In this document: in pieces, positions 1 to 64,000 of the stretch
Layout: each line of letters opens with the position of its first letter
Numbering within the stretch: position 1 is the first letter of the stretch
Source of the DNA: a virus
Length of the DNA stretch: 64,000 bases
Strand: one strand, 5' to 3'
Virus record (IMG/VR): IMGVR_UViG_3300021178_000001
Location: 50,256 to 114,255 of that record
Made by a program: the position numbers and the translations under genes
Notes under the pieces: generated by a model
Databases searched by the model: none
What the model saw: the letters and a program-made list of their open reading frames with translations, nothing else
Told to the model about the DNA's origin: nothing

Positions 1-1
1 T

Positions 2-157
2 GGTGGTGCTGGAGCTTCTGGTATAGACGCGATCATTCCAAGTCCAAGCGCAACGTACTCGTACACTGTCGGTACCGGTGGTACTGGTGGCGCCGGAGGC
101 GTCACCGGCGGCAACGGCGCCGCGGGATATATTATAGTGGAAGAACATTATCAATAA
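2..157 (+). CDS. 3' end of glycine-rich tail/fibre protein (partial)
   Basis: Frame 2 reads GGAGASG...TYSYTVGTGGTGGAGG...GNGAAGYIIVEEHYQ*, a typical Gly-rich fibre C-terminus. Confidence 0.7.
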   Translation, partial: GGAGASGIDAIIPSPSATYSYTVGTGGTGGAGGVTGGNGAAGYIIVEEHYQ

Positions 158-186
158 TATCAATCAAATAGAAGAACTAACTTCGG

Positions 187-195
187 TGATATAAT
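187..195 (+). promoter_or_regulatory. Extended -10 promoter TGATATAAT
   Basis: Intergenic motif; the same TGRTAYRAT motif recurs upstream of many genes in the window. Confidence 0.55.
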
Positions 196-216
196 CTATA
201 CGAGGACTTGAAATTT

Positions 217-708
217 ATGAGCGGTAAAATACAGAACGAAGACATCAAGAGCTCGGCCGAGATCGTTACAGCCGGTGGAACTGTAGCTCAGTTGCCCAAC
301 GACTCCAAGATCTACGTGACGGGTAATGGCTTGAACGAACTCTTGTCTTCAGCTATATCCAACGGCGACTTATCTAGATCACTGAGAACGCTAAATTCTC
401 AGACTGGAACTTCTTACACTTTCGTTCTCAGCGACGGTTCCTTGAACGGAACTCAGCCCCTAGTGCTGGGCTCCAACGCAGCGCCTCAAGCTTTTACAGT
501 TCCAACTAACGCTTCGGTAGCTTTTCCAGTAGGCACTCAGATCGATGTGAGTCAAGGCGGAGCCGGTAAATTAACCTTAGTCGCTGCGGGCGGCGTGACG
601 ATCAATTCTAAGGCGGGCAACTTGTCTGCCAGCGCCCAGTATGTGGCTATGACCCTAATAAAGACGGCGACCGACGTTTGGCTCTTAATCGGAGATCTGG
701 GAGCTTAA
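217..708 (+). CDS. Tail fibre-associated structural protein
   Basis: LN.QTGT.YT...D...TVP.NASVAFPVGTQI...Q.GAG...W.L.GDL signature of phage fibre domains; GAGGA RBS before ATG 217. Confidence 0.65.
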   Translation: MSGKIQNEDIKSSAEIVTAGGTVAQLPNDSKIYVTGNGLNELLSSAISNGDLSRSLRTLNSQTGTSYTFVLSDGSLNGTQPLVLGSNAAPQAFTVPTNASVAFPVGTQIDVSQGGAGKLTLVAAGGVTINSKAGNLSASAQYVAMTLIKTATDVWLLIGDLGA

Positions 709-709
709 T

Positions 710-1759
710 ATGTTCTCTGTAGGACTCCTCAGCGGATCTGGTTCTGGTTCTGGAACAAAGTTCGTCTACACGGCGAATGGTAACGCCGTCGGAGCTTTCA
801 CCATTAATCCCTCGACGGGAGCACTGACTTTAGTGGCTGGTGAACCTTTCCCGACCACTGGGACTCCTCGCGGCTTAGCCGTCAACTTCAACGGAAAATT
901 TCTTTACGCGGCTACGTCTAGCAACAACGTCAACGCGTTTCTGATCAATCAGTCTACTGGTTCCTTGAGCGGGATCTCTGGGTCTCCTTTTTCTTCTGGC
1001 AGCGGTACTACCGCGTCGATAGCTTTGTCTCCCAACGGTAAATTCGCCTACAAGACCAACGTTAGCGGCGGCACGGTGTCTTGTTACTCTATCAACCAAT
1101 CGACCGGAGCGCTGAGTTCTGTCTCGGCAGACGTAGCGGTGGGATCAAGTCCGTGGGACGCGGTCGTCACTCCCAATTCCGCTTTCTTACTCGTGGCTAA
1201 CAGCGGCGATAATACTATCTCTGTATTATCCATCAACCCGTCCACCGGCGTTCTCACTCCGGTCTCTGGCTCTCCATTCAGCGGCTCACTGAGTGGTCCA
1301 ACTGGTGTTACAGTTTCTCCCAACGGAAATTTCGTGTATGTAGCTAGTCCTGGAACTGGCAGAGTCAACGCGTTTACGATCAACGAGTCCACCGGTTTTC
1401 TGACTTTCGTGAACTTCTTCTCGGACGGAAGCAGCGGCGTCGGGAACGTCGCCGTTTCCGTAGACAACAAGTTTTTATTCACTAATAACAACGACGGAAC
1501 CTCGTCAGTTTACAGCATCAACCCGTCCACTGGAGCTTTGACCTCCGTTTCTGGTTCTCCATTTACTACGTCGGGAACTAACCCAGTGTCTGTAGCGGTA
1601 TCCTCCAACGGAAAATTCGTCTTGGTCGCCAACAGCGGCAGCGGCAACACTACTGTATTCTCGATAGACCCGTCCACCGGCGCACTGACCCAGGTCTCCG
1701 GTTCTCCGTTCACTACGGGAGCTAACGCGCAGTCGCCCCACGCCGTAGTCGTGTTCTAA
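710..1759 (+). CDS. Lactonase-family 7-bladed beta-propeller, probably tail-associated
   Basis: About seven repeats of SP.GKF.Y.AN...V..F/YSINPSTGALT.VSGSPF. Confidence 0.8.
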   Translation: MFSVGLLSGSGSGSGTKFVYTANGNAVGAFTINPSTGALTLVAGEPFPTTGTPRGLAVNFNGKFLYAATSSNNVNAFLINQSTGSLSGISGSPFSSGSGTTASIALSPNGKFAYKTNVSGGTVSCYSINQSTGALSSVSADVAVGSSPWDAVVTPNSAFLLVANSGDNTISVLSINPSTGVLTPVSGSPFSGSLSGPTGVTVSPNGNFVYVASPGTGRVNAFTINESTGFLTFVNFFSDGSSGVGNVAVSVDNKFLFTNNNDGTSSVYSINPSTGALTSVSGSPFTTSGTNPVSVAVSSNGKFVLVANSGSGNTTVFSIDPSTGALTQVSGSPFTTGANAQSPHAVVVF

Positions 1760-1772
1760 TGGAAACCTACCC

Positions 1773-2015
1773 GTGATCTACACTCCGAGCAACTCCAAAG
1801 GTCTGATTCTCGTGGACAACACGGGGACTCGCATTCCGGCAGTCTACGAGTTCAACGACGAGACCTGTGAGGTCAAGTTCTACCTGATAGGCGACGGTCC
1901 AAGAAAACCACACTTCGCTCGCTCCGGTAACTCGTACCAAGAGGGTTACGACATCGTCAGAGCTTCCGCTGTAATCAAAGGCGCTAAAATGATTCAGAGA
2001 GAGGAGTCTCCATGA
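1773..2015 (+). CDS. Hypothetical protein
   Basis: ORF with ATGA overlap to next gene. Confidence 0.6.
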   Translation: MIYTPSNSKGLILVDNTGTRIPAVYEFNDETCEVKFYLIGDGPRKPHFARSGNSYQEGYDIVRASAVIKGAKMIQREESP

Positions 2016-2413
2016 TCTCGATGCCCGAACTCATTCACGCCCCGATCCCGCTAGAGAGTCTTCCCCGAGACCAGCGGGACAACTTGGCCGTTCTATTGGA
2101 GCGCGTCAATCAGATCCGAGCGCTTTGGGGCAAGCCCATGACCGTCACTTCCGGGTACCGCACTATGGCGGACCACCTCAGAATCTACGCCGAGAAGGGG
2201 ATAACCGATCCAGCCAAGATCCCGATGCAGTCCAAGCACTTGTACGGCCAAGCGGTGGACATTTCGGACCCAGACTTGGCCATTACGGCTTGGTTGAAGG
2301 CGAACCCACAGATCTTAGAGGACGCTGGGTTGTGGTGCGAGGACGGGAATTCAAATTGGTTACATCTGCAAAATCAACCACCTAGATCAGGTAACCGTTG
2401 GTTCTTACCTTGA
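2012..2413 (+). CDS. Peptidase M15A family endolysin
   Basis: VTSGYR, SKHLYGQAVD and WLH zinc-binding motifs. Confidence 0.85.
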   Translation: MISMPELIHAPIPLESLPRDQRDNLAVLLERVNQIRALWGKPMTVTSGYRTMADHLRIYAEKGITDPAKIPMQSKHLYGQAVDISDPDLAITAWLKANPQILEDAGLWCEDGNSNWLHLQNQPPRSGNRWFLP

Positions 2414-2784
2414 GAACTTGCAAAAAATGTAATCAAGAGAAAGATCTAACTAAGTTTGATCCTCACCGCCACACCTGCAGAAAGTGCAGATGCGACTGGC
2501 GCACAGGAGACAAACAACGTTCTAAAGCCTTGAAATATTACTACGGAATTTCCCTAGAGCAATATGACAAGATGCTTGCAAGTCAAAATGGTGTCTGTAA
2601 GATATGCAAAGGACCAGACAACGGTCCTTGGAACCGTTTAGCCGTTGATCACTGTCACGAGACTGGTAAAGTTAGAGGTTTACTCTGCGCCAAGTGTAAT
2701 AAAGGCTTAGGTCAGTTCAACGACAACTCAGAGCTCATCAAAAGTGCAGCTGAATACTTGGTACAATCTAGGGTGAGGACTTAA
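2410..2784 (+). CDS. Endonuclease VII-family (His-Me) homing endonuclease
   Basis: YGISLEQYDKMLASQNGVCKIC...LAVDHCHETGKVRGLLC.KCN.GLG; TTG start overlaps the endolysin TGA. Confidence 0.9.
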   Translation: MRTCKKCNQEKDLTKFDPHRHTCRKCRCDWRTGDKQRSKALKYYYGISLEQYDKMLASQNGVCKICKGPDNGPWNRLAVDHCHETGKVRGLLCAKCNKGLGQFNDNSELIKSAAEYLVQSRVRT

Positions 2785-2786
2785 CT

Positions 2787-3104
2787 ATGAGCATGAAAAT
2801 CGACGGCTACTCCAAGACTATCGCTCTGGCCGCTACTCCAGAGAATCTCGTCGCTGACTCCGGTGACAAGCCTCTCTACGCGAAGAGCGTCCGAATCGCT
2901 TGTCCAGCGTCCAACGCGTCAGACCTAATGATAGGTTCAGTCTCTCGCCAGCAGTTCACCATTCCTAAAGGTACCTCGATAGACCTCGAGCAAATAAACC
3001 GCGCGGGGCAAGCCGGCAAGTTCTCTCTCAAGGACATCTGGGTCAAGGCTGGAACCAACGGCGACGCCGTTCAAGTCTTGGTGTCCGACCCGAGCGCGGA
3101 TTGA
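2787..3104 (+). CDS. Hypothetical protein (possibly virion beta-sandwich)
   Basis: ORF with GAGG RBS and TGGTACAAT upstream at 2759-2767. Confidence 0.6.
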   Translation: MSMKIDGYSKTIALAATPENLVADSGDKPLYAKSVRIACPASNASDLMIGSVSRQQFTIPKGTSIDLEQINRAGQAGKFSLKDIWVKAGTNGDAVQVLVSDPSAD

Positions 3105-3141
3105 TTATTCTCTTAAGTAAACAATTGATTTAAGAGAATAA
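3105..3141. terminator. Inverted repeat between convergent blocks, probable terminator
   Basis: TTATTCTCTTAA-13 nt-TTAAGAGAATAA, perfect 12-bp arms. Confidence 0.55.
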
Positions 3142-3147
3142 CTTCCT

Positions 3148-3444
3148 TCAATCTGGGTTGAACCACCCACATCGCATTTTAAGTAACGTCGATCCTATAC
3201 TTGGAAGTTTTTCAACTGGGGATCCGTCAGAGTAGCACGGAGCACATTGTTGCTCGTCTAATCCTTCTGGTATCTTTTGGTCCGCTCCAACGGAGGTCGT
3301 CGATGGTTCCTCGGGAGGTCTTCCGCTCACTTCGTTGATGATTCGCTTTCCTCGACACGTGGGACACTCTTGAGTTCCAGAGACGCTCATAGGATGCGGA
3401 ACTTGTCCCGTGCCGTCACAGACTGGGCATCTTTGCCAACTCAT
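3148..3444 (-). CDS. Small DnaJ-type zinc-finger protein
   Basis: CPVCDGTG and CPTCRGKR; start placed at ATG 3444. Confidence 0.6.
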   Translation of the reverse strand: MSWQRCPVCDGTGQVPHPMSVSGTQECPTCRGKRIINEVSGRPPEEPSTTSVGADQKIPEGLDEQQCAPCYSDGSPVEKLPSIGSTLLKMRCGWFNPD

Positions 3445-3446
3445 TG

Positions 3447-3602
3447 TTAGTGTTTCTCCGGTTTCACTTCGCGCGGCTCTTTGGGTTCTACGGTGTCGCA
3501 GTAAGTCTTTTGGTTGATCTTCACGCACTCTTTTTTAGAGATGGGAGCGCTGGCACACCCGGTCAACGACGCGACAAACACTAGATAAATCAACGACTTC
3601 AT
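3447..3602 (-). CDS. Small lipoprotein (not in ORF track)
   Basis: MKSLIYLVFVASLTGC-ASAP..., lipobox LTGC; ATGA overlap with upstream gene. Confidence 0.7.
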   Translation of the reverse strand: MKSLIYLVFVASLTGCASAPISKKECVKINQKTYCDTVEPKEPREVKPEKH

Positions 3603-3787
3603 TTTGTCTCCTTCGGTTCTGATCTAGACTCTTTTCTCAAGCTCTTGTCGTAGCACTCGAGGATCAGTTTGCCGTTCTCTCGGCGCTCCAGGACCTTGCA
3701 CTCTCGACCCTCGTACACGAACACAGTCGCGCACCCGCTGACCAGCAAACTGACTAAAAGTAGTGACGCTTTGACACTTCCTTGCAT
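3599..3787 (-). CDS. Small lipoprotein
   Basis: Hydrophobic signal and lipobox VSGC. Confidence 0.65.
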   Translation of the reverse strand: MQGSVKASLLLVSLLVSGCATVFVYEGRECKVLERRENGKLILECYDKSLRKESRSEPKETK

Positions 3788-4020
3788 CTCATTCTCCTAA
3801 GATTCTCGGCATTCTGAATCATGCCTTTCTTGCTCTTAAAAGATACTACTCCGTTCTCGGTCAGGTATAAACTGACTTGTTTCGTGGAGAAGACGTTGAG
3901 TGTGAAGCACGTCGACCACCAGTAATAGAAGAAGAGAGCCTTGAGACGAGACTGAGTTTGGACTTGATTAGTAACTAACCCGTTGTAGACGTCGATTCTT
4001 GAGTAGCTTATGGTCCACAT
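3754..4020 (-). CDS. Hypothetical protein
   Basis: ORF within co-oriented block. Confidence 0.45.
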   Translation of the reverse strand: MWTISYSRIDVYNGLVTNQVQTQSRLKALFFYYWWSTCFTLNVFSTKQVSLYLTENGVVSFKSKKGMIQNAENLRRMRCKEVSKRHYF

Positions 4021-4029
4021 CGAGAGTCT

Positions 4030-4215
4030 CTATTCCTCACAACATATCTCAAAGGTCATCCCCATAGTGTAGTCTACGCGGAATCCTTCCGATTTATAGT
4101 GATCTCTGCAAGAGGCTTCTCGCACGGTTTGCTGATAGCAGACTCTAGTATGCTCGATGGAAGACGAAGAGCATCCCGACAACAAAATGCCGGTCATTAA
4201 AAGTAAAGTCTTCAC
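4030..4215 (-). CDS. Small lipoprotein
   Basis: GTG start overlapping upstream TGA; KTLLLMTGILLSGC lipobox. Confidence 0.65.
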   Translation of the reverse strand: MKTLLLMTGILLSGCSSSSIEHTRVCYQQTVREASCRDHYKSEGFRVDYTMGMTFEICCEE

Positions 4216-4454
4216 TCGTCCTCCCACTCATTTACCTGATATTCAAAAGAATCTCCGGGAAAGTGTCCCGGATCCGCGATCGTAGTTTCCGGCGGTCGCA
4301 TGCCTTCGCTGACTTGAAACGCCAACAACTTAGTCGCCAGGACCTGGTTGAACTCCCGCACCGTCATCATTGAGTAGTTGGGGTACTCCTCGATTTCCCG
4401 CGTGAACTCGAAGATCTTCAGAGCCATCTTGTCGACCATCTCGGAGCGTTTCAT
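4212..4454 (-). CDS. Hypothetical protein
   Basis: GGAG RBS, tight gene packing. Confidence 0.65.
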   Translation of the reverse strand: MKRSEMVDKMALKIFEFTREIEEYPNYSMMTVREFNQVLATKLLAFQVSEGMRPPETTIADPGHFPGDSFEYQVNEWEDE

Positions 4455-4478
4455 TTTGGTCTCCCAGAGTGCACTGTA

Positions 4479-5015
4479 TTAGTGAATAGACTCACACATG
4501 TGATCCAACACGTACTGAGCTTGACCGACCGCGTCGTCTAGAGCGTTGTGGGCAGTTCCAGGAATGACGATCTTGGCACCTTTACCCTGAAAGCGACGGA
4601 AGGTCCTCAAGTCCATGACTTTTGAGTAGCTCCATGGACTCTCGAGACCGTACATCTTGAAGAGGTGATCCATGATGGATACGTCGAACGTCGACCCGTT
4701 GCCCCAGACGTGGGCTTTGGAGTTGTTGGCTTTCATCCACAAAGCGAAGGTCTGAAGCACTTCCGCGGTCGGTTTGGCCTTCTCGTTGAATACTCGCTTG
4801 GCGGCGTCGGCTTGACTCAACCACCACTTGATCGTGGAACCCGTGGGCTTTCGACCTCGCTTGATCTGTTCGTCGACGTCTAGAGCCATGTAGAACGTGG
4901 GTCCCAAAAGCTTCTTCTCTACGTCGAAGAATACAGCACCGATAGAGATCACGGGAGTATCTACATCCACACCCAGAGTCTCAATGTCCACCATACAGTC
5001 ATTAAAATTGCTCAT
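4479..5015 (-). CDS. DEDD 3'-5' exonuclease (RNase T-like phage family)
   Basis: MVDIETLG, WGNGSTFD, DLRT, HNALDDA motifs. Confidence 0.9.
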   Translation of the reverse strand: MSNFNDCMVDIETLGVDVDTPVISIGAVFFDVEKKLLGPTFYMALDVDEQIKRGRKPTGSTIKWWLSQADAAKRVFNEKAKPTAEVLQTFALWMKANNSKAHVWGNGSTFDVSIMDHLFKMYGLESPWSYSKVMDLRTFRRFQGKGAKIVIPGTAHNALDDAVGQAQYVLDHMCESIH

Positions 5016-5017
5016 CT

Positions 5018-5299
5018 TTATTCCTTCCAGTTGACGTGAAATTCTAAGACGGGAACTACTTTACTGTTCTCTAAAGTGCAAGTTCCGGTCTTCTTTAGAC
5101 TTGACTTGTTGGGTGCTCTCGGCGTGTAGTTGAACGCGAAGTAGTCGACGTGGTACTTGTGACTCTTGCGATCGTCCGCAGTCCTGTAAGCCACCGAGGT
5201 ATGCGCCCAAGTCAACTTGTCCGACAAGATCCAACCGATTTGGGAGTCGTCTTTCTGATGTGCAGTTAGAAACAAGAGCAGCGCAGATAGACAAGTCAT
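5018..5299 (-). CDS. Hypothetical protein
   Basis: ATGA overlap with upstream gene. Confidence 0.55.
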   Translation of the reverse strand: MTCLSALLLFLTAHQKDDSQIGWILSDKLTWAHTSVAYRTADDRKSHKYHVDYFAFNYTPRAPNKSSLKKTGTCTLENSKVVPVLEFHVNWKE

Positions 5300-5472
5300 T
5301 CTTTATCCTTTTTTAGAATCTCGTTCTTGGTCTTCACGTACAGCTGAGCGATCTCCACCGACTGCTCTATTGCAGAACGAAACCCCTTCTCATTTTCTCC
5401 AGCCAGAAACGTAGTGGGCATCTTCTTCAAGAAGATCTCGAACGCATACTCTTCAACTTCTGTCTTTTCCAT
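5296..5472 (-). CDS. Hypothetical 58-aa protein (not in ORF track)
   Basis: MEKTEVEEYAFEIFLKK...KDKE*; GGGAG RBS; fills the gap. Confidence 0.65.
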   Translation of the reverse strand: MEKTEVEEYAFEIFLKKMPTTFLAGENEKGFRSAIEQSVEIAQLYVKTKNEILKKDKE

Positions 5473-5483
5473 TCTATCACTCC

Positions 5484-5996
5484 CTAGTGCTCAATGTCAC
5501 TCTTTTGTTTGACCAACTTCTTAAAGTGATCTAAAGCCACTCTGTAATCCAAGTAAGTTTTTAGAGGACTCGGTTTGGGTTCTGAAACTTTCTGATTTAT
5601 GATCTCCTCGGGATCTTTGTTGCCTTGAATGAACATCGACATCAGGTCTTGTTCGACCATGTATAGTCTGAGTACATGAGCGTCGTCGCCCACGTAAGAC
5701 GTCCCGTTCGAGTCCCTCAAGTAACACGCCGTGACCCGCAAGTTGGGGTCCAAAGTGCGGATCCTAGAGAACCACTGAATGGCGACTGCTGCTTCCACTT
5801 CGATGTGGAAGGAGACCATGACGAATCCGGGTCCCTCGTCGTTCGGAGCCACGAGGATCAGCTTGAACATCGGAAGCAGTCCCTCGAAGAACTCGTGGAT
5901 GAACTCGTGTTCCGACTCCGACGCGAGGCCGTACAAGTTCTTGACCTGTTTTACTACTTCCGAATAAATCACAGTTTGTAACTCACTTTGGTCCAT
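5484..5996 (-). CDS. Hypothetical protein
   Basis: Likely start MDQSELQ at 5996; the longer track ORF overlaps thyX. Confidence 0.65.
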   Translation of the reverse strand: MDQSELQTVIYSEVVKQVKNLYGLASESEHEFIHEFFEGLLPMFKLILVAPNDEGPGFVMVSFHIEVEAAVAIQWFSRIRTLDPNLRVTACYLRDSNGTSYVGDDAHVLRLYMVEQDLMSMFIQGNKDPEEIINQKVSEPKPSPLKTYLDYRVALDHFKKLVKQKSDIEH

Positions 5997-6870
5997 CGAA
6001 CATTCCGGGAGTGAACTTGGTGATGTTCTCGTCCTGCAACATTTTACGATACTGAGCCCAACTCTTAAAGTTGCTGGTGTAGTAGGACGCGGCGGTCGAC
6101 TGCGCTTGGTGTTCGGCGGGAGAAGAATGTTTCGGAATACCTCCCAAAAGACGGTCGTAGAGTTTGAGGTCGTCATCAATAGAAGTTTTAATGCCGTCGT
6201 GGTTTAAGTACGAGACTCTCGCACATCTAGCCACCGAACATTTGATGGCGATCGTGATGGCCTCTGCTTCTTCTTGAAGACATGTGATGTCAAAAAGATC
6301 TGTAATTTCTTGTCGAGCGCTCTCGTCTATGAACGGGAGGTGCCATCGACCATACTTTAAAAGTTGGGGTTTACTAGCTTCTCGAACGGCATACATCTCG
6401 TCCGCCAGAGCGTGAATTTCGGGTTGAGCCATTGGATGACACCTGAGAGCAAAGAAGTTGTCCCAGTCCGTCGCAGTAGCCACAACGGTGATGTGGGAGA
6501 ATGGCTCGAGGAGACGATTCGCATACTGCTTATGCACTTCGAGGTTCACGAGAACTTGCGCTTGCATCACTGCCGCGTCTCTGGCGTCAATCCAGGCGTT
6601 GTAAGCTTGCTCTAGTGCTAGACCGTCTAAAGCTTCGCCGCCTTGCATCCCCTTTTGATTCTTGGTGAATGCCAGTGGAATGACTGGGTCATCCAGAACC
6701 ATTTGAATCTGCTTCTTTACTGGAATAGCTCTGGAAGACGAAGCGTTGCGGGAGATCATTCGATGTGTTAAAAATTCGCTGTGAATCAACCGTGGGTAAG
6801 TCAAGACGAACGTAGTGATGCGAACGCCGTCTGGATTAATAGAGTCGGCGATAATTTTTGCTGAGATCAT
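5983..6870 (-). CDS. thyX: FAD-dependent thymidylate synthase
   Basis: THRMISRNASSSRA, KQYANRLLEPF, AQPEI, ARCARVSY, HSSPAEH motifs. Confidence 0.92.
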   Translation of the reverse strand: MISAKIIADSINPDGVRITTFVLTYPRLIHSEFLTHRMISRNASSSRAIPVKKQIQMVLDDPVIPLAFTKNQKGMQGGEALDGLALEQAYNAWIDARDAAVMQAQVLVNLEVHKQYANRLLEPFSHITVVATATDWDNFFALRCHPMAQPEIHALADEMYAVREASKPQLLKYGRWHLPFIDESARQEITDLFDITCLQEEAEAITIAIKCSVARCARVSYLNHDGIKTSIDDDLKLYDRLLGGIPKHSSPAEHQAQSTAASYYTSNFKSWAQYRKMLQDENITKFTPGMFDGPK

Positions 6871-7037
6871 ACTTCCACCGGACCATAGGTTATTTGATCA
6901 AACTCTTCTTTAACTACGTCGTCTTCAATCAGACCAGAAAGACCCTCCATCATTTCTTCTGCTTCTTCCAAAGTTTCGGCATGAACTCGAACGTCGACCC
7001 AAACTATCTTAGCGACTTGTCCTTCAAAAATTTTCAT
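6867..7037 (-). CDS. Small acidic hypothetical protein
   Basis: V.AETLEEAEE motif common in phage mini-proteins; ATGA overlap with thyX. Confidence 0.6.
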   Translation of the reverse strand: MKIFEGQVAKIVWVDVRVHAETLEEAEEMMEGLSGLIEDDVVKEEFDQITYGPVEV

Positions 7038-7038
7038 A

Positions 7039-7302
7039 CTATTTCCCCAACACGGCAACGCGACGGTAAAATTCTTTCAACTCGTTAGAGCGACCCAAGC
7101 AGTGGTAGACCATTTGAGTCAAGAGTTGACTGCGGTTCAGACCAGACTTTTCGCACAAGTCTTCGAAATCGATCGCGGCTTTGCCTCGGATGGTCGTAGT
7201 GCAAGTGAGTTTGTTGTCGTCGCGAACGTGCGGACTCACTTTGGGAAGTTCGAACGGAGCGAACTTGCCTTTGGGGTCATCTTTTTCTTGCTCTTTACTC
7301 AT
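7039..7302 (-). CDS. Ribbon-helix-helix (CopG-like) DNA-binding protein
   Basis: TTTIR...FEDLCEKSGLNRSQLLTQMV. Confidence 0.6.
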   Translation of the reverse strand: MSKEQEKDDPKGKFAPFELPKVSPHVRDDNKLTCTTTIRGKAAIDFEDLCEKSGLNRSQLLTQMVYHCLGRSNELKEFYRRVAVLGK

Positions 7303-7900
7303 TTTCGATCTCCTTTAAAACTCTCTCAAATTCTTTCATGAACATTCGTTTAGCAGTCATCGGACTAACCGGAAACAACGGGTGCACTAAGTACTTTTTA
7401 GACTCGTAAGACTTTATGATATCCCACTGGCTGATGTCTTCAAACAACAATTTAGCTTCAGTAGAAAGAGCTATCAAATCCGCGGTCTTTACTCTCGCTA
7501 ACGTTCTCTCGTCCCATCGGATCTTGAACTTCTTCGCTATCTTGACGGCCAGTTGTTCCTCCAACTCTTTGAACTGCGGGAGCAAGTCTTTTAAAGGCGT
7601 CGTTATGTCACCCACGTATGCCTCGGTCGCGTCGTGCAGCAGTCCCGCCCAGATAGCGTTGGTGTCTTGCGGATATGCGTCTCGGATGATCCTAGACACT
7701 AGGACAGAGTGTTCGGCCACTGAATAAAAACTCCGACAGTGCCCAGAAAATCGGCACAAGTTTGACAAAGCGTGGGCTATGTCGTCTACGACTACGGCGC
7801 TCAGTTTACCCACTTTGGGGTCGAAGTGCTCTCCGTTTCTAGTCTGGACACAGAATCCCCGGTTTAACTTAACTTTTGTCGTCTTCTTTCGATTTGTCAC
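7295..7900 (-). CDS. HD-domain phosphohydrolase (YfdR/YfbR-like deoxynucleotidase)
   Basis: DIAHALSNLCRFSGH..FYSVAEHS, LLHDATEAYVGD, KTAD; GTG start with GAGGAG RBS. Confidence 0.88.
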   Translation of the reverse strand: MTNRKKTTKVKLNRGFCVQTRNGEHFDPKVGKLSAVVVDDIAHALSNLCRFSGHCRSFYSVAEHSVLVSRIIRDAYPQDTNAIWAGLLHDATEAYVGDITTPLKDLLPQFKELEEQLAVKIAKKFKIRWDERTLARVKTADLIALSTEAKLLFEDISQWDIIKSYESKKYLVHPLFPVSPMTAKRMFMKEFERVLKEIENE

Positions 7901-8162
7901 AGTCGAACTCCTCGAGACGCTTTTCAAGTCCCGGTCTAAAATGTTTTATGAAGTCCAGGCGCCACTCGTCTTGCGTCATCATCTTTGAACTCTTCTCCTC
8001 GACGTGCTCCCTCCGCGGGCGCTCCGGCTTCATGATGTTGTCCAACTCTTGGCGCAAAGCTCTATTTTCTTTGCGCAGCTGGTTCAACATCGACTTTAAG
8101 TCCTTTACAGTCTCTCTCAACCTACGTTCACCGTTCTTCGGGTAAGTCACGCTGCGCCTCAC
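7869..8162 (-). CDS. Hypothetical coiled-coil protein
   Basis: Heptad pattern; RBS and TATAAT upstream. Confidence 0.6.
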   Translation of the reverse strand: MRRSVTYPKNGERRLRETVKDLKSMLNQLRKENRALRQELDNIMKPERPRREHVEEKSSKMMTQDEWRLDFIKHFRPGLEKRLEEFDCDKSKEDDKS

Positions 8163-8203
8163 TTAGATCCCTCTTTCAACTTATTATAGAGTATCACGCC
8201 TCT

Positions 8204-9676
8204 TCAGTCACAGGAAATTCTATTTATCGGACACTCAAAGTTTCGACCATAAATGTCAATTCTTTGTACAGTGTGCTTTTTCATGTATTTGGTTCTTAAA
8301 AAGTCGAAATCGTGAATTTTAGCTATATTTTTACCCTCAAAGAGTCGTACAGCTCTACCTACGGCTTGGACTATGACGATCTCGGACTTGCCACCCTGGC
8401 ACATAATCAAAACATCGGTAGATTTTATATCGATCCCCTCTCCAATTACTGAGGACCCAATGAGAATCCGAAATCGCTTGTCGTTGAAAGCCTTTATAGT
8501 GTTGTTGACGACTTCTTTCTTGTCATCACCCGAGATGTACATGTTGTCGAACCCGTGCATCTTCAAGAACTCATGGAAGATGAGACCAGCTTTGTCTTTA
8601 TTCTTGACTAGAATCAAAATCTGCTCGTTGTCTCCCGACTGGTTGCAGATCTCGAGAACTTTGTTGAGGATGACTTGAGACCCGCAGTAGTTGTTGTCAT
8701 ATTCCTTCGGGTAAGACCTATTAGGTTTTCCTTGCAACTCATGAATGTTGACCTCGATCGGTGTGAGGTACCCTTCCTCGATTGCTCTGTGCGCGGGATA
8801 GCGAAAGAGGACATTCGAGAGAAACCCCCACATGTCTAAAGACTTGGAGTCGTTGCGAAGGAACGTGCCCGTGAACCCGAAGCGATAGTAGATATGGTCT
8901 AACTCATTGAGAAGGTTAGTGTAACTGGCACTTCCGGCGTGGTGAATTTCGTCGACGAACAGTGCCTCGACGTCTTTCAAGACACTCTGGATCTCTCCAC
9001 TCTTTTGCAGCGAAGCGAGAGTTTGAACGGTAGCGATGCGGATCGGAGCCAGTTTCTTTCCAGACCTGACTCTCTTAGAATCTACCGTCTCCACGGCGTG
9101 ACGACCGAACCAACTGACAAAGTCATTTTCAAGCTGAAGTCCTAGTCCCACGGACGGCACGATCACTAGGGAAACCATGCTGAGCTCTTTTATAAGGTAT
9201 CCGGCAACCAGCGATTTTCCGCTGCCTACAGCCGCTTCAAAGACTCCCCGTCCTTCTTTTAACCCCAACTCTATCATCTCTCTTTGGTAGTACCGCATCT
9301 CGTGCGGCTTGTTGTTCCACTTCAAGACGAGCGAGTTAGTCGGTACCTTGCGGTGGTCGATCTCTCGGCACTTAGTGCTCAAAGTTTTGACAACTTCGCG
9401 GACTATGTTGAGGTGTCCGGTCGGAAACACGTCGTCGTGGAACCAGCATACCCACTCGCTCTTCTTGAGAGCACTGATTCTTCCGAGAGTCATGTGGTAC
9501 ATCTTAGTGTTGTTGAACCGCTTCGCTTGGTTGAGTTGGAAGAAGAGTTGTCCAAGTTCAGCGTCGATGTCGTTGCGATAAGTCAAGACCTCTTTTACGA
9601 GTTCTCGCACGTTCGCGGGAACGTCTCCAGTCAACTTACAAAAAGAGTTGCGAATTTCGAGGTTCATCTCCACCAT
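8204..9676 (-). CDS. SF2 DNA helicase (UvsW-like)
   Basis: GSGKS, DEIH, TGT, EGID, QAVGRAVR motifs; start may be ATG 9667. Confidence 0.9.
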   Translation of the reverse strand: MVEMNLEIRNSFCKLTGDVPANVRELVKEVLTYRNDIDAELGQLFFQLNQAKRFNNTKMYHMTLGRISALKKSEWVCWFHDDVFPTGHLNIVREVVKTLSTKCREIDHRKVPTNSLVLKWNNKPHEMRYYQREMIELGLKEGRGVFEAAVGSGKSLVAGYLIKELSMVSLVIVPSVGLGLQLENDFVSWFGRHAVETVDSKRVRSGKKLAPIRIATVQTLASLQKSGEIQSVLKDVEALFVDEIHHAGSASYTNLLNELDHIYYRFGFTGTFLRNDSKSLDMWGFLSNVLFRYPAHRAIEEGYLTPIEVNIHELQGKPNRSYPKEYDNNYCGSQVILNKVLEICNQSGDNEQILILVKNKDKAGLIFHEFLKMHGFDNMYISGDDKKEVVNNTIKAFNDKRFRILIGSSVIGEGIDIKSTDVLIMCQGGKSEIVIVQAVGRAVRLFEGKNIAKIHDFDFLRTKYMKKHTVQRIDIYGRNFECPINRISCD

Positions 9677-9808
9677 TCTACTGTGCTTTTGGTGAAGTCA
9701 AAGTTTATTTTCAAAAAAGTCAAATTTTGGTGTATTTTTCTCTCTTCAAAAGATATAATAAACTATGTATAACATGCTAATGAGTAACTAAGCAGCGATT
9801 TAGCAAAC

Positions 9809-9835
9809 ATGAATTACTTGTATCTAGTAATTCAT
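9809..9835. repeat. Perfect inverted repeat in divergent intergenic region
   Basis: ATGAATTACT-7 nt-AGTAATTCAT. Confidence 0.7.
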
Positions 9836-10000
9836 TATTCCTTTTTATCTAAAGAAATAAGAGTTAAACTGATTTTAAAGTGAAATCAGAACCGCTTCCT
9901 TTTGTCTCGTGTGGTAAGTTGAGTCGAAGTAATTCCGCGCGGCGCAGTATACGACTTGACTAACAGTGGGTTAAGATTGGTGTAACACGGAGACTCTTCA

Positions 10001-11623
10001 ATGCAAAAACAGATCATAAACGCCAAAGACTTCCTTCAGTCCAAGATGGACGGCATGGCTGAACTAGCCGACATCGTGAAGAAGACCTTGGGTCCCGGAG
10101 GTCTTCCCATAATTTTAGAACGAGTCGGGCAAGCGCTCGACGGTTCACCCTTGGGTCCAAAGATCACCAAGGACGGCGTCTCGGTAGCCGAGGAGTGCGC
10201 TTCTGAAGACAAGGCCAAAGACGTCGTGATTCAAGCCGTAAAGGCTATTTGCAGAAAAACTAACTCCGACGCCGGAGACGGCACGACTACGGCCATAGTT
10301 TTGGGCCAAGCCATTCTTCAAGAAACTCAAAAGATCTTGCAAGACGATCCTTCACTCAACCCACAACTAGTCAAGGAAGACATAGAACTGGTGGCTGCGA
10401 GAGTCATAGAGAAACTAAAGAGTTTAGCCGTTAAAGTGTCCGACATGAAGGCCATCGAGGAAGTTGCGACTATCTCAGCCAACGGCGACCGATCGATAGG
10501 TCAAGTCATTCGCATGGCCTTCGAGCACGTCGGAGCCGAGGGTGTCGTCACCGTGGACGAGGGTTCTGGATCAGAAGTTACTCTAGACGTAGTCGAGGGA
10601 TACCGCTTCAACCGTGGAGCTCAGTCTAGATCCGACTTCTTCAACAACAAGGACCGAACTCACTTCGAAGCTGAGAAAGCCGCGATCGTCTTTTTTGACG
10701 GCAAACTACTCAACTTCACCGACATTATCCCGACCATTCAGTTGTTGGCCGGAGTCGACAAGGAAACTGGACAAGCTTCCAAGAAGTTGCCGCCAGTCAT
10801 ATTTGTGGCCAACGAGTTCAGTCGCGACGTGATTCAGTTCATGCTGATCCAGAAGATGGAGCGCGGAATGCAGCTGTGCGCCATCGAGGGTCCTCACATG
10901 AGTCACGTGAGAACTGGATACTACGACGACATGGCGGCTTACACCGGTGGAAGTCGGTTGGGTAACGGAGCTAGGTCACTCTCGGCCATCATAGAAGAGG
11001 ACATCGGGTACATAGACAAGATCGTTTCGGACCAGTACAAAACGACTATGTACGAGGGCAACGGTTCGGAAGAGTCAGTCTTAGAGCGAGTAGATCAGTT
11101 GAAAGCTTTGAAGGCGAAAGCCGAGAGTCCGTACGACGCTCAAGTCGTGAACGACCGCATCGCCGCGCTCACTAACGGAATCGCGAAGATCGGCGTAGGC
11201 GGAGCCACAGAACTAGAGATCAAAGAGAAGTACGACCGCATCGAGGATGCTCTCAACGCCTCGCGAGCCGCGATTCAAGAAGGAGTGGTAGTCGGAGGCG
11301 GAGTAACCCTCCTAAGAATAGCCGTCGAGATGTCTCCCGATTCCGTCGGAGCTAAGATCATGCAAAAAGCTCTGCAGTCGCCGTTTCGTCAGATCTTGGA
11401 CAACATCGGTCTCAAAGAAGATGCAGTCAACGACATCGCGCTGTTAGTTTTAGAAGAAGAAGGAACCATCTACGACGCGCGGGATAAAAGAATTAAGAAC
11501 GCCTCGGAAGCTGGTATCATAGACCCAGTTAAGGTTACTCGAACGGCGTTGGAGAATGCTGTCAGTATCGCAGGTTTGCTGAGCACCGCGGGTGGTGCGA
11601 TTGTCTACAAAAAAGATAAGTAA
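10001..11623 (+). CDS. groEL: Chaperonin GroEL (phage-encoded)
   Basis: TLGPGG, ITKDGVSVA, AGDGTTTA, IEDALNA, GIIDPVKVTRTALENAVSIAG. Confidence 0.97.
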   Translation: MQKQIINAKDFLQSKMDGMAELADIVKKTLGPGGLPIILERVGQALDGSPLGPKITKDGVSVAEECASEDKAKDVVIQAVKAICRKTNSDAGDGTTTAIVLGQAILQETQKILQDDPSLNPQLVKEDIELVAARVIEKLKSLAVKVSDMKAIEEVATISANGDRSIGQVIRMAFEHVGAEGVVTVDEGSGSEVTLDVVEGYRFNRGAQSRSDFFNNKDRTHFEAEKAAIVFFDGKLLNFTDIIPTIQLLAGVDKETGQASKKLPPVIFVANEFSRDVIQFMLIQKMERGMQLCAIEGPHMSHVRTGYYDDMAAYTGGSRLGNGARSLSAIIEEDIGYIDKIVSDQYKTTMYEGNGSEESVLERVDQLKALKAKAESPYDAQVVNDRIAALTNGIAKIGVGGATELEIKEKYDRIEDALNASRAAIQEGVVVGGGVTLLRIAVEMSPDSVGAKIMQKALQSPFRQILDNIGLKEDAVNDIALLVLEEEGTIYDARDKRIKNASEAGIIDPVKVTRTALENAVSIAGLLSTAGGAIVYKKDK

Positions 11624-11643
11624 CTAGGATGGTTTTCGGCAGG

Positions 11644-11711
11644 TCCCTTAGGTCAGCAGTTCTAAGCACTTCTCCCCCCCTCCAAAGTGCAACTGGTCTA
11701 AGGGATTTTTT
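11644..11711 (+). terminator. Long branched hairpin plus U-tract after groEL
   Basis: TCCCTTAGGTCAG...CTGGTCTAAGGGA stem with inner GCACTT/AAGTGC stem, followed by T6. Confidence 0.6.
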
Positions 11712-11783
11712 ATTTCTAAAGTCCAATGATTCACCCAACTTTTTGATAAAATTTAGTATCTCGGTACATTACAGAGGACCTCA

Positions 11784-13559
11784 ATGTTCAAGCCAGTTGG
11801 ATTTTCTGAAGTAATTTTTAAAGACAGATACGGTTTTACTAGTGAAGAAAGTTGGACCCAAGCTTGTCGCAGAGTTGCCAAACAAGCGGCCATAGCTGAG
11901 AAACCTCTAAAAGTAGAAGTCTACGAAGATAAATTCTACGACGACTTAGTCAACAACTATTTCGTACCAGGCGGTCGCATTTGGTACAACTCTGGTCGTC
12001 CTAATCCTCAATTGCTAAATTGTTTCGTGTTGAACGAAGACCTCGACTCCAAGGAAGGCTGGGGTCGTCTGTTGTACGAGAACGTCGTGACCGGAATGAC
12101 TGGTGGTGGGTGCGGACAAGACTTCAGCGAGATCCGTCCCAACGGCGCCGAGATCAATGGTCACCGTGGAGTCTGTCCTGGACCTTTAGGTCTGATGCGC
12201 GGAGTGAATGCCGGTTCCCACATGGTGCGAGCTGGAGGCGGTCGTCGCGCCGCCAACATGTTTTCTGTAGATTCTACGCATCCGGACGTTTTAGAAATCA
12301 TCGACGCCAAGCTCGTCAAGGGCGAGCTCGACATGGCTAACGTTTCCATACGATTCAAGAACGTCACCGGCTTCGTTAAAGCAGTCATAGAAGACGGATC
12401 GTGGGAACTTAGTTGGAAGGGTAAGTACAAGCGAGTTATTAAAGCTAGAGATCTATGGGACAAGATAGTGAGCAACGCCTGGAACAACGCCGAACCAGGC
12501 ATCCTCAACATGGAACTAGCACTGTCTGAGAGCACTATTTACTACATAGAAGAGCTAATCACCACCAACCCATGTGGTGAGATCTTCTTGACTAAGTACG
12601 GAAACTGCTGTCTCGGACACTTAGTGCTAACACGTTTCATCAATAATGGAAAAGTTAACTGGCAGTTATTAGGCGAAGTGATTCGCAACAGCGTTCGTTT
12701 CTTAGACAATATTCTGGACGTTAACTCATACCCGTTGCCTGAAATGAAAGCAGCTTCGCAGAAACTTCGAAGAATTGGTCTAGGCACTACTGGACTCGCC
12801 GACATGCTAGCTATGCTTGGTATCAAGTACGGTTCGAAAGAAGGCAACGAGTTTAAGGACAAACTCTTCCGATTCATATCTAAAGCGTCCTACGAAGCCT
12901 CGGTGATGCTCGCCGTAGAAAAAGGAGCTTTCCCGGCTTGTAAGCCAGAGATGCATGTCAACTCCGGTTACGTAAAGCGCATGACCGATAAGATCCGTTC
13001 TCTCATCCGCGAACACGGTATCAGAAATTGTGCCTTGCTCACTCAGGCGCCGACGGGTACCGTATCGATCTTGTCGGGCAACTGCTCGTCCGGCATCGAA
13101 CCCATGTTCGCGTTCGCTTACTGGAGAACTTACTGGGACGGAGAAGTACGCAAGTCTGAGCTGTGTTTTCACCCGTTGTTCGTAGAGTTCATGAATCAAG
13201 GCAAGTCGGTGGAACACTTCGTGGCTTCCCACGAGCTCTCAGTGCGAGACCACATGGAAGTTCAGAAAGTTATTCAGTACCACATCGACAACGCGTGCAG
13301 CAAGACTATAAACATGCCGGAGTGCTACCCAATAGAAGACATGGCCAAGCTATGGCTCGAGTACTTGCCGTTCCTCAAAGGCACGACTTTTTATCGAGAA
13401 AACTCTAGAAAGTTCATCAACGCCAAGGGTGAAGAGGAAGCGCCACCGTTGACGCCGATTCCACTCGAAGAAGCGGTCCGACTGTACAAAGAGAAGTTAA
13501 CCGCAAAAACTGAAGTGGCTGAAACTAATGATTGTCCAAATGGAAGTTGTAGTATATAA
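11784..13559 (+). CDS. nrdJ: Class II (B12-dependent) ribonucleotide reductase
   Basis: PGGRI, NCFV, TNPCGE, RRIGLG, APTGTVS, SSGIEP, C-terminal CPNGSC; no nrdB in window. Confidence 0.88.
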   Translation: MFKPVGFSEVIFKDRYGFTSEESWTQACRRVAKQAAIAEKPLKVEVYEDKFYDDLVNNYFVPGGRIWYNSGRPNPQLLNCFVLNEDLDSKEGWGRLLYENVVTGMTGGGCGQDFSEIRPNGAEINGHRGVCPGPLGLMRGVNAGSHMVRAGGGRRAANMFSVDSTHPDVLEIIDAKLVKGELDMANVSIRFKNVTGFVKAVIEDGSWELSWKGKYKRVIKARDLWDKIVSNAWNNAEPGILNMELALSESTIYYIEELITTNPCGEIFLTKYGNCCLGHLVLTRFINNGKVNWQLLGEVIRNSVRFLDNILDVNSYPLPEMKAASQKLRRIGLGTTGLADMLAMLGIKYGSKEGNEFKDKLFRFISKASYEASVMLAVEKGAFPACKPEMHVNSGYVKRMTDKIRSLIREHGIRNCALLTQAPTGTVSILSGNCSSGIEPMFAFAYWRTYWDGEVRKSELCFHPLFVEFMNQGKSVEHFVASHELSVRDHMEVQKVIQYHIDNACSKTINMPECYPIEDMAKLWLEYLPFLKGTTFYRENSRKFINAKGEEEAPPLTPIPLEEAVRLYKEKLTAKTEVAETNDCPNGSCSI

Positions 13560-13566
13560 TTAATCT

Positions 13567-14796
13567 ATGCATGATTCTAGAACTAAAGGATTTAAATCTC
13601 AAGAATTAATTTCTAAGGAAGAGTTAGAACTTTATGATGGCTCAACTAATAAAGAAATATCGGTGAAAACGGGAAGATCTATTTATATAGTTAAGAGATC
13701 TCTAATCCATCATGGACTTTACGTAGGAAAAGTTTATTTTACAAAGTGTCTAAGTTGTCAAAAAGAATTCGGAGACTTTGTTAAAGGAGCAAAATTTTGT
13801 TGTAATACTTGCAAACATTCAGGCCAATCTATATGGAATAGGGGACTAACAAAGACCGATTCTGAGATACTTCGCGCAAGTAGCGTTCGCATGAGAGGCA
13901 ATAAACTAGGGCATTTAATCGACTATTCCAAAAAAGCTGTAAAGAAACTTTTCTTACCTACTTTAGGAGTTGAAATAGACCATGATACAAGATCCAACCT
14001 AGAAAAAGAATGGTTACTTTTAGTAGATAAAGAACCTGGAATTAAAAAAATAGAAAGATGCGCTTTTTCAGTTCCTTTTCTTGATGATCAAAGAAAAGAA
14101 AAAAATTATTATCCAGATTTTATAGTTTATTGGGAAACTGGGGTGAAGTGGTTGGTAGAGGTGAAAGGATTAGCTACAGATTTAGATTATAGAAAATTCG
14201 AACAAACGAATTATTGGGCTAAAGATAATGGATATGACTATAGAATAATAACTACTGGAATGGTGAAACAAAATAGTTGGAGTCGAGTGTACTCACATTA
14301 TAAAAATATTAAAATAGAAAGCCATGAGTGGATGGGAATGAACCACGCGTGTGCATGGTCTAGATCATCAGCATCAAATAGATTGCAAGTCGGGTGTGTC
14401 ATATTTTCAATGGATTTTGAAGAAATATTTTCTTACGGATACAATGGAGATGAGAGAGGAGGATGCAATATTCCTACAAGTAGTGCACCCGGATGTGACA
14501 AATTTTTACACGCAGAAGAAAACGCACTTTTAAAGTTAAAAACTAGAGATGCTTGTAAGATGTTTATCACGGACTCTCCATGCGAAATGTGTGCAAAAAG
14601 AATAATAAATTCAGGAAATATAAAAGAAGTTTACTATCTAAGACCATACAGAGACATGACTGGAGTAGGACTTTTAGCGAGAGCGGGAATAAAAGTTTAC
14701 AATTTCGTACTTGTAGATCATTTGGGAAAACCTTTTTCGGCAGACCATGCATACGAGCATCTAAGACCAGCTAGTCATGATAAGTTTCCGTCTTAG
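13567..14796 (+). CDS. Fusion of TnsA-like PD-(D/E)XK endonuclease and dCMP deaminase
   Basis: YYPDFIV...LVEVKG, then VGCVI..GYNG, HAEENA, SPCEMC. Confidence 0.82.
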   Translation: MHDSRTKGFKSQELISKEELELYDGSTNKEISVKTGRSIYIVKRSLIHHGLYVGKVYFTKCLSCQKEFGDFVKGAKFCCNTCKHSGQSIWNRGLTKTDSEILRASSVRMRGNKLGHLIDYSKKAVKKLFLPTLGVEIDHDTRSNLEKEWLLLVDKEPGIKKIERCAFSVPFLDDQRKEKNYYPDFIVYWETGVKWLVEVKGLATDLDYRKFEQTNYWAKDNGYDYRIITTGMVKQNSWSRVYSHYKNIKIESHEWMGMNHACAWSRSSASNRLQVGCVIFSMDFEEIFSYGYNGDERGGCNIPTSSAPGCDKFLHAEENALLKLKTRDACKMFITDSPCEMCAKRIINSGNIKEVYYLRPYRDMTGVGLLARAGIKVYNFVLVDHLGKPFSADHAYEHLRPASHDKFPS

Positions 14797-14863
14797 TATA
14801 CGAAATTTGACAAATACACTAAGATAGAGATTGAACCCACGAAGTAACAGAAGAGGTTTCAAG

Positions 14864-15430
14864 ATGAAAGAACGGTTTGTAGGCGGTGAAGTAGTAACAG
14901 TTAGGTTCGACGACGCAGTGTCTTCCAACGCTTACTTAGTTGACTCAGACGACGGCGAAGGGACTGTACTGTTAAAGCATCCACTGTTCCCGTCTTGTCT
15001 CTTGCGTTTTCCTAAGAGTGATCTCGATCAAGTGGCTCCCAACGTCAAGGACTCTACAGAACGCTCGCTAGACTTCGCCAACGCCAACGCTAAGTACTTG
15101 GACTATAACACTTTAGCCGACCACGAGGCTTTGTGTCTTTATTTCGTAGTGCGTCGAAAGTTGACTCCTAGACAAAAAAATCTACTCTCTAACATTTGCG
15201 GACAAATTGCTGGCATTAAACTAAACGACGATATAAAATACGCCATGAGTTTAGTCGCGGCGCACGAGGCCATACTAGACGAGTTCAACCTCATGTGGTA
15301 CCGCAACTTCAGCGGATTATTTTCTGGTCGTCAAAACATCACTAGTAAAAAACAGCGTTCCGCTATCTTTAACATCGCGGGATTCGTCTTAGCCGAACTT
15401 GAGAGACCTTCGGTACCCAAAAAGGTATAA
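14864..15430 (+). CDS. Hypothetical protein
   Basis: GAGG RBS before ATG 14864. Confidence 0.65.
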   Translation: MKERFVGGEVVTVRFDDAVSSNAYLVDSDDGEGTVLLKHPLFPSCLLRFPKSDLDQVAPNVKDSTERSLDFANANAKYLDYNTLADHEALCLYFVVRRKLTPRQKNLLSNICGQIAGIKLNDDIKYAMSLVAAHEAILDEFNLMWYRNFSGLFSGRQNITSKKQRSAIFNIAGFVLAELERPSVPKKV

Positions 15431-15463
15431 TCAGTAACTACACCTCATTTCTAGGAGAGACAA

Positions 15464-17278
15464 ATGTCCAAAAGTGACTACTCTAAACCGCAAATCGACT
15501 TCGTGATGAACTTGAAAAAACGCGGTGCTACTTACGGCGACATCGCCGTTGAATTTGCTAAGAAATTCGGTGTAAAGAAGTCTCCAAGTGCCCTGCAAAT
15601 GTTATTTTTGCGCTGCAAGAACGACTACGACCTCAAGGGTCTCAAGACCGTCGTAGAGATCAAAGCTAAGGTGATGGAAGACCGGATCTTAGACGCGTTC
15701 GTGACTCTTGTAATCCAGCGCAAGTACGTGCCGAATCAAGTAGAGTTCTCGTCTGCCACTGGTTACGCTCTAGATCAAGTAAAGAGGTACTATCAGACTT
15801 TTGAAGGTCTAGAGACAAAAGCTAGAGAAAAATTCCCTAAAGTTTTCAAGAACATAATCGACGAGTCTAAGTTTACAGACAAAGAGTTCAATGCGCTTCG
15901 AGAAGACATCGGGAACCACCAACGTTTCGTGATTACTACGGCTGTAACGGGCGCTGACCCGCACGAGGACGGTTTGGCCGCGATCGAGAGCTACTGCAAG
16001 CGCAACAAAGCCAAGTTATTGATCCTGCCTTGCTCTGATCCAGCGCACATGAAGGAGCACAAGTATGACTTTTCTTTGAGCCACAAGTTGCCCATCGCGG
16101 CCGTCGTGTTTCGTAACTTATCTTTGAACTCGAACATCTCTTTGTCCACCATCAAGCTCAGCGCCAAGCAGATCAACCCACTGACCGGTCTAAAACGCCT
16201 CACCGACCACGGGTCGTGCATCTTGGCGTCACCCAAGCAAATGCTCGAACATGTGGCTAATTCCAACAAGAAGGACATTCCGCGCGCTCTGATGACCACG
16301 GGAGCGATCACTAAGTCTGACTATCGTACGGAACGCTACATGTCCGAGCGTACGGCTTACCTAGCCGACGAAGACCACAAACTGGGTGCCCTGATCGTAG
16401 AGATCAAGGACTCCAAGAAGTTCTTCGTTCGCAGGATCGAAATAGACGCCAAAACTGGAGCTTTCTGCGACCTCAACAAGAAGTACCACGCCGATGGTCA
16501 AGTCGAGAAGATCAACGCGGAATTGGTTCAACAACCCGACTGGCACGTTTTGTCCACTGATCCTATTTTTCGCAAAGCGTCGAAGCAGATCGTTTCTTTA
16601 GTAAAACCTGACTTTATGACCTTCGAGGACTTTTTTGACGGAATCACCATCAATCCCCACGAGCGTCACGACATCATTCAACGGGCTACTAAAGCTCTGA
16701 AGGGTGAGTTCTCGCTCTCCAGCGAGCTCAAGGCTTGTGCCAAGGAGATCAACGATCTATTGACTTGGGACGCGTCGCAACTAGTGTTCAAGTACGGCAA
16801 CCACGAAGACTTCTTGAAGAGGTGGATAGCCGCCGTAGAGTACGCGGACGACCCAGTTAACCACTACGAGGGAGTGTGTTTGGCCAAGGCGTCTCTCGAG
16901 GGACACATGCCGTTTGAGTTCGCCATGCGCGAGAGATACGCTGTCAAAGATCAGGACAGGATTCGTTTTTTGAACGTCAAGGACTCATTTAAGGTCAACG
17001 GCATCGAGAACGGAGTACACGGGCACATCGGCGCCGGCGGAAAGCGCAATCCTGGAATGGTGGGACTCGAGTCCTATGGTCCCTGCAATACTGGTCACAC
17101 CCACTCGGCGGCTATCTTGCGCGAAGTGGTGAGAGTTGGAACTGCGACCTACCTTCAGTTGTCTTACAACGACGGTGCTTCTTCTTGGACACAGACGCTG
17201 AACATTCAGCACTACGACGGTGCCAGACAATTGATCACTGTCATAGACGGCGAGTTTTGCTTGCCAGACATCCTGTAA
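15464..17278 (+). CDS. T5 A1-like metallophosphoesterase/nuclease with N-terminal HTH
   Basis: NPLTGL, MTTGAIT, H.LGALIVE, then DWH, DFFDG, GNHE, HGH, GHTH metallophosphoesterase motifs. Confidence 0.72.
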   Translation: MSKSDYSKPQIDFVMNLKKRGATYGDIAVEFAKKFGVKKSPSALQMLFLRCKNDYDLKGLKTVVEIKAKVMEDRILDAFVTLVIQRKYVPNQVEFSSATGYALDQVKRYYQTFEGLETKAREKFPKVFKNIIDESKFTDKEFNALREDIGNHQRFVITTAVTGADPHEDGLAAIESYCKRNKAKLLILPCSDPAHMKEHKYDFSLSHKLPIAAVVFRNLSLNSNISLSTIKLSAKQINPLTGLKRLTDHGSCILASPKQMLEHVANSNKKDIPRALMTTGAITKSDYRTERYMSERTAYLADEDHKLGALIVEIKDSKKFFVRRIEIDAKTGAFCDLNKKYHADGQVEKINAELVQQPDWHVLSTDPIFRKASKQIVSLVKPDFMTFEDFFDGITINPHERHDIIQRATKALKGEFSLSSELKACAKEINDLLTWDASQLVFKYGNHEDFLKRWIAAVEYADDPVNHYEGVCLAKASLEGHMPFEFAMRERYAVKDQDRIRFLNVKDSFKVNGIENGVHGHIGAGGKRNPGMVGLESYGPCNTGHTHSAAILREVVRVGTATYLQLSYNDGASSWTQTLNIQHYDGARQLITVIDGEFCLPDIL

Positions 17279-17285
17279 TTAGGGC

Positions 17286-17314
17286 TTTACGGCATATTTT
17301 CTCTGTGGTACGAT
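17286..17314 (+). promoter_or_regulatory. Sigma70-like promoter
   Basis: TTTACG-17 nt-TACGAT with extended TG. Confidence 0.6.
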
Positions 17315-17349
17315 TAATTAAGATTTAAGTACCAAATTTAGGAGAACAC

Positions 17350-17898
17350 ATGCAAGTACAATTCGAACTAGTAGTCGGCGAAAATAAGTTTACTCTCACT
17401 GAGAACGTAGAAAATCACAGTGAGTTCTTTCAAAAACTTCACTTTTATTCCACACTTCCCAAAGTTGGACCAAACGGTGAGACTGATCTAGTTTTGACCT
17501 TTCGCGTAGCTCAAGGGCAGTACGAATACTACTCAATCGTTTCCAAAAAAGCGGGATTAGAGTACAAATTCGGTCAGTCTAAGAAGAATGACGGCTCACT
17601 CTTCGGGAAAGGTTGGGAACCTGTTTACAACGCTAACGGCAACAATGAAGAAGGCTCTGACGACCAAGGCATTGCACCTGGTCAGAGCGTAGGACTCGGA
17701 GCTCCAGCTTCTGCACCTCCTCAGCAAACTACCGGTATAGCAGCTGCACCGAAAGTGAATGCGGCATCAAAACCCGTTACTGGACTCGGTGCTACTGCAG
17801 CAAAGCCGACCCCAGCTACGGCATCTACAGCTAGTGGTCCTATTCCAATACAAGTGCAGAATCAAGCAAAGAATGTACTGTCAAAATTTGGCATTTAA
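17350..17898 (+). CDS. Hypothetical protein with Pro/Ala-rich tail (possible SSB)
   Basis: AGGAG RBS; upstream of primase-helicase. Confidence 0.5.
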   Translation: MQVQFELVVGENKFTLTENVENHSEFFQKLHFYSTLPKVGPNGETDLVLTFRVAQGQYEYYSIVSKKAGLEYKFGQSKKNDGSLFGKGWEPVYNANGNNEEGSDDQGIAPGQSVGLGAPASAPPQQTTGIAAAPKVNAASKPVTGLGATAAKPTPATASTASGPIPIQVQNQAKNVLSKFGI

Positions 17899-17907
17899 GG
17901 AGTAATT

Positions 17908-18219
17908 ATGTCTAAAGAGAATAAACCAAATCGTAGATTTATAGCTAAAGTTAGACAACAACAAGGTGCCTACGGAGCTTTTCTAAAAATCTGCATCGAT
18001 AATCCGTCTCCGACAAAAATTGACAAGAGTACCAACATTGAAGTCGCAGATCCCTACAACAAGGGCGTTCTACTCTGGTGCGACAACGAAACTGGCAAGA
18101 AGTATTTGGTAAAGCAACTGTCCGTTAAGGGAGTCACTGAAGAAGCTCAGCAAAAGGGATTCACTAACTCAGTGTCGATTGATCTCGACAACGAGTACGA
18201 AGTTCAAGAACTGGGATAG
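17908..18219 (+). CDS. Hypothetical protein
   Basis: AAGGAG RBS. Confidence 0.65.
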   Translation: MSKENKPNRRFIAKVRQQQGAYGAFLKICIDNPSPTKIDKSTNIEVADPYNKGVLLWCDNETGKKYLVKQLSVKGVTEEAQQKGFTNSVSIDLDNEYEVQELG

Positions 18220-18240
18220 AATCGTCAGACGGAGAAACAG

Positions 18241-20205
18241 ATGCAATTTAACCGGCTAGTTAAGCCGCAATGGGCACAACCGACTTTAGCAAACGGTGAG
18301 CCCAATCCTAAATTCTTAGCAGCCGTCGACGGACCCAACACCTTCGAGGGTTGCTTTACTCCAGAGTTCTTGACTGAACAAAACGAGAAGGGATATAACA
18401 TATATTTCTTCCCGAATCATCCGTCAACAAACGTGTATGATACTGGAGTCAAACATCTTAACGGCCGCAACATCGACGTCTTCAACTTCGTGTTCGTCGA
18501 CATGGACCTCAAGGACAAAGTCTACGCTAGCAAGGAAGAATTTTTAATACAACTGGATAAGTTTCCGCTCAAACCCACGATGGTCGTTGATTCTGGCAAC
18601 GGCATCCACGCTTACTGGCGCGTGACTGACTTAACTAGAAGCTTGTATGTAATTACCCAGATCGCACTTCTAACACACTTTAAAACCGATGAGTCGGTTT
18701 GGACCGTCTTGCAATTGATGCGAGTGCCGCAGTATCTAAACACTAAGAGACACAACGACTATGTTCCAGCTTTGATTCTGGAAGACAGGTCCAGTGGCGA
18801 AGCTTACACGATTTCTCAGTTTCCTAAAGAACTCTACGAACTCGACGAAAAACTAGTAGTAAAAGCTCAGAACCACATCAACCGCCTCGAAGGAAAACTA
18901 GAGATCGACTTTGGACAAGAAGTCAACGTAGACGAGTTGCCGGACGAGTTCGTCCAGTTGATGCTGGACAACTCAGAGATAGCTAGACTCTTTAGAGATC
19001 CTAAGTCTTTTGGGGACCGATCCAGCGCCGACATGAAGCTGGCCAACCAAATGTTCACGAAGGGACTGAACGTTAGAGTCGCCTTAGCTGTTTTATCAAA
19101 CACTCAGAAGGCTCTCGAAAAAGGAGCTCATAGAAAAGACTATGCAGCCTTGACGGTCTTTAAGGTCTACTCAGACCGTCCCAAACACAAGTTTCAGACC
19201 GTAACAGAGTACGTTCGGGACTCGCGCGACAAGATTAATGAACCACAGATCTTTGGTCCTTACTACGCCGACTACGAAGTTTTGGGCGAACCGTGGCGTC
19301 GCAAAGAGTTATTGGGGGTAATAGCAGGACCGGGCATCGGTAAAACTGCTTTCGCGCTCAACATCATTAGAGACGTGATTCAGAACAATCCGCACAACGA
19401 CGATCTGTACATATTCTTTTCGCTAGAGATGTCCAAGGGTCAAGTTATACGTCGATGGTTGAAACTAGTGGGCGAAAATTCTATTTTGGCTGATCGGCTG
19501 TACGTTATCGACACGACAGACGAGAAGGGGCTTCCAGTCTCGATCGGACTGCAAGAGATCTACGAGTACTGCTCTGAGATCAAGCAAGTCACTGGTAAGC
19601 GCATCGGTGCCTTTGTGGTAGATCATTTCCACATTATCAGCTCGCACATCAACATCCACAAGAAGCCGAATTTTGGGATCAAGAGTGAACAAAACACTGG
19701 GTACGGCGACGTACAGAACTTGAGCGCTAACGGACTGGCAACTCAACTTAAGTCGTTGGTGAAAGCGCTTGACTCGTTCGGAATAATTCTTACCCAGACT
19801 ACTAAGGAAAAAGGTGCCGGAGACTTGCCCATAGGTAAAGACGGTGCGTACGGCGTGTCACAGTACGAGTGGATCATGGATCGAATCTTAACTATATGGC
19901 AACCGTTGATGCGTGTCCAAAACTTGTGCAAGAACAACTTCTTGGCGTTTCAGTACGCTAAGATTCGCGAGAAACACCCGGCCGACAAGATCAAAGAGTA
20001 CGACCCAAAGTTGTTGACTTACGACATGGCATCTGGTAACCTAAGAATAACTTCGACGGACGAGTACACTGAGTTCTCCGACTTGTTGCCGAAAGCCAAT
20101 GAAGCCCGCGAAATGGTAACCAAGAAGAAGCCCGGAGCTTACTCCATTCAACTTGACTTAGGCAGCATAGACGCTGCACTTAACAAACTGAGGGTCAGCA
20201 GATGA
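18241..20205 (+). CDS. Primase-helicase (AEP/RepB-type primase plus SF4 helicase)
   Basis: FVDMD and SGNGIHAYW primase motifs; GPGIGKT, FSLEM, VVDH helicase motifs. Confidence 0.88.
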   Translation: MQFNRLVKPQWAQPTLANGEPNPKFLAAVDGPNTFEGCFTPEFLTEQNEKGYNIYFFPNHPSTNVYDTGVKHLNGRNIDVFNFVFVDMDLKDKVYASKEEFLIQLDKFPLKPTMVVDSGNGIHAYWRVTDLTRSLYVITQIALLTHFKTDESVWTVLQLMRVPQYLNTKRHNDYVPALILEDRSSGEAYTISQFPKELYELDEKLVVKAQNHINRLEGKLEIDFGQEVNVDELPDEFVQLMLDNSEIARLFRDPKSFGDRSSADMKLANQMFTKGLNVRVALAVLSNTQKALEKGAHRKDYAALTVFKVYSDRPKHKFQTVTEYVRDSRDKINEPQIFGPYYADYEVLGEPWRRKELLGVIAGPGIGKTAFALNIIRDVIQNNPHNDDLYIFFSLEMSKGQVIRRWLKLVGENSILADRLYVIDTTDEKGLPVSIGLQEIYEYCSEIKQVTGKRIGAFVVDHFHIISSHINIHKKPNFGIKSEQNTGYGDVQNLSANGLATQLKSLVKALDSFGIILTQTTKEKGAGDLPIGKDGAYGVSQYEWIMDRILTIWQPLMRVQNLCKNNFLAFQYAKIREKHPADKIKEYDPKLLTYDMASGNLRITSTDEYTEFSDLLPKANEAREMVTKKKPGAYSIQLDLGSIDAALNKLRVSR

Positions 20206-22937
20206 ACGAGAAGTACAATTTAGTTGACACTCCCGACAAACTTCGCGAACTAGATGACCTCCTAATGGACGGAGACGCCCCTCGTTACAAACTCTTGGCG
20301 TACGACACTGAGACCAACGGACTAGCTTTATATAAAACTACGGTTATAGGATTCTCAGTGTCTTTCGACAAGCACCGAGGATTCTACGTTCCTTTACTTC
20401 GTTGGGTTCCAGACGAAGGTACTCGACGCGACCGCTCAGTCGACAAAGTAAAGTACTCGGCGTGCATGGAAGGCAAACTCCAGTGCGTCTGGACCGGCGA
20501 GTTTTTCGACGAGTTTGTGACTCCAGAAAAGTACAATCTGCGAGAGCGTTTTCCAGCTATACCGTTCTTGATCGAGCGGTGGTTTGGACACACTAACTTG
20601 ATAATGCACAACGCACCCTTCGACGTCAACCACACTTTCATAAACACTGGCGTAGACTTGAAGAACCAAGTGTTCGTCGACACCGCGTTGTTGCTCCACG
20701 TGTTGGACGAGAATAGTCCCGCCGCTTTGAAAAAAGCCGCGGAGAGATACAGAGTAGAGCTCGGTATTGACCCGTTCCGCGCCGCCGCCATTGAGAAGAA
20801 CGAACTCGACGACTGCATCATCAAGAACGGCGGGTGGGGTGGAGAAGTTTGGCGTGCGTCCATGGAGTTTCAATACAAGTACGCTTGCGCCGATACTTTT
20901 CTAACTTATGGAATCTATGAAGCCGCCATCAAAGAGTTCGACGATCGTTTCGGCGATCGTGGACTCGCTTGGTTCTTTCAGCAAGAAGTGATGCCAGTTT
21001 GCAAAGAAGTAGTGATCGACATGAAGCGTCGCGGCGTGCACGTAGACGTTCCGTACTTCAAGAAACTGTACGAAGAGAACGCGATTAAGATAGATGCACT
21101 CGAAGACGCTATAATGCAAGACTTAGCGCCCCATCTTAGCGACTTCGACTTGGGCAAGTCAATAGACGAGGCGGTCTCGAGTCAGCGATTGATCAAGAGA
21201 ATCATACAGATGGAAGGTCTGTCACTCCCAAAGAAGACAGACAAAAAGACCGGCGAGGTCAAAGAGTCGCTGGCTAAAGCAGAAGTAAAGCGAGTCTTCG
21301 AGCAGGCTCCTCATTGGATCTGGGGTTACATCTTGGGAGAAGACGAGTTAAAGTACTCGGAACAAAAGATCGCCGACATAAAGAAACAGTTGTACGTCGA
21401 GGAAGAAGGTCGCCGGTACCGATTCAACATCGGCTCCCGCGACCACTTAATGTGGTTGTTTTGCACTAAGTTGGGTACCAGTAAGACTAAGTTGCCGCAA
21501 ACTGAGTCAGCCACTAAGGATCACCCGATCCCTAGCATGGACGCAGACACTCTCAAAGAGTTCATGCTTCCTAAGTTTTCTTGGGTTGCCAAGATTTTGA
21601 CTTACAAGAAGTTGCAGAAACTTCAGACTACATACATCAAACCGGCGTTGGAACTCAACATAAACGGTTGGCTTTACATGGACATGAAGCAAAATGGAAC
21701 TACTTCGGGTCGGTTCAGCTGTGCTGGCGGTTACAATCTCCAGACTCTCCCCCGCGTAGACGACGAGATGGAAATACTGCAGTCTTGTGACAAGTGCTTC
21801 TCAGACGACGTGAAGATAGTTCAAGACTTGGAATGCATCGCGGACAGACACTGCAACAAGTGTAACCACACTTTAACTGACATTCCTAGACCCTCAGCCA
21901 TTAAGAAAGGGTTCATAGCTCCTCCGGGCTACAAGATTATTAACGCCGACTATAGTTCACTAGAACCCAGGTGCTTTGCGTTCGTGTCTGGAGAAGAGAA
22001 AATTAAGGAAGTGTATCGTAAGGGACTTGACTTATATTCTAAAGTTTACTGTGACATCTTCGACAAAGAGAAGCAGTACTCTGCAGATCCTGAAGCTCCA
22101 AACTTTCTTAAGAAAGTGGCTAAGGCTAAGAGAACTTGGGTAAAGCCTATCGTATTAGGCATACCTTACGGTGCCGAAGACGATCAGGTTGCAAATTTAA
22201 TTGACGCAAAAGTACCTAAGAAGAATTGGGCTGGAGTTCCAGTAGTAGACGACGATGGCAATCCTGTTATGGTGGCCGATCATAAAGAAGGTAAGCGAGT
22301 CCGTGACATGTACTTGGCTGCATATCCAAGTCTGAATAAGTATATGGATGATCAAGACGATAAGGCAGTTTTGCAAGGTTATGTTGAATCTTTAGTAGGA
22401 CGCCGTCGTCATTTGCCATTTGCAAAGAAGATAGGCGATATACTTTCAGCCAATGACATTGATTGGCGTGACCTCACGCAAGCGCCCATATGGGATTTGC
22501 GCAAAGGCATGAACATAAGTTACACTAGTTTTCGAGGTGCTCGAATCACACTGACCGAGACAATGATTCGACAAATTCAGGAAGCCGTAAAGTTTAAAGA
22601 AGAGTCGATGCGCGAGAAAGGCTACTGGGCTTATATCAGAGCTCTATTGCGATCAGATCTTAACAATGCTAAGAATAACCCAATTCAAGCGCTCGCTGGT
22701 TCCATAACAAACAGGGGCATGCTAGATACGAATCGTTTTTTTAATTTAAGAGCGTCTGGAGCATGGGTGGCTTTGCAAATTCATGACGAAATTACATGTT
22801 ACGCTCCCATAGGAGTAGCAGAGTCCGCATCTTCCTGTCTACAAGAAGGTATGGAAGACAATATTGTGTGCAAAATGTTAGATATTGCTATGATAGCTGA
22901 ACCTGTTATTTGTGAGAATCTAAAAGATGCAAAATAG
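20202..22937 (+). CDS. polA: Family A DNA polymerase with 3'-5' exonuclease
   Basis: YDTET, HNAPFD, YACAD exonuclease motifs; TTSGRFS, ADYSSLEPR, KPIVLGIPYG, NNPIQ, QIHDE. Confidence 0.95.
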   Translation: MNEKYNLVDTPDKLRELDDLLMDGDAPRYKLLAYDTETNGLALYKTTVIGFSVSFDKHRGFYVPLLRWVPDEGTRRDRSVDKVKYSACMEGKLQCVWTGEFFDEFVTPEKYNLRERFPAIPFLIERWFGHTNLIMHNAPFDVNHTFINTGVDLKNQVFVDTALLLHVLDENSPAALKKAAERYRVELGIDPFRAAAIEKNELDDCIIKNGGWGGEVWRASMEFQYKYACADTFLTYGIYEAAIKEFDDRFGDRGLAWFFQQEVMPVCKEVVIDMKRRGVHVDVPYFKKLYEENAIKIDALEDAIMQDLAPHLSDFDLGKSIDEAVSSQRLIKRIIQMEGLSLPKKTDKKTGEVKESLAKAEVKRVFEQAPHWIWGYILGEDELKYSEQKIADIKKQLYVEEEGRRYRFNIGSRDHLMWLFCTKLGTSKTKLPQTESATKDHPIPSMDADTLKEFMLPKFSWVAKILTYKKLQKLQTTYIKPALELNINGWLYMDMKQNGTTSGRFSCAGGYNLQTLPRVDDEMEILQSCDKCFSDDVKIVQDLECIADRHCNKCNHTLTDIPRPSAIKKGFIAPPGYKIINADYSSLEPRCFAFVSGEEKIKEVYRKGLDLYSKVYCDIFDKEKQYSADPEAPNFLKKVAKAKRTWVKPIVLGIPYGAEDDQVANLIDAKVPKKNWAGVPVVDDDGNPVMVADHKEGKRVRDMYLAAYPSLNKYMDDQDDKAVLQGYVESLVGRRRHLPFAKKIGDILSANDIDWRDLTQAPIWDLRKGMNISYTSFRGARITLTETMIRQIQEAVKFKEESMREKGYWAYIRALLRSDLNNAKNNPIQALAGSITNRGMLDTNRFFNLRASGAWVALQIHDEITCYAPIGVAESASSCLQEGMEDNIVCKMLDIAMIAEPVICENLKDAK

Positions 22938-23556
22938 TTTTTATGTTTACAAGCACATTCGCAAAGACACTGATCATGTTTTTTATGTTGGAAAAGGGAC
23001 AAAGAACAGAGCGTGGTCGAAAATGAAAAGAAACCGTAGATGGGAATTTATATCTAATTTTGGGTACACAGTTGATATCATCCAAGACAATTTATCTGAA
23101 ACAGATTCTTTCAAGCTCGAAATTGAGACTATAGCTTTTTATAAAAACCAGGGTCAGTGTGAAGCTAATTTTGCCATTGGAGGTATCGGAGGCAACACTT
23201 TTGTTAATAAAACAATCGAAGAACTAGAATTGTTTAAAGTAAAGATGTCAAAGATAACGTCTTCTAGACCTGTGAAATGTCTGCGACCACTTAAAGGTCC
23301 AGAACATCCTATGTGGGGAAAAAGTAATCCTTATAGTGGGCACACCGTTGAAGGTTTAGAAAAACTCAGACAATCTAAACTTGGTAATAAAAATCCAATG
23401 TACAACAAGTCTGGAGAGTTGCATCCTCGATTTGCAGGTTGGTGGATAACACCTGCTGGAAGATTTGCTAGTTTAAAAGAAGCAGAAATAGCAAATAATT
23501 CGCGCAGCGTGAAGCACAGATGCAAGAGAAGCAAGTCAACTAAATTTAAAGAATGA
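22927..23556 (+). CDS. GIY-YIG homing endonuclease with NUMOD3-like repeats
   Basis: YVYKH...FYVGKG...R; G..N/HPM repeats. Confidence 0.8.
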   Translation: MQNSFYVYKHIRKDTDHVFYVGKGTKNRAWSKMKRNRRWEFISNFGYTVDIIQDNLSETDSFKLEIETIAFYKNQGQCEANFAIGGIGGNTFVNKTIEELELFKVKMSKITSSRPVKCLRPLKGPEHPMWGKSNPYSGHTVEGLEKLRQSKLGNKNPMYNKSGELHPRFAGWWITPAGRFASLKEAEIANNSRSVKHRCKRSKSTKFKE

Positions 23557-23576
23557 TCCTTTGAGAGGAAGTTAAA

Positions 23577-24236
23577 ATGAATAAGTTAGGCATAATTGCA
23601 TTTTGTGGTTCTAAGTTTTCTGGTAAGTCGACGTCGGCGACGCTGTTCAGAGACCTAATCGGTGCACCGACGGAAGAGATAGCCATCGCCGGACACTTGA
23701 AGGAAGCTTGCGCACGGGTGTTCGGCGTCGACTACAACAAGTTCATAGACCCCAACCTCAAGGAAGTAGAGTTAGACGAGTACGCGCTGCTGACTTCCGA
23801 CAACTTGAAGGCACTCATGAAAGAGTTCGACGTGACCGACTACAAGTTCGACAAGCACATTCGACTCCACATGGGAAGGATACTGCGCACGCCTAGGACT
23901 CTGCTTCAGTATATCGGCACTGAAGTTCTTCACCCGATCGACCCGCTGATCCACGCCAAGAAGGCTTTGAGGAAGAAAGATCCGGCTAAGTTGACCGTAA
24001 TAACGGACCTTCGGTTCGTGGCGGAGTTCGAGTACTTCAAGCAACTAGAGAACTTTATGCCAGTGTATGTGAAGAACACGTCTGCGGAGACTGCGGCCAG
24101 CGTAGACGGGCACGCTTCGGAGAGACAGTACGAGCAGTTTAAAGGAAAGTGTTATTTGTTAGACAACGATGATAGGGTGGTAGTAGCTTTAAAAGCTTCG
24201 TTGAACCGCCTTGTTTTGGAGATGTACCATGACTAA
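23577..24236 (+). CDS. Deoxynucleoside monophosphate kinase
   Basis: GSKFSGKST, TPRTLLQYIGTE, ITDLRF..E, HASE. Confidence 0.88.
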   Translation: MNKLGIIAFCGSKFSGKSTSATLFRDLIGAPTEEIAIAGHLKEACARVFGVDYNKFIDPNLKEVELDEYALLTSDNLKALMKEFDVTDYKFDKHIRLHMGRILRTPRTLLQYIGTEVLHPIDPLIHAKKALRKKDPAKLTVITDLRFVAEFEYFKQLENFMPVYVKNTSAETAASVDGHASERQYEQFKGKCYLLDNDDRVVVALKASLNRLVLEMYHD

Positions 24237-25182
24237 ATTAAAACTCATCACTCTGAGCGTAGCGCTAGTAGCTTCACTTTACTTCGGAGACCGCGCCGTA
24301 GCGTACATTCGGGGAGTGACGTCTGAGAACGCTAGGCTTCACACTGACCTCATAGGACAAACCGAGAAATATCAGCAGTTGTCTGACCACGCGGCTAAAC
24401 TCGAGATTCAGTACTCTGACGCCGCCAAGATGAAGCGAGAGTTAGAGAGTAAGTTTGCGGCGGAGAAAGACGCGCTGCAAGGTCGAATCGAAGTGTTGTC
24501 CAACGCTACTTTTTTGATCCGAGAAGCCGCGCGCAAAGAGAGTAAGTCTGACGTAGTTTACCAGGGCGACAAGTTAAAGTACGTCTTGAACGAAGTGCGG
24601 TTCGGCAACGACGGACCTCCAGTAGGATACGTCTTGATCTTCGACGACGGTCGCGTCGTGTCCAAACTGTACAATCACGAAATTCAAGTGAACACGGCTA
24701 TTTCTCGAGACGAGACTTCCGGTAGATACAGCATAGTGTCCAAGGCAGACTACATCCTCAAGTCGCCGTCTCTGAACACCGGCGGTAAAGTTTGGCACAA
24801 CGAGCCTTATCCGCTAGACATTTCCGGCGGCATAGCGTACGTAGACCCGACGGAAAAGAACCAGCTTGCCAAGCGATTTCAGTTGTGGGCGCCTCACATC
24901 AACGGCGGCGTGAGCGGCGGAGCCAGCGTGGCTGGGGGATTCCTGAGACCGTCTCTAGACGTGAGTCTAGCCGGATACGGGGAGACTAAAAATGACCTAG
25001 ACTGGAAGTTCGTGCACGTCGGCCTCGACACTGATTCCAAGTTGAGTGATCCAGGAGTACATGTGTTGCCGTTCAGCTATCGTTTCTGGCCGTCTGTACT
25101 GTCAAACACTTATATAGGTCCCGGAATCGGATTCACCAAAGACGGCGTCAACGGACAGCTCAACTTGAACTTGACATTTTAA
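24229..25182 (+). CDS. Envelope protein: N-terminal hydrophobic segment, coiled coil, C-terminal beta strands ending in Phe
   Basis: GGAG RBS; ends ...GVNGQLNLNLTF*. Confidence 0.55.
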   Translation: MTKLKLITLSVALVASLYFGDRAVAYIRGVTSENARLHTDLIGQTEKYQQLSDHAAKLEIQYSDAAKMKRELESKFAAEKDALQGRIEVLSNATFLIREAARKESKSDVVYQGDKLKYVLNEVRFGNDGPPVGYVLIFDDGRVVSKLYNHEIQVNTAISRDETSGRYSIVSKADYILKSPSLNTGGKVWHNEPYPLDISGGIAYVDPTEKNQLAKRFQLWAPHINGGVSGGASVAGGFLRPSLDVSLAGYGETKNDLDWKFVHVGLDTDSKLSDPGVHVLPFSYRFWPSVLSNTYIGPGIGFTKDGVNGQLNLNLTF

Positions 25183-25221
25183 AGAGTGTACTTGGCGGTA
25201 AGTTAGAGGTACGATACTAGT

Positions 25222-25602
25222 ATGAATCGCGAAGAAATCGAAGGTTTAGTAGAGAGAGGCATCGAAGAGATAGCGATCAACGCGCAGTCTCTGGCAGACG
25301 CAAAACCGCGAGCTGGTCGCATGCTGACACGCGTCGCAGTTCTGACCAACTACTTGCGATATCTCGAGGAAGAACTGCCAAAGTTGCAGACACTCGTGAA
25401 CGCTCAGTACGCACTGGCTATTCAACAAGCTGGCGGTAAGAACATCACGGAGAAGAAGGTCGAAGCGGAAGCTTCTCAGTGTTATTCTGATGCGGTAGAG
25501 AAGAAAGCCGTTCTCGACGCCCAGCGTGACTGGGTGAAGAACTATGTCAAGATTTTTGACAATGCACATATCATGTACAGACAGTATAGTCGTGATGAGT
25601 AA
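25222..25602 (+). CDS. UvsY-like recombination mediator
   Basis: Small helical protein (ITEKKVEAE) directly upstream of recA. Confidence 0.5.
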   Translation: MNREEIEGLVERGIEEIAINAQSLADAKPRAGRMLTRVAVLTNYLRYLEEELPKLQTLVNAQYALAIQQAGGKNITEKKVEAEASQCYSDAVEKKAVLDAQRDWVKNYVKIFDNAHIMYRQYSRDE

Positions 25603-25611
25603 GGAGATTTT

Positions 25612-26493
25612 ATGAGCAAATTTGACTTAACTAAAACTATTTCTAAGATTCAAAATTCCCTTAAGGCAGATGAGCGTAGGTCGAGCCAAATAGGCTTGGG
25701 ATCTTCTTTAGAATCTATGTCTACAGATCCCGCAGATTATATAGTTATGCCTGACTGGTGGCATAAAAGTTTTGGTATTATGGGTCTTCGTTTTGGTCAC
25801 TTTGTTCAAATTGCAGGAACTCCGGATTCTGGAAAAACTTCGCTATCACTCTGTGCCATTAAACGTGCACAAGATCAAGGGTTTGGAGTTATTTATGTAG
25901 AAACAGAAGGCAAAACTTCTGAGGAAGATCTAGTTGCTGCGGGCGTCGATCCTAATGGAGTGATCACTATTAGATCTAAAATTGTGGAAGAAGCATTTGA
26001 TGCAGCAAATCTAGCTATAGATGCTTTTTTTGATGATTTTCCTGACGCTAAATTATTATTTGTATTTGATTCTTATGGCAATACTATATCTATGCGCGAC
26101 TCTGAACTTAAGTTAGTAGATAAGTCTAGCATGGTCGGTGGTGCCGCAAAAACAAATCGCATGGGCATTGGTGCCATTGCAGCAAAGCAAATAAATCATC
26201 CTATTGCTTGCTTAATTGTGAATTACACATATTCAAATATGGGATCTCCTGGTAGAACGTGTGCAGGAGGCGAAGCTTTGAATTTTCATTGTATGTTGAC
26301 AATTCAGTCGTCGCGCAAAGGTTGGTATGAGCGAACAGTTGGTGGAGAGAAAGTTCGTGCTGGAGCAGAAGTTTTATGGCGTTCGTATAAGAATCATTAC
26401 TCAAAAAGTTTAAAAGATGCAGAAGGAAATCAAGTACTTCTACCCAAAGAAGTTACGTTGAGAATTAGTGCTGATGGATTTGAGTTACTCTAA
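25612..26493 (+). CDS. recA: RecA/UvsX-like recombinase
   Basis: GTPDSGKT, YVETE, FVFDS, GGEALNF, KNH motifs. Confidence 0.88.
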   Translation: MSKFDLTKTISKIQNSLKADERRSSQIGLGSSLESMSTDPADYIVMPDWWHKSFGIMGLRFGHFVQIAGTPDSGKTSLSLCAIKRAQDQGFGVIYVETEGKTSEEDLVAAGVDPNGVITIRSKIVEEAFDAANLAIDAFFDDFPDAKLLFVFDSYGNTISMRDSELKLVDKSSMVGGAAKTNRMGIGAIAAKQINHPIACLIVNYTYSNMGSPGRTCAGGEALNFHCMLTIQSSRKGWYERTVGGEKVRAGAEVLWRSYKNHYSKSLKDAEGNQVLLPKEVTLRISADGFELL

Positions 26494-27158
26494 TGAAAGC
26501 ATGCACTAGATGTAAAATGCTTAAAAGTAAGCATGAATTCGCAATTGAAAAACGTACGAATAAATTAACACCGGCATGTCGAGACTGCGAACGCCAACGT
26601 AGTCGCTTGAAATATCATAAATATAAGCTTGCTTATTTAGCAACATCAAGACGCTACAAAGAAAATAATAAAGAGCAGATTGCAAGCACATGTGCTAATT
26701 GGTATTTAGCCAATAAAGACTACGTAGATGCTAGAAACAGACTTTATGATCAAAATCATAAAATTCAAAAAGTAGAGAACTGTAGAGTTTACTCTAAAGA
26801 ACGTCGTAGAACTGATCTAAATTATAGACTAACAAAAGTTCTTCGATCTAGATTACGCTTAGCATTGAGAAATATCCAAAAGAGTGGTTCTGCTATATCA
26901 GATCTAGGGTGTTCAATAGATGAGTTAAAACAGTATATTGAGAAGCAATTTCATAATAATCCAATAACTAGCGAAAATATGTCATGGGATAACAGAGGTC
27001 CGATGAAGCCTAATTATTGGCAAATAGATCATATTCGTCCGCTAGTTTCTTTTGATCTCTCAGATCGAGAACAACTTAAAATTGCTGTACATTTTTCTAA
27101 CCTGCAACCATTATGGTTTGAGGATCATCTTCCTAAATCACAGTTGGAACGACGATGA
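26493..27158 (+). CDS. HNH homing endonuclease (paralogue family A)
   Basis: CxxC/CxxC N-terminus; DLGCSIDELK, WQIDHIRPL, NLQPLW. Confidence 0.85.
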   Translation: MKACTRCKMLKSKHEFAIEKRTNKLTPACRDCERQRSRLKYHKYKLAYLATSRRYKENNKEQIASTCANWYLANKDYVDARNRLYDQNHKIQKVENCRVYSKERRRTDLNYRLTKVLRSRLRLALRNIQKSGSAISDLGCSIDELKQYIEKQFHNNPITSENMSWDNRGPMKPNYWQIDHIRPLVSFDLSDREQLKIAVHFSNLQPLWFEDHLPKSQLERR

Positions 27159-28117
27159 GTCGCTATACTGTCATCGGGGACCCTCACCTGACCCACAAGT
27201 CTCTCGACCGCGCCGCTCAACTCTTTGATCTAGTAGAAGAAATTGGACTATCCACCGTGTGGCTCGGCGATTTTCTCGATACAAAAGAGGTGGTTAGAGC
27301 TAAATGCTTGAACGCACTCGTCGAATATCTATCGCGCTCTAAATTGAAACACATCGTTTTGGTCGGAAATCACGACTGGTTTAACCACGATTGTCAAGAA
27401 CATTCTCTCGAAGCATTGAAGCTCCTCCAAAACGTAAAAGTAATTGACGCACCAGAAGTGATCGACAACATGCTCTTCGTTCCGTACATCCATGATCAGG
27501 TCAAGTTGATCAAAGTACTAACCCGATTTCAAGGTCTCGTCTCGACACTTTTCGTTCACCTCGAAGTCACTCAGTTTGATTTCGGCAACGGTCACGTCTG
27601 TACGACTGGTATCCCACTAGAAGCTCTGAAGGGTTTTAAGCGCGTGATCTCTGGTCACTTCCACAAATTCCAACAGTCTGGTAACTTGACTTATCTCGGG
27701 ACTCCGTTCTCTCACTCGTTCGGCGAGACGAATCAGACTAAATTCATCGGGATGTACGACACGGAGACCAACGAGTTCAAACTGGCGGAGACACCGTTTC
27801 CGCAGCACATAACTATAGAGTTTGACTGTGACGTGCTCACCGATGTAGACGTGAACGACGGACCGATGGGAACAGAGCATTTCTACCGTTTCATTTTAAA
27901 AGGTTCTCAGGCTAATATAGATAGATTCCCCAAACACCACTACGAGAAATTAAACATCAAGTGGATCTCTCGTCCCACGGACGACTCGTCTATCGTTACC
28001 TCAATCGACGAGACCGCTTCTAACGAAGCTCAGTTTTCTAAGTGGGCTATCGAGATCCGCAAAATGGACGAAGAGACCGTAAAGTTGGGCATGGAAATTA
28101 TGGAGGCTTGCCGATGA
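27155..28117 (+). CDS. Mre11/SbcD-like nuclease
   Basis: GDPH, LGDFLD, GNHD, SGHFH, YLGTP...FGE. Confidence 0.9.
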   Translation: MSRYTVIGDPHLTHKSLDRAAQLFDLVEEIGLSTVWLGDFLDTKEVVRAKCLNALVEYLSRSKLKHIVLVGNHDWFNHDCQEHSLEALKLLQNVKVIDAPEVIDNMLFVPYIHDQVKLIKVLTRFQGLVSTLFVHLEVTQFDFGNGHVCTTGIPLEALKGFKRVISGHFHKFQQSGNLTYLGTPFSHSFGETNQTKFIGMYDTETNEFKLAETPFPQHITIEFDCDVLTDVDVNDGPMGTEHFYRFILKGSQANIDRFPKHHYEKLNIKWISRPTDDSSIVTSIDETASNEAQFSKWAIEIRKMDEETVKLGMEIMEACR

Positions 28118-30144
28118 TTACTGGCGTCAAGGGAATTAACTTCCTGTCGTTCGAGCAACTCGACGTTACCTTTTCCAAGGGTGTCACTCTAGTCGACGGC
28201 TGGAACGAAGACGACCAAACTCCCGAAGGTTGTGGTAAGTCTGCAATTCTGAACGCCATTTGTTGGGGGTTGTTCGGCAAGATTCCTAAAGACGCTAACA
28301 TAGACGACGTGATCAAGAACGGCGAGAAGTCGTGTGCCGTAGAAGTACACTTTTCTGACGCCGTCGTTCGGAGGGCACGCAACCCCAACGAACTCGTATT
28401 AGTCGTGGAAGGCAAGTCCATAAAGGGCAAAGATGCCAAAGAGACTCAACTCTTAATCGAAGAGTTCGTTGGACTGACTTTTGAGACGTTCTGCCAGACC
28501 GTGTACTTTGCGCAGAATTATACCAAGAAGTTCATCACCGCCAATCAAGAGGAGAAGGGCAAGATCCTCTCCGAGGTCCAGAACCTCTCAGTGTTCGACA
28601 AAGCCGGTAAAGAAGTCAGAGAACTCATCAAACTCAACGAAAGCGACTCGGTCAAACTCAAGCACTCCAAGGAGCTGGCTAGCAAGGACGAGGAACTGAC
28701 TAAGCGGGACATTGCGGCGGAACACACGAAGCGTCAACACGCTCTGCAGCAACAGGAACAAAAAGTAAAGAGTTTAGAGACTCAAATTTTGTCGTTTGAA
28801 ATACTTCACCGAAGCGAGTACGACAATCAGCTTAAGCGAGTAGAGAGTCTAAACAGTCAAATTCATGAAGCAGAAAAATTGATCGGAGACAACGAAGCGC
28901 TAAAGGCACAACACTTAGCGACAGTAGCTAATTTGGTCTACGACGAAGCGGGTGAAAGAAAGTGTCAAGAAGCCAACAACCAACTGATGTCGGAAGTGGG
29001 AGCCGTAAACGCGGAAATTGCAGGCATCGACAAACTAGTAACCGCTAGAACTGCCACAGAGACTCAGGGCAAAAGGTACGCCGCCAGGTACAAGCAGTTA
29101 CTGATCGAGCGAGATAAGAACGTCGCTTTTATAGCCAACCCTTCCAAGAACTGCCCCACGTGTGGGTCGCGACTGGAAGCTTGCGACACTTCTCACGCCG
29201 AGACTGAGATTCGAAGGATCGACCAAGAGACATCCGAGATCGTGGCAACTCTCACCATAATGTCGAACGAGATAGACCTTCCGATTCCTACAAAAGACGA
29301 ACTTAACGATAAGTTATCCGTCATCCGTCAGAAGAGAGCGGCCAACGACGCTGAGATCCAGAAGATTAGATCCGTCAAAGATAAGTTGAACTCTACTGCA
29401 GTTCACCTCACGGGAATAGACCGCAACATTAAAAGTCACCGAGAGCGTGTTTCTAAACTGACAGCTTCGATCGAAGTTGAGAAACGCCCGTTAGTACTGG
29501 ATCTAACAGAACTCGAAGCACTTAAAGTGCGCTTAGACTTGGAGAGTCAAGAATTAACGTTCGACCACTCAGTCCTCGACGCGTTAGTTGCTAAGCTCGA
29601 ACTGGCGCAGTCGGACGCCATGAATTTAGAGAATCTACTGGTAGAGAAGAACAAGCACTTGGCTCGTCTAGAAAACCTAAAGATAGCTTTCAAAGAGATC
29701 AAGTCTCACGTCTTCAACTCGCTTTTGAACGAAGTCAACGCTAGAGTTCAGAAGTTCCTAGCTCATCTATTCGAGGTATCGGTTGTAGTGCGTTTCGTAA
29801 ACGAAGACATGAAGATTGAGACCAAAGTAAAGTTTGACGGAGTAGAGCGTGGACTCGGCCTGTTAAGCGGAGGTCAGTTTCGAAGAGTTAGTCTTGCGGT
29901 GGATCTAGCGCTGTCTGACACAATCATAGCGCGCAAAGGTGTCAGACTTGGTATAACAATTTGGGATGAATATATGAAAGACCTCAGTGAAACTAGTATG
30001 GAGAAAGTACTCCAATTATTTGAAGCTAGGAACCAACCTACTATTCTGATCGAACATAACTCTATTTTCAAAAATATTGTAAATAACTCAGTTTTTGTAA
30101 AGCTGGAGAACGGAACGTCTCGTGTCGAAGTTCAGAATAATTGA
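28114..30144 (+). CDS. Rad50/SbcC-like ATPase
   Basis: G.GKS, coiled coil, CPTC zinc hook, LSGGQ, WDE, IEH; ATGA overlap at 28114. Confidence 0.92.
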   Translation: MITGVKGINFLSFEQLDVTFSKGVTLVDGWNEDDQTPEGCGKSAILNAICWGLFGKIPKDANIDDVIKNGEKSCAVEVHFSDAVVRRARNPNELVLVVEGKSIKGKDAKETQLLIEEFVGLTFETFCQTVYFAQNYTKKFITANQEEKGKILSEVQNLSVFDKAGKEVRELIKLNESDSVKLKHSKELASKDEELTKRDIAAEHTKRQHALQQQEQKVKSLETQILSFEILHRSEYDNQLKRVESLNSQIHEAEKLIGDNEALKAQHLATVANLVYDEAGERKCQEANNQLMSEVGAVNAEIAGIDKLVTARTATETQGKRYAARYKQLLIERDKNVAFIANPSKNCPTCGSRLEACDTSHAETEIRRIDQETSEIVATLTIMSNEIDLPIPTKDELNDKLSVIRQKRAANDAEIQKIRSVKDKLNSTAVHLTGIDRNIKSHRERVSKLTASIEVEKRPLVLDLTELEALKVRLDLESQELTFDHSVLDALVAKLELAQSDAMNLENLLVEKNKHLARLENLKIAFKEIKSHVFNSLLNEVNARVQKFLAHLFEVSVVVRFVNEDMKIETKVKFDGVERGLGLLSGGQFRRVSLAVDLALSDTIIARKGVRLGITIWDEYMKDLSETSMEKVLQLFEARNQPTILIEHNSIFKNIVNNSVFVKLENGTSRVEVQNN

Positions 30145-30553
30145 TGGGTCAAATGTTTCCAGCATTGCGGGTCAAAGCAGAGAAATCCAGTTGCTAGAGA
30201 TGAAGGCCGATAAGCGCGACCTGACCGATCAAGAGATCGTAGTGTTAGCTCACCACTTCGTGCGCCTGGGACAACCTATTTTAGCTCAAAAACACTTGAA
30301 CCGGCTGAGTTCTGGATACTTCGACATAATGGTGTACAAAGACTTGTTCAAAGCGCTGCTAGCGTGGTCGTTCATTCAGACCGTGAAGATACCAGAGATG
30401 GGCCAAATCCACACCCACTACGAGTACTACCTGATAGTTAAGCAAGGACTCGAGAATTTTGAGGACCTCTCTTTTACTGAAAAACCGGCATTTTATAGGT
30501 TTCGACACGAGTTCTATAAAATAGGCGAGACTTTACTAGAATCTAAGTCTTAG
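30122..30553 (+). CDS. Hypothetical protein
   Basis: Co-oriented ORF with GGAG RBS. Confidence 0.55.
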   Translation: MSKFRIIDGSNVSSIAGQSREIQLLEMKADKRDLTDQEIVVLAHHFVRLGQPILAQKHLNRLSSGYFDIMVYKDLFKALLAWSFIQTVKIPEMGQIHTHYEYYLIVKQGLENFEDLSFTEKPAFYRFRHEFYKIGETLLESKS

Positions 30554-30566
30554 ATATAATTGCGGG

Positions 30567-30878
30567 ATGTCCTTGAGGATCTACCGCAATAAGACGACTG
30601 GTGAAGAGAAGCGAAGTCTAAAGAAACTCGGCGACGAGTGGGAAGAGACAATCGTAGCTCCCAACCAAAAGTTCATGGTCACCGCCAACAAGGGGACTGG
30701 GACTTCTAAGCTCAAGGACTCTGAGAAAGCTCTCAGAGCTAGGTCGCGCAACCAAGCCCGCGAAGTAGACATCGACCACGACATTCAGTTCAACAGAGCT
30801 AACGGGCTGAACGCGCAAGTTGCAAACAACTTACTCAATTCCAAGGGTGAGAGGCGGAAGAAAGTGGACGATCTCTAA
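30567..30878 (+). CDS. Hypothetical protein (putative leaderless)
   Basis: TATAAT-6 nt-ATG. Confidence 0.65.
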   Translation: MSLRIYRNKTTGEEKRSLKKLGDEWEETIVAPNQKFMVTANKGTGTSKLKDSEKALRARSRNQAREVDIDHDIQFNRANGLNAQVANNLLNSKGERRKKVDDL

Positions 30879-31492
30879 TGCAACAAAGAGTGCTGCAATT
30901 CTTTACTTCAGACTGGCATATAGGACACGAGAACGTTTTGAAGTTTGACAATCGTCCTTTCGCAGATCTGAAAGACATGCATAAAGTTTTAATAAATAAT
31001 TTCAATTCCACTGTACCGAAAGGTTCAATAACATATTTTGGGGGTGACATGGGTTTATGCTCCAATGGTCTCCTAAAGTCTGTAGTTGAACAACTCAATG
31101 GGACAAAAGTTTTGATTTTAGGTAATCACGACGGCGGAGTCAACTCAATGATCTCTGCGGGATTCGACGTCGTTCTATATGGGGCAGTATTTTATATTGC
31201 TGGACAACGTGTCACGATGTCCCATTGTCCTTTAAAGGGAGTCTGGCGCGAGAACGTAGAAGGAATGAAGGGTGCTAGTTCCGGCGAGAACTGGCACGGA
31301 GAGAGGAAACAGCATCGATTTACTTTTTCAGATGAGGGACAGTTTCAGTTGCATGGCCATATTCATTCACCTAATGGCGGCAAGTCTCAGAAGATCTTAG
31401 GAAAGCAATACGACATCGGTGTCGTAGCTAATAATTTTCGACCCGTAAGTATTTCTGTAATCGAAAGTTGGATCGCAAAGTATGGACGCTAA
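30878..31492 (+). CDS. Calcineurin-like metallophosphoesterase
   Basis: SDWHIGH, GD, GNHD, HGHIH. Confidence 0.9.
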   Translation: MQQRVLQFFTSDWHIGHENVLKFDNRPFADLKDMHKVLINNFNSTVPKGSITYFGGDMGLCSNGLLKSVVEQLNGTKVLILGNHDGGVNSMISAGFDVVLYGAVFYIAGQRVTMSHCPLKGVWRENVEGMKGASSGENWHGERKQHRFTFSDEGQFQLHGHIHSPNGGKSQKILGKQYDIGVVANNFRPVSISVIESWIAKYGR

Positions 31493-32093
31493 AACTCTTC
31501 TTTCTCTCGATATATCAACTAGTTGCACTGGGTGGTCGCTATTTAATCTTGAAAGAGAACTACTGGTTTCTGGACTCATAAAACCTTCTACAAAAGGACA
31601 AGTCGTGAAGATGACTTATCCTAGGCAGCAACTCACGAAGATGCGAGACATCTCGACGCAAATCCTAAACGTGATCTTAGAATATAATCCGAGCATTATA
31701 GTGATCGAAGAGATTACGGGTTCTAAAAATCGGATGGGGCAAAAGACTTTAGATGGATGCCATTTTTTAGTAGTTGACAAGATAGAGGCTTTTTTAGATC
31801 GAGTCTACTATTACGACGTGTCAGGAAATCAGGGTTGGCGCTACCATCTCCAACTCAGACTGTCAGACGCCGACAAGTTAGCCAACAAAGAAGCCAAAAA
31901 ACTGAACAAGAAATTGGCTGCGTCACAGCGGATGCCTGTAGTGACTCCGAAGCACCTAGCCTGCAGACACGCCAATGCTAGGTTCAACCTGGCGTTAGAC
32001 TGTAACCTGAGAGAGACAGACGGCGACCTAGCTGACTCAATGTGCATGGCAGACGCTTTCTTAACTTTTCGCTTTGCAGAGATTCCAAAGTAA
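31482..32093 (+). CDS. RuvC-like Holliday junction resolvase
   Basis: LSLDISTSCTGW, IVIEE, D.ADS. Confidence 0.8.
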   Translation: MDAKTLLSLDISTSCTGWSLFNLERELLVSGLIKPSTKGQVVKMTYPRQQLTKMRDISTQILNVILEYNPSIIVIEEITGSKNRMGQKTLDGCHFLVVDKIEAFLDRVYYYDVSGNQGWRYHLQLRLSDADKLANKEAKKLNKKLAASQRMPVVTPKHLACRHANARFNLALDCNLRETDGDLADSMCMADAFLTFRFAEIPK

Positions 32094-32107
32094 GGTATAG
32101 TTTATAT

Positions 32108-32602
32108 ATGGACGAAGAACGAGGCAAGTTTCAATTCGCTGGTTTAAAGTTTATTTACGACCTGGAGTTGGTGGATGACCCTGTCCTGATCAACAACTTG
32201 AAGATGAACATCTTAGATGTCTCAACCTGGATACAGGACGTAGAGCTTCTTTCTTCCTACAACCACCGGTGCATGCTCGTATACGTTAAGATGGGATGGA
32301 TCGGTCGTAAGTTTTTTCACAAGACTATAGAAGACGGGGTTCTAGACCGAGTAAAGCAACTGTTACCTAGATTCAAGTTTAGGGTGGTTACCGATCGTAA
32401 GATAATGGACTTAGCTCTAGAAAAAGTTAAATACGCTCTAGGAGGAACTACAAATGAGAACACTGTTGACAATGGTGTCCGCGCTTCTGATTCCAAGTCA
32501 GATACAGGCACACGAGGAAACGTTGATTCCGGTGTCAGTTCAACTGAGTCAAAACTGCAAAAAGAACCCAACGTACTGCAAGATCATAAAGTTAAAACCT
32601 GA
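32108..32602 (+). CDS. Hypothetical protein (putative leaderless)
   Basis: TTGCAG-16 nt-TATAGT-6 nt-ATG 32108. Confidence 0.6.
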   Translation: MDEERGKFQFAGLKFIYDLELVDDPVLINNLKMNILDVSTWIQDVELLSSYNHRCMLVYVKMGWIGRKFFHKTIEDGVLDRVKQLLPRFKFRVVTDRKIMDLALEKVKYALGGTTNENTVDNGVRASDSKSDTGTRGNVDSGVSSTESKLQKEPNVLQDHKVKT

Positions 32603-33053
32603 GATCGATAAAGTATTCGCCCTCAATTTATCAGGTTACTTGGCGCACTACTGCAAAAAGTTTGGCTTGGATCCTACCGTATCGGTGGCTATAGCCATGC
32701 AAGAGTCTAGTTTAGAGAATAAAAACCGTGCGGGTTACATTCTCAAAGACGGCGAGCTTGTTTTTGGCACCACCGATGTGGGAGTGTTCCAGATTCATAT
32801 TCATACCTTGGCAAACCTCAAGGCCGAAGGTCAAGACATTGATGTCGTGCGTTTAAACACAGACGTAGAGTATCAGACGTACTGGCACGCTAAGATTCTA
32901 AAGAGTAAGATTCAAACATGCAAGTCCAAGCGAGTGAAACTCAATGTCACCAAGGGAAGCGAGTGGTCCTGTTACCATAGCTTTACTTTGGCAGAGCGGA
33001 AGATCTATCTGAACGACGTTGGGCTTCACTTGAGTCGGATAACTTCAAAATAA
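32454..33053 (+). CDS. SLT-type lytic transglycosylase with signal peptide
   Basis: AIAMQESS and DVGVFQI motifs; AGGAGG RBS. Confidence 0.75.
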   Translation: MRTLLTMVSALLIPSQIQAHEETLIPVSVQLSQNCKKNPTYCKIIKLKPEIDKVFALNLSGYLAHYCKKFGLDPTVSVAIAMQESSLENKNRAGYILKDGELVFGTTDVGVFQIHIHTLANLKAEGQDIDVVRLNTDVEYQTYWHAKILKSKIQTCKSKRVKLNVTKGSEWSCYHSFTLAERKIYLNDVGLHLSRITSK

Positions 33054-33110
33054 CTCAACTTTGTATACCAGCGTACTTACATTCTGATAGAACCATAGTA
33101 GGAGTACACT

Positions 33111-33722
33111 ATGGAAGATCGGGACAAGGATAAGTTCCACAAGATAGTACCGTCGCAAGGGACTGGACAAACTCACAGAGCCGTGTCTCTAGATGTCTTA
33201 AAAAGTTCTTTTATTGCTGACGGACTGTCTGCACAAGACATCTCGGACCGTTATTTTTTGTCGTTGGGTCAAGTTGAGAAGATTATAGAAGACCACAAAC
33301 TACCAGAGCTCAGACGCGAGTACATCCGCAACGGTTTGTCTAAGATTCAAGACCAACAAGTCAACCAAGCCCAGCGAATGCTAGACGTTGAACTTAACTT
33401 TAAGCGCATGCGCCTGATTCAGCTTGAAAAAGAGATCGAAGACTATATGGCCTACTACAGTAGGCACGGTGACTTCTACAAGCGTCATCCGACAACTGGA
33501 GAGATACTAAAAGACACAGACGGTATTTCTATGCAACTGCATATTCCAAACGTGTCGCGTGAGATCAAGGACTTGAAAGAGAGTGTCACGCTGTCAGACG
33601 GACTCAAGAAATTGTTGAGCAACTTGGACGAGATCATAAACGGAAAACCAAAGGGCGAAGCCGTGGGCGACAACGTAATCGACATGGACGAAATAGACGG
33701 TTTATTTAAGAAGAGAATATAG
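33111..33722 (+). CDS. Putative terminase small subunit
   Basis: N-terminal HTH-like segment, helical body, abuts terL. Confidence 0.5.
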   Translation: MEDRDKDKFHKIVPSQGTGQTHRAVSLDVLKSSFIADGLSAQDISDRYFLSLGQVEKIIEDHKLPELRREYIRNGLSKIQDQQVNQAQRMLDVELNFKRMRLIQLEKEIEDYMAYYSRHGDFYKRHPTTGEILKDTDGISMQLHIPNVSREIKDLKESVTLSDGLKKLLSNLDEIINGKPKGEAVGDNVIDMDEIDGLFKKRI

Positions 33723-35557
33723 TGGACATAGAAAAACTAAGCGCGAAACAATTCGCTGCTTTATTTAGCAAAATCCTAGAGCGTATAAAAGAAGATCCGA
33801 TCGAAAATTTCGTTCGCGCGTCTGGTTTTATGGCTTTGGAGCCGTCTCCTGCACAAGAAACGATCCTCAAGGTCGTGTTCCAGAAGAAACTCGATCCAGA
33901 CACTAAGAAGACAGTCCAAATTGAAGCCGAGACTCTAGAAGGCAAGTTTACTATTATCCACGCTTCCATGACGGAAGTAGAAATATACGAGTATCTCACG
34001 GACAAGAAATATGATTCCAGCAAGATCGAGAGCATCAAAGTCAACAAGATCAATTTGATTTGTGGACGACGTTCAGGCAAGACTTTGTTGTCCGCGGTCA
34101 TTTCTATTTATTGCGCGATCTCTAGTAACTGGCGTCCGTTCTTACAGAAGACTCCTTTTGCCACAGTTCTTATCATGTCTCACTCCCGTGAGTTCTCTGA
34201 CGAGGTTTTAGAGGTAATCAAGGGTTTAATAGAAAACTCACCCGTACTGTCACGCCTCATCAATCACGAAGCCAAACAAACGGCGTCAGCTATGAACCTC
34301 AGAGTACCGTGGGTCGTAAATGGTCTAATAGAGTATTCTAGAGTTCAGATCAAAGTGGGAGCTGCTTCAAGCAAGACTACTCGAGGAATTGCGGCGTGTG
34401 CCATCCTTTGCGACGAAATCGGGTACTGGGGCATCAGCGAGAACATGGTTGAGACAGACGTCAAGATCATGAAAGCCGTTCGACCCGCCATGAAGCAGTT
34501 CGGTAACTTAGCCATGTTGATCAAGTTGTCGTCTCCGGGAATCAAGCAAGGCATCTTGTACAACGAGTACCAAATGGACCGTGCCGGCACGTTGCCGGAC
34601 ACTTACGCGGTGTTTAAAGCTCCCAGTTGGATGATGAACACTATTTTGCCCAAAGAAGAGTTCATAGAAGAGTGGGTGTACGACCAAGACGGCTTCGACA
34701 CTGAGTACCGGTCCAACTTCGCCGATTCTTTGTCTAACTTTATTTCAAGCGAGTTACTCGACTTAGCCATGCAAAAAGGGGTAACATTCACTACTCCTTT
34801 AGAAACTAAAGAAGCCAAGTACTACGCCGCCATAGACGCCGCGTTCAAAGCAGACCGCTTCACGTTCACTCTAGTTTCTTCGAGAGAGAATCGAGTCACT
34901 CAGCACGTTATCATGGGATGGGAAGGAACTAAGAAAGACCCCGTCAAAGCTCACACCGTGGCTCAGTACATCAAAAACATACTGAAGAACTTCCCAGTAG
35001 ACCACGTAGCTGCAGATCAGTACGCTTTTCAACCTTTAAAAGAGATCTTCGACCAGTACGGAGTTGAGCTCAAAGAGTACACGTTTACTCCCACATTTAA
35101 GAAGAAAATTTACTTCAACTTGAAGAAACTCGTGCACTCGCAGCAAGTCGACCTACTCGATCATGAAGACCAGTTAAAAGAGATGAAAGCTCTCGTGGTT
35201 GAACAGTCCACCATGGGAACTATTAAGATTGGACACCCACCCGGAGGCCACGACGACTACGCCGACGCAGTTGCAGTCGCCACGTTCTTGGCGACCGAGG
35301 GACAAACTATCGGAGCTTTCGAATTTGAAGCCGTGTCCATGGTAAAGACTCACGGAATCAAGACCGACATCCACGGTACAGCTTTTACGGCGCCTAGTCC
35401 AGAAATGCTAGTTGCGACTGGACACCTAGGTAGTCACATAATGGATAACTCAGAGCTCTACGGAATTGACCCCTCGGACGGCAGGTTGAAGCGGAGAGAC
35501 GACTTCGACGACGCAGACGACGAGGACGAAGACGGAGCTTTCATCGACTTTGGGTGA
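33722..35557 (+). CDS. terL: Terminase large subunit
   Basis: GRRSGKT, ILCDE, LSSP, AIDAA, HDDYADA. Confidence 0.93.
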   Translation: MDIEKLSAKQFAALFSKILERIKEDPIENFVRASGFMALEPSPAQETILKVVFQKKLDPDTKKTVQIEAETLEGKFTIIHASMTEVEIYEYLTDKKYDSSKIESIKVNKINLICGRRSGKTLLSAVISIYCAISSNWRPFLQKTPFATVLIMSHSREFSDEVLEVIKGLIENSPVLSRLINHEAKQTASAMNLRVPWVVNGLIEYSRVQIKVGAASSKTTRGIAACAILCDEIGYWGISENMVETDVKIMKAVRPAMKQFGNLAMLIKLSSPGIKQGILYNEYQMDRAGTLPDTYAVFKAPSWMMNTILPKEEFIEEWVYDQDGFDTEYRSNFADSLSNFISSELLDLAMQKGVTFTTPLETKEAKYYAAIDAAFKADRFTFTLVSSRENRVTQHVIMGWEGTKKDPVKAHTVAQYIKNILKNFPVDHVAADQYAFQPLKEIFDQYGVELKEYTFTPTFKKKIYFNLKKLVHSQQVDLLDHEDQLKEMKALVVEQSTMGTIKIGHPPGGHDDYADAVAVATFLATEGQTIGAFEFEAVSMVKTHGIKTDIHGTAFTAPSPEMLVATGHLGSHIMDNSELYGIDPSDGRLKRRDDFDDADDEDEDGAFIDFG

Positions 35558-35564
35558 GTTAACT

Positions 35565-35573
35565 TGGTATAAT
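35565..35573 (+). promoter_or_regulatory. Extended -10 promoter TGGTATAAT upstream of portal
   Basis: Same motif at 45636, 61816 and 62215. Confidence 0.6.
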
Positions 35574-35590
35574 TGACAGTAGTCTACTCA

Positions 35591-35623
35591 TTTCAAAGAC
35601 TTAGCTAGTATAAGTCTTTGAAA
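35591..35623. repeat. Perfect 13-bp inverted repeat in portal leader
   Basis: TTTCAAAGACTTA-7 nt-TAAGTCTTTGAAA. Confidence 0.75.
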
Positions 35624-35646
35624 CTATTGAGATTTTGAGGGTAAGC

Positions 35647-37686
35647 ATGCCTGATAACAAAGATCTAAAACCGTCTATCTTCAGCAAGATGCTCGAAGCT
35701 GGCACTGCTTTACTGGACGCACAGATAGTCAAAGCCAAGTCAACCGTCATGAATCAGACCGTAGAAGACGACTTCTTTTACGCTAAAGCTGTGACCGAAG
35801 ACCCAAGCTACGTAGTCACTTCTTCTGGGTGGAAAGAGAAGCCAGGCAGACTAATGGACGGCCATTTGCGCCAAATGAGCATCCAGAACTCCGTGGTTGC
35901 GGCCATTATTCAGACCAGACAAAATGAAGTCGCCAACCACTCCAAGTTAGTTAAGTCAGAAAAAGAGTGCGGTTGGAGGATGTGCCTACGAGACGAAGAA
36001 GCTCTCTTAGAAAAGATCAAGGAAGAGATTTTAGCCGAAATGGAAGCCAGCGGGCAACTTCCTCCCGGAGCCGAACCTCCACAAGACTCAGGTGAATCTC
36101 CCGACTCCGAAGGACTGCTCAACGAAGACATTGGAGAACCAGTAGAAAAAGCTGATCCCGAAGTAGACGCTTCAGTGGACGCCGGAGAAGAGTCTCAGAC
36201 TGCTCACCCCGATGCCAGTTCAAAGTCTGACGACGAAGTGGAAGCGTACAACTTCGAACTTGAGCGCAAAGCTAAAGAGCGCTTGGAGACGAAGTTCAAG
36301 GACGCCAGGAAAAAAGCTCAAGACTATCTATTGAACTGCGGTCTCGTAGAGAACCGTCCGTTCGAAACTAAAAAGTGGAACTTTGACTCGGCGCTCAGAG
36401 CTTTAGTGCGAGATTCTTTAACTTACGATCGGTACACTACAGAAACTGTTCCAGATAGAGCAAAGCGACCGCACCACTGGTTTCCCGTAGACGCAGCCAC
36501 GATCAAGTACGCCGGACCCAACTTAAAGACTTACAAACAGATCGCCGACAACTTCATCAACTTGGACATTCTTTACCCAGAGAACCAAGCTATGGCGATG
36601 GAGAAACAGAAAGTTCTCGAACTAGACGAGAGCTTGATGGCTAAGAACGCCTACAAGTACGTTCAAATCATTCGAGGCAAGATTGAGCGCGCTTACACTG
36701 AAGACGAGCTCAAGATGGGGATTCGCAACATTACTACGGACATCTACGCCAACAGCTACGGAGTGTCAGAGTTAGAACTGGCCGTATCTCTCGTTACTGG
36801 TCACCTCAACGCCGAGTTCTACAACCAAGCTTATTTCACTCAGGGATTCTCAGCTAAAGGAATTCTCCACATCAAGGCGGCCATCAACCGTCGTAAACTA
36901 GAGACCGTGCGGCAACAGTGGCAGCACATGCTCAAGGGCGCGAGAAACTCCTTCCAGACCCCCATCTTCGCCGGCATGGAAGACGTGGCTTGGATTCCGC
37001 TGACTCAGAACCACAACGACATCGGTTTTGAGGGATGGATGCGGTACCTCATCAAGATGCTGTGCGCGATCTATCAAATTGACCCCTACGAGATCGGAAT
37101 CGGCTTCAAAGACGAGGGCACCGGCGGCGGAGGGATGTCCGGTGACAACACTAAAGAAAAACTAGAGCACTCCAAGAACAAGGGCTTGTACCCGCTGTTG
37201 AGACACGTCGAGAGCTTCGTAAACGAGAATATTCTAAAACCATTCGACGCTCGGTTCATAATGGAGTTCACCGGCATAACTGCCGAGTCTAGAGAAGAGT
37301 CTGTCAAGCGTCAAGACCTAGAACGCAAGTTCAAGAAGACGCTCAACGAGATTCGCGACGAGGACGGACTTCCTCCGTTGCCGGGCGGCGACGAGATCAT
37401 CCTTGGCCCCGAGTTCATGACTTGGTACTCTAAGTTTAGTCCCAAAGCTTTGGAACAGCAGCAACAGCAACTCGACGCGCAGAATCAATCCGCTGGCGGA
37501 GACACCGGACAAGATCCATTTGGAATGGATGCCATGCCAGAAGACTCTTTGATGAGCGGAGACAACTTAGAGTCGAACGCCATCAGTCCTGAACCGGCGG
37601 ACAAACCTGGGCAACCTCCAGTCAAGAAGTCTAGACCAATCGGGTCTAAACGAGTCAAGATCGAGTACTACACTCTCAGGAAATAA
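35647..37686 (+). CDS. Portal protein (SPO1/Twort-like)
   Basis: AIIQTR, VRDSLTYD, PVDAATI, YGVSELE, YFTQG..AKGIL, IDPYEIG, TLNEIR...GLPPLPGGD. Confidence 0.92.
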   Translation: MPDNKDLKPSIFSKMLEAGTALLDAQIVKAKSTVMNQTVEDDFFYAKAVTEDPSYVVTSSGWKEKPGRLMDGHLRQMSIQNSVVAAIIQTRQNEVANHSKLVKSEKECGWRMCLRDEEALLEKIKEEILAEMEASGQLPPGAEPPQDSGESPDSEGLLNEDIGEPVEKADPEVDASVDAGEESQTAHPDASSKSDDEVEAYNFELERKAKERLETKFKDARKKAQDYLLNCGLVENRPFETKKWNFDSALRALVRDSLTYDRYTTETVPDRAKRPHHWFPVDAATIKYAGPNLKTYKQIADNFINLDILYPENQAMAMEKQKVLELDESLMAKNAYKYVQIIRGKIERAYTEDELKMGIRNITTDIYANSYGVSELELAVSLVTGHLNAEFYNQAYFTQGFSAKGILHIKAAINRRKLETVRQQWQHMLKGARNSFQTPIFAGMEDVAWIPLTQNHNDIGFEGWMRYLIKMLCAIYQIDPYEIGIGFKDEGTGGGGMSGDNTKEKLEHSKNKGLYPLLRHVESFVNENILKPFDARFIMEFTGITAESREESVKRQDLERKFKKTLNEIRDEDGLPPLPGGDEIILGPEFMTWYSKFSPKALEQQQQQLDAQNQSAGGDTGQDPFGMDAMPEDSLMSGDNLESNAISPEPADKPGQPPVKKSRPIGSKRVKIEYYTLRK

Positions 37687-37687
37687 T

Positions 37688-37930
37688 ATGGCTAAGGTAA
37701 AAATTTTACTAGAGCCTGGCGAGTCTCAACTAGACGCCGACCACGCTTTGCAGAAAGCGTTGGAACACCATTCCCAAGGAAGCGCCCACGACGACGAGTC
37801 GTTCGACGATCCCGCCATGGTAGACTTGGCTCAACGTTTAGAGAGCGATCACTCCAAGATGTACATCGAGATGATGCGCGAGATTCTCGACGTATTAGAC
37901 GAGGAGTACTCATCAGATGGTAACCTCTAG
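37688..37930 (+). CDS. Small head-associated hypothetical protein
   Basis: Between portal and minor head gene. Confidence 0.6.
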   Translation: MAKVKILLEPGESQLDADHALQKALEHHSQGSAHDDESFDDPAMVDLAQRLESDHSKMYIEMMREILDVLDEEYSSDGNL

Positions 37931-38825
37931 AGAAACTCTCGAGAAAATTCGCGAGATCATAGCAAAACACTACGCTAAGTTCTCCATTTCTATGTTGGGG
38001 CGATCCGCGTTCACGCCCGACGAACTGAGAGAATTACAAGCTGCGGGCATAGACACTTCCAACAAGAGTTCTTTCTTGGAAATGGTGTACATGCACAATT
38101 TTATCAACAACCCGCGCGGGAGAAACTCTCCCACGTCGGTCGAAGACATGAAGGCTCAGCAGTCCGAGTCCGGTATAAAGCCGCACGGCGAAGCCAACGA
38201 CTACACGGTCAACAACTTAAACGACAAGACGAAGCAACTCATCGATAAACTCAGAGCTGACGTTGCGGCTCGCATTGAGGGTTTCATCCGAGACAACAAC
38301 GACGCCTATAAATTTAACGCTCTCGCCAACTTAGACCGCACCGACGCCATGGACGAGTTAGTCAAGGAATCATCGCTCGGTCGAGTTAAACAGAAGCTAA
38401 GAGACTCGTCTAAAGACGCCAACCGCGACTGGCAGCGCGTCGCACTCACTGAGATGTCCAACGCCATAGGAATCGGGTCCGTAGACCGCATCGTCACAGA
38501 CAACCGTGGCGCCGATTTGGATGACATCTACGTATATAGAATCATTGTGGGCGACGCTCTGACGTGCAAGTACTGTAGGCGTTTTTACGGAGACGTCGGG
38601 CAAGCTCCAAAACTGTATAGACTTTCTACACTTTTGGCGAATGGCTCTAATTACGGGTTAAAGCAAGATTCTTGGAAACCTGTGTCCGGTGCGACACATC
38701 CTAACACAAGAACTTCGGCTGTACTAGAGTTAAAGCCTGGGTTTGAAGTTAGACCAGGCGGTTCAGTCACTTACATAGGACTCGCAAAGTGGGCGAACTA
38801 CGTCCACGAAGTGCTAGTCGGATAA
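37917..38825 (+). CDS. Head morphogenesis protein (Mu F/SPP1 gp7-like)
   Basis: RDWQRVA.TE, CKYC, HPN.R. Confidence 0.75.
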   Translation: MVTSRETLEKIREIIAKHYAKFSISMLGRSAFTPDELRELQAAGIDTSNKSSFLEMVYMHNFINNPRGRNSPTSVEDMKAQQSESGIKPHGEANDYTVNNLNDKTKQLIDKLRADVAARIEGFIRDNNDAYKFNALANLDRTDAMDELVKESSLGRVKQKLRDSSKDANRDWQRVALTEMSNAIGIGSVDRIVTDNRGADLDDIYVYRIIVGDALTCKYCRRFYGDVGQAPKLYRLSTLLANGSNYGLKQDSWKPVSGATHPNTRTSAVLELKPGFEVRPGGSVTYIGLAKWANYVHEVLVG

Positions 38826-38867
38826 TTTTCGTTTACTTTCGTTCCCTTCTACTTTACAATCTAAGAC

Positions 38868-39074
38868 ATGATTAAAGAATTCCAAGAAGGTGAAGTTTAC
38901 CGTAACTCCAAACTTACCCAAGACGTCATGGTCTATGCCGTCGGAATAGACGATCCAGAAGAAGTAGTTCTAGCCGTTGGTTTTATAGATCGAGCATCTG
39001 AAGAGATGACCACTCCGGGCGAACTAACTGTCAAAAAAGCTGATTTCGGAGACTGGGAACTCCTCAAGTTATGA
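38868..39074 (+). CDS. Hypothetical protein (putative leaderless)
   Basis: TTTACT-17 nt-TACAAT-7 nt-ATG. Confidence 0.65.
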   Translation: MIKEFQEGEVYRNSKLTQDVMVYAVGIDDPEEVVLAVGFIDRASEEMTTPGELTVKKADFGDWELLKL

Positions 39075-39604
39075 GTGCGATAGACGACAAGCTCAAGCAG
39101 CTCAAAGAACAAGAACTTCAACTTCAGCGTGAAAAACGTAAAGTTGAACTTCTCAATTTGATCCTTAGTTCCACTAAGGATTTACCACAAGAGATTGGTT
39201 TTCCAGACGTCAAGGACGAGGTAGTTACTCTGTTGGGAGAGTTCGTGAAGAACGCTACTTGGGCTATCGAGACTGGGTCGGTGCTGTGTTACGAGGCGGA
39301 CAATAGAGTTCCGATTATCGAGACCACTCACCGCGCACCTCAAATTGTGAGTCCAGTAGAGCAACCAGTAAAACCTACACCTACACCTATAGCTAAAACT
39401 GGCGCACCAGAACTCAGTCCAAACGAAAAGTTGAACTTCGCGCTCGATAACCGACATTTGGGTGGTAAAAAAGTCACAGTCGCAAACGACAAGAACCTTG
39501 TCATCAACGGCACGGTTGTTGGACTCGACGCTCCTCACGTACTTGTTAAGACAGATACAGGACCTACCATAAAAGTGCCTTTGGATAACGTGAGTTTAGC
39601 ATGA
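39071..39604 (+). CDS. Hypothetical protein with coiled coil and small C-terminal beta domain
   Basis: ATGA-coupled ORF. Confidence 0.6.
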   Translation: MSAIDDKLKQLKEQELQLQREKRKVELLNLILSSTKDLPQEIGFPDVKDEVVTLLGEFVKNATWAIETGSVLCYEADNRVPIIETTHRAPQIVSPVEQPVKPTPTPIAKTGAPELSPNEKLNFALDNRHLGGKKVTVANDKNLVINGTVVGLDAPHVLVKTDTGPTIKVPLDNVSLA

Positions 39605-40053
39605 GTGATTTTTACGATAAAAAACAGTTGGACGAGGCGCAAGCTAAAATTCGTGAGAACGCAACTCCTCAACAGTTAAAGATGCTGGAGGATGCAGACG
39701 CTGCGTTTGATGAAGTTCAAGACGAATTCGTTCAACGTCAGAGCGAGGAAGATAAGCTCCGTAGATGGGCGTTTAATTTGTGTGGGTTCAACCTAGACAT
39801 GAGTGAGATTGAGCATCTAAGAGATGTAGCTAAAATGTTAACCCCGGGAACTACGACTACTTTCTTAGCCAAGCGTGGAGTTACGCAACTCTTTAAGACT
39901 GCTTTCGGCACCCTTGATCGAGTAGATCGTTATCTTCAAACTTTGGAACGCACGGTAATCGACATCACCAACAACAGTCAGTTTACACCGCTATCATTTT
40001 GTGATCTAATAAAGTTAGCTTTCAAACGTCTACTCAAGAGGAACCAACGATGA
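39601..40053 (+). CDS. Hypothetical protein
   Basis: ATGA-coupled ORF. Confidence 0.6.
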   Translation: MSDFYDKKQLDEAQAKIRENATPQQLKMLEDADAAFDEVQDEFVQRQSEEDKLRRWAFNLCGFNLDMSEIEHLRDVAKMLTPGTTTTFLAKRGVTQLFKTAFGTLDRVDRYLQTLERTVIDITNNSQFTPLSFCDLIKLAFKRLLKRNQR

Positions 40054-40676
40054 CCAACAAACGTAAGAACTCTAATCCAGTCGCAAAACAAGTTCACCCT
40101 CAACTGTCCTTCCAGCAGTTGTTGGCCGACGCTACCTTGGCTAAGTTTAGCGGATACATCAACGAACAAATTCAAGCGTTAGCTGAAAAACTCACGGAGT
40201 ACCAGGCCACACTGCAAAAGCAGTCTACACAGGACTTGATGACACGCATCGTCTCTTTGGAAGAGATTGTCATGCAGAATATTCCGACAGTCACTAAAGA
40301 AGTGTTGGCTTCTCAAGTTGCTACCGTAGAAGACCGCAGCGAGGGTCTCAACCAAGTCTCCGACGGTGAAGTTGAGCTCAACGATCGCGTACGCGTAGAG
40401 ATCAAGACTAAGACCACAGATCAGACTGATTTTCAAGGATCTTCTAGACTGCGCATCGACGGCGTCGGCAGCGGCAGTACTTTGGGTAAAGAACTCGAGG
40501 GATCTATCTTGGGTATGAAAGTTGGAGAAACTAAAGAAGTAAAGTTCGGCAAGGACGGAAACCTCATAGCTAGTATCTTGCTCAGCAGGACCTCGCGCGC
40601 TCCTAAGACAGAGTCTGCAGTGCCGCCTCCCCCTCAAACTGAAGGAGCTGCCAATGCCAGTGCAAATGCGGGGTAA
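40050..40676 (+). CDS. Protein with trigger-factor-type FKBP (PPIase) domain
   Basis: GEVELNDRVRVEI...FQG...VGSG...LEGSILGMKVGETKEVKF aligns by eye with the trigger factor PPIase domain. Confidence 0.7.
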   Translation: MTNKRKNSNPVAKQVHPQLSFQQLLADATLAKFSGYINEQIQALAEKLTEYQATLQKQSTQDLMTRIVSLEEIVMQNIPTVTKEVLASQVATVEDRSEGLNQVSDGEVELNDRVRVEIKTKTTDQTDFQGSSRLRIDGVGSGSTLGKELEGSILGMKVGETKEVKFGKDGNLIASILLSRTSRAPKTESAVPPPPQTEGAANASANAG

Positions 40677-40920
40677 GCGAGTGGGTGTCGAGAAACTAGG
40701 TAAGTCATCCAGTGACCCCAAGAGTCTCTTCGCCATGCCTGAAGACACCAGCGCCGTCGGAATTATACGCTACGTGGGCAGCGATCTAAAAGATCCAGAC
40801 CTCAAAGTCGGCACTAAAGTGTACTTTGGGGATCAGCGTCAGCAAATGAAGATCCACGGCATTGACATTCTAGTCATGGAAGAGACCAATGTGCTAGCCG
40901 TCGCTCAAGACGACACGTAG
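40654..40920 (+). CDS. groES: Co-chaperonin GroES-like protein
   Basis: KRVGVE...mobile loop...GIIRYVG...LKVGTKVYF...ILVMEETNVLA; 88 aa. Confidence 0.8.
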   Translation: MPVQMRGKRVGVEKLGKSSSDPKSLFAMPEDTSAVGIIRYVGSDLKDPDLKVGTKVYFGDQRQQMKIHGIDILVMEETNVLAVAQDDT

Positions 40921-40937
40921 AAATTTCTGGAGGGTGC

Positions 40938-41549
40938 ATGTCGAGAAAACAAGTGAGAGACGATCTTGAACGTTTTCATGACTATAGCATTTACTTGCCC
41001 TCTAGAACTATTTACATGGGATCGGAAGAGCATCACATAGAGCACGGTGACAGCGGTACGGACGGAGCCATGGCAGAGCGCACCGCTAAAAACCTACATA
41101 TACTAGACTCTATTTCCGCTGAACCGATCAACGTGGTGATGAACAACATCGGCGGAGACGAGTACGAGTGCTTTGCCATAATCGACGCGATCCGTCAGTG
41201 CCGTTCTAAAGTGATCATCACTGTAATGGGGCATGCAATGTCTGCGGGATCTCTGATACTTCAAGCGGCGGATGAGCGAGTAATGGCACCTTTGGCTGTA
41301 CAAATGATGCACTATGGAACTTGGGGTTGCATAGACCACTCCAAGACTTTTCAAAAGTGGGCCCGCGAGGGTAAGCGGATAGACGAGTGGATGGAGCAGT
41401 TTTATCTCGATAGAATTCACCTGAAGCACCCAGCATTCACTCTCAAGAAGTTGAAGAGCATGCTCGACCACGACACTTTCTTGACGGCCGAAGAGAGTGT
41501 AGCCTTGGGTCTATGCGACAGAGTTCTAGAATCAAGAGTCAAAGAGTGA
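40938..41549 (+). CDS. clpP: ClpP-family protease subunit
   Basis: NNIGG, GHAMSAGSLILQA (Ser), MMH (His), DTFLTAEESVALGLCD (Asp). Confidence 0.9.
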   Translation: MSRKQVRDDLERFHDYSIYLPSRTIYMGSEEHHIEHGDSGTDGAMAERTAKNLHILDSISAEPINVVMNNIGGDEYECFAIIDAIRQCRSKVIITVMGHAMSAGSLILQAADERVMAPLAVQMMHYGTWGCIDHSKTFQKWAREGKRIDEWMEQFYLDRIHLKHPAFTLKKLKSMLDHDTFLTAEESVALGLCDRVLESRVKE

Positions 41550-42316
41550 GCAACAAGAATCTAAAACAAATCTACGACCGCTCGTGTGAGCGTTCGATTC
41601 CAGAAAACAAGAGTAACTCTGGGCCAAGTATAAAACCGTCGATTTTAGGATCTCCGTGCTTGCGCAAAGTGTACTACTCGTACAACAAGGCGCCCGAAGA
41701 CATTCCGTTCCCACTGACTAGCTCAAGAATAACTAGTTTGGGAAATGCCATCGGCAAGATGTTGTTCGACGCCTTCGACAAGCAAGGCGTTGTCGTTAGA
41801 TTCAGAAAACCCGACGGCACTTATCATGTGGACCAGCACACTGGTGAAGTAGACTTCGAGTTTAGACTAACTTCACCTGAACTAGGAATTCGCCTTGGTA
41901 AGATTGACGCGGTTTTGATCTTAGACGACGGTTTGTGGTTGGGCGAGTTTAAGTCCATCAACGACCGCGGGTTCAAAGAACTCAAGGCTCCAAAAGGTGA
42001 CCACACTATACAAGGTGTACTGTACTTGTACTTGTTCAACAAAGCTCTCAAAGAAGGTGAGTTCAAGCACATTCCCGAATTAGCCAAGTTTGACAAGGCC
42101 AACGGCATCCGATTCCTTTATTACTACAAAGATAAGTCTGAACTTAAGGAATTTTTCATAACTACTGCGGACGAGTTGTTCAGACAAATTGTTCTGAAAA
42201 TTGAACAAGTTAAGTGGTTCTCGGAGAACAATCAGGTACCTCCTCCCACCGAAGACTACTGCAGGACTTGCGCCTATCAATTCAGGTGTCAAAAGAATAA
42301 AAAAGCAAACGACTAA
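41546..42316 (+). CDS. Cas4-like PD-(D/E)XK exonuclease with Fe-S cysteines
   Basis: PS...CLRK.YY, GKID, EFKS, Q...Y, CRTCAYQFRC; GTGA overlap with clpP. Confidence 0.85.
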   Translation: MSNKNLKQIYDRSCERSIPENKSNSGPSIKPSILGSPCLRKVYYSYNKAPEDIPFPLTSSRITSLGNAIGKMLFDAFDKQGVVVRFRKPDGTYHVDQHTGEVDFEFRLTSPELGIRLGKIDAVLILDDGLWLGEFKSINDRGFKELKAPKGDHTIQGVLYLYLFNKALKEGEFKHIPELAKFDKANGIRFLYYYKDKSELKEFFITTADELFRQIVLKIEQVKWFSENNQVPPPTEDYCRTCAYQFRCQKNKKAND

Positions 42317-42356
42317 ACTAGTATCCGTGGGATAAGTCTCCGGTATAATATAGTTC

Positions 42357-42542
42357 ATGGACGCGCTGGACTACAGGATTCTTACGAAACGACAAGAGCT
42401 TAGGGACTTACTAAGGTTTGCTCTTTCGCAAAGTACTGTATTTTTGCCCATGGTCAGGGACCTGAAACTTGAAATCTCAGTTTGTGACTGTGCTTTAAAT
42501 AAATTGTATCGTAGGCACGCTGTACGCGTTGTTTTACGCTAG
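42357..42542 (+). CDS. Hypothetical protein (putative leaderless)
   Basis: TATAAT-7 nt-ATG. Confidence 0.5.
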   Translation: MDALDYRILTKRQELRDLLRFALSQSTVFLPMVRDLKLEISVCDCALNKLYRRHAVRVVLR

Positions 42543-42557
42543 ATCAAGAGGAATTCA

Positions 42558-43508
42558 ATGAAGAAACTACTCATATTGTCAGCAATTATGCTCGGATTAA
42601 TGGTGGCGCCGATCGCAGTAATGAAGGCTGGTAAGCTAGCAGCTCACGCTACGTCGACTGAAGCAGTCAACGAGAACTATCAAAAACAAGCGCTTCCTTC
42701 ACAAAATACGGCGCTGTCCGTAGACGAACCAAAAATTTTCGACGTACAAAAGACTATCAATCTAGAAGACGACGATACCGTAGTCCTCAAGGGTCCGGTG
42801 ACAGACGACTCTGTCTCGGCCGTTGAAAAGAGACTTCAAGAGATCAGTCTTAAGCTCAGCAAAAACGCCCACATACGATTGGTGCTCGACACACCCGGAG
42901 GCGACATCACGGCTGGATCCGACTTGATCGACTTTGCAAAAGCCTTGCCTCAAAAAGTAGACACCATTTCTTTGTTCGCGGCGTCCATGGGCTTCCAAAT
43001 CGCGGAAAATCTAAATACCAGGTACATCACTCGTACCGGAGTCTTGATGAGTCACCGAGCACGTCTCGGAGGCCTCGAAGGACAAATCAACGGCGAGTTC
43101 GAGAGTCGCTACAAGATGATTCGTCGTCAAGTAGACTTCATGGAACTCATCGCTTCTAAGAGGATGGGCATCGACCTAGAGACGTACCGCAAAAAGATCG
43201 TGAATGAACTCTGGGTGTACGGCTTCGACGCTCTAGAAGAGAGAGTAGCAGACGAGACGGTTGCCGTGACTTGCGGCAAGTCGATGACTGGCTCATACTC
43301 TCAAGTGTTCAATACGATGATGGGTCCAGTTAAAGTCACTTTTAACAAGTGCCCACTCATCAAAGCTCCCGAATCGGTAGAACTTAGTCAGATCGTGATC
43401 GGAGAACAAGACAAGGTTGAAGCAGCCGTTCGCATGGCGTTCAACAACCAAAAGAAATTCGTGGACGAGTACATCACCACTAATCGTTTCTTCACCATTT
43501 TCAAGTAA
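42558..43508 (+). CDS. Exported ClpP-like serine protease
   Basis: N-terminal signal/TM segment; LDTPGG, AASMG, MSH. Confidence 0.78.
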   Translation: MKKLLILSAIMLGLMVAPIAVMKAGKLAAHATSTEAVNENYQKQALPSQNTALSVDEPKIFDVQKTINLEDDDTVVLKGPVTDDSVSAVEKRLQEISLKLSKNAHIRLVLDTPGGDITAGSDLIDFAKALPQKVDTISLFAASMGFQIAENLNTRYITRTGVLMSHRARLGGLEGQINGEFESRYKMIRRQVDFMELIASKRMGIDLETYRKKIVNELWVYGFDALEERVADETVAVTCGKSMTGSYSQVFNTMMGPVKVTFNKCPLIKAPESVELSQIVIGEQDKVEAAVRMAFNNQKKFVDEYITTNRFFTIFK

Positions 43509-43524
43509 AATCACACTCCTCAAA

Positions 43525-43548
43525 GGAGCGGCCAGGATCGGCCGCTCC
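43525..43548. repeat. GC-rich hairpin without U-tract
   Basis: GGAGCGGCC-6 nt-GGCCGCTCC. Confidence 0.65.
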
Positions 43549-43567
43549 CGAAAGTTCAGGACCACGG

Positions 43568-44029
43568 ATGGAACCTAAATCTAAGTTAACACTGTTAAAG
43601 CGTCCGCAAGACTTGGGCGCGGTCAACAACTTCTGGCGGTGTTGCCCGCTTTCTAACGAGTACTTGCCTGAAACGACGTGCCCAGAGGGTTCCCCCAACA
43701 TCGTTAAGGGCAAAATTGTGGAAGAACCTAGGTGCGCCTGGTGGCTGAACTCGGCTAACCACAACTTCTGTTTTTGGCGATACGTCAAAGATAAGTCGGA
43801 TTCCGACGGCATGATGCGCGAATTGGTGCAGTCAGAGCTAGCTGCCCTTTTTGGATGGTCTAACACTAAAACACACTTTATGCTAAAACAAGCTATGACT
43901 GAACTTATTGAAGCGATGCGTGTGTACGGCGCGAAAGACTTGCTGCAAGACTTGGAAGACAATGACTCGGACGTAGAGATCAGTTTAGGCAACCTCTTAG
44001 ACCCCAGTTCTGAAGACCATCTCGAATAA
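43568..44029 (+). CDS. Cys-rich protein with sigma70 region 4-like HTH
   Basis: ELVQSELAALFGWSNTKTHFMLKQAMTEL. Confidence 0.5.
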   Translation: MEPKSKLTLLKRPQDLGAVNNFWRCCPLSNEYLPETTCPEGSPNIVKGKIVEEPRCAWWLNSANHNFCFWRYVKDKSDSDGMMRELVQSELAALFGWSNTKTHFMLKQAMTELIEAMRVYGAKDLLQDLEDNDSDVEISLGNLLDPSSEDHLE

Positions 44030-44031
44030 AC

Positions 44032-44580
44032 TTGGATTATATGCAAATTAGTAAGTCATTATCTAGACATAGAGCTAGAAGAGCATGGGAAAGTTATTAT
44101 AAAGCATCAATCTTGCCAGGAATGCATCTCCATCACAGAGACAGTAATTCTAGAAATAATAGCATTGAAAATTTAGTAGTTTGTACTCCAGAAGAACACG
44201 TAGAGTTTCATAGACAATTAGGTCATAAAATTCAACAAAATTATATATTTAAAGCAAACTTTTTTGCCGACATGACGGTAGAAGAGCAAGAAGCATTCAG
44301 ACGGAAAGCAAGTGAATATTCTAAACGTAGGATAAATTTAAGTAGATCAGATCAAACTAGACTATTGTGTAAACTCAATAGTGCTCTTCAAGCTAACTCA
44401 CTTGAAATGATAGACGTTGAAACTGGTAAAATTGTAAGTGAGTTCTTTAGCATTAAAGAAGCAGCTGAAAAACTTGACATTCAACGTGCTCATATACGGC
44501 GAGTCATAACCGGCGAGCGCAAAGGTTGGAGAGGCTATGTCTTTAGATACAAAGAGTTCAGAAATGCAGGACACCTTTAA
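44032..44580 (+). CDS. HNH homing endonuclease with NUMOD1 domain
   Basis: HHRDSNSRNNSIENL; EFFSIKEAAEKL...GYVFRY. Confidence 0.85.
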   Translation: MDYMQISKSLSRHRARRAWESYYKASILPGMHLHHRDSNSRNNSIENLVVCTPEEHVEFHRQLGHKIQQNYIFKANFFADMTVEEQEAFRRKASEYSKRRINLSRSDQTRLLCKLNSALQANSLEMIDVETGKIVSEFFSIKEAAEKLDIQRAHIRRVITGERKGWRGYVFRYKEFRNAGHL

Positions 44581-45625
44581 GTTTGTAATTCCCGCAGACC
44601 TTGAAAAAGGCAAAGACGGCGAATGGAAGATTAGTGGTCTAGCTTCAACTCAGAAGGTAGACCTGCAAGGTGAAACCATAATTCAAAAAGGTATCGACTT
44701 AACTCCAATTGATAAGAAAAAAGGAGTGATTAATTTCGATCATCAACGCGGACCTGAAAACACTATAGGTCTTTTAGACGGGTACACTCGCACCGAAAAA
44801 GGACTTTTCATCGAAGGCCGTCTCTTTAAGAATCATACTAAGGCCAAAGCAGTGTATGAGATTATGTCTTCTTTGGGTGAGAACGATCGCGGTCGTGTAG
44901 GTCTTAGTGTAGAAGGTAAAATATTAAAACGCAGTTTGACTAATCCAGCAATAATTGAGAGATGCCAGATAAATGCAGTTGCTGTTACTCTTTCACCTGT
45001 AAATTCAGAGACTTTTGCAGATTTAGTTAAGTCTATGAACTCGGCCGATTCTGTGGAGTTCAACGCCGAAGAGCAAATCTCTGAGACTAATCCCAACGAA
45101 GCCACCTTTACTGCTGACCAAGTCATGGCTATCGTTCAAAAAGCTCTAGCCGTCGGTGGCCCCGCAGCGGTTGGTCCTCCGAACGCTAAGACAGGCGGTA
45201 ACGCTCTTCAGCCCTCCGACATGTCGGCTGAGCCAAAGAAGAAGAAAAAGCTCAAGAAGATGGTCTCCGGCATGTACAAGTCGAGTCTAGTCAGTATCCT
45301 CGACAAACTGCAGGTTTTATATCCCCAGTGCTCTCGCTCAGAGATCTGGGAAGCTGTAAAAGACCGGCTAGACACTAAGTTTGAGATGGAAAAAGGCTTG
45401 CGCATCAAGAATACTTCGGGCAAAGAGCGCGAGCACAAGTTGTACGAAGACGCCCGCCAGCGCGGCGACTACGAGACCAATAAAGATAAGTCGAGAGCTG
45501 AACTTAACCAACTGGCCGAGCAGTCGGGCGCCGGCAAGCACGACAAGCAAAAGATTAGGGCTCAACGCGACGCCGCAATTCAAGTCGGTGAGCGAGACCA
45601 CGTCAGACCCAACGTAAAAGGTTAA
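44537..45625 (+). CDS. Prohead protease with C-terminal extension
   Basis: GLAST..VDLQGE, NFDH, GLSVEG, VAVT..PVN. Confidence 0.88.
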   Translation: MSLDTKSSEMQDTFKFVIPADLEKGKDGEWKISGLASTQKVDLQGETIIQKGIDLTPIDKKKGVINFDHQRGPENTIGLLDGYTRTEKGLFIEGRLFKNHTKAKAVYEIMSSLGENDRGRVGLSVEGKILKRSLTNPAIIERCQINAVAVTLSPVNSETFADLVKSMNSADSVEFNAEEQISETNPNEATFTADQVMAIVQKALAVGGPAAVGPPNAKTGGNALQPSDMSAEPKKKKKLKKMVSGMYKSSLVSILDKLQVLYPQCSRSEIWEAVKDRLDTKFEMEKGLRIKNTSGKEREHKLYEDARQRGDYETNKDKSRAELNQLAEQSGAGKHDKQKIRAQRDAAIQVGERDHVRPNVKG

Positions 45626-45675
45626 AGAACAGTTTTGGTATAATTGAACTATATTCTTTTTGAGGAGACGTTACC

Positions 45676-45993
45676 ATGTTGACTGCAGACCAGAGAAAAT
45701 TATTCAGAATTGCTTTAGGATCTAAGGGTCTCGTGAGCCCTCACAGCTTGGCTGACGGTATCGCAGACCAAATCGATGCTCTCCACGTCATTGCTCCCGC
45801 AGCAGACGTTCCCGCAAACTCGCCCGCTTCCGCAGTCACCATCGCGCTGTCCACCGCCAACACTTATAGTGACTCGGCTGTAAATACAGCGGTAAACGCC
45901 GCGTTAGCTTCCGCCGTAGCAGACATCAATGCTGACCGCTTGCAAATTAATGCCATTCTGACAGCTCTCAAAGCTGCCAGCATCATGTCGTAA
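45676..45993 (+). CDS. Head fibre/decoration protein
   Basis: C-terminal INAILTALKAASIM motif; GAGGAG RBS; promoter motif at 45636. Confidence 0.6.
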   Translation: MLTADQRKLFRIALGSKGLVSPHSLADGIADQIDALHVIAPAADVPANSPASAVTIALSTANTYSDSAVNTAVNAALASAVADINADRLQINAILTALKAASIMS

Positions 45994-46010
45994 GTTTTAA
46001 GGAGTTTCTA

Positions 46011-46874
46011 ATGAGCACTGCACAAGTATCGCAAACTGAAGATTTGAACAAGTCGATCGACGCTTTATTGGACGAAGTGTTCAGCGACGTAGTAGAAAAG
46101 GGATCTCCCCTAGACCTAGCAGCCGACAACTCCAAGACTGCCGACGAAGCCGTCAACAAGGCTCCGAAGATGCAGATGGACGATGCTCGCGGCGCTGGTC
46201 GCCCCAAGCAAATTTCTGACGTTCCTCAAAACGACACCGACGGCCGCCGTGCTTCCGAGTACGACGACGCCATCGCAGAAGCTTCTGGCGCCAAAGAGCC
46301 GGACGAAGCCAAGAAGCAAGCTAAGGCTATCGATCAAGTCTCTTCCGAAGGTCACCTCAAGGACGGAAGTAAGGCTCCTCGAATGGCTCCTTTCAAGAAG
46401 TCTGAAGTTCAAATTTCTGAAGAAGAGTACCAAGAGTATGAAGAATTTAAAAAAGCCAAAGTCGAAGCAACTCAAAAGAAAGTCAAAGAAGAAGAACTTC
46501 GCAAAACTGAAGACTCTCGCAAGCAAAATGAAGAACTCATTAAGTCGGCGGTTGGGGCAGCCACTTCTAAACTTGCTAAAGAAAATGATGAGCTTCGTAA
46601 GTCTATCCTAGAGACGCAGAGTCTCATCAAGGCTATGGCTTCTCAGCCGATGACTTCCAAGTCTATCACCAACATCCAAGTTCTCGAGAAGAGTGCTCGC
46701 CCAGAAGAAAAAGGCAACGAGTCTTTCTCTAAGTCCGACGTGTTGGACGCCGCCTTCGAACTCGCTAAAGCCGGCAAGATCAGCTCGGAAGTTGTCTCTG
46801 AGATTGAGATGACGAATCGTTGTTCTGATCAAGGCGCTCGTGCCACCATCGAGAAATACTTAGAAAGTCGTTAA
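46011..46874 (+). CDS. Capsid scaffolding protein
   Basis: Acidic coiled-coil protein between protease and capsid; repeated LxKS motifs. Confidence 0.7.
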   Translation: MSTAQVSQTEDLNKSIDALLDEVFSDVVEKGSPLDLAADNSKTADEAVNKAPKMQMDDARGAGRPKQISDVPQNDTDGRRASEYDDAIAEASGAKEPDEAKKQAKAIDQVSSEGHLKDGSKAPRMAPFKKSEVQISEEEYQEYEEFKKAKVEATQKKVKEEELRKTEDSRKQNEELIKSAVGAATSKLAKENDELRKSILETQSLIKAMASQPMTSKSITNIQVLEKSARPEEKGNESFSKSDVLDAAFELAKAGKISSEVVSEIEMTNRCSDQGARATIEKYLESR

Positions 46875-47488
46875 TATTTAACGTACTTCTTCAAGTTATC
46901 TTTCGCCCAAAGTGGTTGCAAGTTTGAAAAGTGAACGGCGCTCTTTAGCTGCTCTTCGTCAGTTAAATCAAATGAACTCAACGGTTTAATGTGGTCTAAG
47001 TGCCACTTTCCGTGATTTTCCCAAGACATTCCAGGTTGGAACTTTGATTCTAGGTAGACTTTGAGTTCCTCTATAGAGCACCCCAAGTCTGTAACAGAAG
47101 AACCAGCTTTAAAGTTTTTCTTAAGAGCGGCGTTCAACCTAGACCTCAAGTTACACTGCAACTTGAAATTTACGTCGTAGCTTCGGCGTAGTTTGCGGTA
47201 CACTGCATTGTAGCGCTGCATTCGTTCTTTGTTGGCCAAGTAGTACTCTGCTTTTTGAGTCAGCATTTCCGATCTATTATCAGCGTAGTAAGCCTTGAAT
47301 TTCTTCAATAAGTTCTCTTTATTTGACGAGTAATAAAGTCTCTTTTTAGTCAAAATCTCAACTTTGTTCTTTTCGTACCTTTCTTTAACACACATTTTGC
47401 AGTACGGGTTTAACTTATCTTTTCTTTTTGAATCCTTTGAGAAAGAGGTGAAAGACTTAACTTCTTGACACATCGCGCACGTCTTCAT
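46871..47488 (-). CDS. HNH endonuclease (family A, third of tandem trio)
   Basis: CAMC/CKMC; WHLDHIKPL, NLQPLWAKDN. Confidence 0.88.
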   Translation of the reverse strand: MKTCAMCQEVKSFTSFSKDSKRKDKLNPYCKMCVKERYEKNKVEILTKKRLYYSSNKENLLKKFKAYYADNRSEMLTQKAEYYLANKERMQRYNAVYRKLRRSYDVNFKLQCNLRSRLNAALKKNFKAGSSVTDLGCSIEELKVYLESKFQPGMSWENHGKWHLDHIKPLSSFDLTDEEQLKSAVHFSNLQPLWAKDNLKKYVKY

Positions 47489-48084
47489 CTCGCACCCTTC
47501 TTTCTGTTCTCAGTCGCCCACAACGGCTGTAAGTTAGTGTAGTGAACTGCGGCTATGAATTGAGCGGCATCAGTTAAGTCAAAAGAACTCAAGGGTCTAA
47601 TGTGGTCGATGTGCCACCCGTCACGACTCCAGTTGTCCCAAGTCATTCCTAGTTGAAACTTTGACTCAAGATGGACCTTAAGTTCGTCTAAAGTACACCC
47701 TAAGTCTCGCACTGCCGAACCGTTTCTCCGTAAAGTTTTAGATAGTCTCGACCGCAAGTTGTCCGCCAACTTAAAGTTGAGGTCTTCTGCATATCGGAGA
47801 CGTTTCTTACGCAGTGATTCTAAGCGATTCTCTTTCACCCAAGTTCTAACGTTTTTCTGACGCTGGTCTGAGTTCTTTGTGTTCCAACTTTTTGTTTTAG
47901 TTAAAACTGACTCTCGGTTTCTTTGATACCACTCGGCTTTAATGGACTTAAGTTTATCCTTACGAGTTTGGTCTATGCTAGTCAAACATTTTTTACAGTA
48001 ATAGTGTAGACCGTCTTTCTCTGCTTTTCTGCGGTAGAAATCAGTTAGAGGCAGTAAATTTAGACATTTAATGCATGTTTTCAC
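47485..48084 (-). CDS. HNH endonuclease (family A, second of trio)
   Basis: CIKC/CKKC; WHIDHIRPL, NLQPLWATEN. Confidence 0.88.
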   Translation of the reverse strand: MKTCIKCLNLLPLTDFYRRKAEKDGLHYYCKKCLTSIDQTRKDKLKSIKAEWYQRNRESVLTKTKSWNTKNSDQRQKNVRTWVKENRLESLRKKRLRYAEDLNFKLADNLRSRLSKTLRRNGSAVRDLGCTLDELKVHLESKFQLGMTWDNWSRDGWHIDHIRPLSSFDLTDAAQFIAAVHYTNLQPLWATENRKKGAR

Positions 48085-48641
48085 TTGTTGTGCTTTCTGT
48101 GATTGTCTTCAGCCCACAGTGGTTGCAGGTTCGTGTAGTGCGAAGCTTTGGCGAACTCAACCGGATCCATCAAGTTGAACTTACTCAAGGCTTTGACGTG
48201 GTCCACGTGCCAGCCAGTCTTCGACCAATTCTCCCAGGTCATTCCGGGTTGAAATCGAGACTCTAGGTGTCGCTTCAACTCTTCGACCGAGCACCCAAGT
48301 GCCGTTAAAACCTTGCCGTGTCGCAAGAACTTTGTAATTCTGCTTCTAAGAATATCGGCTAATTTAAAGTTTACGTCAGTGTGGTACCTGCGGTATTTAT
48401 TTGCGTTTATCTTACTCCGGTTAGCAAAGTTCCATCGCTTTGACTTGTTTAAAACTCGTTCTTTATTCCTTAAGTACCACTCGGCTTTGCGCTGACTCTC
48501 CAAGTCTTTGTTCTTAGAAGCATAGTCGTGCGAAGCTTTTCTACTACACTCTTTGCACAAATTCTGTAGCCCGTCTTTGTTAGCTTTAGACTTACTGAAC
48601 TCCGCGAGTGGCTTCTCTATGCATTTCTTACACTTTTTCAT
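48081..48641 (-). CDS. HNH endonuclease (family A, first of trio)
   Basis: CKKC/CKEC; WHVDHVK, NLQPLWAEDN; TACGAT-6 nt-ATG. Confidence 0.88.
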   Translation of the reverse strand: MKKCKKCIEKPLAEFSKSKANKDGLQNLCKECSRKASHDYASKNKDLESQRKAEWYLRNKERVLNKSKRWNFANRSKINANKYRRYHTDVNFKLADILRSRITKFLRHGKVLTALGCSVEELKRHLESRFQPGMTWENWSKTGWHVDHVKALSKFNLMDPVEFAKASHYTNLQPLWAEDNHRKHNK

Positions 48642-48784
48642 ATCTACATCGTATCTAATTTCTCAAAACATATACAAAAGAAAAAAGAGAGTTCTAGTTA
48701 TAATCTAACTTAGCTACACTTTTAACAAAGTTAACTATCTTACAGTATTCACAATAACAAAAATAACGTAACTATCGGAGACTT

Positions 48785-50203
48785 ATGTCTAATATCATCG
48801 ATCAAGTTGCAAATGACCCGTCCATGACTGGATTTGGCTCTCATTCTGCAGCACAAATGGAAGCTTTGCAAAAAGCTCTCGCAATCTCTCAAAACTACGG
48901 CACGACTGCACCAAATTCCTTGGCTGGTGGTTCTGCTCTCGCAGTCGAAGACCTCGACCGCACCTTGAAACTCGTAACGCACGGACTCGAACACTTGAAG
49001 CTGTGGAAAGACATCATCAAGGAAAAGATTCCTCAAACTGTGCACGAGTTCAACGTTCAGAACTCGTACGGCCAAGAAGTTAGCCCGTTCTTCTCAATGG
49101 GCGGAACTCCTCAGTCGACCGACGCAAACTATGCTCGTGAAGTGATCCAAGTGAAGTATCTCGGAACGCAGGGACAAGTTCAGCACAACTTGACCTTGAT
49201 CCAAGCTGCTCACGGCCCAGTGATCGCTCGCGAAGTGAAGAACAAGACGATCGAACTGTTGGCACGCAACGAGCGCGCGATGTTCGAAGCCGACTCCTCC
49301 ATCAACCCGTTGGAGTACGACGGCATCTTCGCTCAAGTCGCTTTCAAAGAGCAACAAGCAGCGTTTCAGTCGACGGCTTTCGCCGGCTACGACGCAGCTG
49401 GTTCCAGCTCCAGTGTCATCCTAGACATCCGCGGTCAGTTCGACGACGTGGTTGCCGAGCAAATGGCTCTCAAGAACGTGAACAACTTCGGTATGGCCAT
49501 GGACTGCTACCTCGGTACAGACGTCCACTCGAAGTTCTCTCGTGACTTCTACAACAAACAGCGCACGTTGCCGGGTGAGACCCTCACTTCCGGTAACCGC
49601 GTGAAGGAGCACACTGGAACGCTTGACTTCCGGTTCAAGCCCAGTTTGTTCAATCGTCCCAGAATCGCTCCCCTAAGTGTGTCCGTTTCCGCTTCTGCGG
49701 CTCCTACACTCGCCAGCATGCTGACCCCTTCCGACGCTGCTTCCGAGTTTGGTGCTTCCGACGCCGGTACTTACGGCTACAAAGTGTCTCTCGTCTACAT
49801 GGACGGCGAGACTGCTCCTTCGTCTGAAATTTCGGGCGCAGTGGCTGCGGGCGACAAAGTGACGATTCAGATCTCCTACGTGGGAGCTCCTCTCTACGCC
49901 AACATCTTCCGTTCTCCCTTGAACGGTGCCGGCGCTGGTTGGGCATTCATCGGCAGGATCGCTCTGTTGTCCTCTGGCTCGGCAATGAACGTGGACTACA
50001 ACGCTCAACTCCCTGGTTCGGCGAAGGCGTTCTTGCTCATGCACGACAGCGACGCACTGTGTTGGAAACAACTCGGTTCGATGATCAAGTACGACCTCGC
50101 AGTAACTGACACCAGCTACCGCTGGTTGCAGCTGTTGTACGGCACGCCTCTCGTGGCTGCTGCTCGTAAGCAGACCATCGCAGAGAACTTGATCGTTTCA
50201 TAA
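48785..50203 (+). CDS. Major capsid protein (SPO1/Twort-like)
   Basis: GGSALAVEDLD.TLK, KYLG, E..MF.AD....LEYDGI; followed by strong terminator. Confidence 0.9.
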   Translation: MSNIIDQVANDPSMTGFGSHSAAQMEALQKALAISQNYGTTAPNSLAGGSALAVEDLDRTLKLVTHGLEHLKLWKDIIKEKIPQTVHEFNVQNSYGQEVSPFFSMGGTPQSTDANYAREVIQVKYLGTQGQVQHNLTLIQAAHGPVIAREVKNKTIELLARNERAMFEADSSINPLEYDGIFAQVAFKEQQAAFQSTAFAGYDAAGSSSSVILDIRGQFDDVVAEQMALKNVNNFGMAMDCYLGTDVHSKFSRDFYNKQRTLPGETLTSGNRVKEHTGTLDFRFKPSLFNRPRIAPLSVSVSASAAPTLASMLTPSDAASEFGASDAGTYGYKVSLVYMDGETAPSSEISGAVAAGDKVTIQISYVGAPLYANIFRSPLNGAGAGWAFIGRIALLSSGSAMNVDYNAQLPGSAKAFLLMHDSDALCWKQLGSMIKYDLAVTDTSYRWLQLLYGTPLVAAARKQTIAENLIVS

Positions 50204-50227
50204 GTTCTTCGATTAGTCGCAATGACT

Positions 50228-50270
50228 AAAAAAAGGCTGAGTCCGAAAGGATTCAGCCTTTTCTTTTTTG
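50228..50270. terminator. Rho-independent (likely bidirectional) terminator
   Basis: A-tract, GGCTGAGTCC-GAAA-GGATTCAGCC, T-tract. Confidence 0.92.
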
Positions 50271-50305
50271 TTCCAAGTTGGAAGCAATTAGCATATAATA
50301 GATAG

Positions 50306-51409
50306 ATGAACACTAAATGTTGGAATTGTAAAATAGAAATCTCTTCAAAAGCTAAGACTTGCGATAATTCAAAGTGTAAGTCAGCTTGGAAAATGGAGAG
50401 GAATAAACAATTTGATCCGGTCGGGAAGCTTTGTTCTAAGTGTGGACAAGCTTTCACAACTGTAGATCGCAGAAATAATTTCTGTTCTTCAAAGTGCAAA
50501 GCTTTCAGCGCTAATAAAACAAAATTAGAAAAATACGGCACTCTGAGTTTAGAATCTAGAGAATCCGTGGCGCGCCGCGTCGAAAAGTCAAAGAAAGAAA
50601 AAGTTCTGTGCTCAATCGACGGGTGCAAAAACTATAGTAGAAACAGGAAGATGTGCGCCGCTCACTACATAAAAAATTACTATTTAAAGACTCCTGAAGG
50701 AATAGAGACCTATAGACTCAACAATCAAAAAAGAAGGCACGCCGATCGGGAAACTAAGGTGTTACTCAAGTGTGAACTACAGTTCTTGAGAAAACTTCAG
50801 ACTGAGTGCGCCAAGTGTGGAAAAAATGGAGACTTAACTATAGATCACCACGTGCCGCTGTCAAGAGGCGGCCGCCTGTGTGTAGATAACGTAGTTCTTC
50901 TGTGTCAGTCGTGCAACAGCAAGAAGCATGGAAAGTTACCAGAAGAATTTTATACGACGAACGAACTTAGCTTGATAAGTGAACGTTTTAAATTTATCGC
51001 CGATTATAAAAATAGTTTGCCTATCGTCTATTTCTTATTTGGATGCTTCGGTGTAGGAAAGTCTTGGGTCGGCGACCAGTTGACCGACCAATTCTTTGTG
51101 GTTGACTACGACGATCATAGGTTCAAATCTATCGAAATCATTGATGCTTTACCCAAGACCAAACCGATTATATTCATGAGTTCTATCGGAATCACGGCAT
51201 TTATGAACAAACACGGTATGAAGTACAACATAATTCCAGTGGCTATAATAGAAGACTTGGCTACAATAGACGCTAGACTAAAGATGCGCGGAGGATCCAT
51301 GACCGAGAGCGTGAAGCGTCGATTCGATAGGGTTTCGTCAATAGCTAGTAGGTACGCGCAAGTAGCTGGTAACTCCGTACAGATACTAGAGTATTTTAAT
51401 AACCTCTAA
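50306..51409 (+). CDS. HNH endonuclease fused to a P-loop kinase-like domain
   Basis: Zn ribbons; CAKC..TIDHHVPLSRGG...N...CQSCNSKK; then GCFGVGKS. Confidence 0.78.
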   Translation: MNTKCWNCKIEISSKAKTCDNSKCKSAWKMERNKQFDPVGKLCSKCGQAFTTVDRRNNFCSSKCKAFSANKTKLEKYGTLSLESRESVARRVEKSKKEKVLCSIDGCKNYSRNRKMCAAHYIKNYYLKTPEGIETYRLNNQKRRHADRETKVLLKCELQFLRKLQTECAKCGKNGDLTIDHHVPLSRGGRLCVDNVVLLCQSCNSKKHGKLPEEFYTTNELSLISERFKFIADYKNSLPIVYFLFGCFGVGKSWVGDQLTDQFFVVDYDDHRFKSIEIIDALPKTKPIIFMSSIGITAFMNKHGMKYNIIPVAIIEDLATIDARLKMRGGSMTESVKRRFDRVSSIASRYAQVAGNSVQILEYFNNL

Positions 51410-51414
51410 GGTGT

Positions 51415-51687
51415 TCACTTCTTCTTCTTCTTGAATATGTTACCCACTTGCTCGAACTGCTCCATTATGGACTGTTCTTGAGCCACACGGTTGGCTAAGT
51501 CTTGAAACTGTTGAAAACTACACCCCAGAGCCTTCACTTGCTCGACGAGACCGTGTTCGTCCAGCTTCTTCCACATCGGGAGTAGCTCCTTCAACACGGC
51601 GTGTCTAGACATGTTGGGATACCCCTTCGACTCTAAGTGCTCGACCATCACGGATCGGCACTTGTTTATGAGTTCTACGCGGTCCAT
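51415..51687 (-). CDS. Hypothetical protein
   Basis: Coupled minus-strand operon downstream of ligase. Confidence 0.6.
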   Translation of the reverse strand: MDRVELINKCRSVMVEHLESKGYPNMSRHAVLKELLPMWKKLDEHGLVEQVKALGCSFQQFQDLANRVAQEQSIMEQFEQVGNIFKKKKK

Positions 51688-51938
51688 CAGGTCACGTACT
51701 TGTCTATGTTGTCGATCAAAGTCTGAGATTCATCGTTATTCGAAATTATGGGAGCTCTAAATGCTCTTTCACGTTTTGATACCTGCTCATTCCATAGTTG
51801 TCTGAATTTTTCTACATTTAGATGATTTGCTAAACTATCTTCTTTCAAGACAGCAATACCTCCAATTTGACGGGCGGTCTCTGGAAATGGCAATTCTAGT
51901 ATCTGTTCTTCAGTTAACGTTATAATTTCTAGTTCCAT
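51687..51938 (-). CDS. Hypothetical protein (AT-rich)
   Basis: GAGGG RBS; TGATG overlap. Confidence 0.55.
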   Translation of the reverse strand: MELEIITLTEEQILELPFPETARQIGGIAVLKEDSLANHLNVEKFRQLWNEQVSKRERAFRAPIISNNDESQTLIDNIDKYVT

Positions 51939-51945
51939 GCTTCCC

Positions 51946-52191
51946 TCAGTTCAGTTTTATTTCTGGATCGTTCTCTTCAGACTTAACTTTTTCGCGCTCT
52001 CGGTCGGTGAACGCCGCTTCAAACTCCTCGATGTCCGTCACGTCGTCGCATCCGTTCTCGGCGCAAGACTCCCACTCGACGTCGGTCTTGATCTCGAACA
52101 AGATGTCGGACTCCTCGTGGTGTACTAGACGCCGCACGAACGGCATGCCGTCCAACAAGTCCTTTGCTTCCTCGCTCACAGATCGTCCCAT
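51946..52191 (-). CDS. Hypothetical acidic protein
   Basis: Operon position. Confidence 0.55.
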   Translation of the reverse strand: MGRSVSEEAKDLLDGMPFVRRLVHHEESDILFEIKTDVEWESCAENGCDDVTDIEEFEAAFTDREREKVKSEENDPEIKLN

Positions 52192-52364
52192 CTAGTCACT
52201 AAAACCGGATTCTCGATGTCAAACAGCTTCTTCTCAAGCTCGTGGATCTTGACTATGTAATGGAACTCGGCGGTCTCAACCAGTTTGAGTAACTCTTTAC
52301 GGTTTGGAGCTTGAGCCATGTGGGTGTACATGAACTCGGCGACCTGTTCTACGAGGCTCTTCAT
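52176..52364 (-). CDS. Hypothetical protein
   Basis: ATGA overlap with ligase. Confidence 0.6.
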   Translation of the reverse strand: MKSLVEQVAEFMYTHMAQAPNRKELLKLVETAEFHYIVKIHELEKKLFDIENPVLVTRWDDL

Positions 52365-53521
52365 AAATCTTCCCTGAAGCGAACTACGCGACCGTGGCGC
52401 GGAACGTGGTTTGCGTTAGTGAACCCCATGAACTGGACTGTCACGACGCGTCCGATTAGCAACTCTTTTTGCTTGAAGTACGTGCGCAGCTCTTCGAGCG
52501 GCGCATTCTTGACCGCCTTGAAAGTCTCTCCGTTGCCGGCGCGACACACGAACATGGCTAGACCCTTAAACTTTCCGGAGCCTTCCGTGACGTCCACGAT
52601 CTCAAACTCGGCGTCGTCGAACTTCTTCATCTTGAGTAGCCCAGAAGAACGTGACGTCGGGTGACTCTTGTACGGAGCGTCGGCGGTGCGAAGCATTAGA
52701 CCCTCGTAACCGTCCGACAGAACCGTGTCAAAGGCTACTTGAACTTCGTCTTCGGAGTCCACCTTCATCGTAGGAACATTGATGAGAACGTCTTCAACTT
52801 CCGACGCACGTAGAGAAAATACGTTGTTTAAACGGAAATTTCGTTCTTTAAAATTTACTTCTTCCGAAGGCATGTCGTAAATATAGTACTGTACCTTCTC
52901 GTGGCCCTCGACCGGAGCCTTGGGTGTTATGAGCTTAGTGATCTGCTCAAAGTTGTGCTTGTACTCGTGGTTGTACAACTCACCGTCGAGGACGGCGTCG
53001 GCTCCGCCAGTCAGTCGCTCTACAGCTCTGCAGACGTGAGGCACCGACAAGATCGGCTTGCGAGTGCGAGACCACAGAGTGCAAACTCCTTTCTTGACCA
53101 CGGCGATGCACCGGTGACCGTCAAACTTGGGTTGTATGAACACGGGATACTCGATTTTGTCGGCTCGATCCTTGAACTTCTGGGCGAGCATGGGGAAGAT
53201 CCCGCCTTGTACCAAGACGTCTACCTCACCGGCTAAAGCGGCTTCCTGGGACTCAACGTAACCCTTCTTTTTCTTCTGGAGTTCCCACTTTGACTGGGCC
53301 TCATTCAAGGCTTGCTGTTTTAGTGAGGTCTCGTTGGCTTTACCGATGTTTTTACCGCCCAGAATGGTCTCTCTAGCTTCTTGCATCTTGCCGCCCACTT
53401 TACCGTACGTAGTCACTACGTCAAAGAACAAGCGATCGACGTTGTTGGGTTCAACTCTTACTTCCCACGACTTGAGACCACCGCCAGAGTTTTTAGCGAA
53501 TAAAATAGGAAAAGTTTGCAT
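52361..53521 (-). CDS. ATP-dependent DNA ligase
   Basis: QPKFDGHRC, LDGELY, YIYD, EGLMLR, LLKMK. Confidence 0.93.
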   Translation of the reverse strand: MQTFPILFAKNSGGGLKSWEVRVEPNNVDRLFFDVVTTYGKVGGKMQEARETILGGKNIGKANETSLKQQALNEAQSKWELQKKKKGYVESQEAALAGEVDVLVQGGIFPMLAQKFKDRADKIEYPVFIQPKFDGHRCIAVVKKGVCTLWSRTRKPILSVPHVCRAVERLTGGADAVLDGELYNHEYKHNFEQITKLITPKAPVEGHEKVQYYIYDMPSEEVNFKERNFRLNNVFSLRASEVEDVLINVPTMKVDSEDEVQVAFDTVLSDGYEGLMLRTADAPYKSHPTSRSSGLLKMKKFDDAEFEIVDVTEGSGKFKGLAMFVCRAGNGETFKAVKNAPLEELRTYFKQKELLIGRVVTVQFMGFTNANHVPRHGRVVRFREDL

Positions 53522-53570
53522 CGAGTCCTCCTAGTGAAATAATAATACGTTCGAGACTAAAAGTAAAACG

Positions 53571-53798
53571 TTAAGCGACTTTACTACGAAATGAAACGCG
53601 TTTTGTAGACCTACGATTCATACTCTTAAAGTCTTGTAAGATTTGAGTCAACTCGTTCACGTCTAGGCAAGCGTAAATCGTCGCGAGTTTAGACATCGCC
53701 TCGATTTGTCCCGTAGACGAGTTTGCGTGAGTGGGAAGAGTCTCGCGCAACTCTTGGATAGCTTTTAGCACTTCGATGTGGTTTTGAAATTTATACAT
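53571..53798 (-). CDS. Hypothetical protein
   Basis: GAGGGG RBS before MYKFQ. Confidence 0.5.
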   Translation of the reverse strand: MYKFQNHIEVLKAIQELRETLPTHANSSTGQIEAMSKLATIYACLDVNELTQILQDFKSMNRRSTKRVSFRSKVA

Positions 53799-53902
53799 GT
53801 TTGGACCCCTCAAGTTTGGTATACTACTATTGTAATACGCTACGAACGTGAAGCACAAGACTTATATCATAATAAACTGTAACAAATTCAAGGGGATGTA
53901 TC

Positions 53903-54211
53903 ATGAACGAGCTAGACCAAGAACTAGAAATGACCAAACTAGAGCGTTACCTCAAGCGCGAGGGAAGGCAAGACTTCGTGGACGAGATGCACCGCGCGAG
54001 TCCGGTTCAACTCGATTCTAGGATGCTGGGACTCACCAAACATCGCGAGGAGATCGACACTACTCGCAACAACGACGAGGACCTTAAGAAAGCCAAGAAC
54101 GAAGCCAAAGCCCTCGGAGCAACTTATCGTGAACAAACCAAGATGAACAAGAAACTCACTAGATTGGTGGCTTTGCTGATGGCGGAAAAAGGTGTGCCGC
54201 TGAGCAAGTGA
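53903..54211 (+). CDS. Hypothetical coiled-coil protein
   Basis: AAGGGG RBS. Confidence 0.65.
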   Translation: MNELDQELEMTKLERYLKREGRQDFVDEMHRASPVQLDSRMLGLTKHREEIDTTRNNDEDLKKAKNEAKALGATYREQTKMNKKLTRLVALLMAEKGVPLSK

Positions 54212-54582
54212 GGATAGCGATAGTAGCCAGCAACCCGTCGCACTTGGGACCGAACTCGCCGGCTAAAAAAGTGTTCCAACGATGGATGTTCACGATGGGA
54301 GTAGACGTTCCTTACGTCTTTCTCAACGTGTCCAACTCTGTCACTCCGAACAACAGGCCGCTCAAGAAGTCTGAGTACGAACTAGTTAGACTCAAGAACG
54401 ATCTAAGGTTCTGCAGCAAGTTCTTGGCTCTCGGAAACACGGCTTCGGACGCTCTCACGAGACTCCACGTTTCGCACTTCAAGCTGCCGCACCCGAGTCC
54501 GAAGAACCGCAAGTTGAACGACCATAGTCAGGTCGTCAAACTGTTGGCGGAATGCAAGGTATACTTAGACTACCGCTTCTGA
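54208..54582 (+). CDS. Minimal uracil-DNA glycosylase superfamily protein
   Basis: ASNPS, ALGNTA, LPHPS motifs; 124 aa. Confidence 0.72.
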   Translation: MRIAIVASNPSHLGPNSPAKKVFQRWMFTMGVDVPYVFLNVSNSVTPNNRPLKKSEYELVRLKNDLRFCSKFLALGNTASDALTRLHVSHFKLPHPSPKNRKLNDHSQVVKLLAECKVYLDYRF

Positions 54583-54594
54583 TACGATTTCTTT

Positions 54595-55003
54595 GGGTCC
54601 GACAGGTTTCGACTGGGAGCCATGTTCTTTGAAATGCGAGTCTCGGATGGTAGAAGGCCGAGTCATCAAACTACCAATCAATAACTGCCAACGACAACGT
54701 TGTTAGTTTGAATGCTTTCCGCGCTCGCAAGAACGTAGTTAGCCTTCAACACGCCGCCTAATAAGCTGCGCGGAGCCGTCTGAGCTCTGTTAAATAAGAA
54801 AGACAAAACCGAATGCCTCTGAATCGGTAGCTGTAATCAGAAATGTTCTACCAGTAACACAAAGACTGGTTGGTGGAGGTGGCGCAGAGCGAAAGCCGAG
54901 TGTTACCCTAAGTCTTGTCAACTGACTCAAATCGTTGAACACACTCGTAGACTTTCAAGAAGATGCTTTCAGGACCCGGGTTCAAGTCCCGGCGGGTCCA
55001 CCA
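54595..55003 (+). ncRNA. ssrA: tmRNA (one-piece), tag (A)ANDNVVSLNAFRARKNVVSLQHAA
   Basis: Acceptor stem GGGTCCG/CGGGTCC with G3.U70 and encoded ACCA; T-arm CCGGG-TTCAAGT-CCCGG; helix 2 pairings; pseudoknot 1 (CTCGG/CCGAG, TGGTAG/CTACCA); ATAACT-GCC resume site at 54687; TAA TAA at 54759. Confidence 0.96.
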
Positions 55004-55021
55004 TTTTAAGAGGAGAACGAG

Positions 55022-55354
55022 ATGTTCAGTAAAAGATGCGCGTGCGGGATAGCCACCAAGAACTTTCACCGAGACATCGGCGACTTTTACGTGGACGAGT
55101 GCTGTCTCGCAGCCGGCTACGACGAGCTTGGCAAACTCAAGAACCCGACGCCAGAAGTCAAGTCTTCAGTGACCGACAAAGTTTTGAATTTAGTAGGCTT
55201 GGGTCAAACTAATCCAGTAGTACTCAAGCGTCCGGGTCGAGGCAAACTGCGCGACCTCAGAGTCGAAGAGCTGAAGAACTTGGCCAAGACTCAAGGAATC
55301 GTCGGAAACGAAACGATGACCAAAAATCAGCTCATCGAAGCGCTCTTGAAGTGA
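55022..55354 (+). CDS. Protein with C-terminal Rho N-terminal-like domain
   Basis: LRDLRVEELKNLAK..GI.G...MTKNQLIEAL. Confidence 0.7.
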   Translation: MFSKRCACGIATKNFHRDIGDFYVDECCLAAGYDELGKLKNPTPEVKSSVTDKVLNLVGLGQTNPVVLKRPGRGKLRDLRVEELKNLAKTQGIVGNETMTKNQLIEALLK

Positions 55355-55439
55355 ACTACTCCAAAAGTTAAGTTTTTTAATCTCAGATATAATTCATACT
55401 GGCGGCTTCAAGGGAAGTTGTGTCAGGTAGGGATTAGAA

Positions 55440-56390
55440 ATGTTTGAGAAAAAATGGGCCGTAGTGCCCGTACAACTCCTCGTCGCTAACGGCACGACCG
55501 ACGGTCAGCTGCAGATCCCCGACGCGTTCAAGCTTCGAGTCAAACAAAAACTCCTTTTAAAATCAAGCACTCAGCCCACCATCCAAGTTCAAGTCAAGCG
55601 AGTCATTTCTTCCACTACACTTTATGTAGGAAGTCCAGACGGAGACATAGACGACCGAACCAACGTCTCGGCTTACCTTGTGGCCAACGGTGCTTCCGTC
55701 TCGAACCTAGATCCAAATCAACCCAGGCCCAAGATAGGTCGCGAGGACTACGACCGAGCGGTGTACGAGGAAGAGCCCGTAGTAGCCGTCCGCACGGTCT
55801 TAGTCAACCGAGGCGGCGAGTTTGTCGGTTCCGACAAGAACTCGCCTTTTTACGTTCAACTGACCGACGGTTCCATAAACATCGAGACCATCAACGCAGA
55901 GCTGAGAGTTCAACTCTCGGCTAAAGACAACGACCCGACGGCCGGAGACGTCCACTCGTCGGTTCGGATCGGAGACGGAACTAACGAATTGGTCGTCAAC
56001 GCGGACGGTTCCTTCAACGTAAACGTGGTCAACGAGACTCCTTCGAGCGAGAAACTGATCCTAGTGTACAACGAGGACCCGAGCGTCGTGACCGGGGTTT
56101 CGTCGGACTTGGTGACTTATACTGTCCCAGTAGGCAAAAAAGGGTTGCTGATCCGAGCCGCCGTTTCGGGCGAAAACATAGCCACTTTCACTATTTTAGT
56201 CAACTCCATCATAGTGGGCACGCGTCGCACTTACTTCGGAGGCGACTTAGGCACGGAGTTCGTTTACGGCACGGGCGGAAGTTCTGGACTCGAACTAATT
56301 GCCGGAGACACCGTGCTGATCCGCGTGATTCACTACCGACCCGCCACGGCGCCGTTCGAGGGTGAGATTCAAATAATTGAAATCACTTGA
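55440..56390 (+). CDS. Virion structural protein (putative)
   Basis: Beta-rich composition; AGATATAAT upstream; between capsid and adaptor. Confidence 0.55.
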   Translation: MFEKKWAVVPVQLLVANGTTDGQLQIPDAFKLRVKQKLLLKSSTQPTIQVQVKRVISSTTLYVGSPDGDIDDRTNVSAYLVANGASVSNLDPNQPRPKIGREDYDRAVYEEEPVVAVRTVLVNRGGEFVGSDKNSPFYVQLTDGSINIETINAELRVQLSAKDNDPTAGDVHSSVRIGDGTNELVVNADGSFNVNVVNETPSSEKLILVYNEDPSVVTGVSSDLVTYTVPVGKKGLLIRAAVSGENIATFTILVNSIIVGTRRTYFGGDLGTEFVYGTGGSSGLELIAGDTVLIRVIHYRPATAPFEGEIQIIEIT

Positions 56391-56437
56391 TAAAATAGGA
56401 ACTACAGTCAACGGATATAATGTATGAAGAGAAAACT

Positions 56438-56629
56438 ATGACGCCGCTAGAACTCAAGAGAATGAATCTCGAACTGCTCAAATTTTCCGCCTCCATAATG
56501 GAGTTGGAGTGCCGCATAGACGAGTACAACGAGGCCATCGTAAGGACTCAAGAAACTATCGACTCTCAGAAGAAAAAAGAACAAGCTCTCAGAGCCAAAG
56601 TTTCAGAAGCCAGTAAAGTTCAGTCGTAA
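56438..56629 (+). CDS. Small coiled-coil protein
   Basis: Heptad pattern; start 56420 or 56438. Confidence 0.55.
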   Translation: MTPLELKRMNLELLKFSASIMELECRIDEYNEAIVRTQETIDSQKKKEQALRAKVSEASKVQS

Positions 56630-56641
56630 TAGGGGATCATC

Positions 56642-57424
56642 ATGCCAGACACAGACTACAAGGGTGGGTTACCAGTTAAGTCGGAGATAGACGGCATAGA
56701 CGAACGCGTCCACGTTAAGATCGTGGACGGTACGGTAAGTCCCGCTGTAAACCAAGTCAAGGTGGACTCCGACAACTCTCTGAAGATTCTGAACACCGGG
56801 CACGATCCGGGAGGCGTGAATCGGATAGTTCGTACTTCAGAACTAGGAGCCATAACTCCTGACGGTGTCTACGACGCCACGAACAACACGAAGCCTGGAA
56901 ATCTAGGAGTAGTCGCCAGTTCTAGAACCGCGACTCCCAGTGACTCCACTCAGACTAACCGCGTCACTTCGATCACCAACTCCAGCACGCATTCTCTGGA
57001 CGTGGCGATCCACGACTCGGCTGGTCTCGACATCACTCCCACTAACCCTCTTCCAGTCACGATCATTTCTGAGCCTTCGGGTTCGACCGACGTTCACTCT
57101 CCGCAGCAGTCTCTGGCCGTTCCCGCTGGAACTAGCGTTAACTTGGACTACGCGATCACGTCTTCTAAAACGCTAGCTCTTCGCAGCGTTATGTGTGGGT
57201 CTTCCGTCAGAGCCAGGTATGAACTCCAGTTTAGTTCGGACGGTGTTACCTTCACGAGACTGATGGTTAAGGAAAGCTCTACGGCCGAAGCTCACTTAGT
57301 GTTCGACCTCAGCATGGTCTCGAAGAAAGTTACTGGATCGGGATCCAAGATCCGAATCATAGCTAAGAACGCAGACAACCAAGCTGCCGACATCTTCGCC
57401 TTGTTCATTGGAACCGAGACCTAA
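56642..57424 (+). CDS. Virion structural protein (putative fibre/decoration)
   Basis: Thr/Ser-rich, NPLPV motif, beta-sandwich C-terminus. Confidence 0.55.
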   Translation: MPDTDYKGGLPVKSEIDGIDERVHVKIVDGTVSPAVNQVKVDSDNSLKILNTGHDPGGVNRIVRTSELGAITPDGVYDATNNTKPGNLGVVASSRTATPSDSTQTNRVTSITNSSTHSLDVAIHDSAGLDITPTNPLPVTIISEPSGSTDVHSPQQSLAVPAGTSVNLDYAITSSKTLALRSVMCGSSVRARYELQFSSDGVTFTRLMVKESSTAEAHLVFDLSMVSKKVTGSGSKIRIIAKNADNQAADIFALFIGTET

Positions 57425-57439
57425 CATTAGAGAGTTAAG

Positions 57440-60400
57440 ATGGCAGACACCGACGCAACAGAAATACAAGCTTCGGGCTCGACTAAGATCTCTGGAGCCA
57501 CGAATCCGGGCGTAGAGGACAACTACCTCGACGTGGACGTCAACAACGCCGCGAAGACTACTATTCGTGACCCTTCGACGGGAACCGGAGTCACTACGAC
57601 TACCGTTGGGGCTAAGCAAGCTATAGATATAACCCCTCAAGCTCCAGCCATCGACAACTTCACTACGGGAACCATTACTGCGTTAAATGGCACCGTACAG
57701 CTAGCCGTTCAAGGCTATAAGTCTCACGCTATCGTTTTAACTGGAACGTGGGTTGCGTCTGTAGTATTTGAAATAAGTTCCGATGGTGGAACTACCTGGA
57801 ATCTTAGTTCAATGCACTCAACATCAGGATCCTCTCTCGATCTTGGTGTTTCCGTAACGCAAATTGCAACTTCTCAAACCACCAATGGAACTTTTAAAAC
57901 AAATTCTACTGGTGGTATAACCCATATAAGAGCTAGAGCGTCTCTTTTTACTTCTGGTACCATTAACGTTAGATTGACTGAAACCGAAGGTGCGCATATG
58001 ACGCATTATGGTCAACAGAACGTTTCTCAGGTTATTGTTGTATCTACTAATAATAGCACTACTGCTAATTTAGCTGCTGGCGCTACATTTACCGGCGTAA
58101 CGGATAATTTATTAGTATTTAATTCTATTAATATAGTTTTTAAAGCTGATCAAAACTGTACGATTCAAGTTCAGCATTCTTCTGATAACGTAAATTTTGA
58201 TGTATTAGATACTTATGCAGTATTAGCTAACCTTTCAGATGTTAGAAAATTCTCAGCTGAAGGTATTTATGTAAGAGTTTCTGTTACAAATAATGGATCT
58301 TCTACTACTACATATTTAAGACTTCAAACTCGCTTTGTTCCAATTGATAATCCTATTGCTAGGATTTCATTCCCCTTTCCTAATGGAGAAACTAGAGTTC
58401 AAACTGAAGCTAAACAGCTTTTCGATGACACCTATGATACTGGATTAGACACTACCAATCGATGGGTGACTCCAGTAGCAGCGGGCGGTGGGGTTGCCGC
58501 AAGTACTAATACTCCTGGCGATACTGCATTAGGTACTGGTACTACTGCTAATGGTTATAGCATATTGACTAGTATGATAACTTTTCCTCAACAAGCTCCT
58601 GGCTGGCTTGTACTGATGAATGCTGTTAATCTAGAATCTCCAATTATAGCAAATTCCTATAGATTTTGGGGATTTGGTTCTACTCCAGGGACTCCTACTG
58701 CAACTGCTCCATTAACAGATGCTGTTGGATATGAAATTGCTACCAATGGTAAAATGTATGCTATTTCTTATTCTGGCGGAAGTCGAAATATAATCCAGGA
58801 TTTAAGTGCTTCTACTGGAAACTCTACTCAGCCTACGGATACTTTAACTCATAAATATTTTATATACTTCAGAGGCGATCAAGCATATTGGTCTATAGAT
58901 AAAGAAATTAATATAGTTGCAACTATGTTAACTGGGGCTCCTGGTCCTATAGTCAATAAATTACCTATAAAAATGCTGGCAATTGCAGGGTCTACACCTC
59001 CTCTTAGTAGTGCAGTTTTACAAAGTAATGCTATTTTTATTGGAGATACTTCTGGATCTTCTTCTACTATAAGCGATGGAACTTTTGCTTGGAGAAAAGC
59101 TACGGTAGATTCTAGTGGCAATCTAGCTGTTAAAGATGCTGCTGATGGAACTGTTGGGGTTGCCGCTCCTACTATAGCTACTCAAGTTGGCGGAACTAAT
59201 CTATTAACTGGTAAATTACAAGACATAAATGTTGATGCCAATGGTAATCAATATGCGGTTCTGACTTCTCCCAATGGAGTTCCTGCTGGTTTATTTGCAC
59301 ATTTTAATCCAGCGGGAAGTTTAAACGTCTCTAGTGATAGTAGTGCTATTTTTAGTGATCCATTCGATGGCGGAACTTTAGATACTACAAATCATTGGAA
59401 TCCAACCACTACAGCCGGTGGTGCGACTATTACAGTTCCTGGTCAGGGCGAATTAGTTTTCACAGTGGGAACTACTGCTAGCGCAAAAGCTATTCTATCT
59501 TCTCAACCGACTTTCATTGAAATTGGCATTAACTTCGCTGTTTTTGGTTTTATTATTCAAACTGAAGCAGCTCCTTTAGCGAACGTAGAAAGATTTTGGG
59601 GTCAAGGAACCACTGGAACTAGCTATGCCTCTCCACTAACCGATGCAGTGGGATTTGAGTTAGTAGGTAGCGTTTTACAAGCTGTAGTTTACGCTTCAGG
59701 AACTAAGGTATTTAGTCAAACTATTACTGCTAACCTAGATGGCGCAGATCATAGATATGCAGTAGAAACTGGTCAAGGTGAAGTATTTTGGTATATAGAT
59801 AATTTCACGACTAGTTTTGAATTACCAGTAGCTTTTACCTCAATACGTCCTAATACAGAAACTCTTCCTATTCTTATTCAGTCGTATAATAATAGCACCC
59901 CCCCATTATCCGGGCCTACTTTTAACTGCAATGGAGTTGCTGTATCTGATAGTGGACCTAATAGTACTAGCATTGGAGATGGTACTTATAGATGGAGAAA
60001 GGCCACAGTTAAGACCTTTGGCGCTCCATCATTAACTTCAGATACTGAGTTAATTGTTAGAGCTATTCCGACAGACAGCTCTAAACAAACTTATAGCGCT
60101 GCATTCACTAACGTTGCTTCTGCTTCGGCAGCTACTGATATCTTTTCATTAACCGGAAGCGCTACAAAAGTCATAAGAGTTAATAAAATTACGTTAAGTG
60201 GAACAGATACTTCTATTACTAATGACAATTTCTTACTATTAAAAAGATCTACTGCAAATTCTTCAGGAACTTCTACTACTGCAACTAACGTCCCTCATGA
60301 TTCATTAAATGCTGCTGGAACTGCTACCTTTAAAGGATATACGGCAAATCCGACACTAGGAACTTTAGTTGGTGTTATGGTTTCCGACAAGTTGCTCGTA

Positions 60401-60574
60401 TCTCCAAGTTCTGGGGGAAATACTAATTCTAGCACTCGTGATTATAATTTCGGAGTGAACAATAATCAATGTATAGTTTTACGTGGAATTAATGAAATCT
60501 TTTCTGTAAACCTGAATGCTCAAACAATCTCAGGCGGAAGCTTTAGTTGTTGTATAACTTGGACAGAAGAATAA
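57440..60574 (+). CDS. Large fibre/receptor-binding-like protein with an internally duplicated domain
   Basis: 1044 aa, Thr/Ser/Gly-rich; F.D..D...LDTTN.W and I.DGT..WRKATV each occur twice. Confidence 0.65.
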   Translation: MADTDATEIQASGSTKISGATNPGVEDNYLDVDVNNAAKTTIRDPSTGTGVTTTTVGAKQAIDITPQAPAIDNFTTGTITALNGTVQLAVQGYKSHAIVLTGTWVASVVFEISSDGGTTWNLSSMHSTSGSSLDLGVSVTQIATSQTTNGTFKTNSTGGITHIRARASLFTSGTINVRLTETEGAHMTHYGQQNVSQVIVVSTNNSTTANLAAGATFTGVTDNLLVFNSINIVFKADQNCTIQVQHSSDNVNFDVLDTYAVLANLSDVRKFSAEGIYVRVSVTNNGSSTTTYLRLQTRFVPIDNPIARISFPFPNGETRVQTEAKQLFDDTYDTGLDTTNRWVTPVAAGGGVAASTNTPGDTALGTGTTANGYSILTSMITFPQQAPGWLVLMNAVNLESPIIANSYRFWGFGSTPGTPTATAPLTDAVGYEIATNGKMYAISYSGGSRNIIQDLSASTGNSTQPTDTLTHKYFIYFRGDQAYWSIDKEINIVATMLTGAPGPIVNKLPIKMLAIAGSTPPLSSAVLQSNAIFIGDTSGSSSTISDGTFAWRKATVDSSGNLAVKDAADGTVGVAAPTIATQVGGTNLLTGKLQDINVDANGNQYAVLTSPNGVPAGLFAHFNPAGSLNVSSDSSAIFSDPFDGGTLDTTNHWNPTTTAGGATITVPGQGELVFTVGTTASAKAILSSQPTFIEIGINFAVFGFIIQTEAAPLANVERFWGQGTTGTSYASPLTDAVGFELVGSVLQAVVYASGTKVFSQTITANLDGADHRYAVETGQGEVFWYIDNFTTSFELPVAFTSIRPNTETLPILIQSYNNSTPPLSGPTFNCNGVAVSDSGPNSTSIGDGTYRWRKATVKTFGAPSLTSDTELIVRAIPTDSSKQTYSAAFTNVASASAATDIFSLTGSATKVIRVNKITLSGTDTSITNDNFLLLKRSTANSSGTSTTATNVPHDSLNAAGTATFKGYTANPTLGTLVGVMVSDKLLVSPSSGGNTNSSTRDYNFGVNNNQCIVLRGINEIFSVNLNAQTISGGSFSCCITWTEE

Positions 60575-60577
60575 TTT

Positions 60578-61255
60578 ATGAGACTTAACTGGACAGATTT
60601 TAAATCTTTTGTTTCTCAAAGAAATAGTTCTATTCAATGCGTAGAAATGCCTACTATGTATTGGTTACATGCTTTTAGTCAACCGTATAACGCAGAGTGC
60701 TTTGTTCTCAAAGATGGTAGAGATGATCAAACTGATTTTGAGACGAATTTTAAATCTTCTGCTAATCAACCAATATCATCGGTGGTAACTACTCAATATG
60801 AACTTAATGATAAAACTCTTAAATTAGCCTGTTTGATGGGTTCGTATGATGTAATAACTAATCTAGCAGTATTACAAATGCAAGTTCCAGGAACCTTTAC
60901 CGGTGTTGACCCAAATTCGTGCGACGGTCGTTTCGTGGCTGGTGGATACGCATTCTCTGATGCTTATAAATTTGGAGATAGAGCGGTTAAAATTGAAGTA
61001 GTTGACGTAGATAATCTATTTGGTATGGGCGCTAATACAGTGGTTAAAACTTATACTGATCAAGATGTAGACGCATCTAACTCTGGCTGGTATTTATACG
61101 CTTCTCCATCTGGTCAGGGAGAAGTTGAAATTGATCCAATTGGCGGTTATGGATTTTTACCTGCAGGTCTTTATTTAAGAATTACATTTGAACGAGTAGC
61201 TGGAAGCCCAGCGACCTCAGTTATAGCAAATCTTTGGTGGGGTAAAAGAGAATGA
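60578..61255 (+). CDS. Hypothetical structural protein
   Basis: Follows the fibre gene with the same AT-rich composition. Confidence 0.55.
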   Translation: MRLNWTDFKSFVSQRNSSIQCVEMPTMYWLHAFSQPYNAECFVLKDGRDDQTDFETNFKSSANQPISSVVTTQYELNDKTLKLACLMGSYDVITNLAVLQMQVPGTFTGVDPNSCDGRFVAGGYAFSDAYKFGDRAVKIEVVDVDNLFGMGANTVVKTYTDQDVDASNSGWYLYASPSGQGEVEIDPIGGYGFLPAGLYLRITFERVAGSPATSVIANLWWGKRE

Positions 61256-61803
61256 TTGATATTCAAGTTGGCGACTTAGTATTTTCAGGTCGCAGAGGCA
61301 ACAATTTCTATTCTCAAGGAGTCAAGTGGTTCACGGGATCTAAATGGTCTCATTGTTTCTTCATTATGACCGACGTAGCAGGAGAGCGCGCCGTTCTCGA
61401 AGCCGACATGCACTGTCAAGTCGTTCCTTGGAACCGCGAGTACGTGCTGCAGAACGACGACTACTACGAAGTTTACAGGCCCATAAAAGACACCGACGTC
61501 GACAAAGCCGCCGCCGCTGACGCAACCTACAAAGAGTGTTCGGGCGAGATCTACGGATACACCCAGATCATTTGGTTCGTGTGGGACGCAATGTGCAAAA
61601 AATTAGGATTGAACTCAGGAAGACAATGGTTTCCTAATGGTATAGTATGTTCCGGTGTTCAAGACAAGTACGCCCAAAGGTTGCCGATTTCCAGCAAGGC
61701 GTTCTCCCAGTTGACCGTAGTTAACCGAGTAACTCCCCAAGAGATGTACGTGCCGGTTGTAACGCGCCCAGAACTGTTCAAGTTAGTTGGAAAACGAGAC
61801 TAA
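61252..61803 (+). CDS. Permuted papain-like (YaeF/YiiX, C92) enzyme
   Basis: GDLVF, WSH, Y.Y, CS in permuted order. Confidence 0.75.
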   Translation: MIDIQVGDLVFSGRRGNNFYSQGVKWFTGSKWSHCFFIMTDVAGERAVLEADMHCQVVPWNREYVLQNDDYYEVYRPIKDTDVDKAAAADATYKECSGEIYGYTQIIWFVWDAMCKKLGLNSGRQWFPNGIVCSGVQDKYAQRLPISSKAFSQLTVVNRVTPQEMYVPVVTRPELFKLVGKRD

Positions 61804-61888
61804 AATTAACTATTTTGATACAATTGAGTGATCAGACCCATCGATTTTGTTTATAAAAATTTATAATGATTACAATAGGTTATCTAAT

Positions 61889-62185
61889 ATGCCAAAGAGC
61901 GAAGTCATGATTCTGCAAGCGTTGTCGAAGTTTGAACAAAGGTTCGACAAAGTAGACTCTCGACTCGACTCTATCGAAAAGGTTCAGATCAAGCAAGAAG
62001 CTAATCTCGGCGAACACATCCGCCGCACGGAGTTGGCCGAAGAGAACTTAGTGATCTTGAGAAACGACTTCAAACCCATACAAAAGCACGTCATCTACGT
62101 CGAAGGGTTCCTCAAGGGTTTAGGTATTTTAGCCATGGTGGTTACCCTCGTCAAAGGGGTAATGGCCATCCTCCCCCATTTATAA
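61889..62185 (+). CDS. Holin-like/XhlA-like membrane protein
   Basis: Coiled coil plus a single C-terminal TM segment. Confidence 0.5.
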   Translation: MPKSEVMILQALSKFEQRFDKVDSRLDSIEKVQIKQEANLGEHIRRTELAEENLVILRNDFKPIQKHVIYVEGFLKGLGILAMVVTLVKGVMAILPHL

Positions 62186-62251
62186 AGTTAAGTTTTATCA
62201 GCGAGTCCAGTTCTTGATATAATTGAGTCAAGACTTTTCGAGGGACTTGCC

Positions 62252-62638
62252 ATGATCCAAGCCAAGTTAATCAACAGCGACGCCGAACTAAACGACTTCT
62301 TTTTGCTGGAAGCGGTCGAGTTCATTCCGGGTCAAAACCTGACTTTAGCCGTTCAGCTGTTCAACTCTCAGCTGAACGTTCGGTACATTCCGCCCTCCGC
62401 AGCCACGATGACGATGAGCTTCATCGACTCCAGCGGCAACGCTTTCGTGAAGACAGCCACCGTCATCGACGCGAACGACCGCTCTATGTGGAGCGTGGCT
62501 CTGAGTCAAGTGGAGACGTCCACTCTGGCTGGTCAAAACATCATCGTCACTTTAGACGTGAACGGCGACGGGACCGTGATCTTCAAGGCGTTGGTAGAAA
62601 ACGGAGTGATCCGAATCAACTTGAGCGGAGACTGCTAG
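62252..62638 (+). CDS. Hypothetical virion protein
   Basis: TGATATAAT at 62215 and GAGGG RBS. Confidence 0.6.
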   Translation: MIQAKLINSDAELNDFFLLEAVEFIPGQNLTLAVQLFNSQLNVRYIPPSAATMTMSFIDSSGNAFVKTATVIDANDRSMWSVALSQVETSTLAGQNIIVTLDVNGDGTVIFKALVENGVIRINLSGDC

Positions 62639-62640
62639 TC

Positions 62641-63191
62641 GTGAAAAAGAGTTGTTCTATATGTAAAGTGGAGAAAGATCCCAGTCACTTTTATAAGAAG
62701 ACTGAGCACACTGATGGGTTGGATTCACGCTGTAAATGTTGTGAACGAAGTAGAAAAACGAAATCTTATATTATACGCGGAGACACGATACGACGCCAAA
62801 CTCTTGAATATTATAGAAAGAATAAAGACGCTCTTTATATTAGTAGGAAAAAGAGGTTCGACGAACGTATAAAGACTGATTTAGGATTTAAATTACAAAA
62901 ACGATTAAGAACTAGACTTTGGCACGCCTTAAAATCAAATCAAAAAAGCGGATCTGCGGTGCGTGACTTGGGGTGTTCTATTGCAGAATTAAAACTTTAT
63001 TTAGAATCAAAATTTAAACCTGGGATGTCGTGGGATAACTATGGCATATTGATCATATGAAACCACTTAGTAAATTTGATTTAACAATTGCTGACCAATT
63101 GAAAGAAGCCGTTCACTTTTCAAACTTGCAACCACTTTGGGCGAAAGATAACTTGAAGAAGTACTGTAATGAGGAGATTGTATGTCTGTAA
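62641..63191 (+). pseudogene. Frameshifted HNH endonuclease (family A)
   Basis: Frame breaks at 63041-63046; WHIDHMKPL...NLQPLWAKDNLKK continues in another frame to TAA 63191. Confidence 0.85.
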
Positions 63192-64000
63192 GTGGAGGGA
63201 GCGACGGGCTCGTTCTTGATAATACGTATAACCGTAAAGGTGAGCCGATCATCGACGTGGCTAAGCTCAAGTCTACTTACTTATTCGGCGTTATCGTGCG
63301 CAACCGCGAGACGAACGAGAACTTGTCGGACGACGCATACCAACAGTTCATCGACAACGCCGTCTCGATGTTGGAGCACTACCTCGACATCTCCATTTCT
63401 CCCGTAAATAATTTCATCGAGTACAAGGATTATCGAATCAACGATTATGCCGACTGGGGATATTTCCAGTGCAACAACTACCCCGTGAGAGCCATAAGGT
63501 CCGTGCAACTAGTATACTTCAGGGACGAGAACGGAAACCCCCAAGTAGTTCAAACGATTCCAAATAACTGGTTGCGGTTGCAAGCTCACGACGGCATCTT
63601 CAGGATGATCCCAAACGCTAGATTTCCCGCGAATTTACAGATTTCTCAGACTGGTGCGTATTTTCCCGAGATCTTGCGCTCGCAGTTCGTGCCTCACTTG
63701 TGGCAAGTCACGTACGACTACGGTTTTGAACCTGGATGCGTCCCAGTGCTCCTGAATCAAGCTATAGGAACTATAGCAGCTATCCAAGCTCTGATCGTCG
63801 GCGGTCACTTGATCTTAGGCGCTGGTATCGCAGCGACCAGCATCAGTTTGGATGGGTTAAGTCAAAGTATCCAAACGACACAATCTGCGGAAAATTCAGG
63901 ATATAGCGCCGTCATCAAGGATTATTCTGACAAAATGTTTGGAAAAACTAAGGATGACCCTTATTCTATCTTATCGATATTAAAGAGCTATTACAAAGGT
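63182..64000 (+). CDS. Head-tail adaptor/neck protein, SPO1/Twort-like (partial; not in ORF track)
   Basis: GAGGAG RBS; reads ...TYLFG...ILGAGIAATSISLDGLSQSIQTTQSAENSGYSA...; open to window end. Confidence 0.8.
   Translation, partial: MSVSGGSDGLVLDNTYNRKGEPIIDVAKLKSTYLFGVIVRNRETNENLSDDAYQQFIDNAVSMLEHYLDISISPVNNFIEYKDYRINDYADWGYFQCNNYPVRAIRSVQLVYFRDENGNPQVVQTIPNNWLRLQAHDGIFRMIPNARFPANLQISQTGAYFPEILRSQFVPHLWQVTYDYGFEPGCVPVLLNQAIGTIAAIQALIVGGHLILGAGIAATSISLDGLSQSIQTTQSAENSGYSAVIKDYSDKMFGKTKDDPYSILSILKSYYKG

Follow-up and report, generated by a model that had tools for sequence, protein, structure and literature searches.

Does a phage segment that carries a chaperonin, its co-chaperonin, a trigger-factor-like domain, two ClpP-like proteases and a tmRNA encode a single pathway of protein quality control? 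A preliminary description of this DNA had proposed that it does, in the form of one fold, rescue and destroy line installed by the phage and borrowing SmpB and ClpX from its host. The window, i.e. the whole stretch of 64,000 nucleotides that was analysed, covers the second half of an IMG/VR record of 114,255 bp that is complete and has terminal repeats, and its source is a complete 114-kb soil phage. On balance, the window probably holds two unrelated things, a set of helpers for virion building and an accessory tmRNA, and not one pathway. The following features (window coordinates, strand, description and evidence) were considered:

3148..3528, minus strand: small zinc-ribbon protein with a pair of CxxCxGxx motifs (sequence motifs)
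10001..11623, plus strand: GroEL, a group I chaperonin (PF00118, NF009487, phrog_5725)
33722..35557, plus strand: terminase large subunit (phrog_2, phrog_9)
35635..37686, plus strand: portal protein, first gene of the conserved block that bears the cluster (phrog_11117 5e-38, phrog_12)
40050..40676, plus strand: FKBP-fold protein (AF2 model and Foldseek; PF00254 below cut-off, 17.9 against 21.1)
40654..40920, plus strand: divergent GroES/Cpn10 homologue (clade profile; PF00166 below the Pfam gathering score, 19.8 against 21.1 bits)
40938..41549, plus strand: ClpP-fold serine protease 1, hereafter phage ClpP1 (PF00574 83.4 bits; phrog_94 122 bits)
41513..42316, plus strand: Cas4-like PD-(D/E)XK nuclease (PF12705 25.7 bits; phrog_1706 4e-22)
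42558..43508, plus strand: ClpP-fold serine protease 2, hereafter phage ClpP2 (PF00574 45.2 bits; AF2 model)
44537..45625, plus strand: probable S78/S77-type prohead protease (phrog_1028 1e-36)
46011..46874, plus strand: putative scaffold protein (position alone)
48785..50203, plus strand: major capsid protein, distantly SPO1-like (phrog_752 4e-54)
54595..55003, plus strand: intact one-piece tmRNA (RF00023 103.3 bits; ARAGORN)

The groEL gene announced at 10001 was confirmed, its product exceeding the curated family cut-offs (PF00118, 134.7 bits against 34.3; NF009487, 398.8 against 352) and matching phrog_5725 at E 1e-108. The protein falls below the strict equivalog TIGR02348 (378.4 against 582.1), and its GDGTTT nucleotide-binding motif (A91-G92-D93-G94-T95-T96-T97) is invariant in 4 orthologues. 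GroEL is kept in 7 of 7 relatives of 82-100% completeness. The gene lies about 29 kb from the helper cluster and is surrounded by genes of replication and nucleotide metabolism, with a helicase upstream and RNR, dCMP deaminase, a DnaB-like protein and Pol A downstream.

The GroES homologue named at 40654 also stands, its Pfam score notwithstanding, since, with a profile built from 16 orthologues, every PDB chain matched at E <= 0.21 was GroES/Cpn10 (the strongest at E 2e-7, with a single further row at E 1.4). This match covers the full length of GroES (positions 7-84, mobile-loop region included), and PF00166 is carried by 13 of the 62 orthologue clusters. The gene, which shares 23 nt with the FKBP gene, was present in all 13 records of a first survey and all 5 of a second, that is in 17 distinct records, as G003 is common to both. 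Prediction of a complex between the GroES-like protein and GroEL lends weak support to their pairing (score 0.33, best of 3 controls 0.12; at least 52% of contacts common to the runs; pLDDT of the partner 72 or more): of 80 solved complexes 58 pass the mark used, as do 2 of 110 mismatched pairs, and scores of 0.60 or lower at that mark are found for just 7 of those 80 and for both passing mismatches. Because GroEL-GroES complexes have already been solved, the pass may stem from memorised structures.

For the protein encoded at 40050, described as a trigger-factor-like PPIase domain, the FKBP fold was retained and the trigger-factor assignment was not. A long N-terminal helix (residues 21-77) precedes an FKBP domain at approximately residues 100-183 (nt 40347-40598). 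The AF2 model has a pLDDT of 80.8, and the Foldseek matches listed for it are FKBP-domain proteins headed by trigger factor (E 1.7e-4), SlyD (target-normalised TM 0.61) and FKBPs. Identity with a true trigger factor was rejected on TIGR00115 (25.4 against 180.2 bits, with a match restricted to positions 117-208 of 410), and the three-domain architecture of trigger factor was ruled out by the N-terminus, which is one long helix. The gene is present in 13 of 13 relatives; tblastn detected no homologue of either the FKBP-fold or the GroES-like protein in cultured phages. The folding arm of the proposed line (GroEL, GroES-like and FKBP-fold proteins) is accordingly upheld as a conserved set whose gene order is kept in relatives.

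A DnaJ-type zinc finger at 3148 had been counted with these genes and was discarded. Identification as DnaJ was rejected, given that the protein has no J domain and bears two motifs (CPVCDGTG and CPTCRGKR, the second departing from CxxCxGxG) instead of the four-repeat arrangement, with family matches far under cut-off (PF00684, 21.2 against 32.7; TIGR02349, 20.4 against 377). This single motif pair moreover lies outside the 10001-55003 interval over which the line had been drawn.

The gene at 40938, announced as clpP, does encode a member of PF00574 with a catalytic triad, but cannot count as a gene for canonical ClpP, for which TIGR00493 demands 308.6 bits and gave 44.4. Ser102 and His125 do not vary among the orthologues, and 13 of 15 keep the triad Asp, the other 2 having Asn; no hydrophobic segment was found in the protein. 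Among PHROGs it scores highest with phrog_94, head maturation protease (122 bits; the 'ATP-dependent protease' PHROG reaches 54), and among NCBIfam models with NF045542, that of ClpP-related head maturation proteases (89.9 bits, under the cut-off of 120). Matches to ClpP models begin at model positions 25-47 (Pfam 25, TIGR00493 37, PRK00277 42), so the axial-loop N-terminal region is not detectably conserved. The gene occurs in 12 of 13 relatives, and homologues were found in 1148 cultured-phage records; among the best matches listed, most of those from small phages bear the label Clp protease or capsid/head maturation protease, and several among the matches listed lie about 3.4-4.2 kb from the genome start. 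Judged by its sequence, phage ClpP1 appears to fit the ClpP-related phage head-maturation proteases best.

The second ClpP-like protease, at 42558, was corroborated in its fold by PF00574 and by the AF2 model (pLDDT 81.9; match to ClpP with target-normalised TM of about 0.8 and rmsd of 2.2-2.6 A). Phage ClpP2 begins with a hydrophobic anchor or signal peptide (Kyte-Doolittle 19-residue maximum of 2.59 at residues 4-22) that is conserved in orthologues, and ends with an extra C-terminal domain. Ser143, His166, Cys239 and Cys265 are invariant in its orthologues, and the triad Asp position aligns with an invariant Glu217. It scores 33 against NF045542 (cut-off 120), and was rejected as a canonical ClpP because TIGR00493 gave 32.8 against 308.6 and the hydrophobic anchor takes the place of the axial-loop region. 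The gene was found in 9 of 13 relatives; each of 5 genomes at 93-100% completeness carries at least 2 PF00574 genes.

Apart from GroEL, these helper genes sit in a block with a recurring order (portal, o302, o177, (o150), FKBP, GroES, ClpP1, Cas4, ClpP2, o153, protease, scaffold, capsid), established on about 30 related contigs with capsid identities of 57-87%. The position of the Cas4-like nuclease between the two ClpP-fold genes is conserved. In one complete relative, G015, the GroES and ClpP genes are far from the protease-scaffold-capsid block. In relatives the gene for the probable prohead protease directly precedes the scaffold and capsid genes, and the ESM Atlas neighbours of its product are Peptidase_S78/S77 clusters (0.91-0.92). 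The putative scaffold gene lies between the protease and capsid genes in all loci, and family searches with its product returned no match. The major capsid protein is about 30% identical to the capsids of Bacillus SPO1-type phages, e.g. SPO1 and CampHawk.

The most likely reading of these data is that the conserved run of FKBP, GroES-like, ClpP1, Cas4 and ClpP2 genes, together with GroEL, serves the folding, assembly and trimming of virion proteins. Aided by the FKBP-fold protein, the phage GroEL and a GroES-like lid of the phage's own would fold and assemble abundant virion proteins (for example capsid or portal), a role that T4 gp31 plays in partnership with the host GroEL. Phage ClpP1 would act as a serine protease in its own right and trim proteins associated with the head or portal, as do the ClpP-related head-maturation proteases of many phages, and phage ClpP2 may work at the membrane or beyond. 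Since the Cas4-like nuclease and homing-type nucleases also lie within the block, location by itself is no proof of a role in head assembly, and since core genes of a lineage co-occur trivially, co-occurrence is no proof of joint working. A probable canonical prohead protease being already encoded, the need for phage ClpP1 is left unexplained. Further observations count against a virion-helper role: GroEL belongs to another expression block, phage ClpP1 is under the NF045542 cut-off, its nearest solved relative is a cellular ClpP paralogue, and the GroES and ClpP genes of G015 stand apart from the head genes.

A general takeover of host protein turnover is unlikely, while keeping some weight. 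The conserved GroEL, GroES-like, FKBP and ClpP1 proteins would here act on the cell at large, phage ClpP1 entering mixed rings with the host ClpP or docking to ClpX or ClpA, with the tmRNA optional. This would agree with the closest PDB match of phage ClpP1, P. aeruginosa ClpP2 (E 2.4e-15; other ClpPs 4e-9 or weaker), a protein inactive outside a mixed complex with the ClpP1 of that species, through which ClpX is bound (PMC12451819). It would also agree with the FKBP-to-ClpP order, which resembles that of bacterial tig-clpP-clpX loci, whose genes are reported to cooperate functionally (PMC7804408), with the presence of a probable dedicated prohead protease of the S78/S77 type, and with the position of GroEL among replication and not late genes. 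However, phage ClpP1 changes quickly (its orthologues share 22-61% identity, the capsid proteins of the same phages 57-87%), which is not expected of a subunit fitting a conserved host ring; it scores higher with phage head-protease families than with ClpP families, its ClpP-like N-terminal segment is undetected, and the genes belong to the portal-to-capsid block in nearly all relatives.

It is very improbable that, in place of chaperones, the FKBP-fold and GroES-like genes supply the prohead with structural components of its scaffold or core that reuse these folds, with phage ClpP1 acting as the real capsid protease and another role falling to the phrog_1028 protein. The 57-residue helix of the FKBP-fold protein does resemble coiled-coil scaffold proteins, both proteins are under their family cut-offs, and sequence searches of Pfam and the PDB gave no match for the phrog_1028 protein; yet GroEL is universally retained alongside the GroES-like gene, the clade profile spans GroES including its mobile loop, and the phrog_1028 match is strong, in a gene that always abuts those for scaffold and capsid.

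The virion-helper reading places the tmRNA apart from the other genes. That an intact tmRNA lies at 54595 is well supported by Rfam (gathering score 47, model positions 1-374 of 374) and by the tag frame called by ARAGORN at 54687-54764 (24 codons followed by TAATAA, i.e. two stop codons). The tag is unusually long, with 24 residues, an internal NVVSL repeat and an HAA end, and the ends of the molecule (5' GGG and 3' GGGTCCACCA) provide a G3-U pair and a CCA end. It is the sole tRNA-like gene of the genome. Among 18 related records a tmRNA was found in one (none of the 5 at 90% completeness or more, in which the rest of the set is kept), and none was found in 40 related loci around the capsid gene or, as a similar sequence, among cultured phages. 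In L004, the closest relative spanning the site, the orthologues of the flanking genes are 90 bp apart. The sole other tmRNA, that of G004, is in another place and between different flanks, has its strand reversed with respect to GroEL and the head genes, is about 50% identical, and encodes an unrelated 12-residue tag; being unlike in place, tag and sequence, the two indicate separate gains. As no integrase was found in the phage genome, the tmRNA is not an attachment-site remnant. Phage tmRNAs are in general sporadic, occurring in 2.3% of genomes and being 'common but not defining' within a group (PMC9004378).

On this reading the tmRNA is evolutionarily unlinked to the phage ClpP-fold genes. 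It would be an accessory gene and a recent arrival, lodged between two small genes of a variable island that separates capsid from tail genes, and would rely on the SmpB and alanyl-tRNA synthetase of the host, its AA-ending tag being read by host proteases. The absence of SmpB and ClpX from the window, as reported, extends to the complete genome, in which no SmpB (PF01668, no match at E <= 1), ClpX/ClpA-type or AAA ATPase gene (AAA_2, AAA) was found. The co-occurrence survey for which the preliminary description had called came out divided, the folding genes forming a conserved set with kept order and the tmRNA being found in a single relative. A patchy and independent distribution had been set beforehand as the finding that speaks against the proposal, and it is on this distribution of the tmRNA that the rescue-and-destroy arm fails. 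With chaperone and protease genes long established in the head-assembly block and a tmRNA that is a recent one-off insertion, the genes probably do not make up a single quality-control pathway.

The terminal AA of the ssrA degron is a key determinant for ClpX. The least probable of the readings is the single line itself, in which the FKBP and GroEL/GroES proteins fold, the tmRNA rescues with host SmpB and phage ClpP degrades the tagged products with host ClpX: every named gene is found in one complete genome, both phage tmRNA tags (this phage and G004) end in AA, the phage ClpP1 triad is kept and G004 also combines cluster and tmRNA, but the tmRNA is missing from 17 of 18 relatives with the same site empty in relatives, it looks separately gained in G004 and in this phage, phage ClpP1 fails the ClpP equivalog and lacks a detected axial-loop region, phage ClpP2 is probably membrane-anchored or secreted, and GroEL, the helper cluster and the tmRNA form three separate gene blocks.

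Known systems share parts of this arrangement. Like the tmRNAs of Bxz1-group mycobacteriophages, Bacillus phage G, OM43 phage Melnitz and Stenotrophomonas phage Marzo (PMC4131195, PMC9004378, PMC8928761), this one is complete, sporadic in its group and carried by a lytic-type phage without SmpB; it differs in combining the one-piece form with so long a tag. With bacterial trigger factor and the tig-clpP-clpX neighbourhood, the phage has in common a trigger-factor/SlyD-type FKBP domain and an FKBP gene just upstream of a ClpP-fold gene, whereas its FKBP-fold protein has neither the ribosome-binding N-domain nor the C-terminal arms, a GroES-like gene lies between the two genes and clpX is absent. 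In the model, the long helix and the FKBP domain behind it align end to end with FKBP chaperones of the Mip/FkpA type, at high rmsd. Cellular ClpP, especially P. aeruginosa ClpP2 (PDB 7m1l, 9ndj), shares fold and triad with the phage proteases; phage ClpP1 differs by its score far under the equivalog cut-off and its unmatched N-terminal region, in a phage without a Clp ATPase, and phage ClpP2 by its added anchor and C-terminal domain. As in the ClpP-related head maturation proteases (NF045542; phrog_94), phage ClpP1 has a Ser-His-Asp triad and is encoded downstream of the portal gene, but its gene does not adjoin those of scaffold and capsid, a probable S78/S77-type protease is also present and an anchored paralogue follows. 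By analogy with T4 gp31, RB49 CocO and the GroEL of Pseudomonas phage EL (gp146), the phage may supply chaperonin parts for virion folding. Shared with these systems are the location of the GroES-like gene with head genes and a full-length group I chaperonin with a GDGTTT ATP site. Unlike in those phages, both a GroEL and a GroES homologue are phage-encoded here, gp146 reportedly functioning without a co-chaperonin. Such pairs exist in cultured phages: in Vibrio phage K469, GroEL is annotated and a Cpn10 homologue (32.5 bits) is present without annotation.

The window comprises bases 50256-114255 of one 114,255-bp IMG/VR record, which has direct terminal repeats and is classed as 100% complete; the stretch is present in 3 soil metagenome (DNA) runs, and no RNA run is listed among the runs containing it. 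With the capsids of SPO1-type Bacillus phages the capsid protein shares only about 30% identity, and no DNA-level match to cultured phages was obtained for the gene cluster or for the tmRNA gene, so that the phage was placed in an uncultured lineage. No integrase gene was found in the complete genome, no tRNA gene (the tmRNA is the sole tRNA-like gene), and no SmpB, AAA_2 or AAA gene, in agreement with the preliminary description, which had reported SmpB and ClpX missing from the window. That description had joined GroEL, GroES, an FKBP/trigger factor, ClpP and tmRNA in one pathway of folding, rescue and destruction using host SmpB and ClpX. The genes concerned, together with two neighbours in the head region, are listed below.

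Chaperone, protease and tmRNA genes of the window, with neighbours (window coordinates)
10001-11623: GroEL (PF00118, 134.7 bits; NCBIfam NF009487, above cut-off; phrog_5725, E 1e-108; invariant GDGTTT)
40050-40676: FKBP-like ORF (Pfam score 17.9, below the cut-off of 21.1)
40654-40920: GroES-like ORF (Pfam score 19.8, below the cut-off of 21.1)
40938-41549: ClpP1, first ClpP-fold ORF (PF00574, 83 bits)
41513-42316: Cas4-like nuclease gene
42558-43508: ClpP2, second ClpP-fold ORF
44537-45625: third protease gene, probably of prohead type (phrog_1028, 1e-36; ESM Atlas neighbours Peptidase_S78/S77)
54595-55003: tmRNA (Rfam, 103 bits against a gathering score of 47, whole model covered)

Viral contigs were scanned twice with the capsid protein, which yielded 41 related loci (57-87% identity), including 7 records of 82-100% completeness, and 18 whole records were searched for each component. 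GroEL was present in all 7 records of 82-100% completeness, a GroES-like gene in every record searched and the FKBP gene in 13 of 13 records; ClpP1 was found in 12 of 13, but with only 22-61% identity, and ClpP2 in 9 of 13, being genuinely missing from some contigs that span the site. Five genomes of 93-100% completeness each have at least two PF00574 genes. The tmRNA gene was found in just one other record (G004) among the 18, in none of the 5 relatives at least 90% complete and, using ARAGORN, in none of 40 loci covering 10 kb on each side of the capsid gene. Patchy and independent distribution in relatives, which the preliminary description had named as speaking against its pathway, was thus observed for the rescue-and-destroy arm and not for the folding arm, and the finding was split in two: the gene observation is partly confirmed, and support for the pathway reading is partial and confined to the folding arm. 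A private line of folding, rescue and destruction is attractive but unsupported, and this check keeps the story from being carried forward. The lineage is widespread and uncultured, with genomes of 100-120 kb (that of the window from soil, one related 114-kb contig from Tara), and always retains a GroEL of its own, a highly divergent GroES, an FKBP-fold protein and at least two ClpP-fold proteases beside the standard prohead protease.

The order kept in relatives is portal, o302, o177, (o150), FKBP, GroES, ClpP1, Cas4-like, ClpP2, o153, protease, scaffold and capsid (o-numbers denote conserved ORFs of this block), and the prohead-type protease gene is directly 5' of the scaffold and capsid genes in all relatives. 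Two variants were observed: ClpP1 is relocated upstream of the FKBP gene in one relative, and in the complete record G015 the GroES-like gene and both ClpP-fold genes (G015:C1:9493-12000) are located tens of kb from the protease-scaffold-capsid block. A scan for promoters and terminators gave counts near the level of shuffled sequence, which are uninformative on an operon, its one clear feature being a strong terminator-like hairpin 3' of the capsid gene. The o302 gene (302 aa, after the portal gene) is split in two loci by inserts of about 1.3 kb (L029:2107-4297) and about 1 kb (L078:1072-2976), which may be an intein or homing element.

GroEL lies among replication genes (helicase, RNR, dCMP deaminase, DnaB-like and Pol A), and its identification was upheld by the family scores. 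For the groES gene, homology was established although the Pfam score is below cut-off: a profile of 16 orthologues searched against the PDB returned only GroES/Cpn10 chains at E <= 0.21 (best E 2e-7, full length), and PF00166 was found on 13 of 62 metagenome orthologue clusters. The ORF reported as a trigger-factor PPIase domain retains the FKBP part of this assignment, since its AlphaFold model (14 orthologues, pLDDT 80.8) consists of a 57-residue helix followed by an FKBP domain, for which Foldseek returned trigger factor, SlyD and other FKBPs; Mip/FkpA align with the model end to end, but with a high rmsd. Trigger factor itself was rejected (TIGR00115, 25 bits against a cut-off of 180, on positions 117-208 of 410 only). 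In cultured phages, no homologue of the GroES-like or FKBP protein was detectable by tblastn. The zinc finger labelled DnaJ at 3148-3528 was not retained: it amounts to one pair of CxxCxGxx motifs without a J domain, and lies outside the range of the proposed pathway.

A complex of GroEL with the GroES-like protein was predicted with a score of 0.33 (best control 0.12; contact agreement at least 52%, partner pLDDT at least 72), a pass that may be a memory of solved GroEL-GroES complexes. Of 80 solved complexes, 58 attained the mark applied, as did 2 of 110 mismatched pairs; with a score of at most 0.60 it was attained by only 7 of those 80 solved complexes and by both passing mismatches. The model thus lends weak support to a pairing of the two proteins. 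In the relative G007 (L035:238-2835), an in-frame insert splits GroEL: one reading frame of about 866 residues matches residues 1-95 and 93-538 of the window GroEL, and the insert, which carries a LAGLIDADG_3 domain (28 bits), is a probable intein at the GDGTTT ATP-binding motif. A fusion of GroES and ClpP1 in locus L025 was rejected, a TAA stop separating the two genes.

ClpP1 belongs to the ClpP superfamily and its triad is largely kept (Ser102 and His125 invariant, Asp in 13 of 15 orthologues), but it is not the canonical ClpP of the preliminary description (TIGR00493, 44 bits, cut-off 308). It scores best against families of phage head-maturation proteases (phrog_94, 122 bits; NF045542, 89.9 bits, below its own cut-off of 120), compared with 54 bits for the PHROG annotated as ATP-dependent protease. 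All its matches to ClpP models begin at model position 25-47, indicating that the axial-loop N-terminal segment is not detectably conserved. Homologues were found in 1148 cultured-phage records; among small phages, most of the best-listed matches bear the label Clp protease or capsid/head maturation protease, and several of the best-listed ones are directly downstream of the portal gene. The closest solved relative is the ClpP2 of P. aeruginosa, an enzyme active only in a mixed complex with the ClpP1 of that bacterium, via which ClpX binds (PMC12451819).

The second ClpP-like protease was borne out by structure, the core of phage ClpP2 having a ClpP fold (AF2 pLDDT 81.9; 2.2-2.6 A rmsd to ClpP) with invariant Ser143 and His166. 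Given its conserved hydrophobic N-terminus (Kyte-Doolittle 2.59, residues 4-22), two invariant cysteines (C239 and C265) and an extra C-terminal beta/helical domain, it looks like a membrane-anchored or exported ClpP-fold protease. A PDB sequence search with the phrog_1028 protease gave no match. The relative G016 has a third ClpP-family gene (G016:C1:97387-97866), distant from its head genes.

By analogy with T4 gp31/GroEL and with ClpP-related head proteases, the conserved set most likely serves the folding, assembly and trimming of virion proteins; it would consist of helpers tied to the portal-to-capsid block, acting with the GroEL encoded among the replication genes. In the main rival explanation, the set would act generally in protein turnover, with ClpP1 paired with host ClpP or ClpX. 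This fits the likeness of ClpP1 to P. aeruginosa ClpP2, the separate prohead protease already present and the tig-clpP-like gene order (PMC7804408), but agrees poorly with the rapid divergence and the position of ClpP1 and with its closer match to phage head proteases. It is very improbable that the FKBP-fold, GroES-like and ClpP-fold run plus GroEL is a turnover module and not a head-assembly aid, with ClpP1 inserted into or paired with the host ClpP ring to re-aim host ClpXP and tmRNA tags feeding it in a few members, a reading derived from the mixed rings with housekeeping ClpP in which alone the nearest solved relative works. The gene set retained by the lineage raises the questions of which virion proteins require a private chaperonin pair, why three protease genes are found near the head genes, and what a ClpP-fold enzyme with a predicted membrane anchor does in the infected cell.

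The tmRNA was confirmed as intact, with a visible G3-U pair and CCA end; the tag read by ARAGORN is ANDNVVSLNAFRARKNVVSLQHAA, followed by two stops. In the tag frame (54687-54764; 24 residues) NVVSL occurs twice in different codons, and the length suggests that a tag of about 12 residues has undergone internal duplication; the tag of the relative has 12 residues. L004, with 80% capsid identity, is the nearest relative in which this site is covered; there, 90 bp separate the orthologues of the 53903 and 55022 genes, and other relatives have the gene at 54208 without tmRNA. The tmRNA of G004 is located on the other side of GroEL, on the opposite strand relative to GroEL and the head genes, between small ORFs without homologue in the window genome; it aligns with the window tmRNA at roughly half of positions, and its tag (AESNDFAFQNAA, 12 residues) is unrelated. 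The two genes look like separate gains, consistent with published surveys (PMC9004378; PMC4131195), in which tmRNA occurs in 2.3% of phage genomes and is "common but not defining" within a group (PMC9004378). An attachment-site remnant was rejected, the gene being full length and the genome devoid of integrase. The source or host could not be traced by the 3' end or the tag: a 25-nt 3'-end pattern gave 33 matches in genome_contigs, none a tmRNA (32 in tRNA-Met or tRNA-Ala, one at a locus without tRNA gene), and degenerate tag-peptide patterns gave 0 and then 7 chance matches in metagenome_contigs, none with a tmRNA.

Several other features of the window were recorded. Between the scaffold and capsid genes, a gap of 1.9 kb is occupied by three antisense ORFs (46871-48641, minus strand; 205, 199 and 186 aa; no Pfam match at E <= 0.001); the gap measures only about 80-185 bp in related loci covering it. 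HNH endonuclease genes are found in the head region 5' of the prohead protease (44032-44580) and 3' of the capsid gene (50306-51409), a DNA ligase gene (52361-53521) is on the opposite strand, and the capsid-to-tail interval is a variable island. Directly 3' of the ribonucleotide reductase gene, one ORF (13567-14796) combines a TnsA-like endonuclease N-domain (25.6 bits, just below cut-off) with a dCMP/cytidine deaminase domain (55.3 bits).

Every component is an already known kind of phage gene: EL gp146 is a phage GroEL, T4 gp31 is a phage analogue of GroES, and both phage tmRNAs and ClpP-related head proteases are well known. The cultured Vibrio phage K469 has, as does the window phage, both chaperonin parts, namely an annotated GroEL, near RNR genes in both phages, and a Cpn10 homologue. 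The latter is unannotated and lies beside a translation-repressor gene, where an ORF labelled hypothetical protein (OZ195916.1, 20160-20441; L081:8161-8442) matches Cpn10 above cut-off (32.5 bits). Less usual are the constant grouping of three genes (FKBP-fold, GroES-like and ClpP-fold) 3' of the portal gene, the presence of three protease genes within one head region, and a ClpP-fold protein with a predicted membrane anchor.
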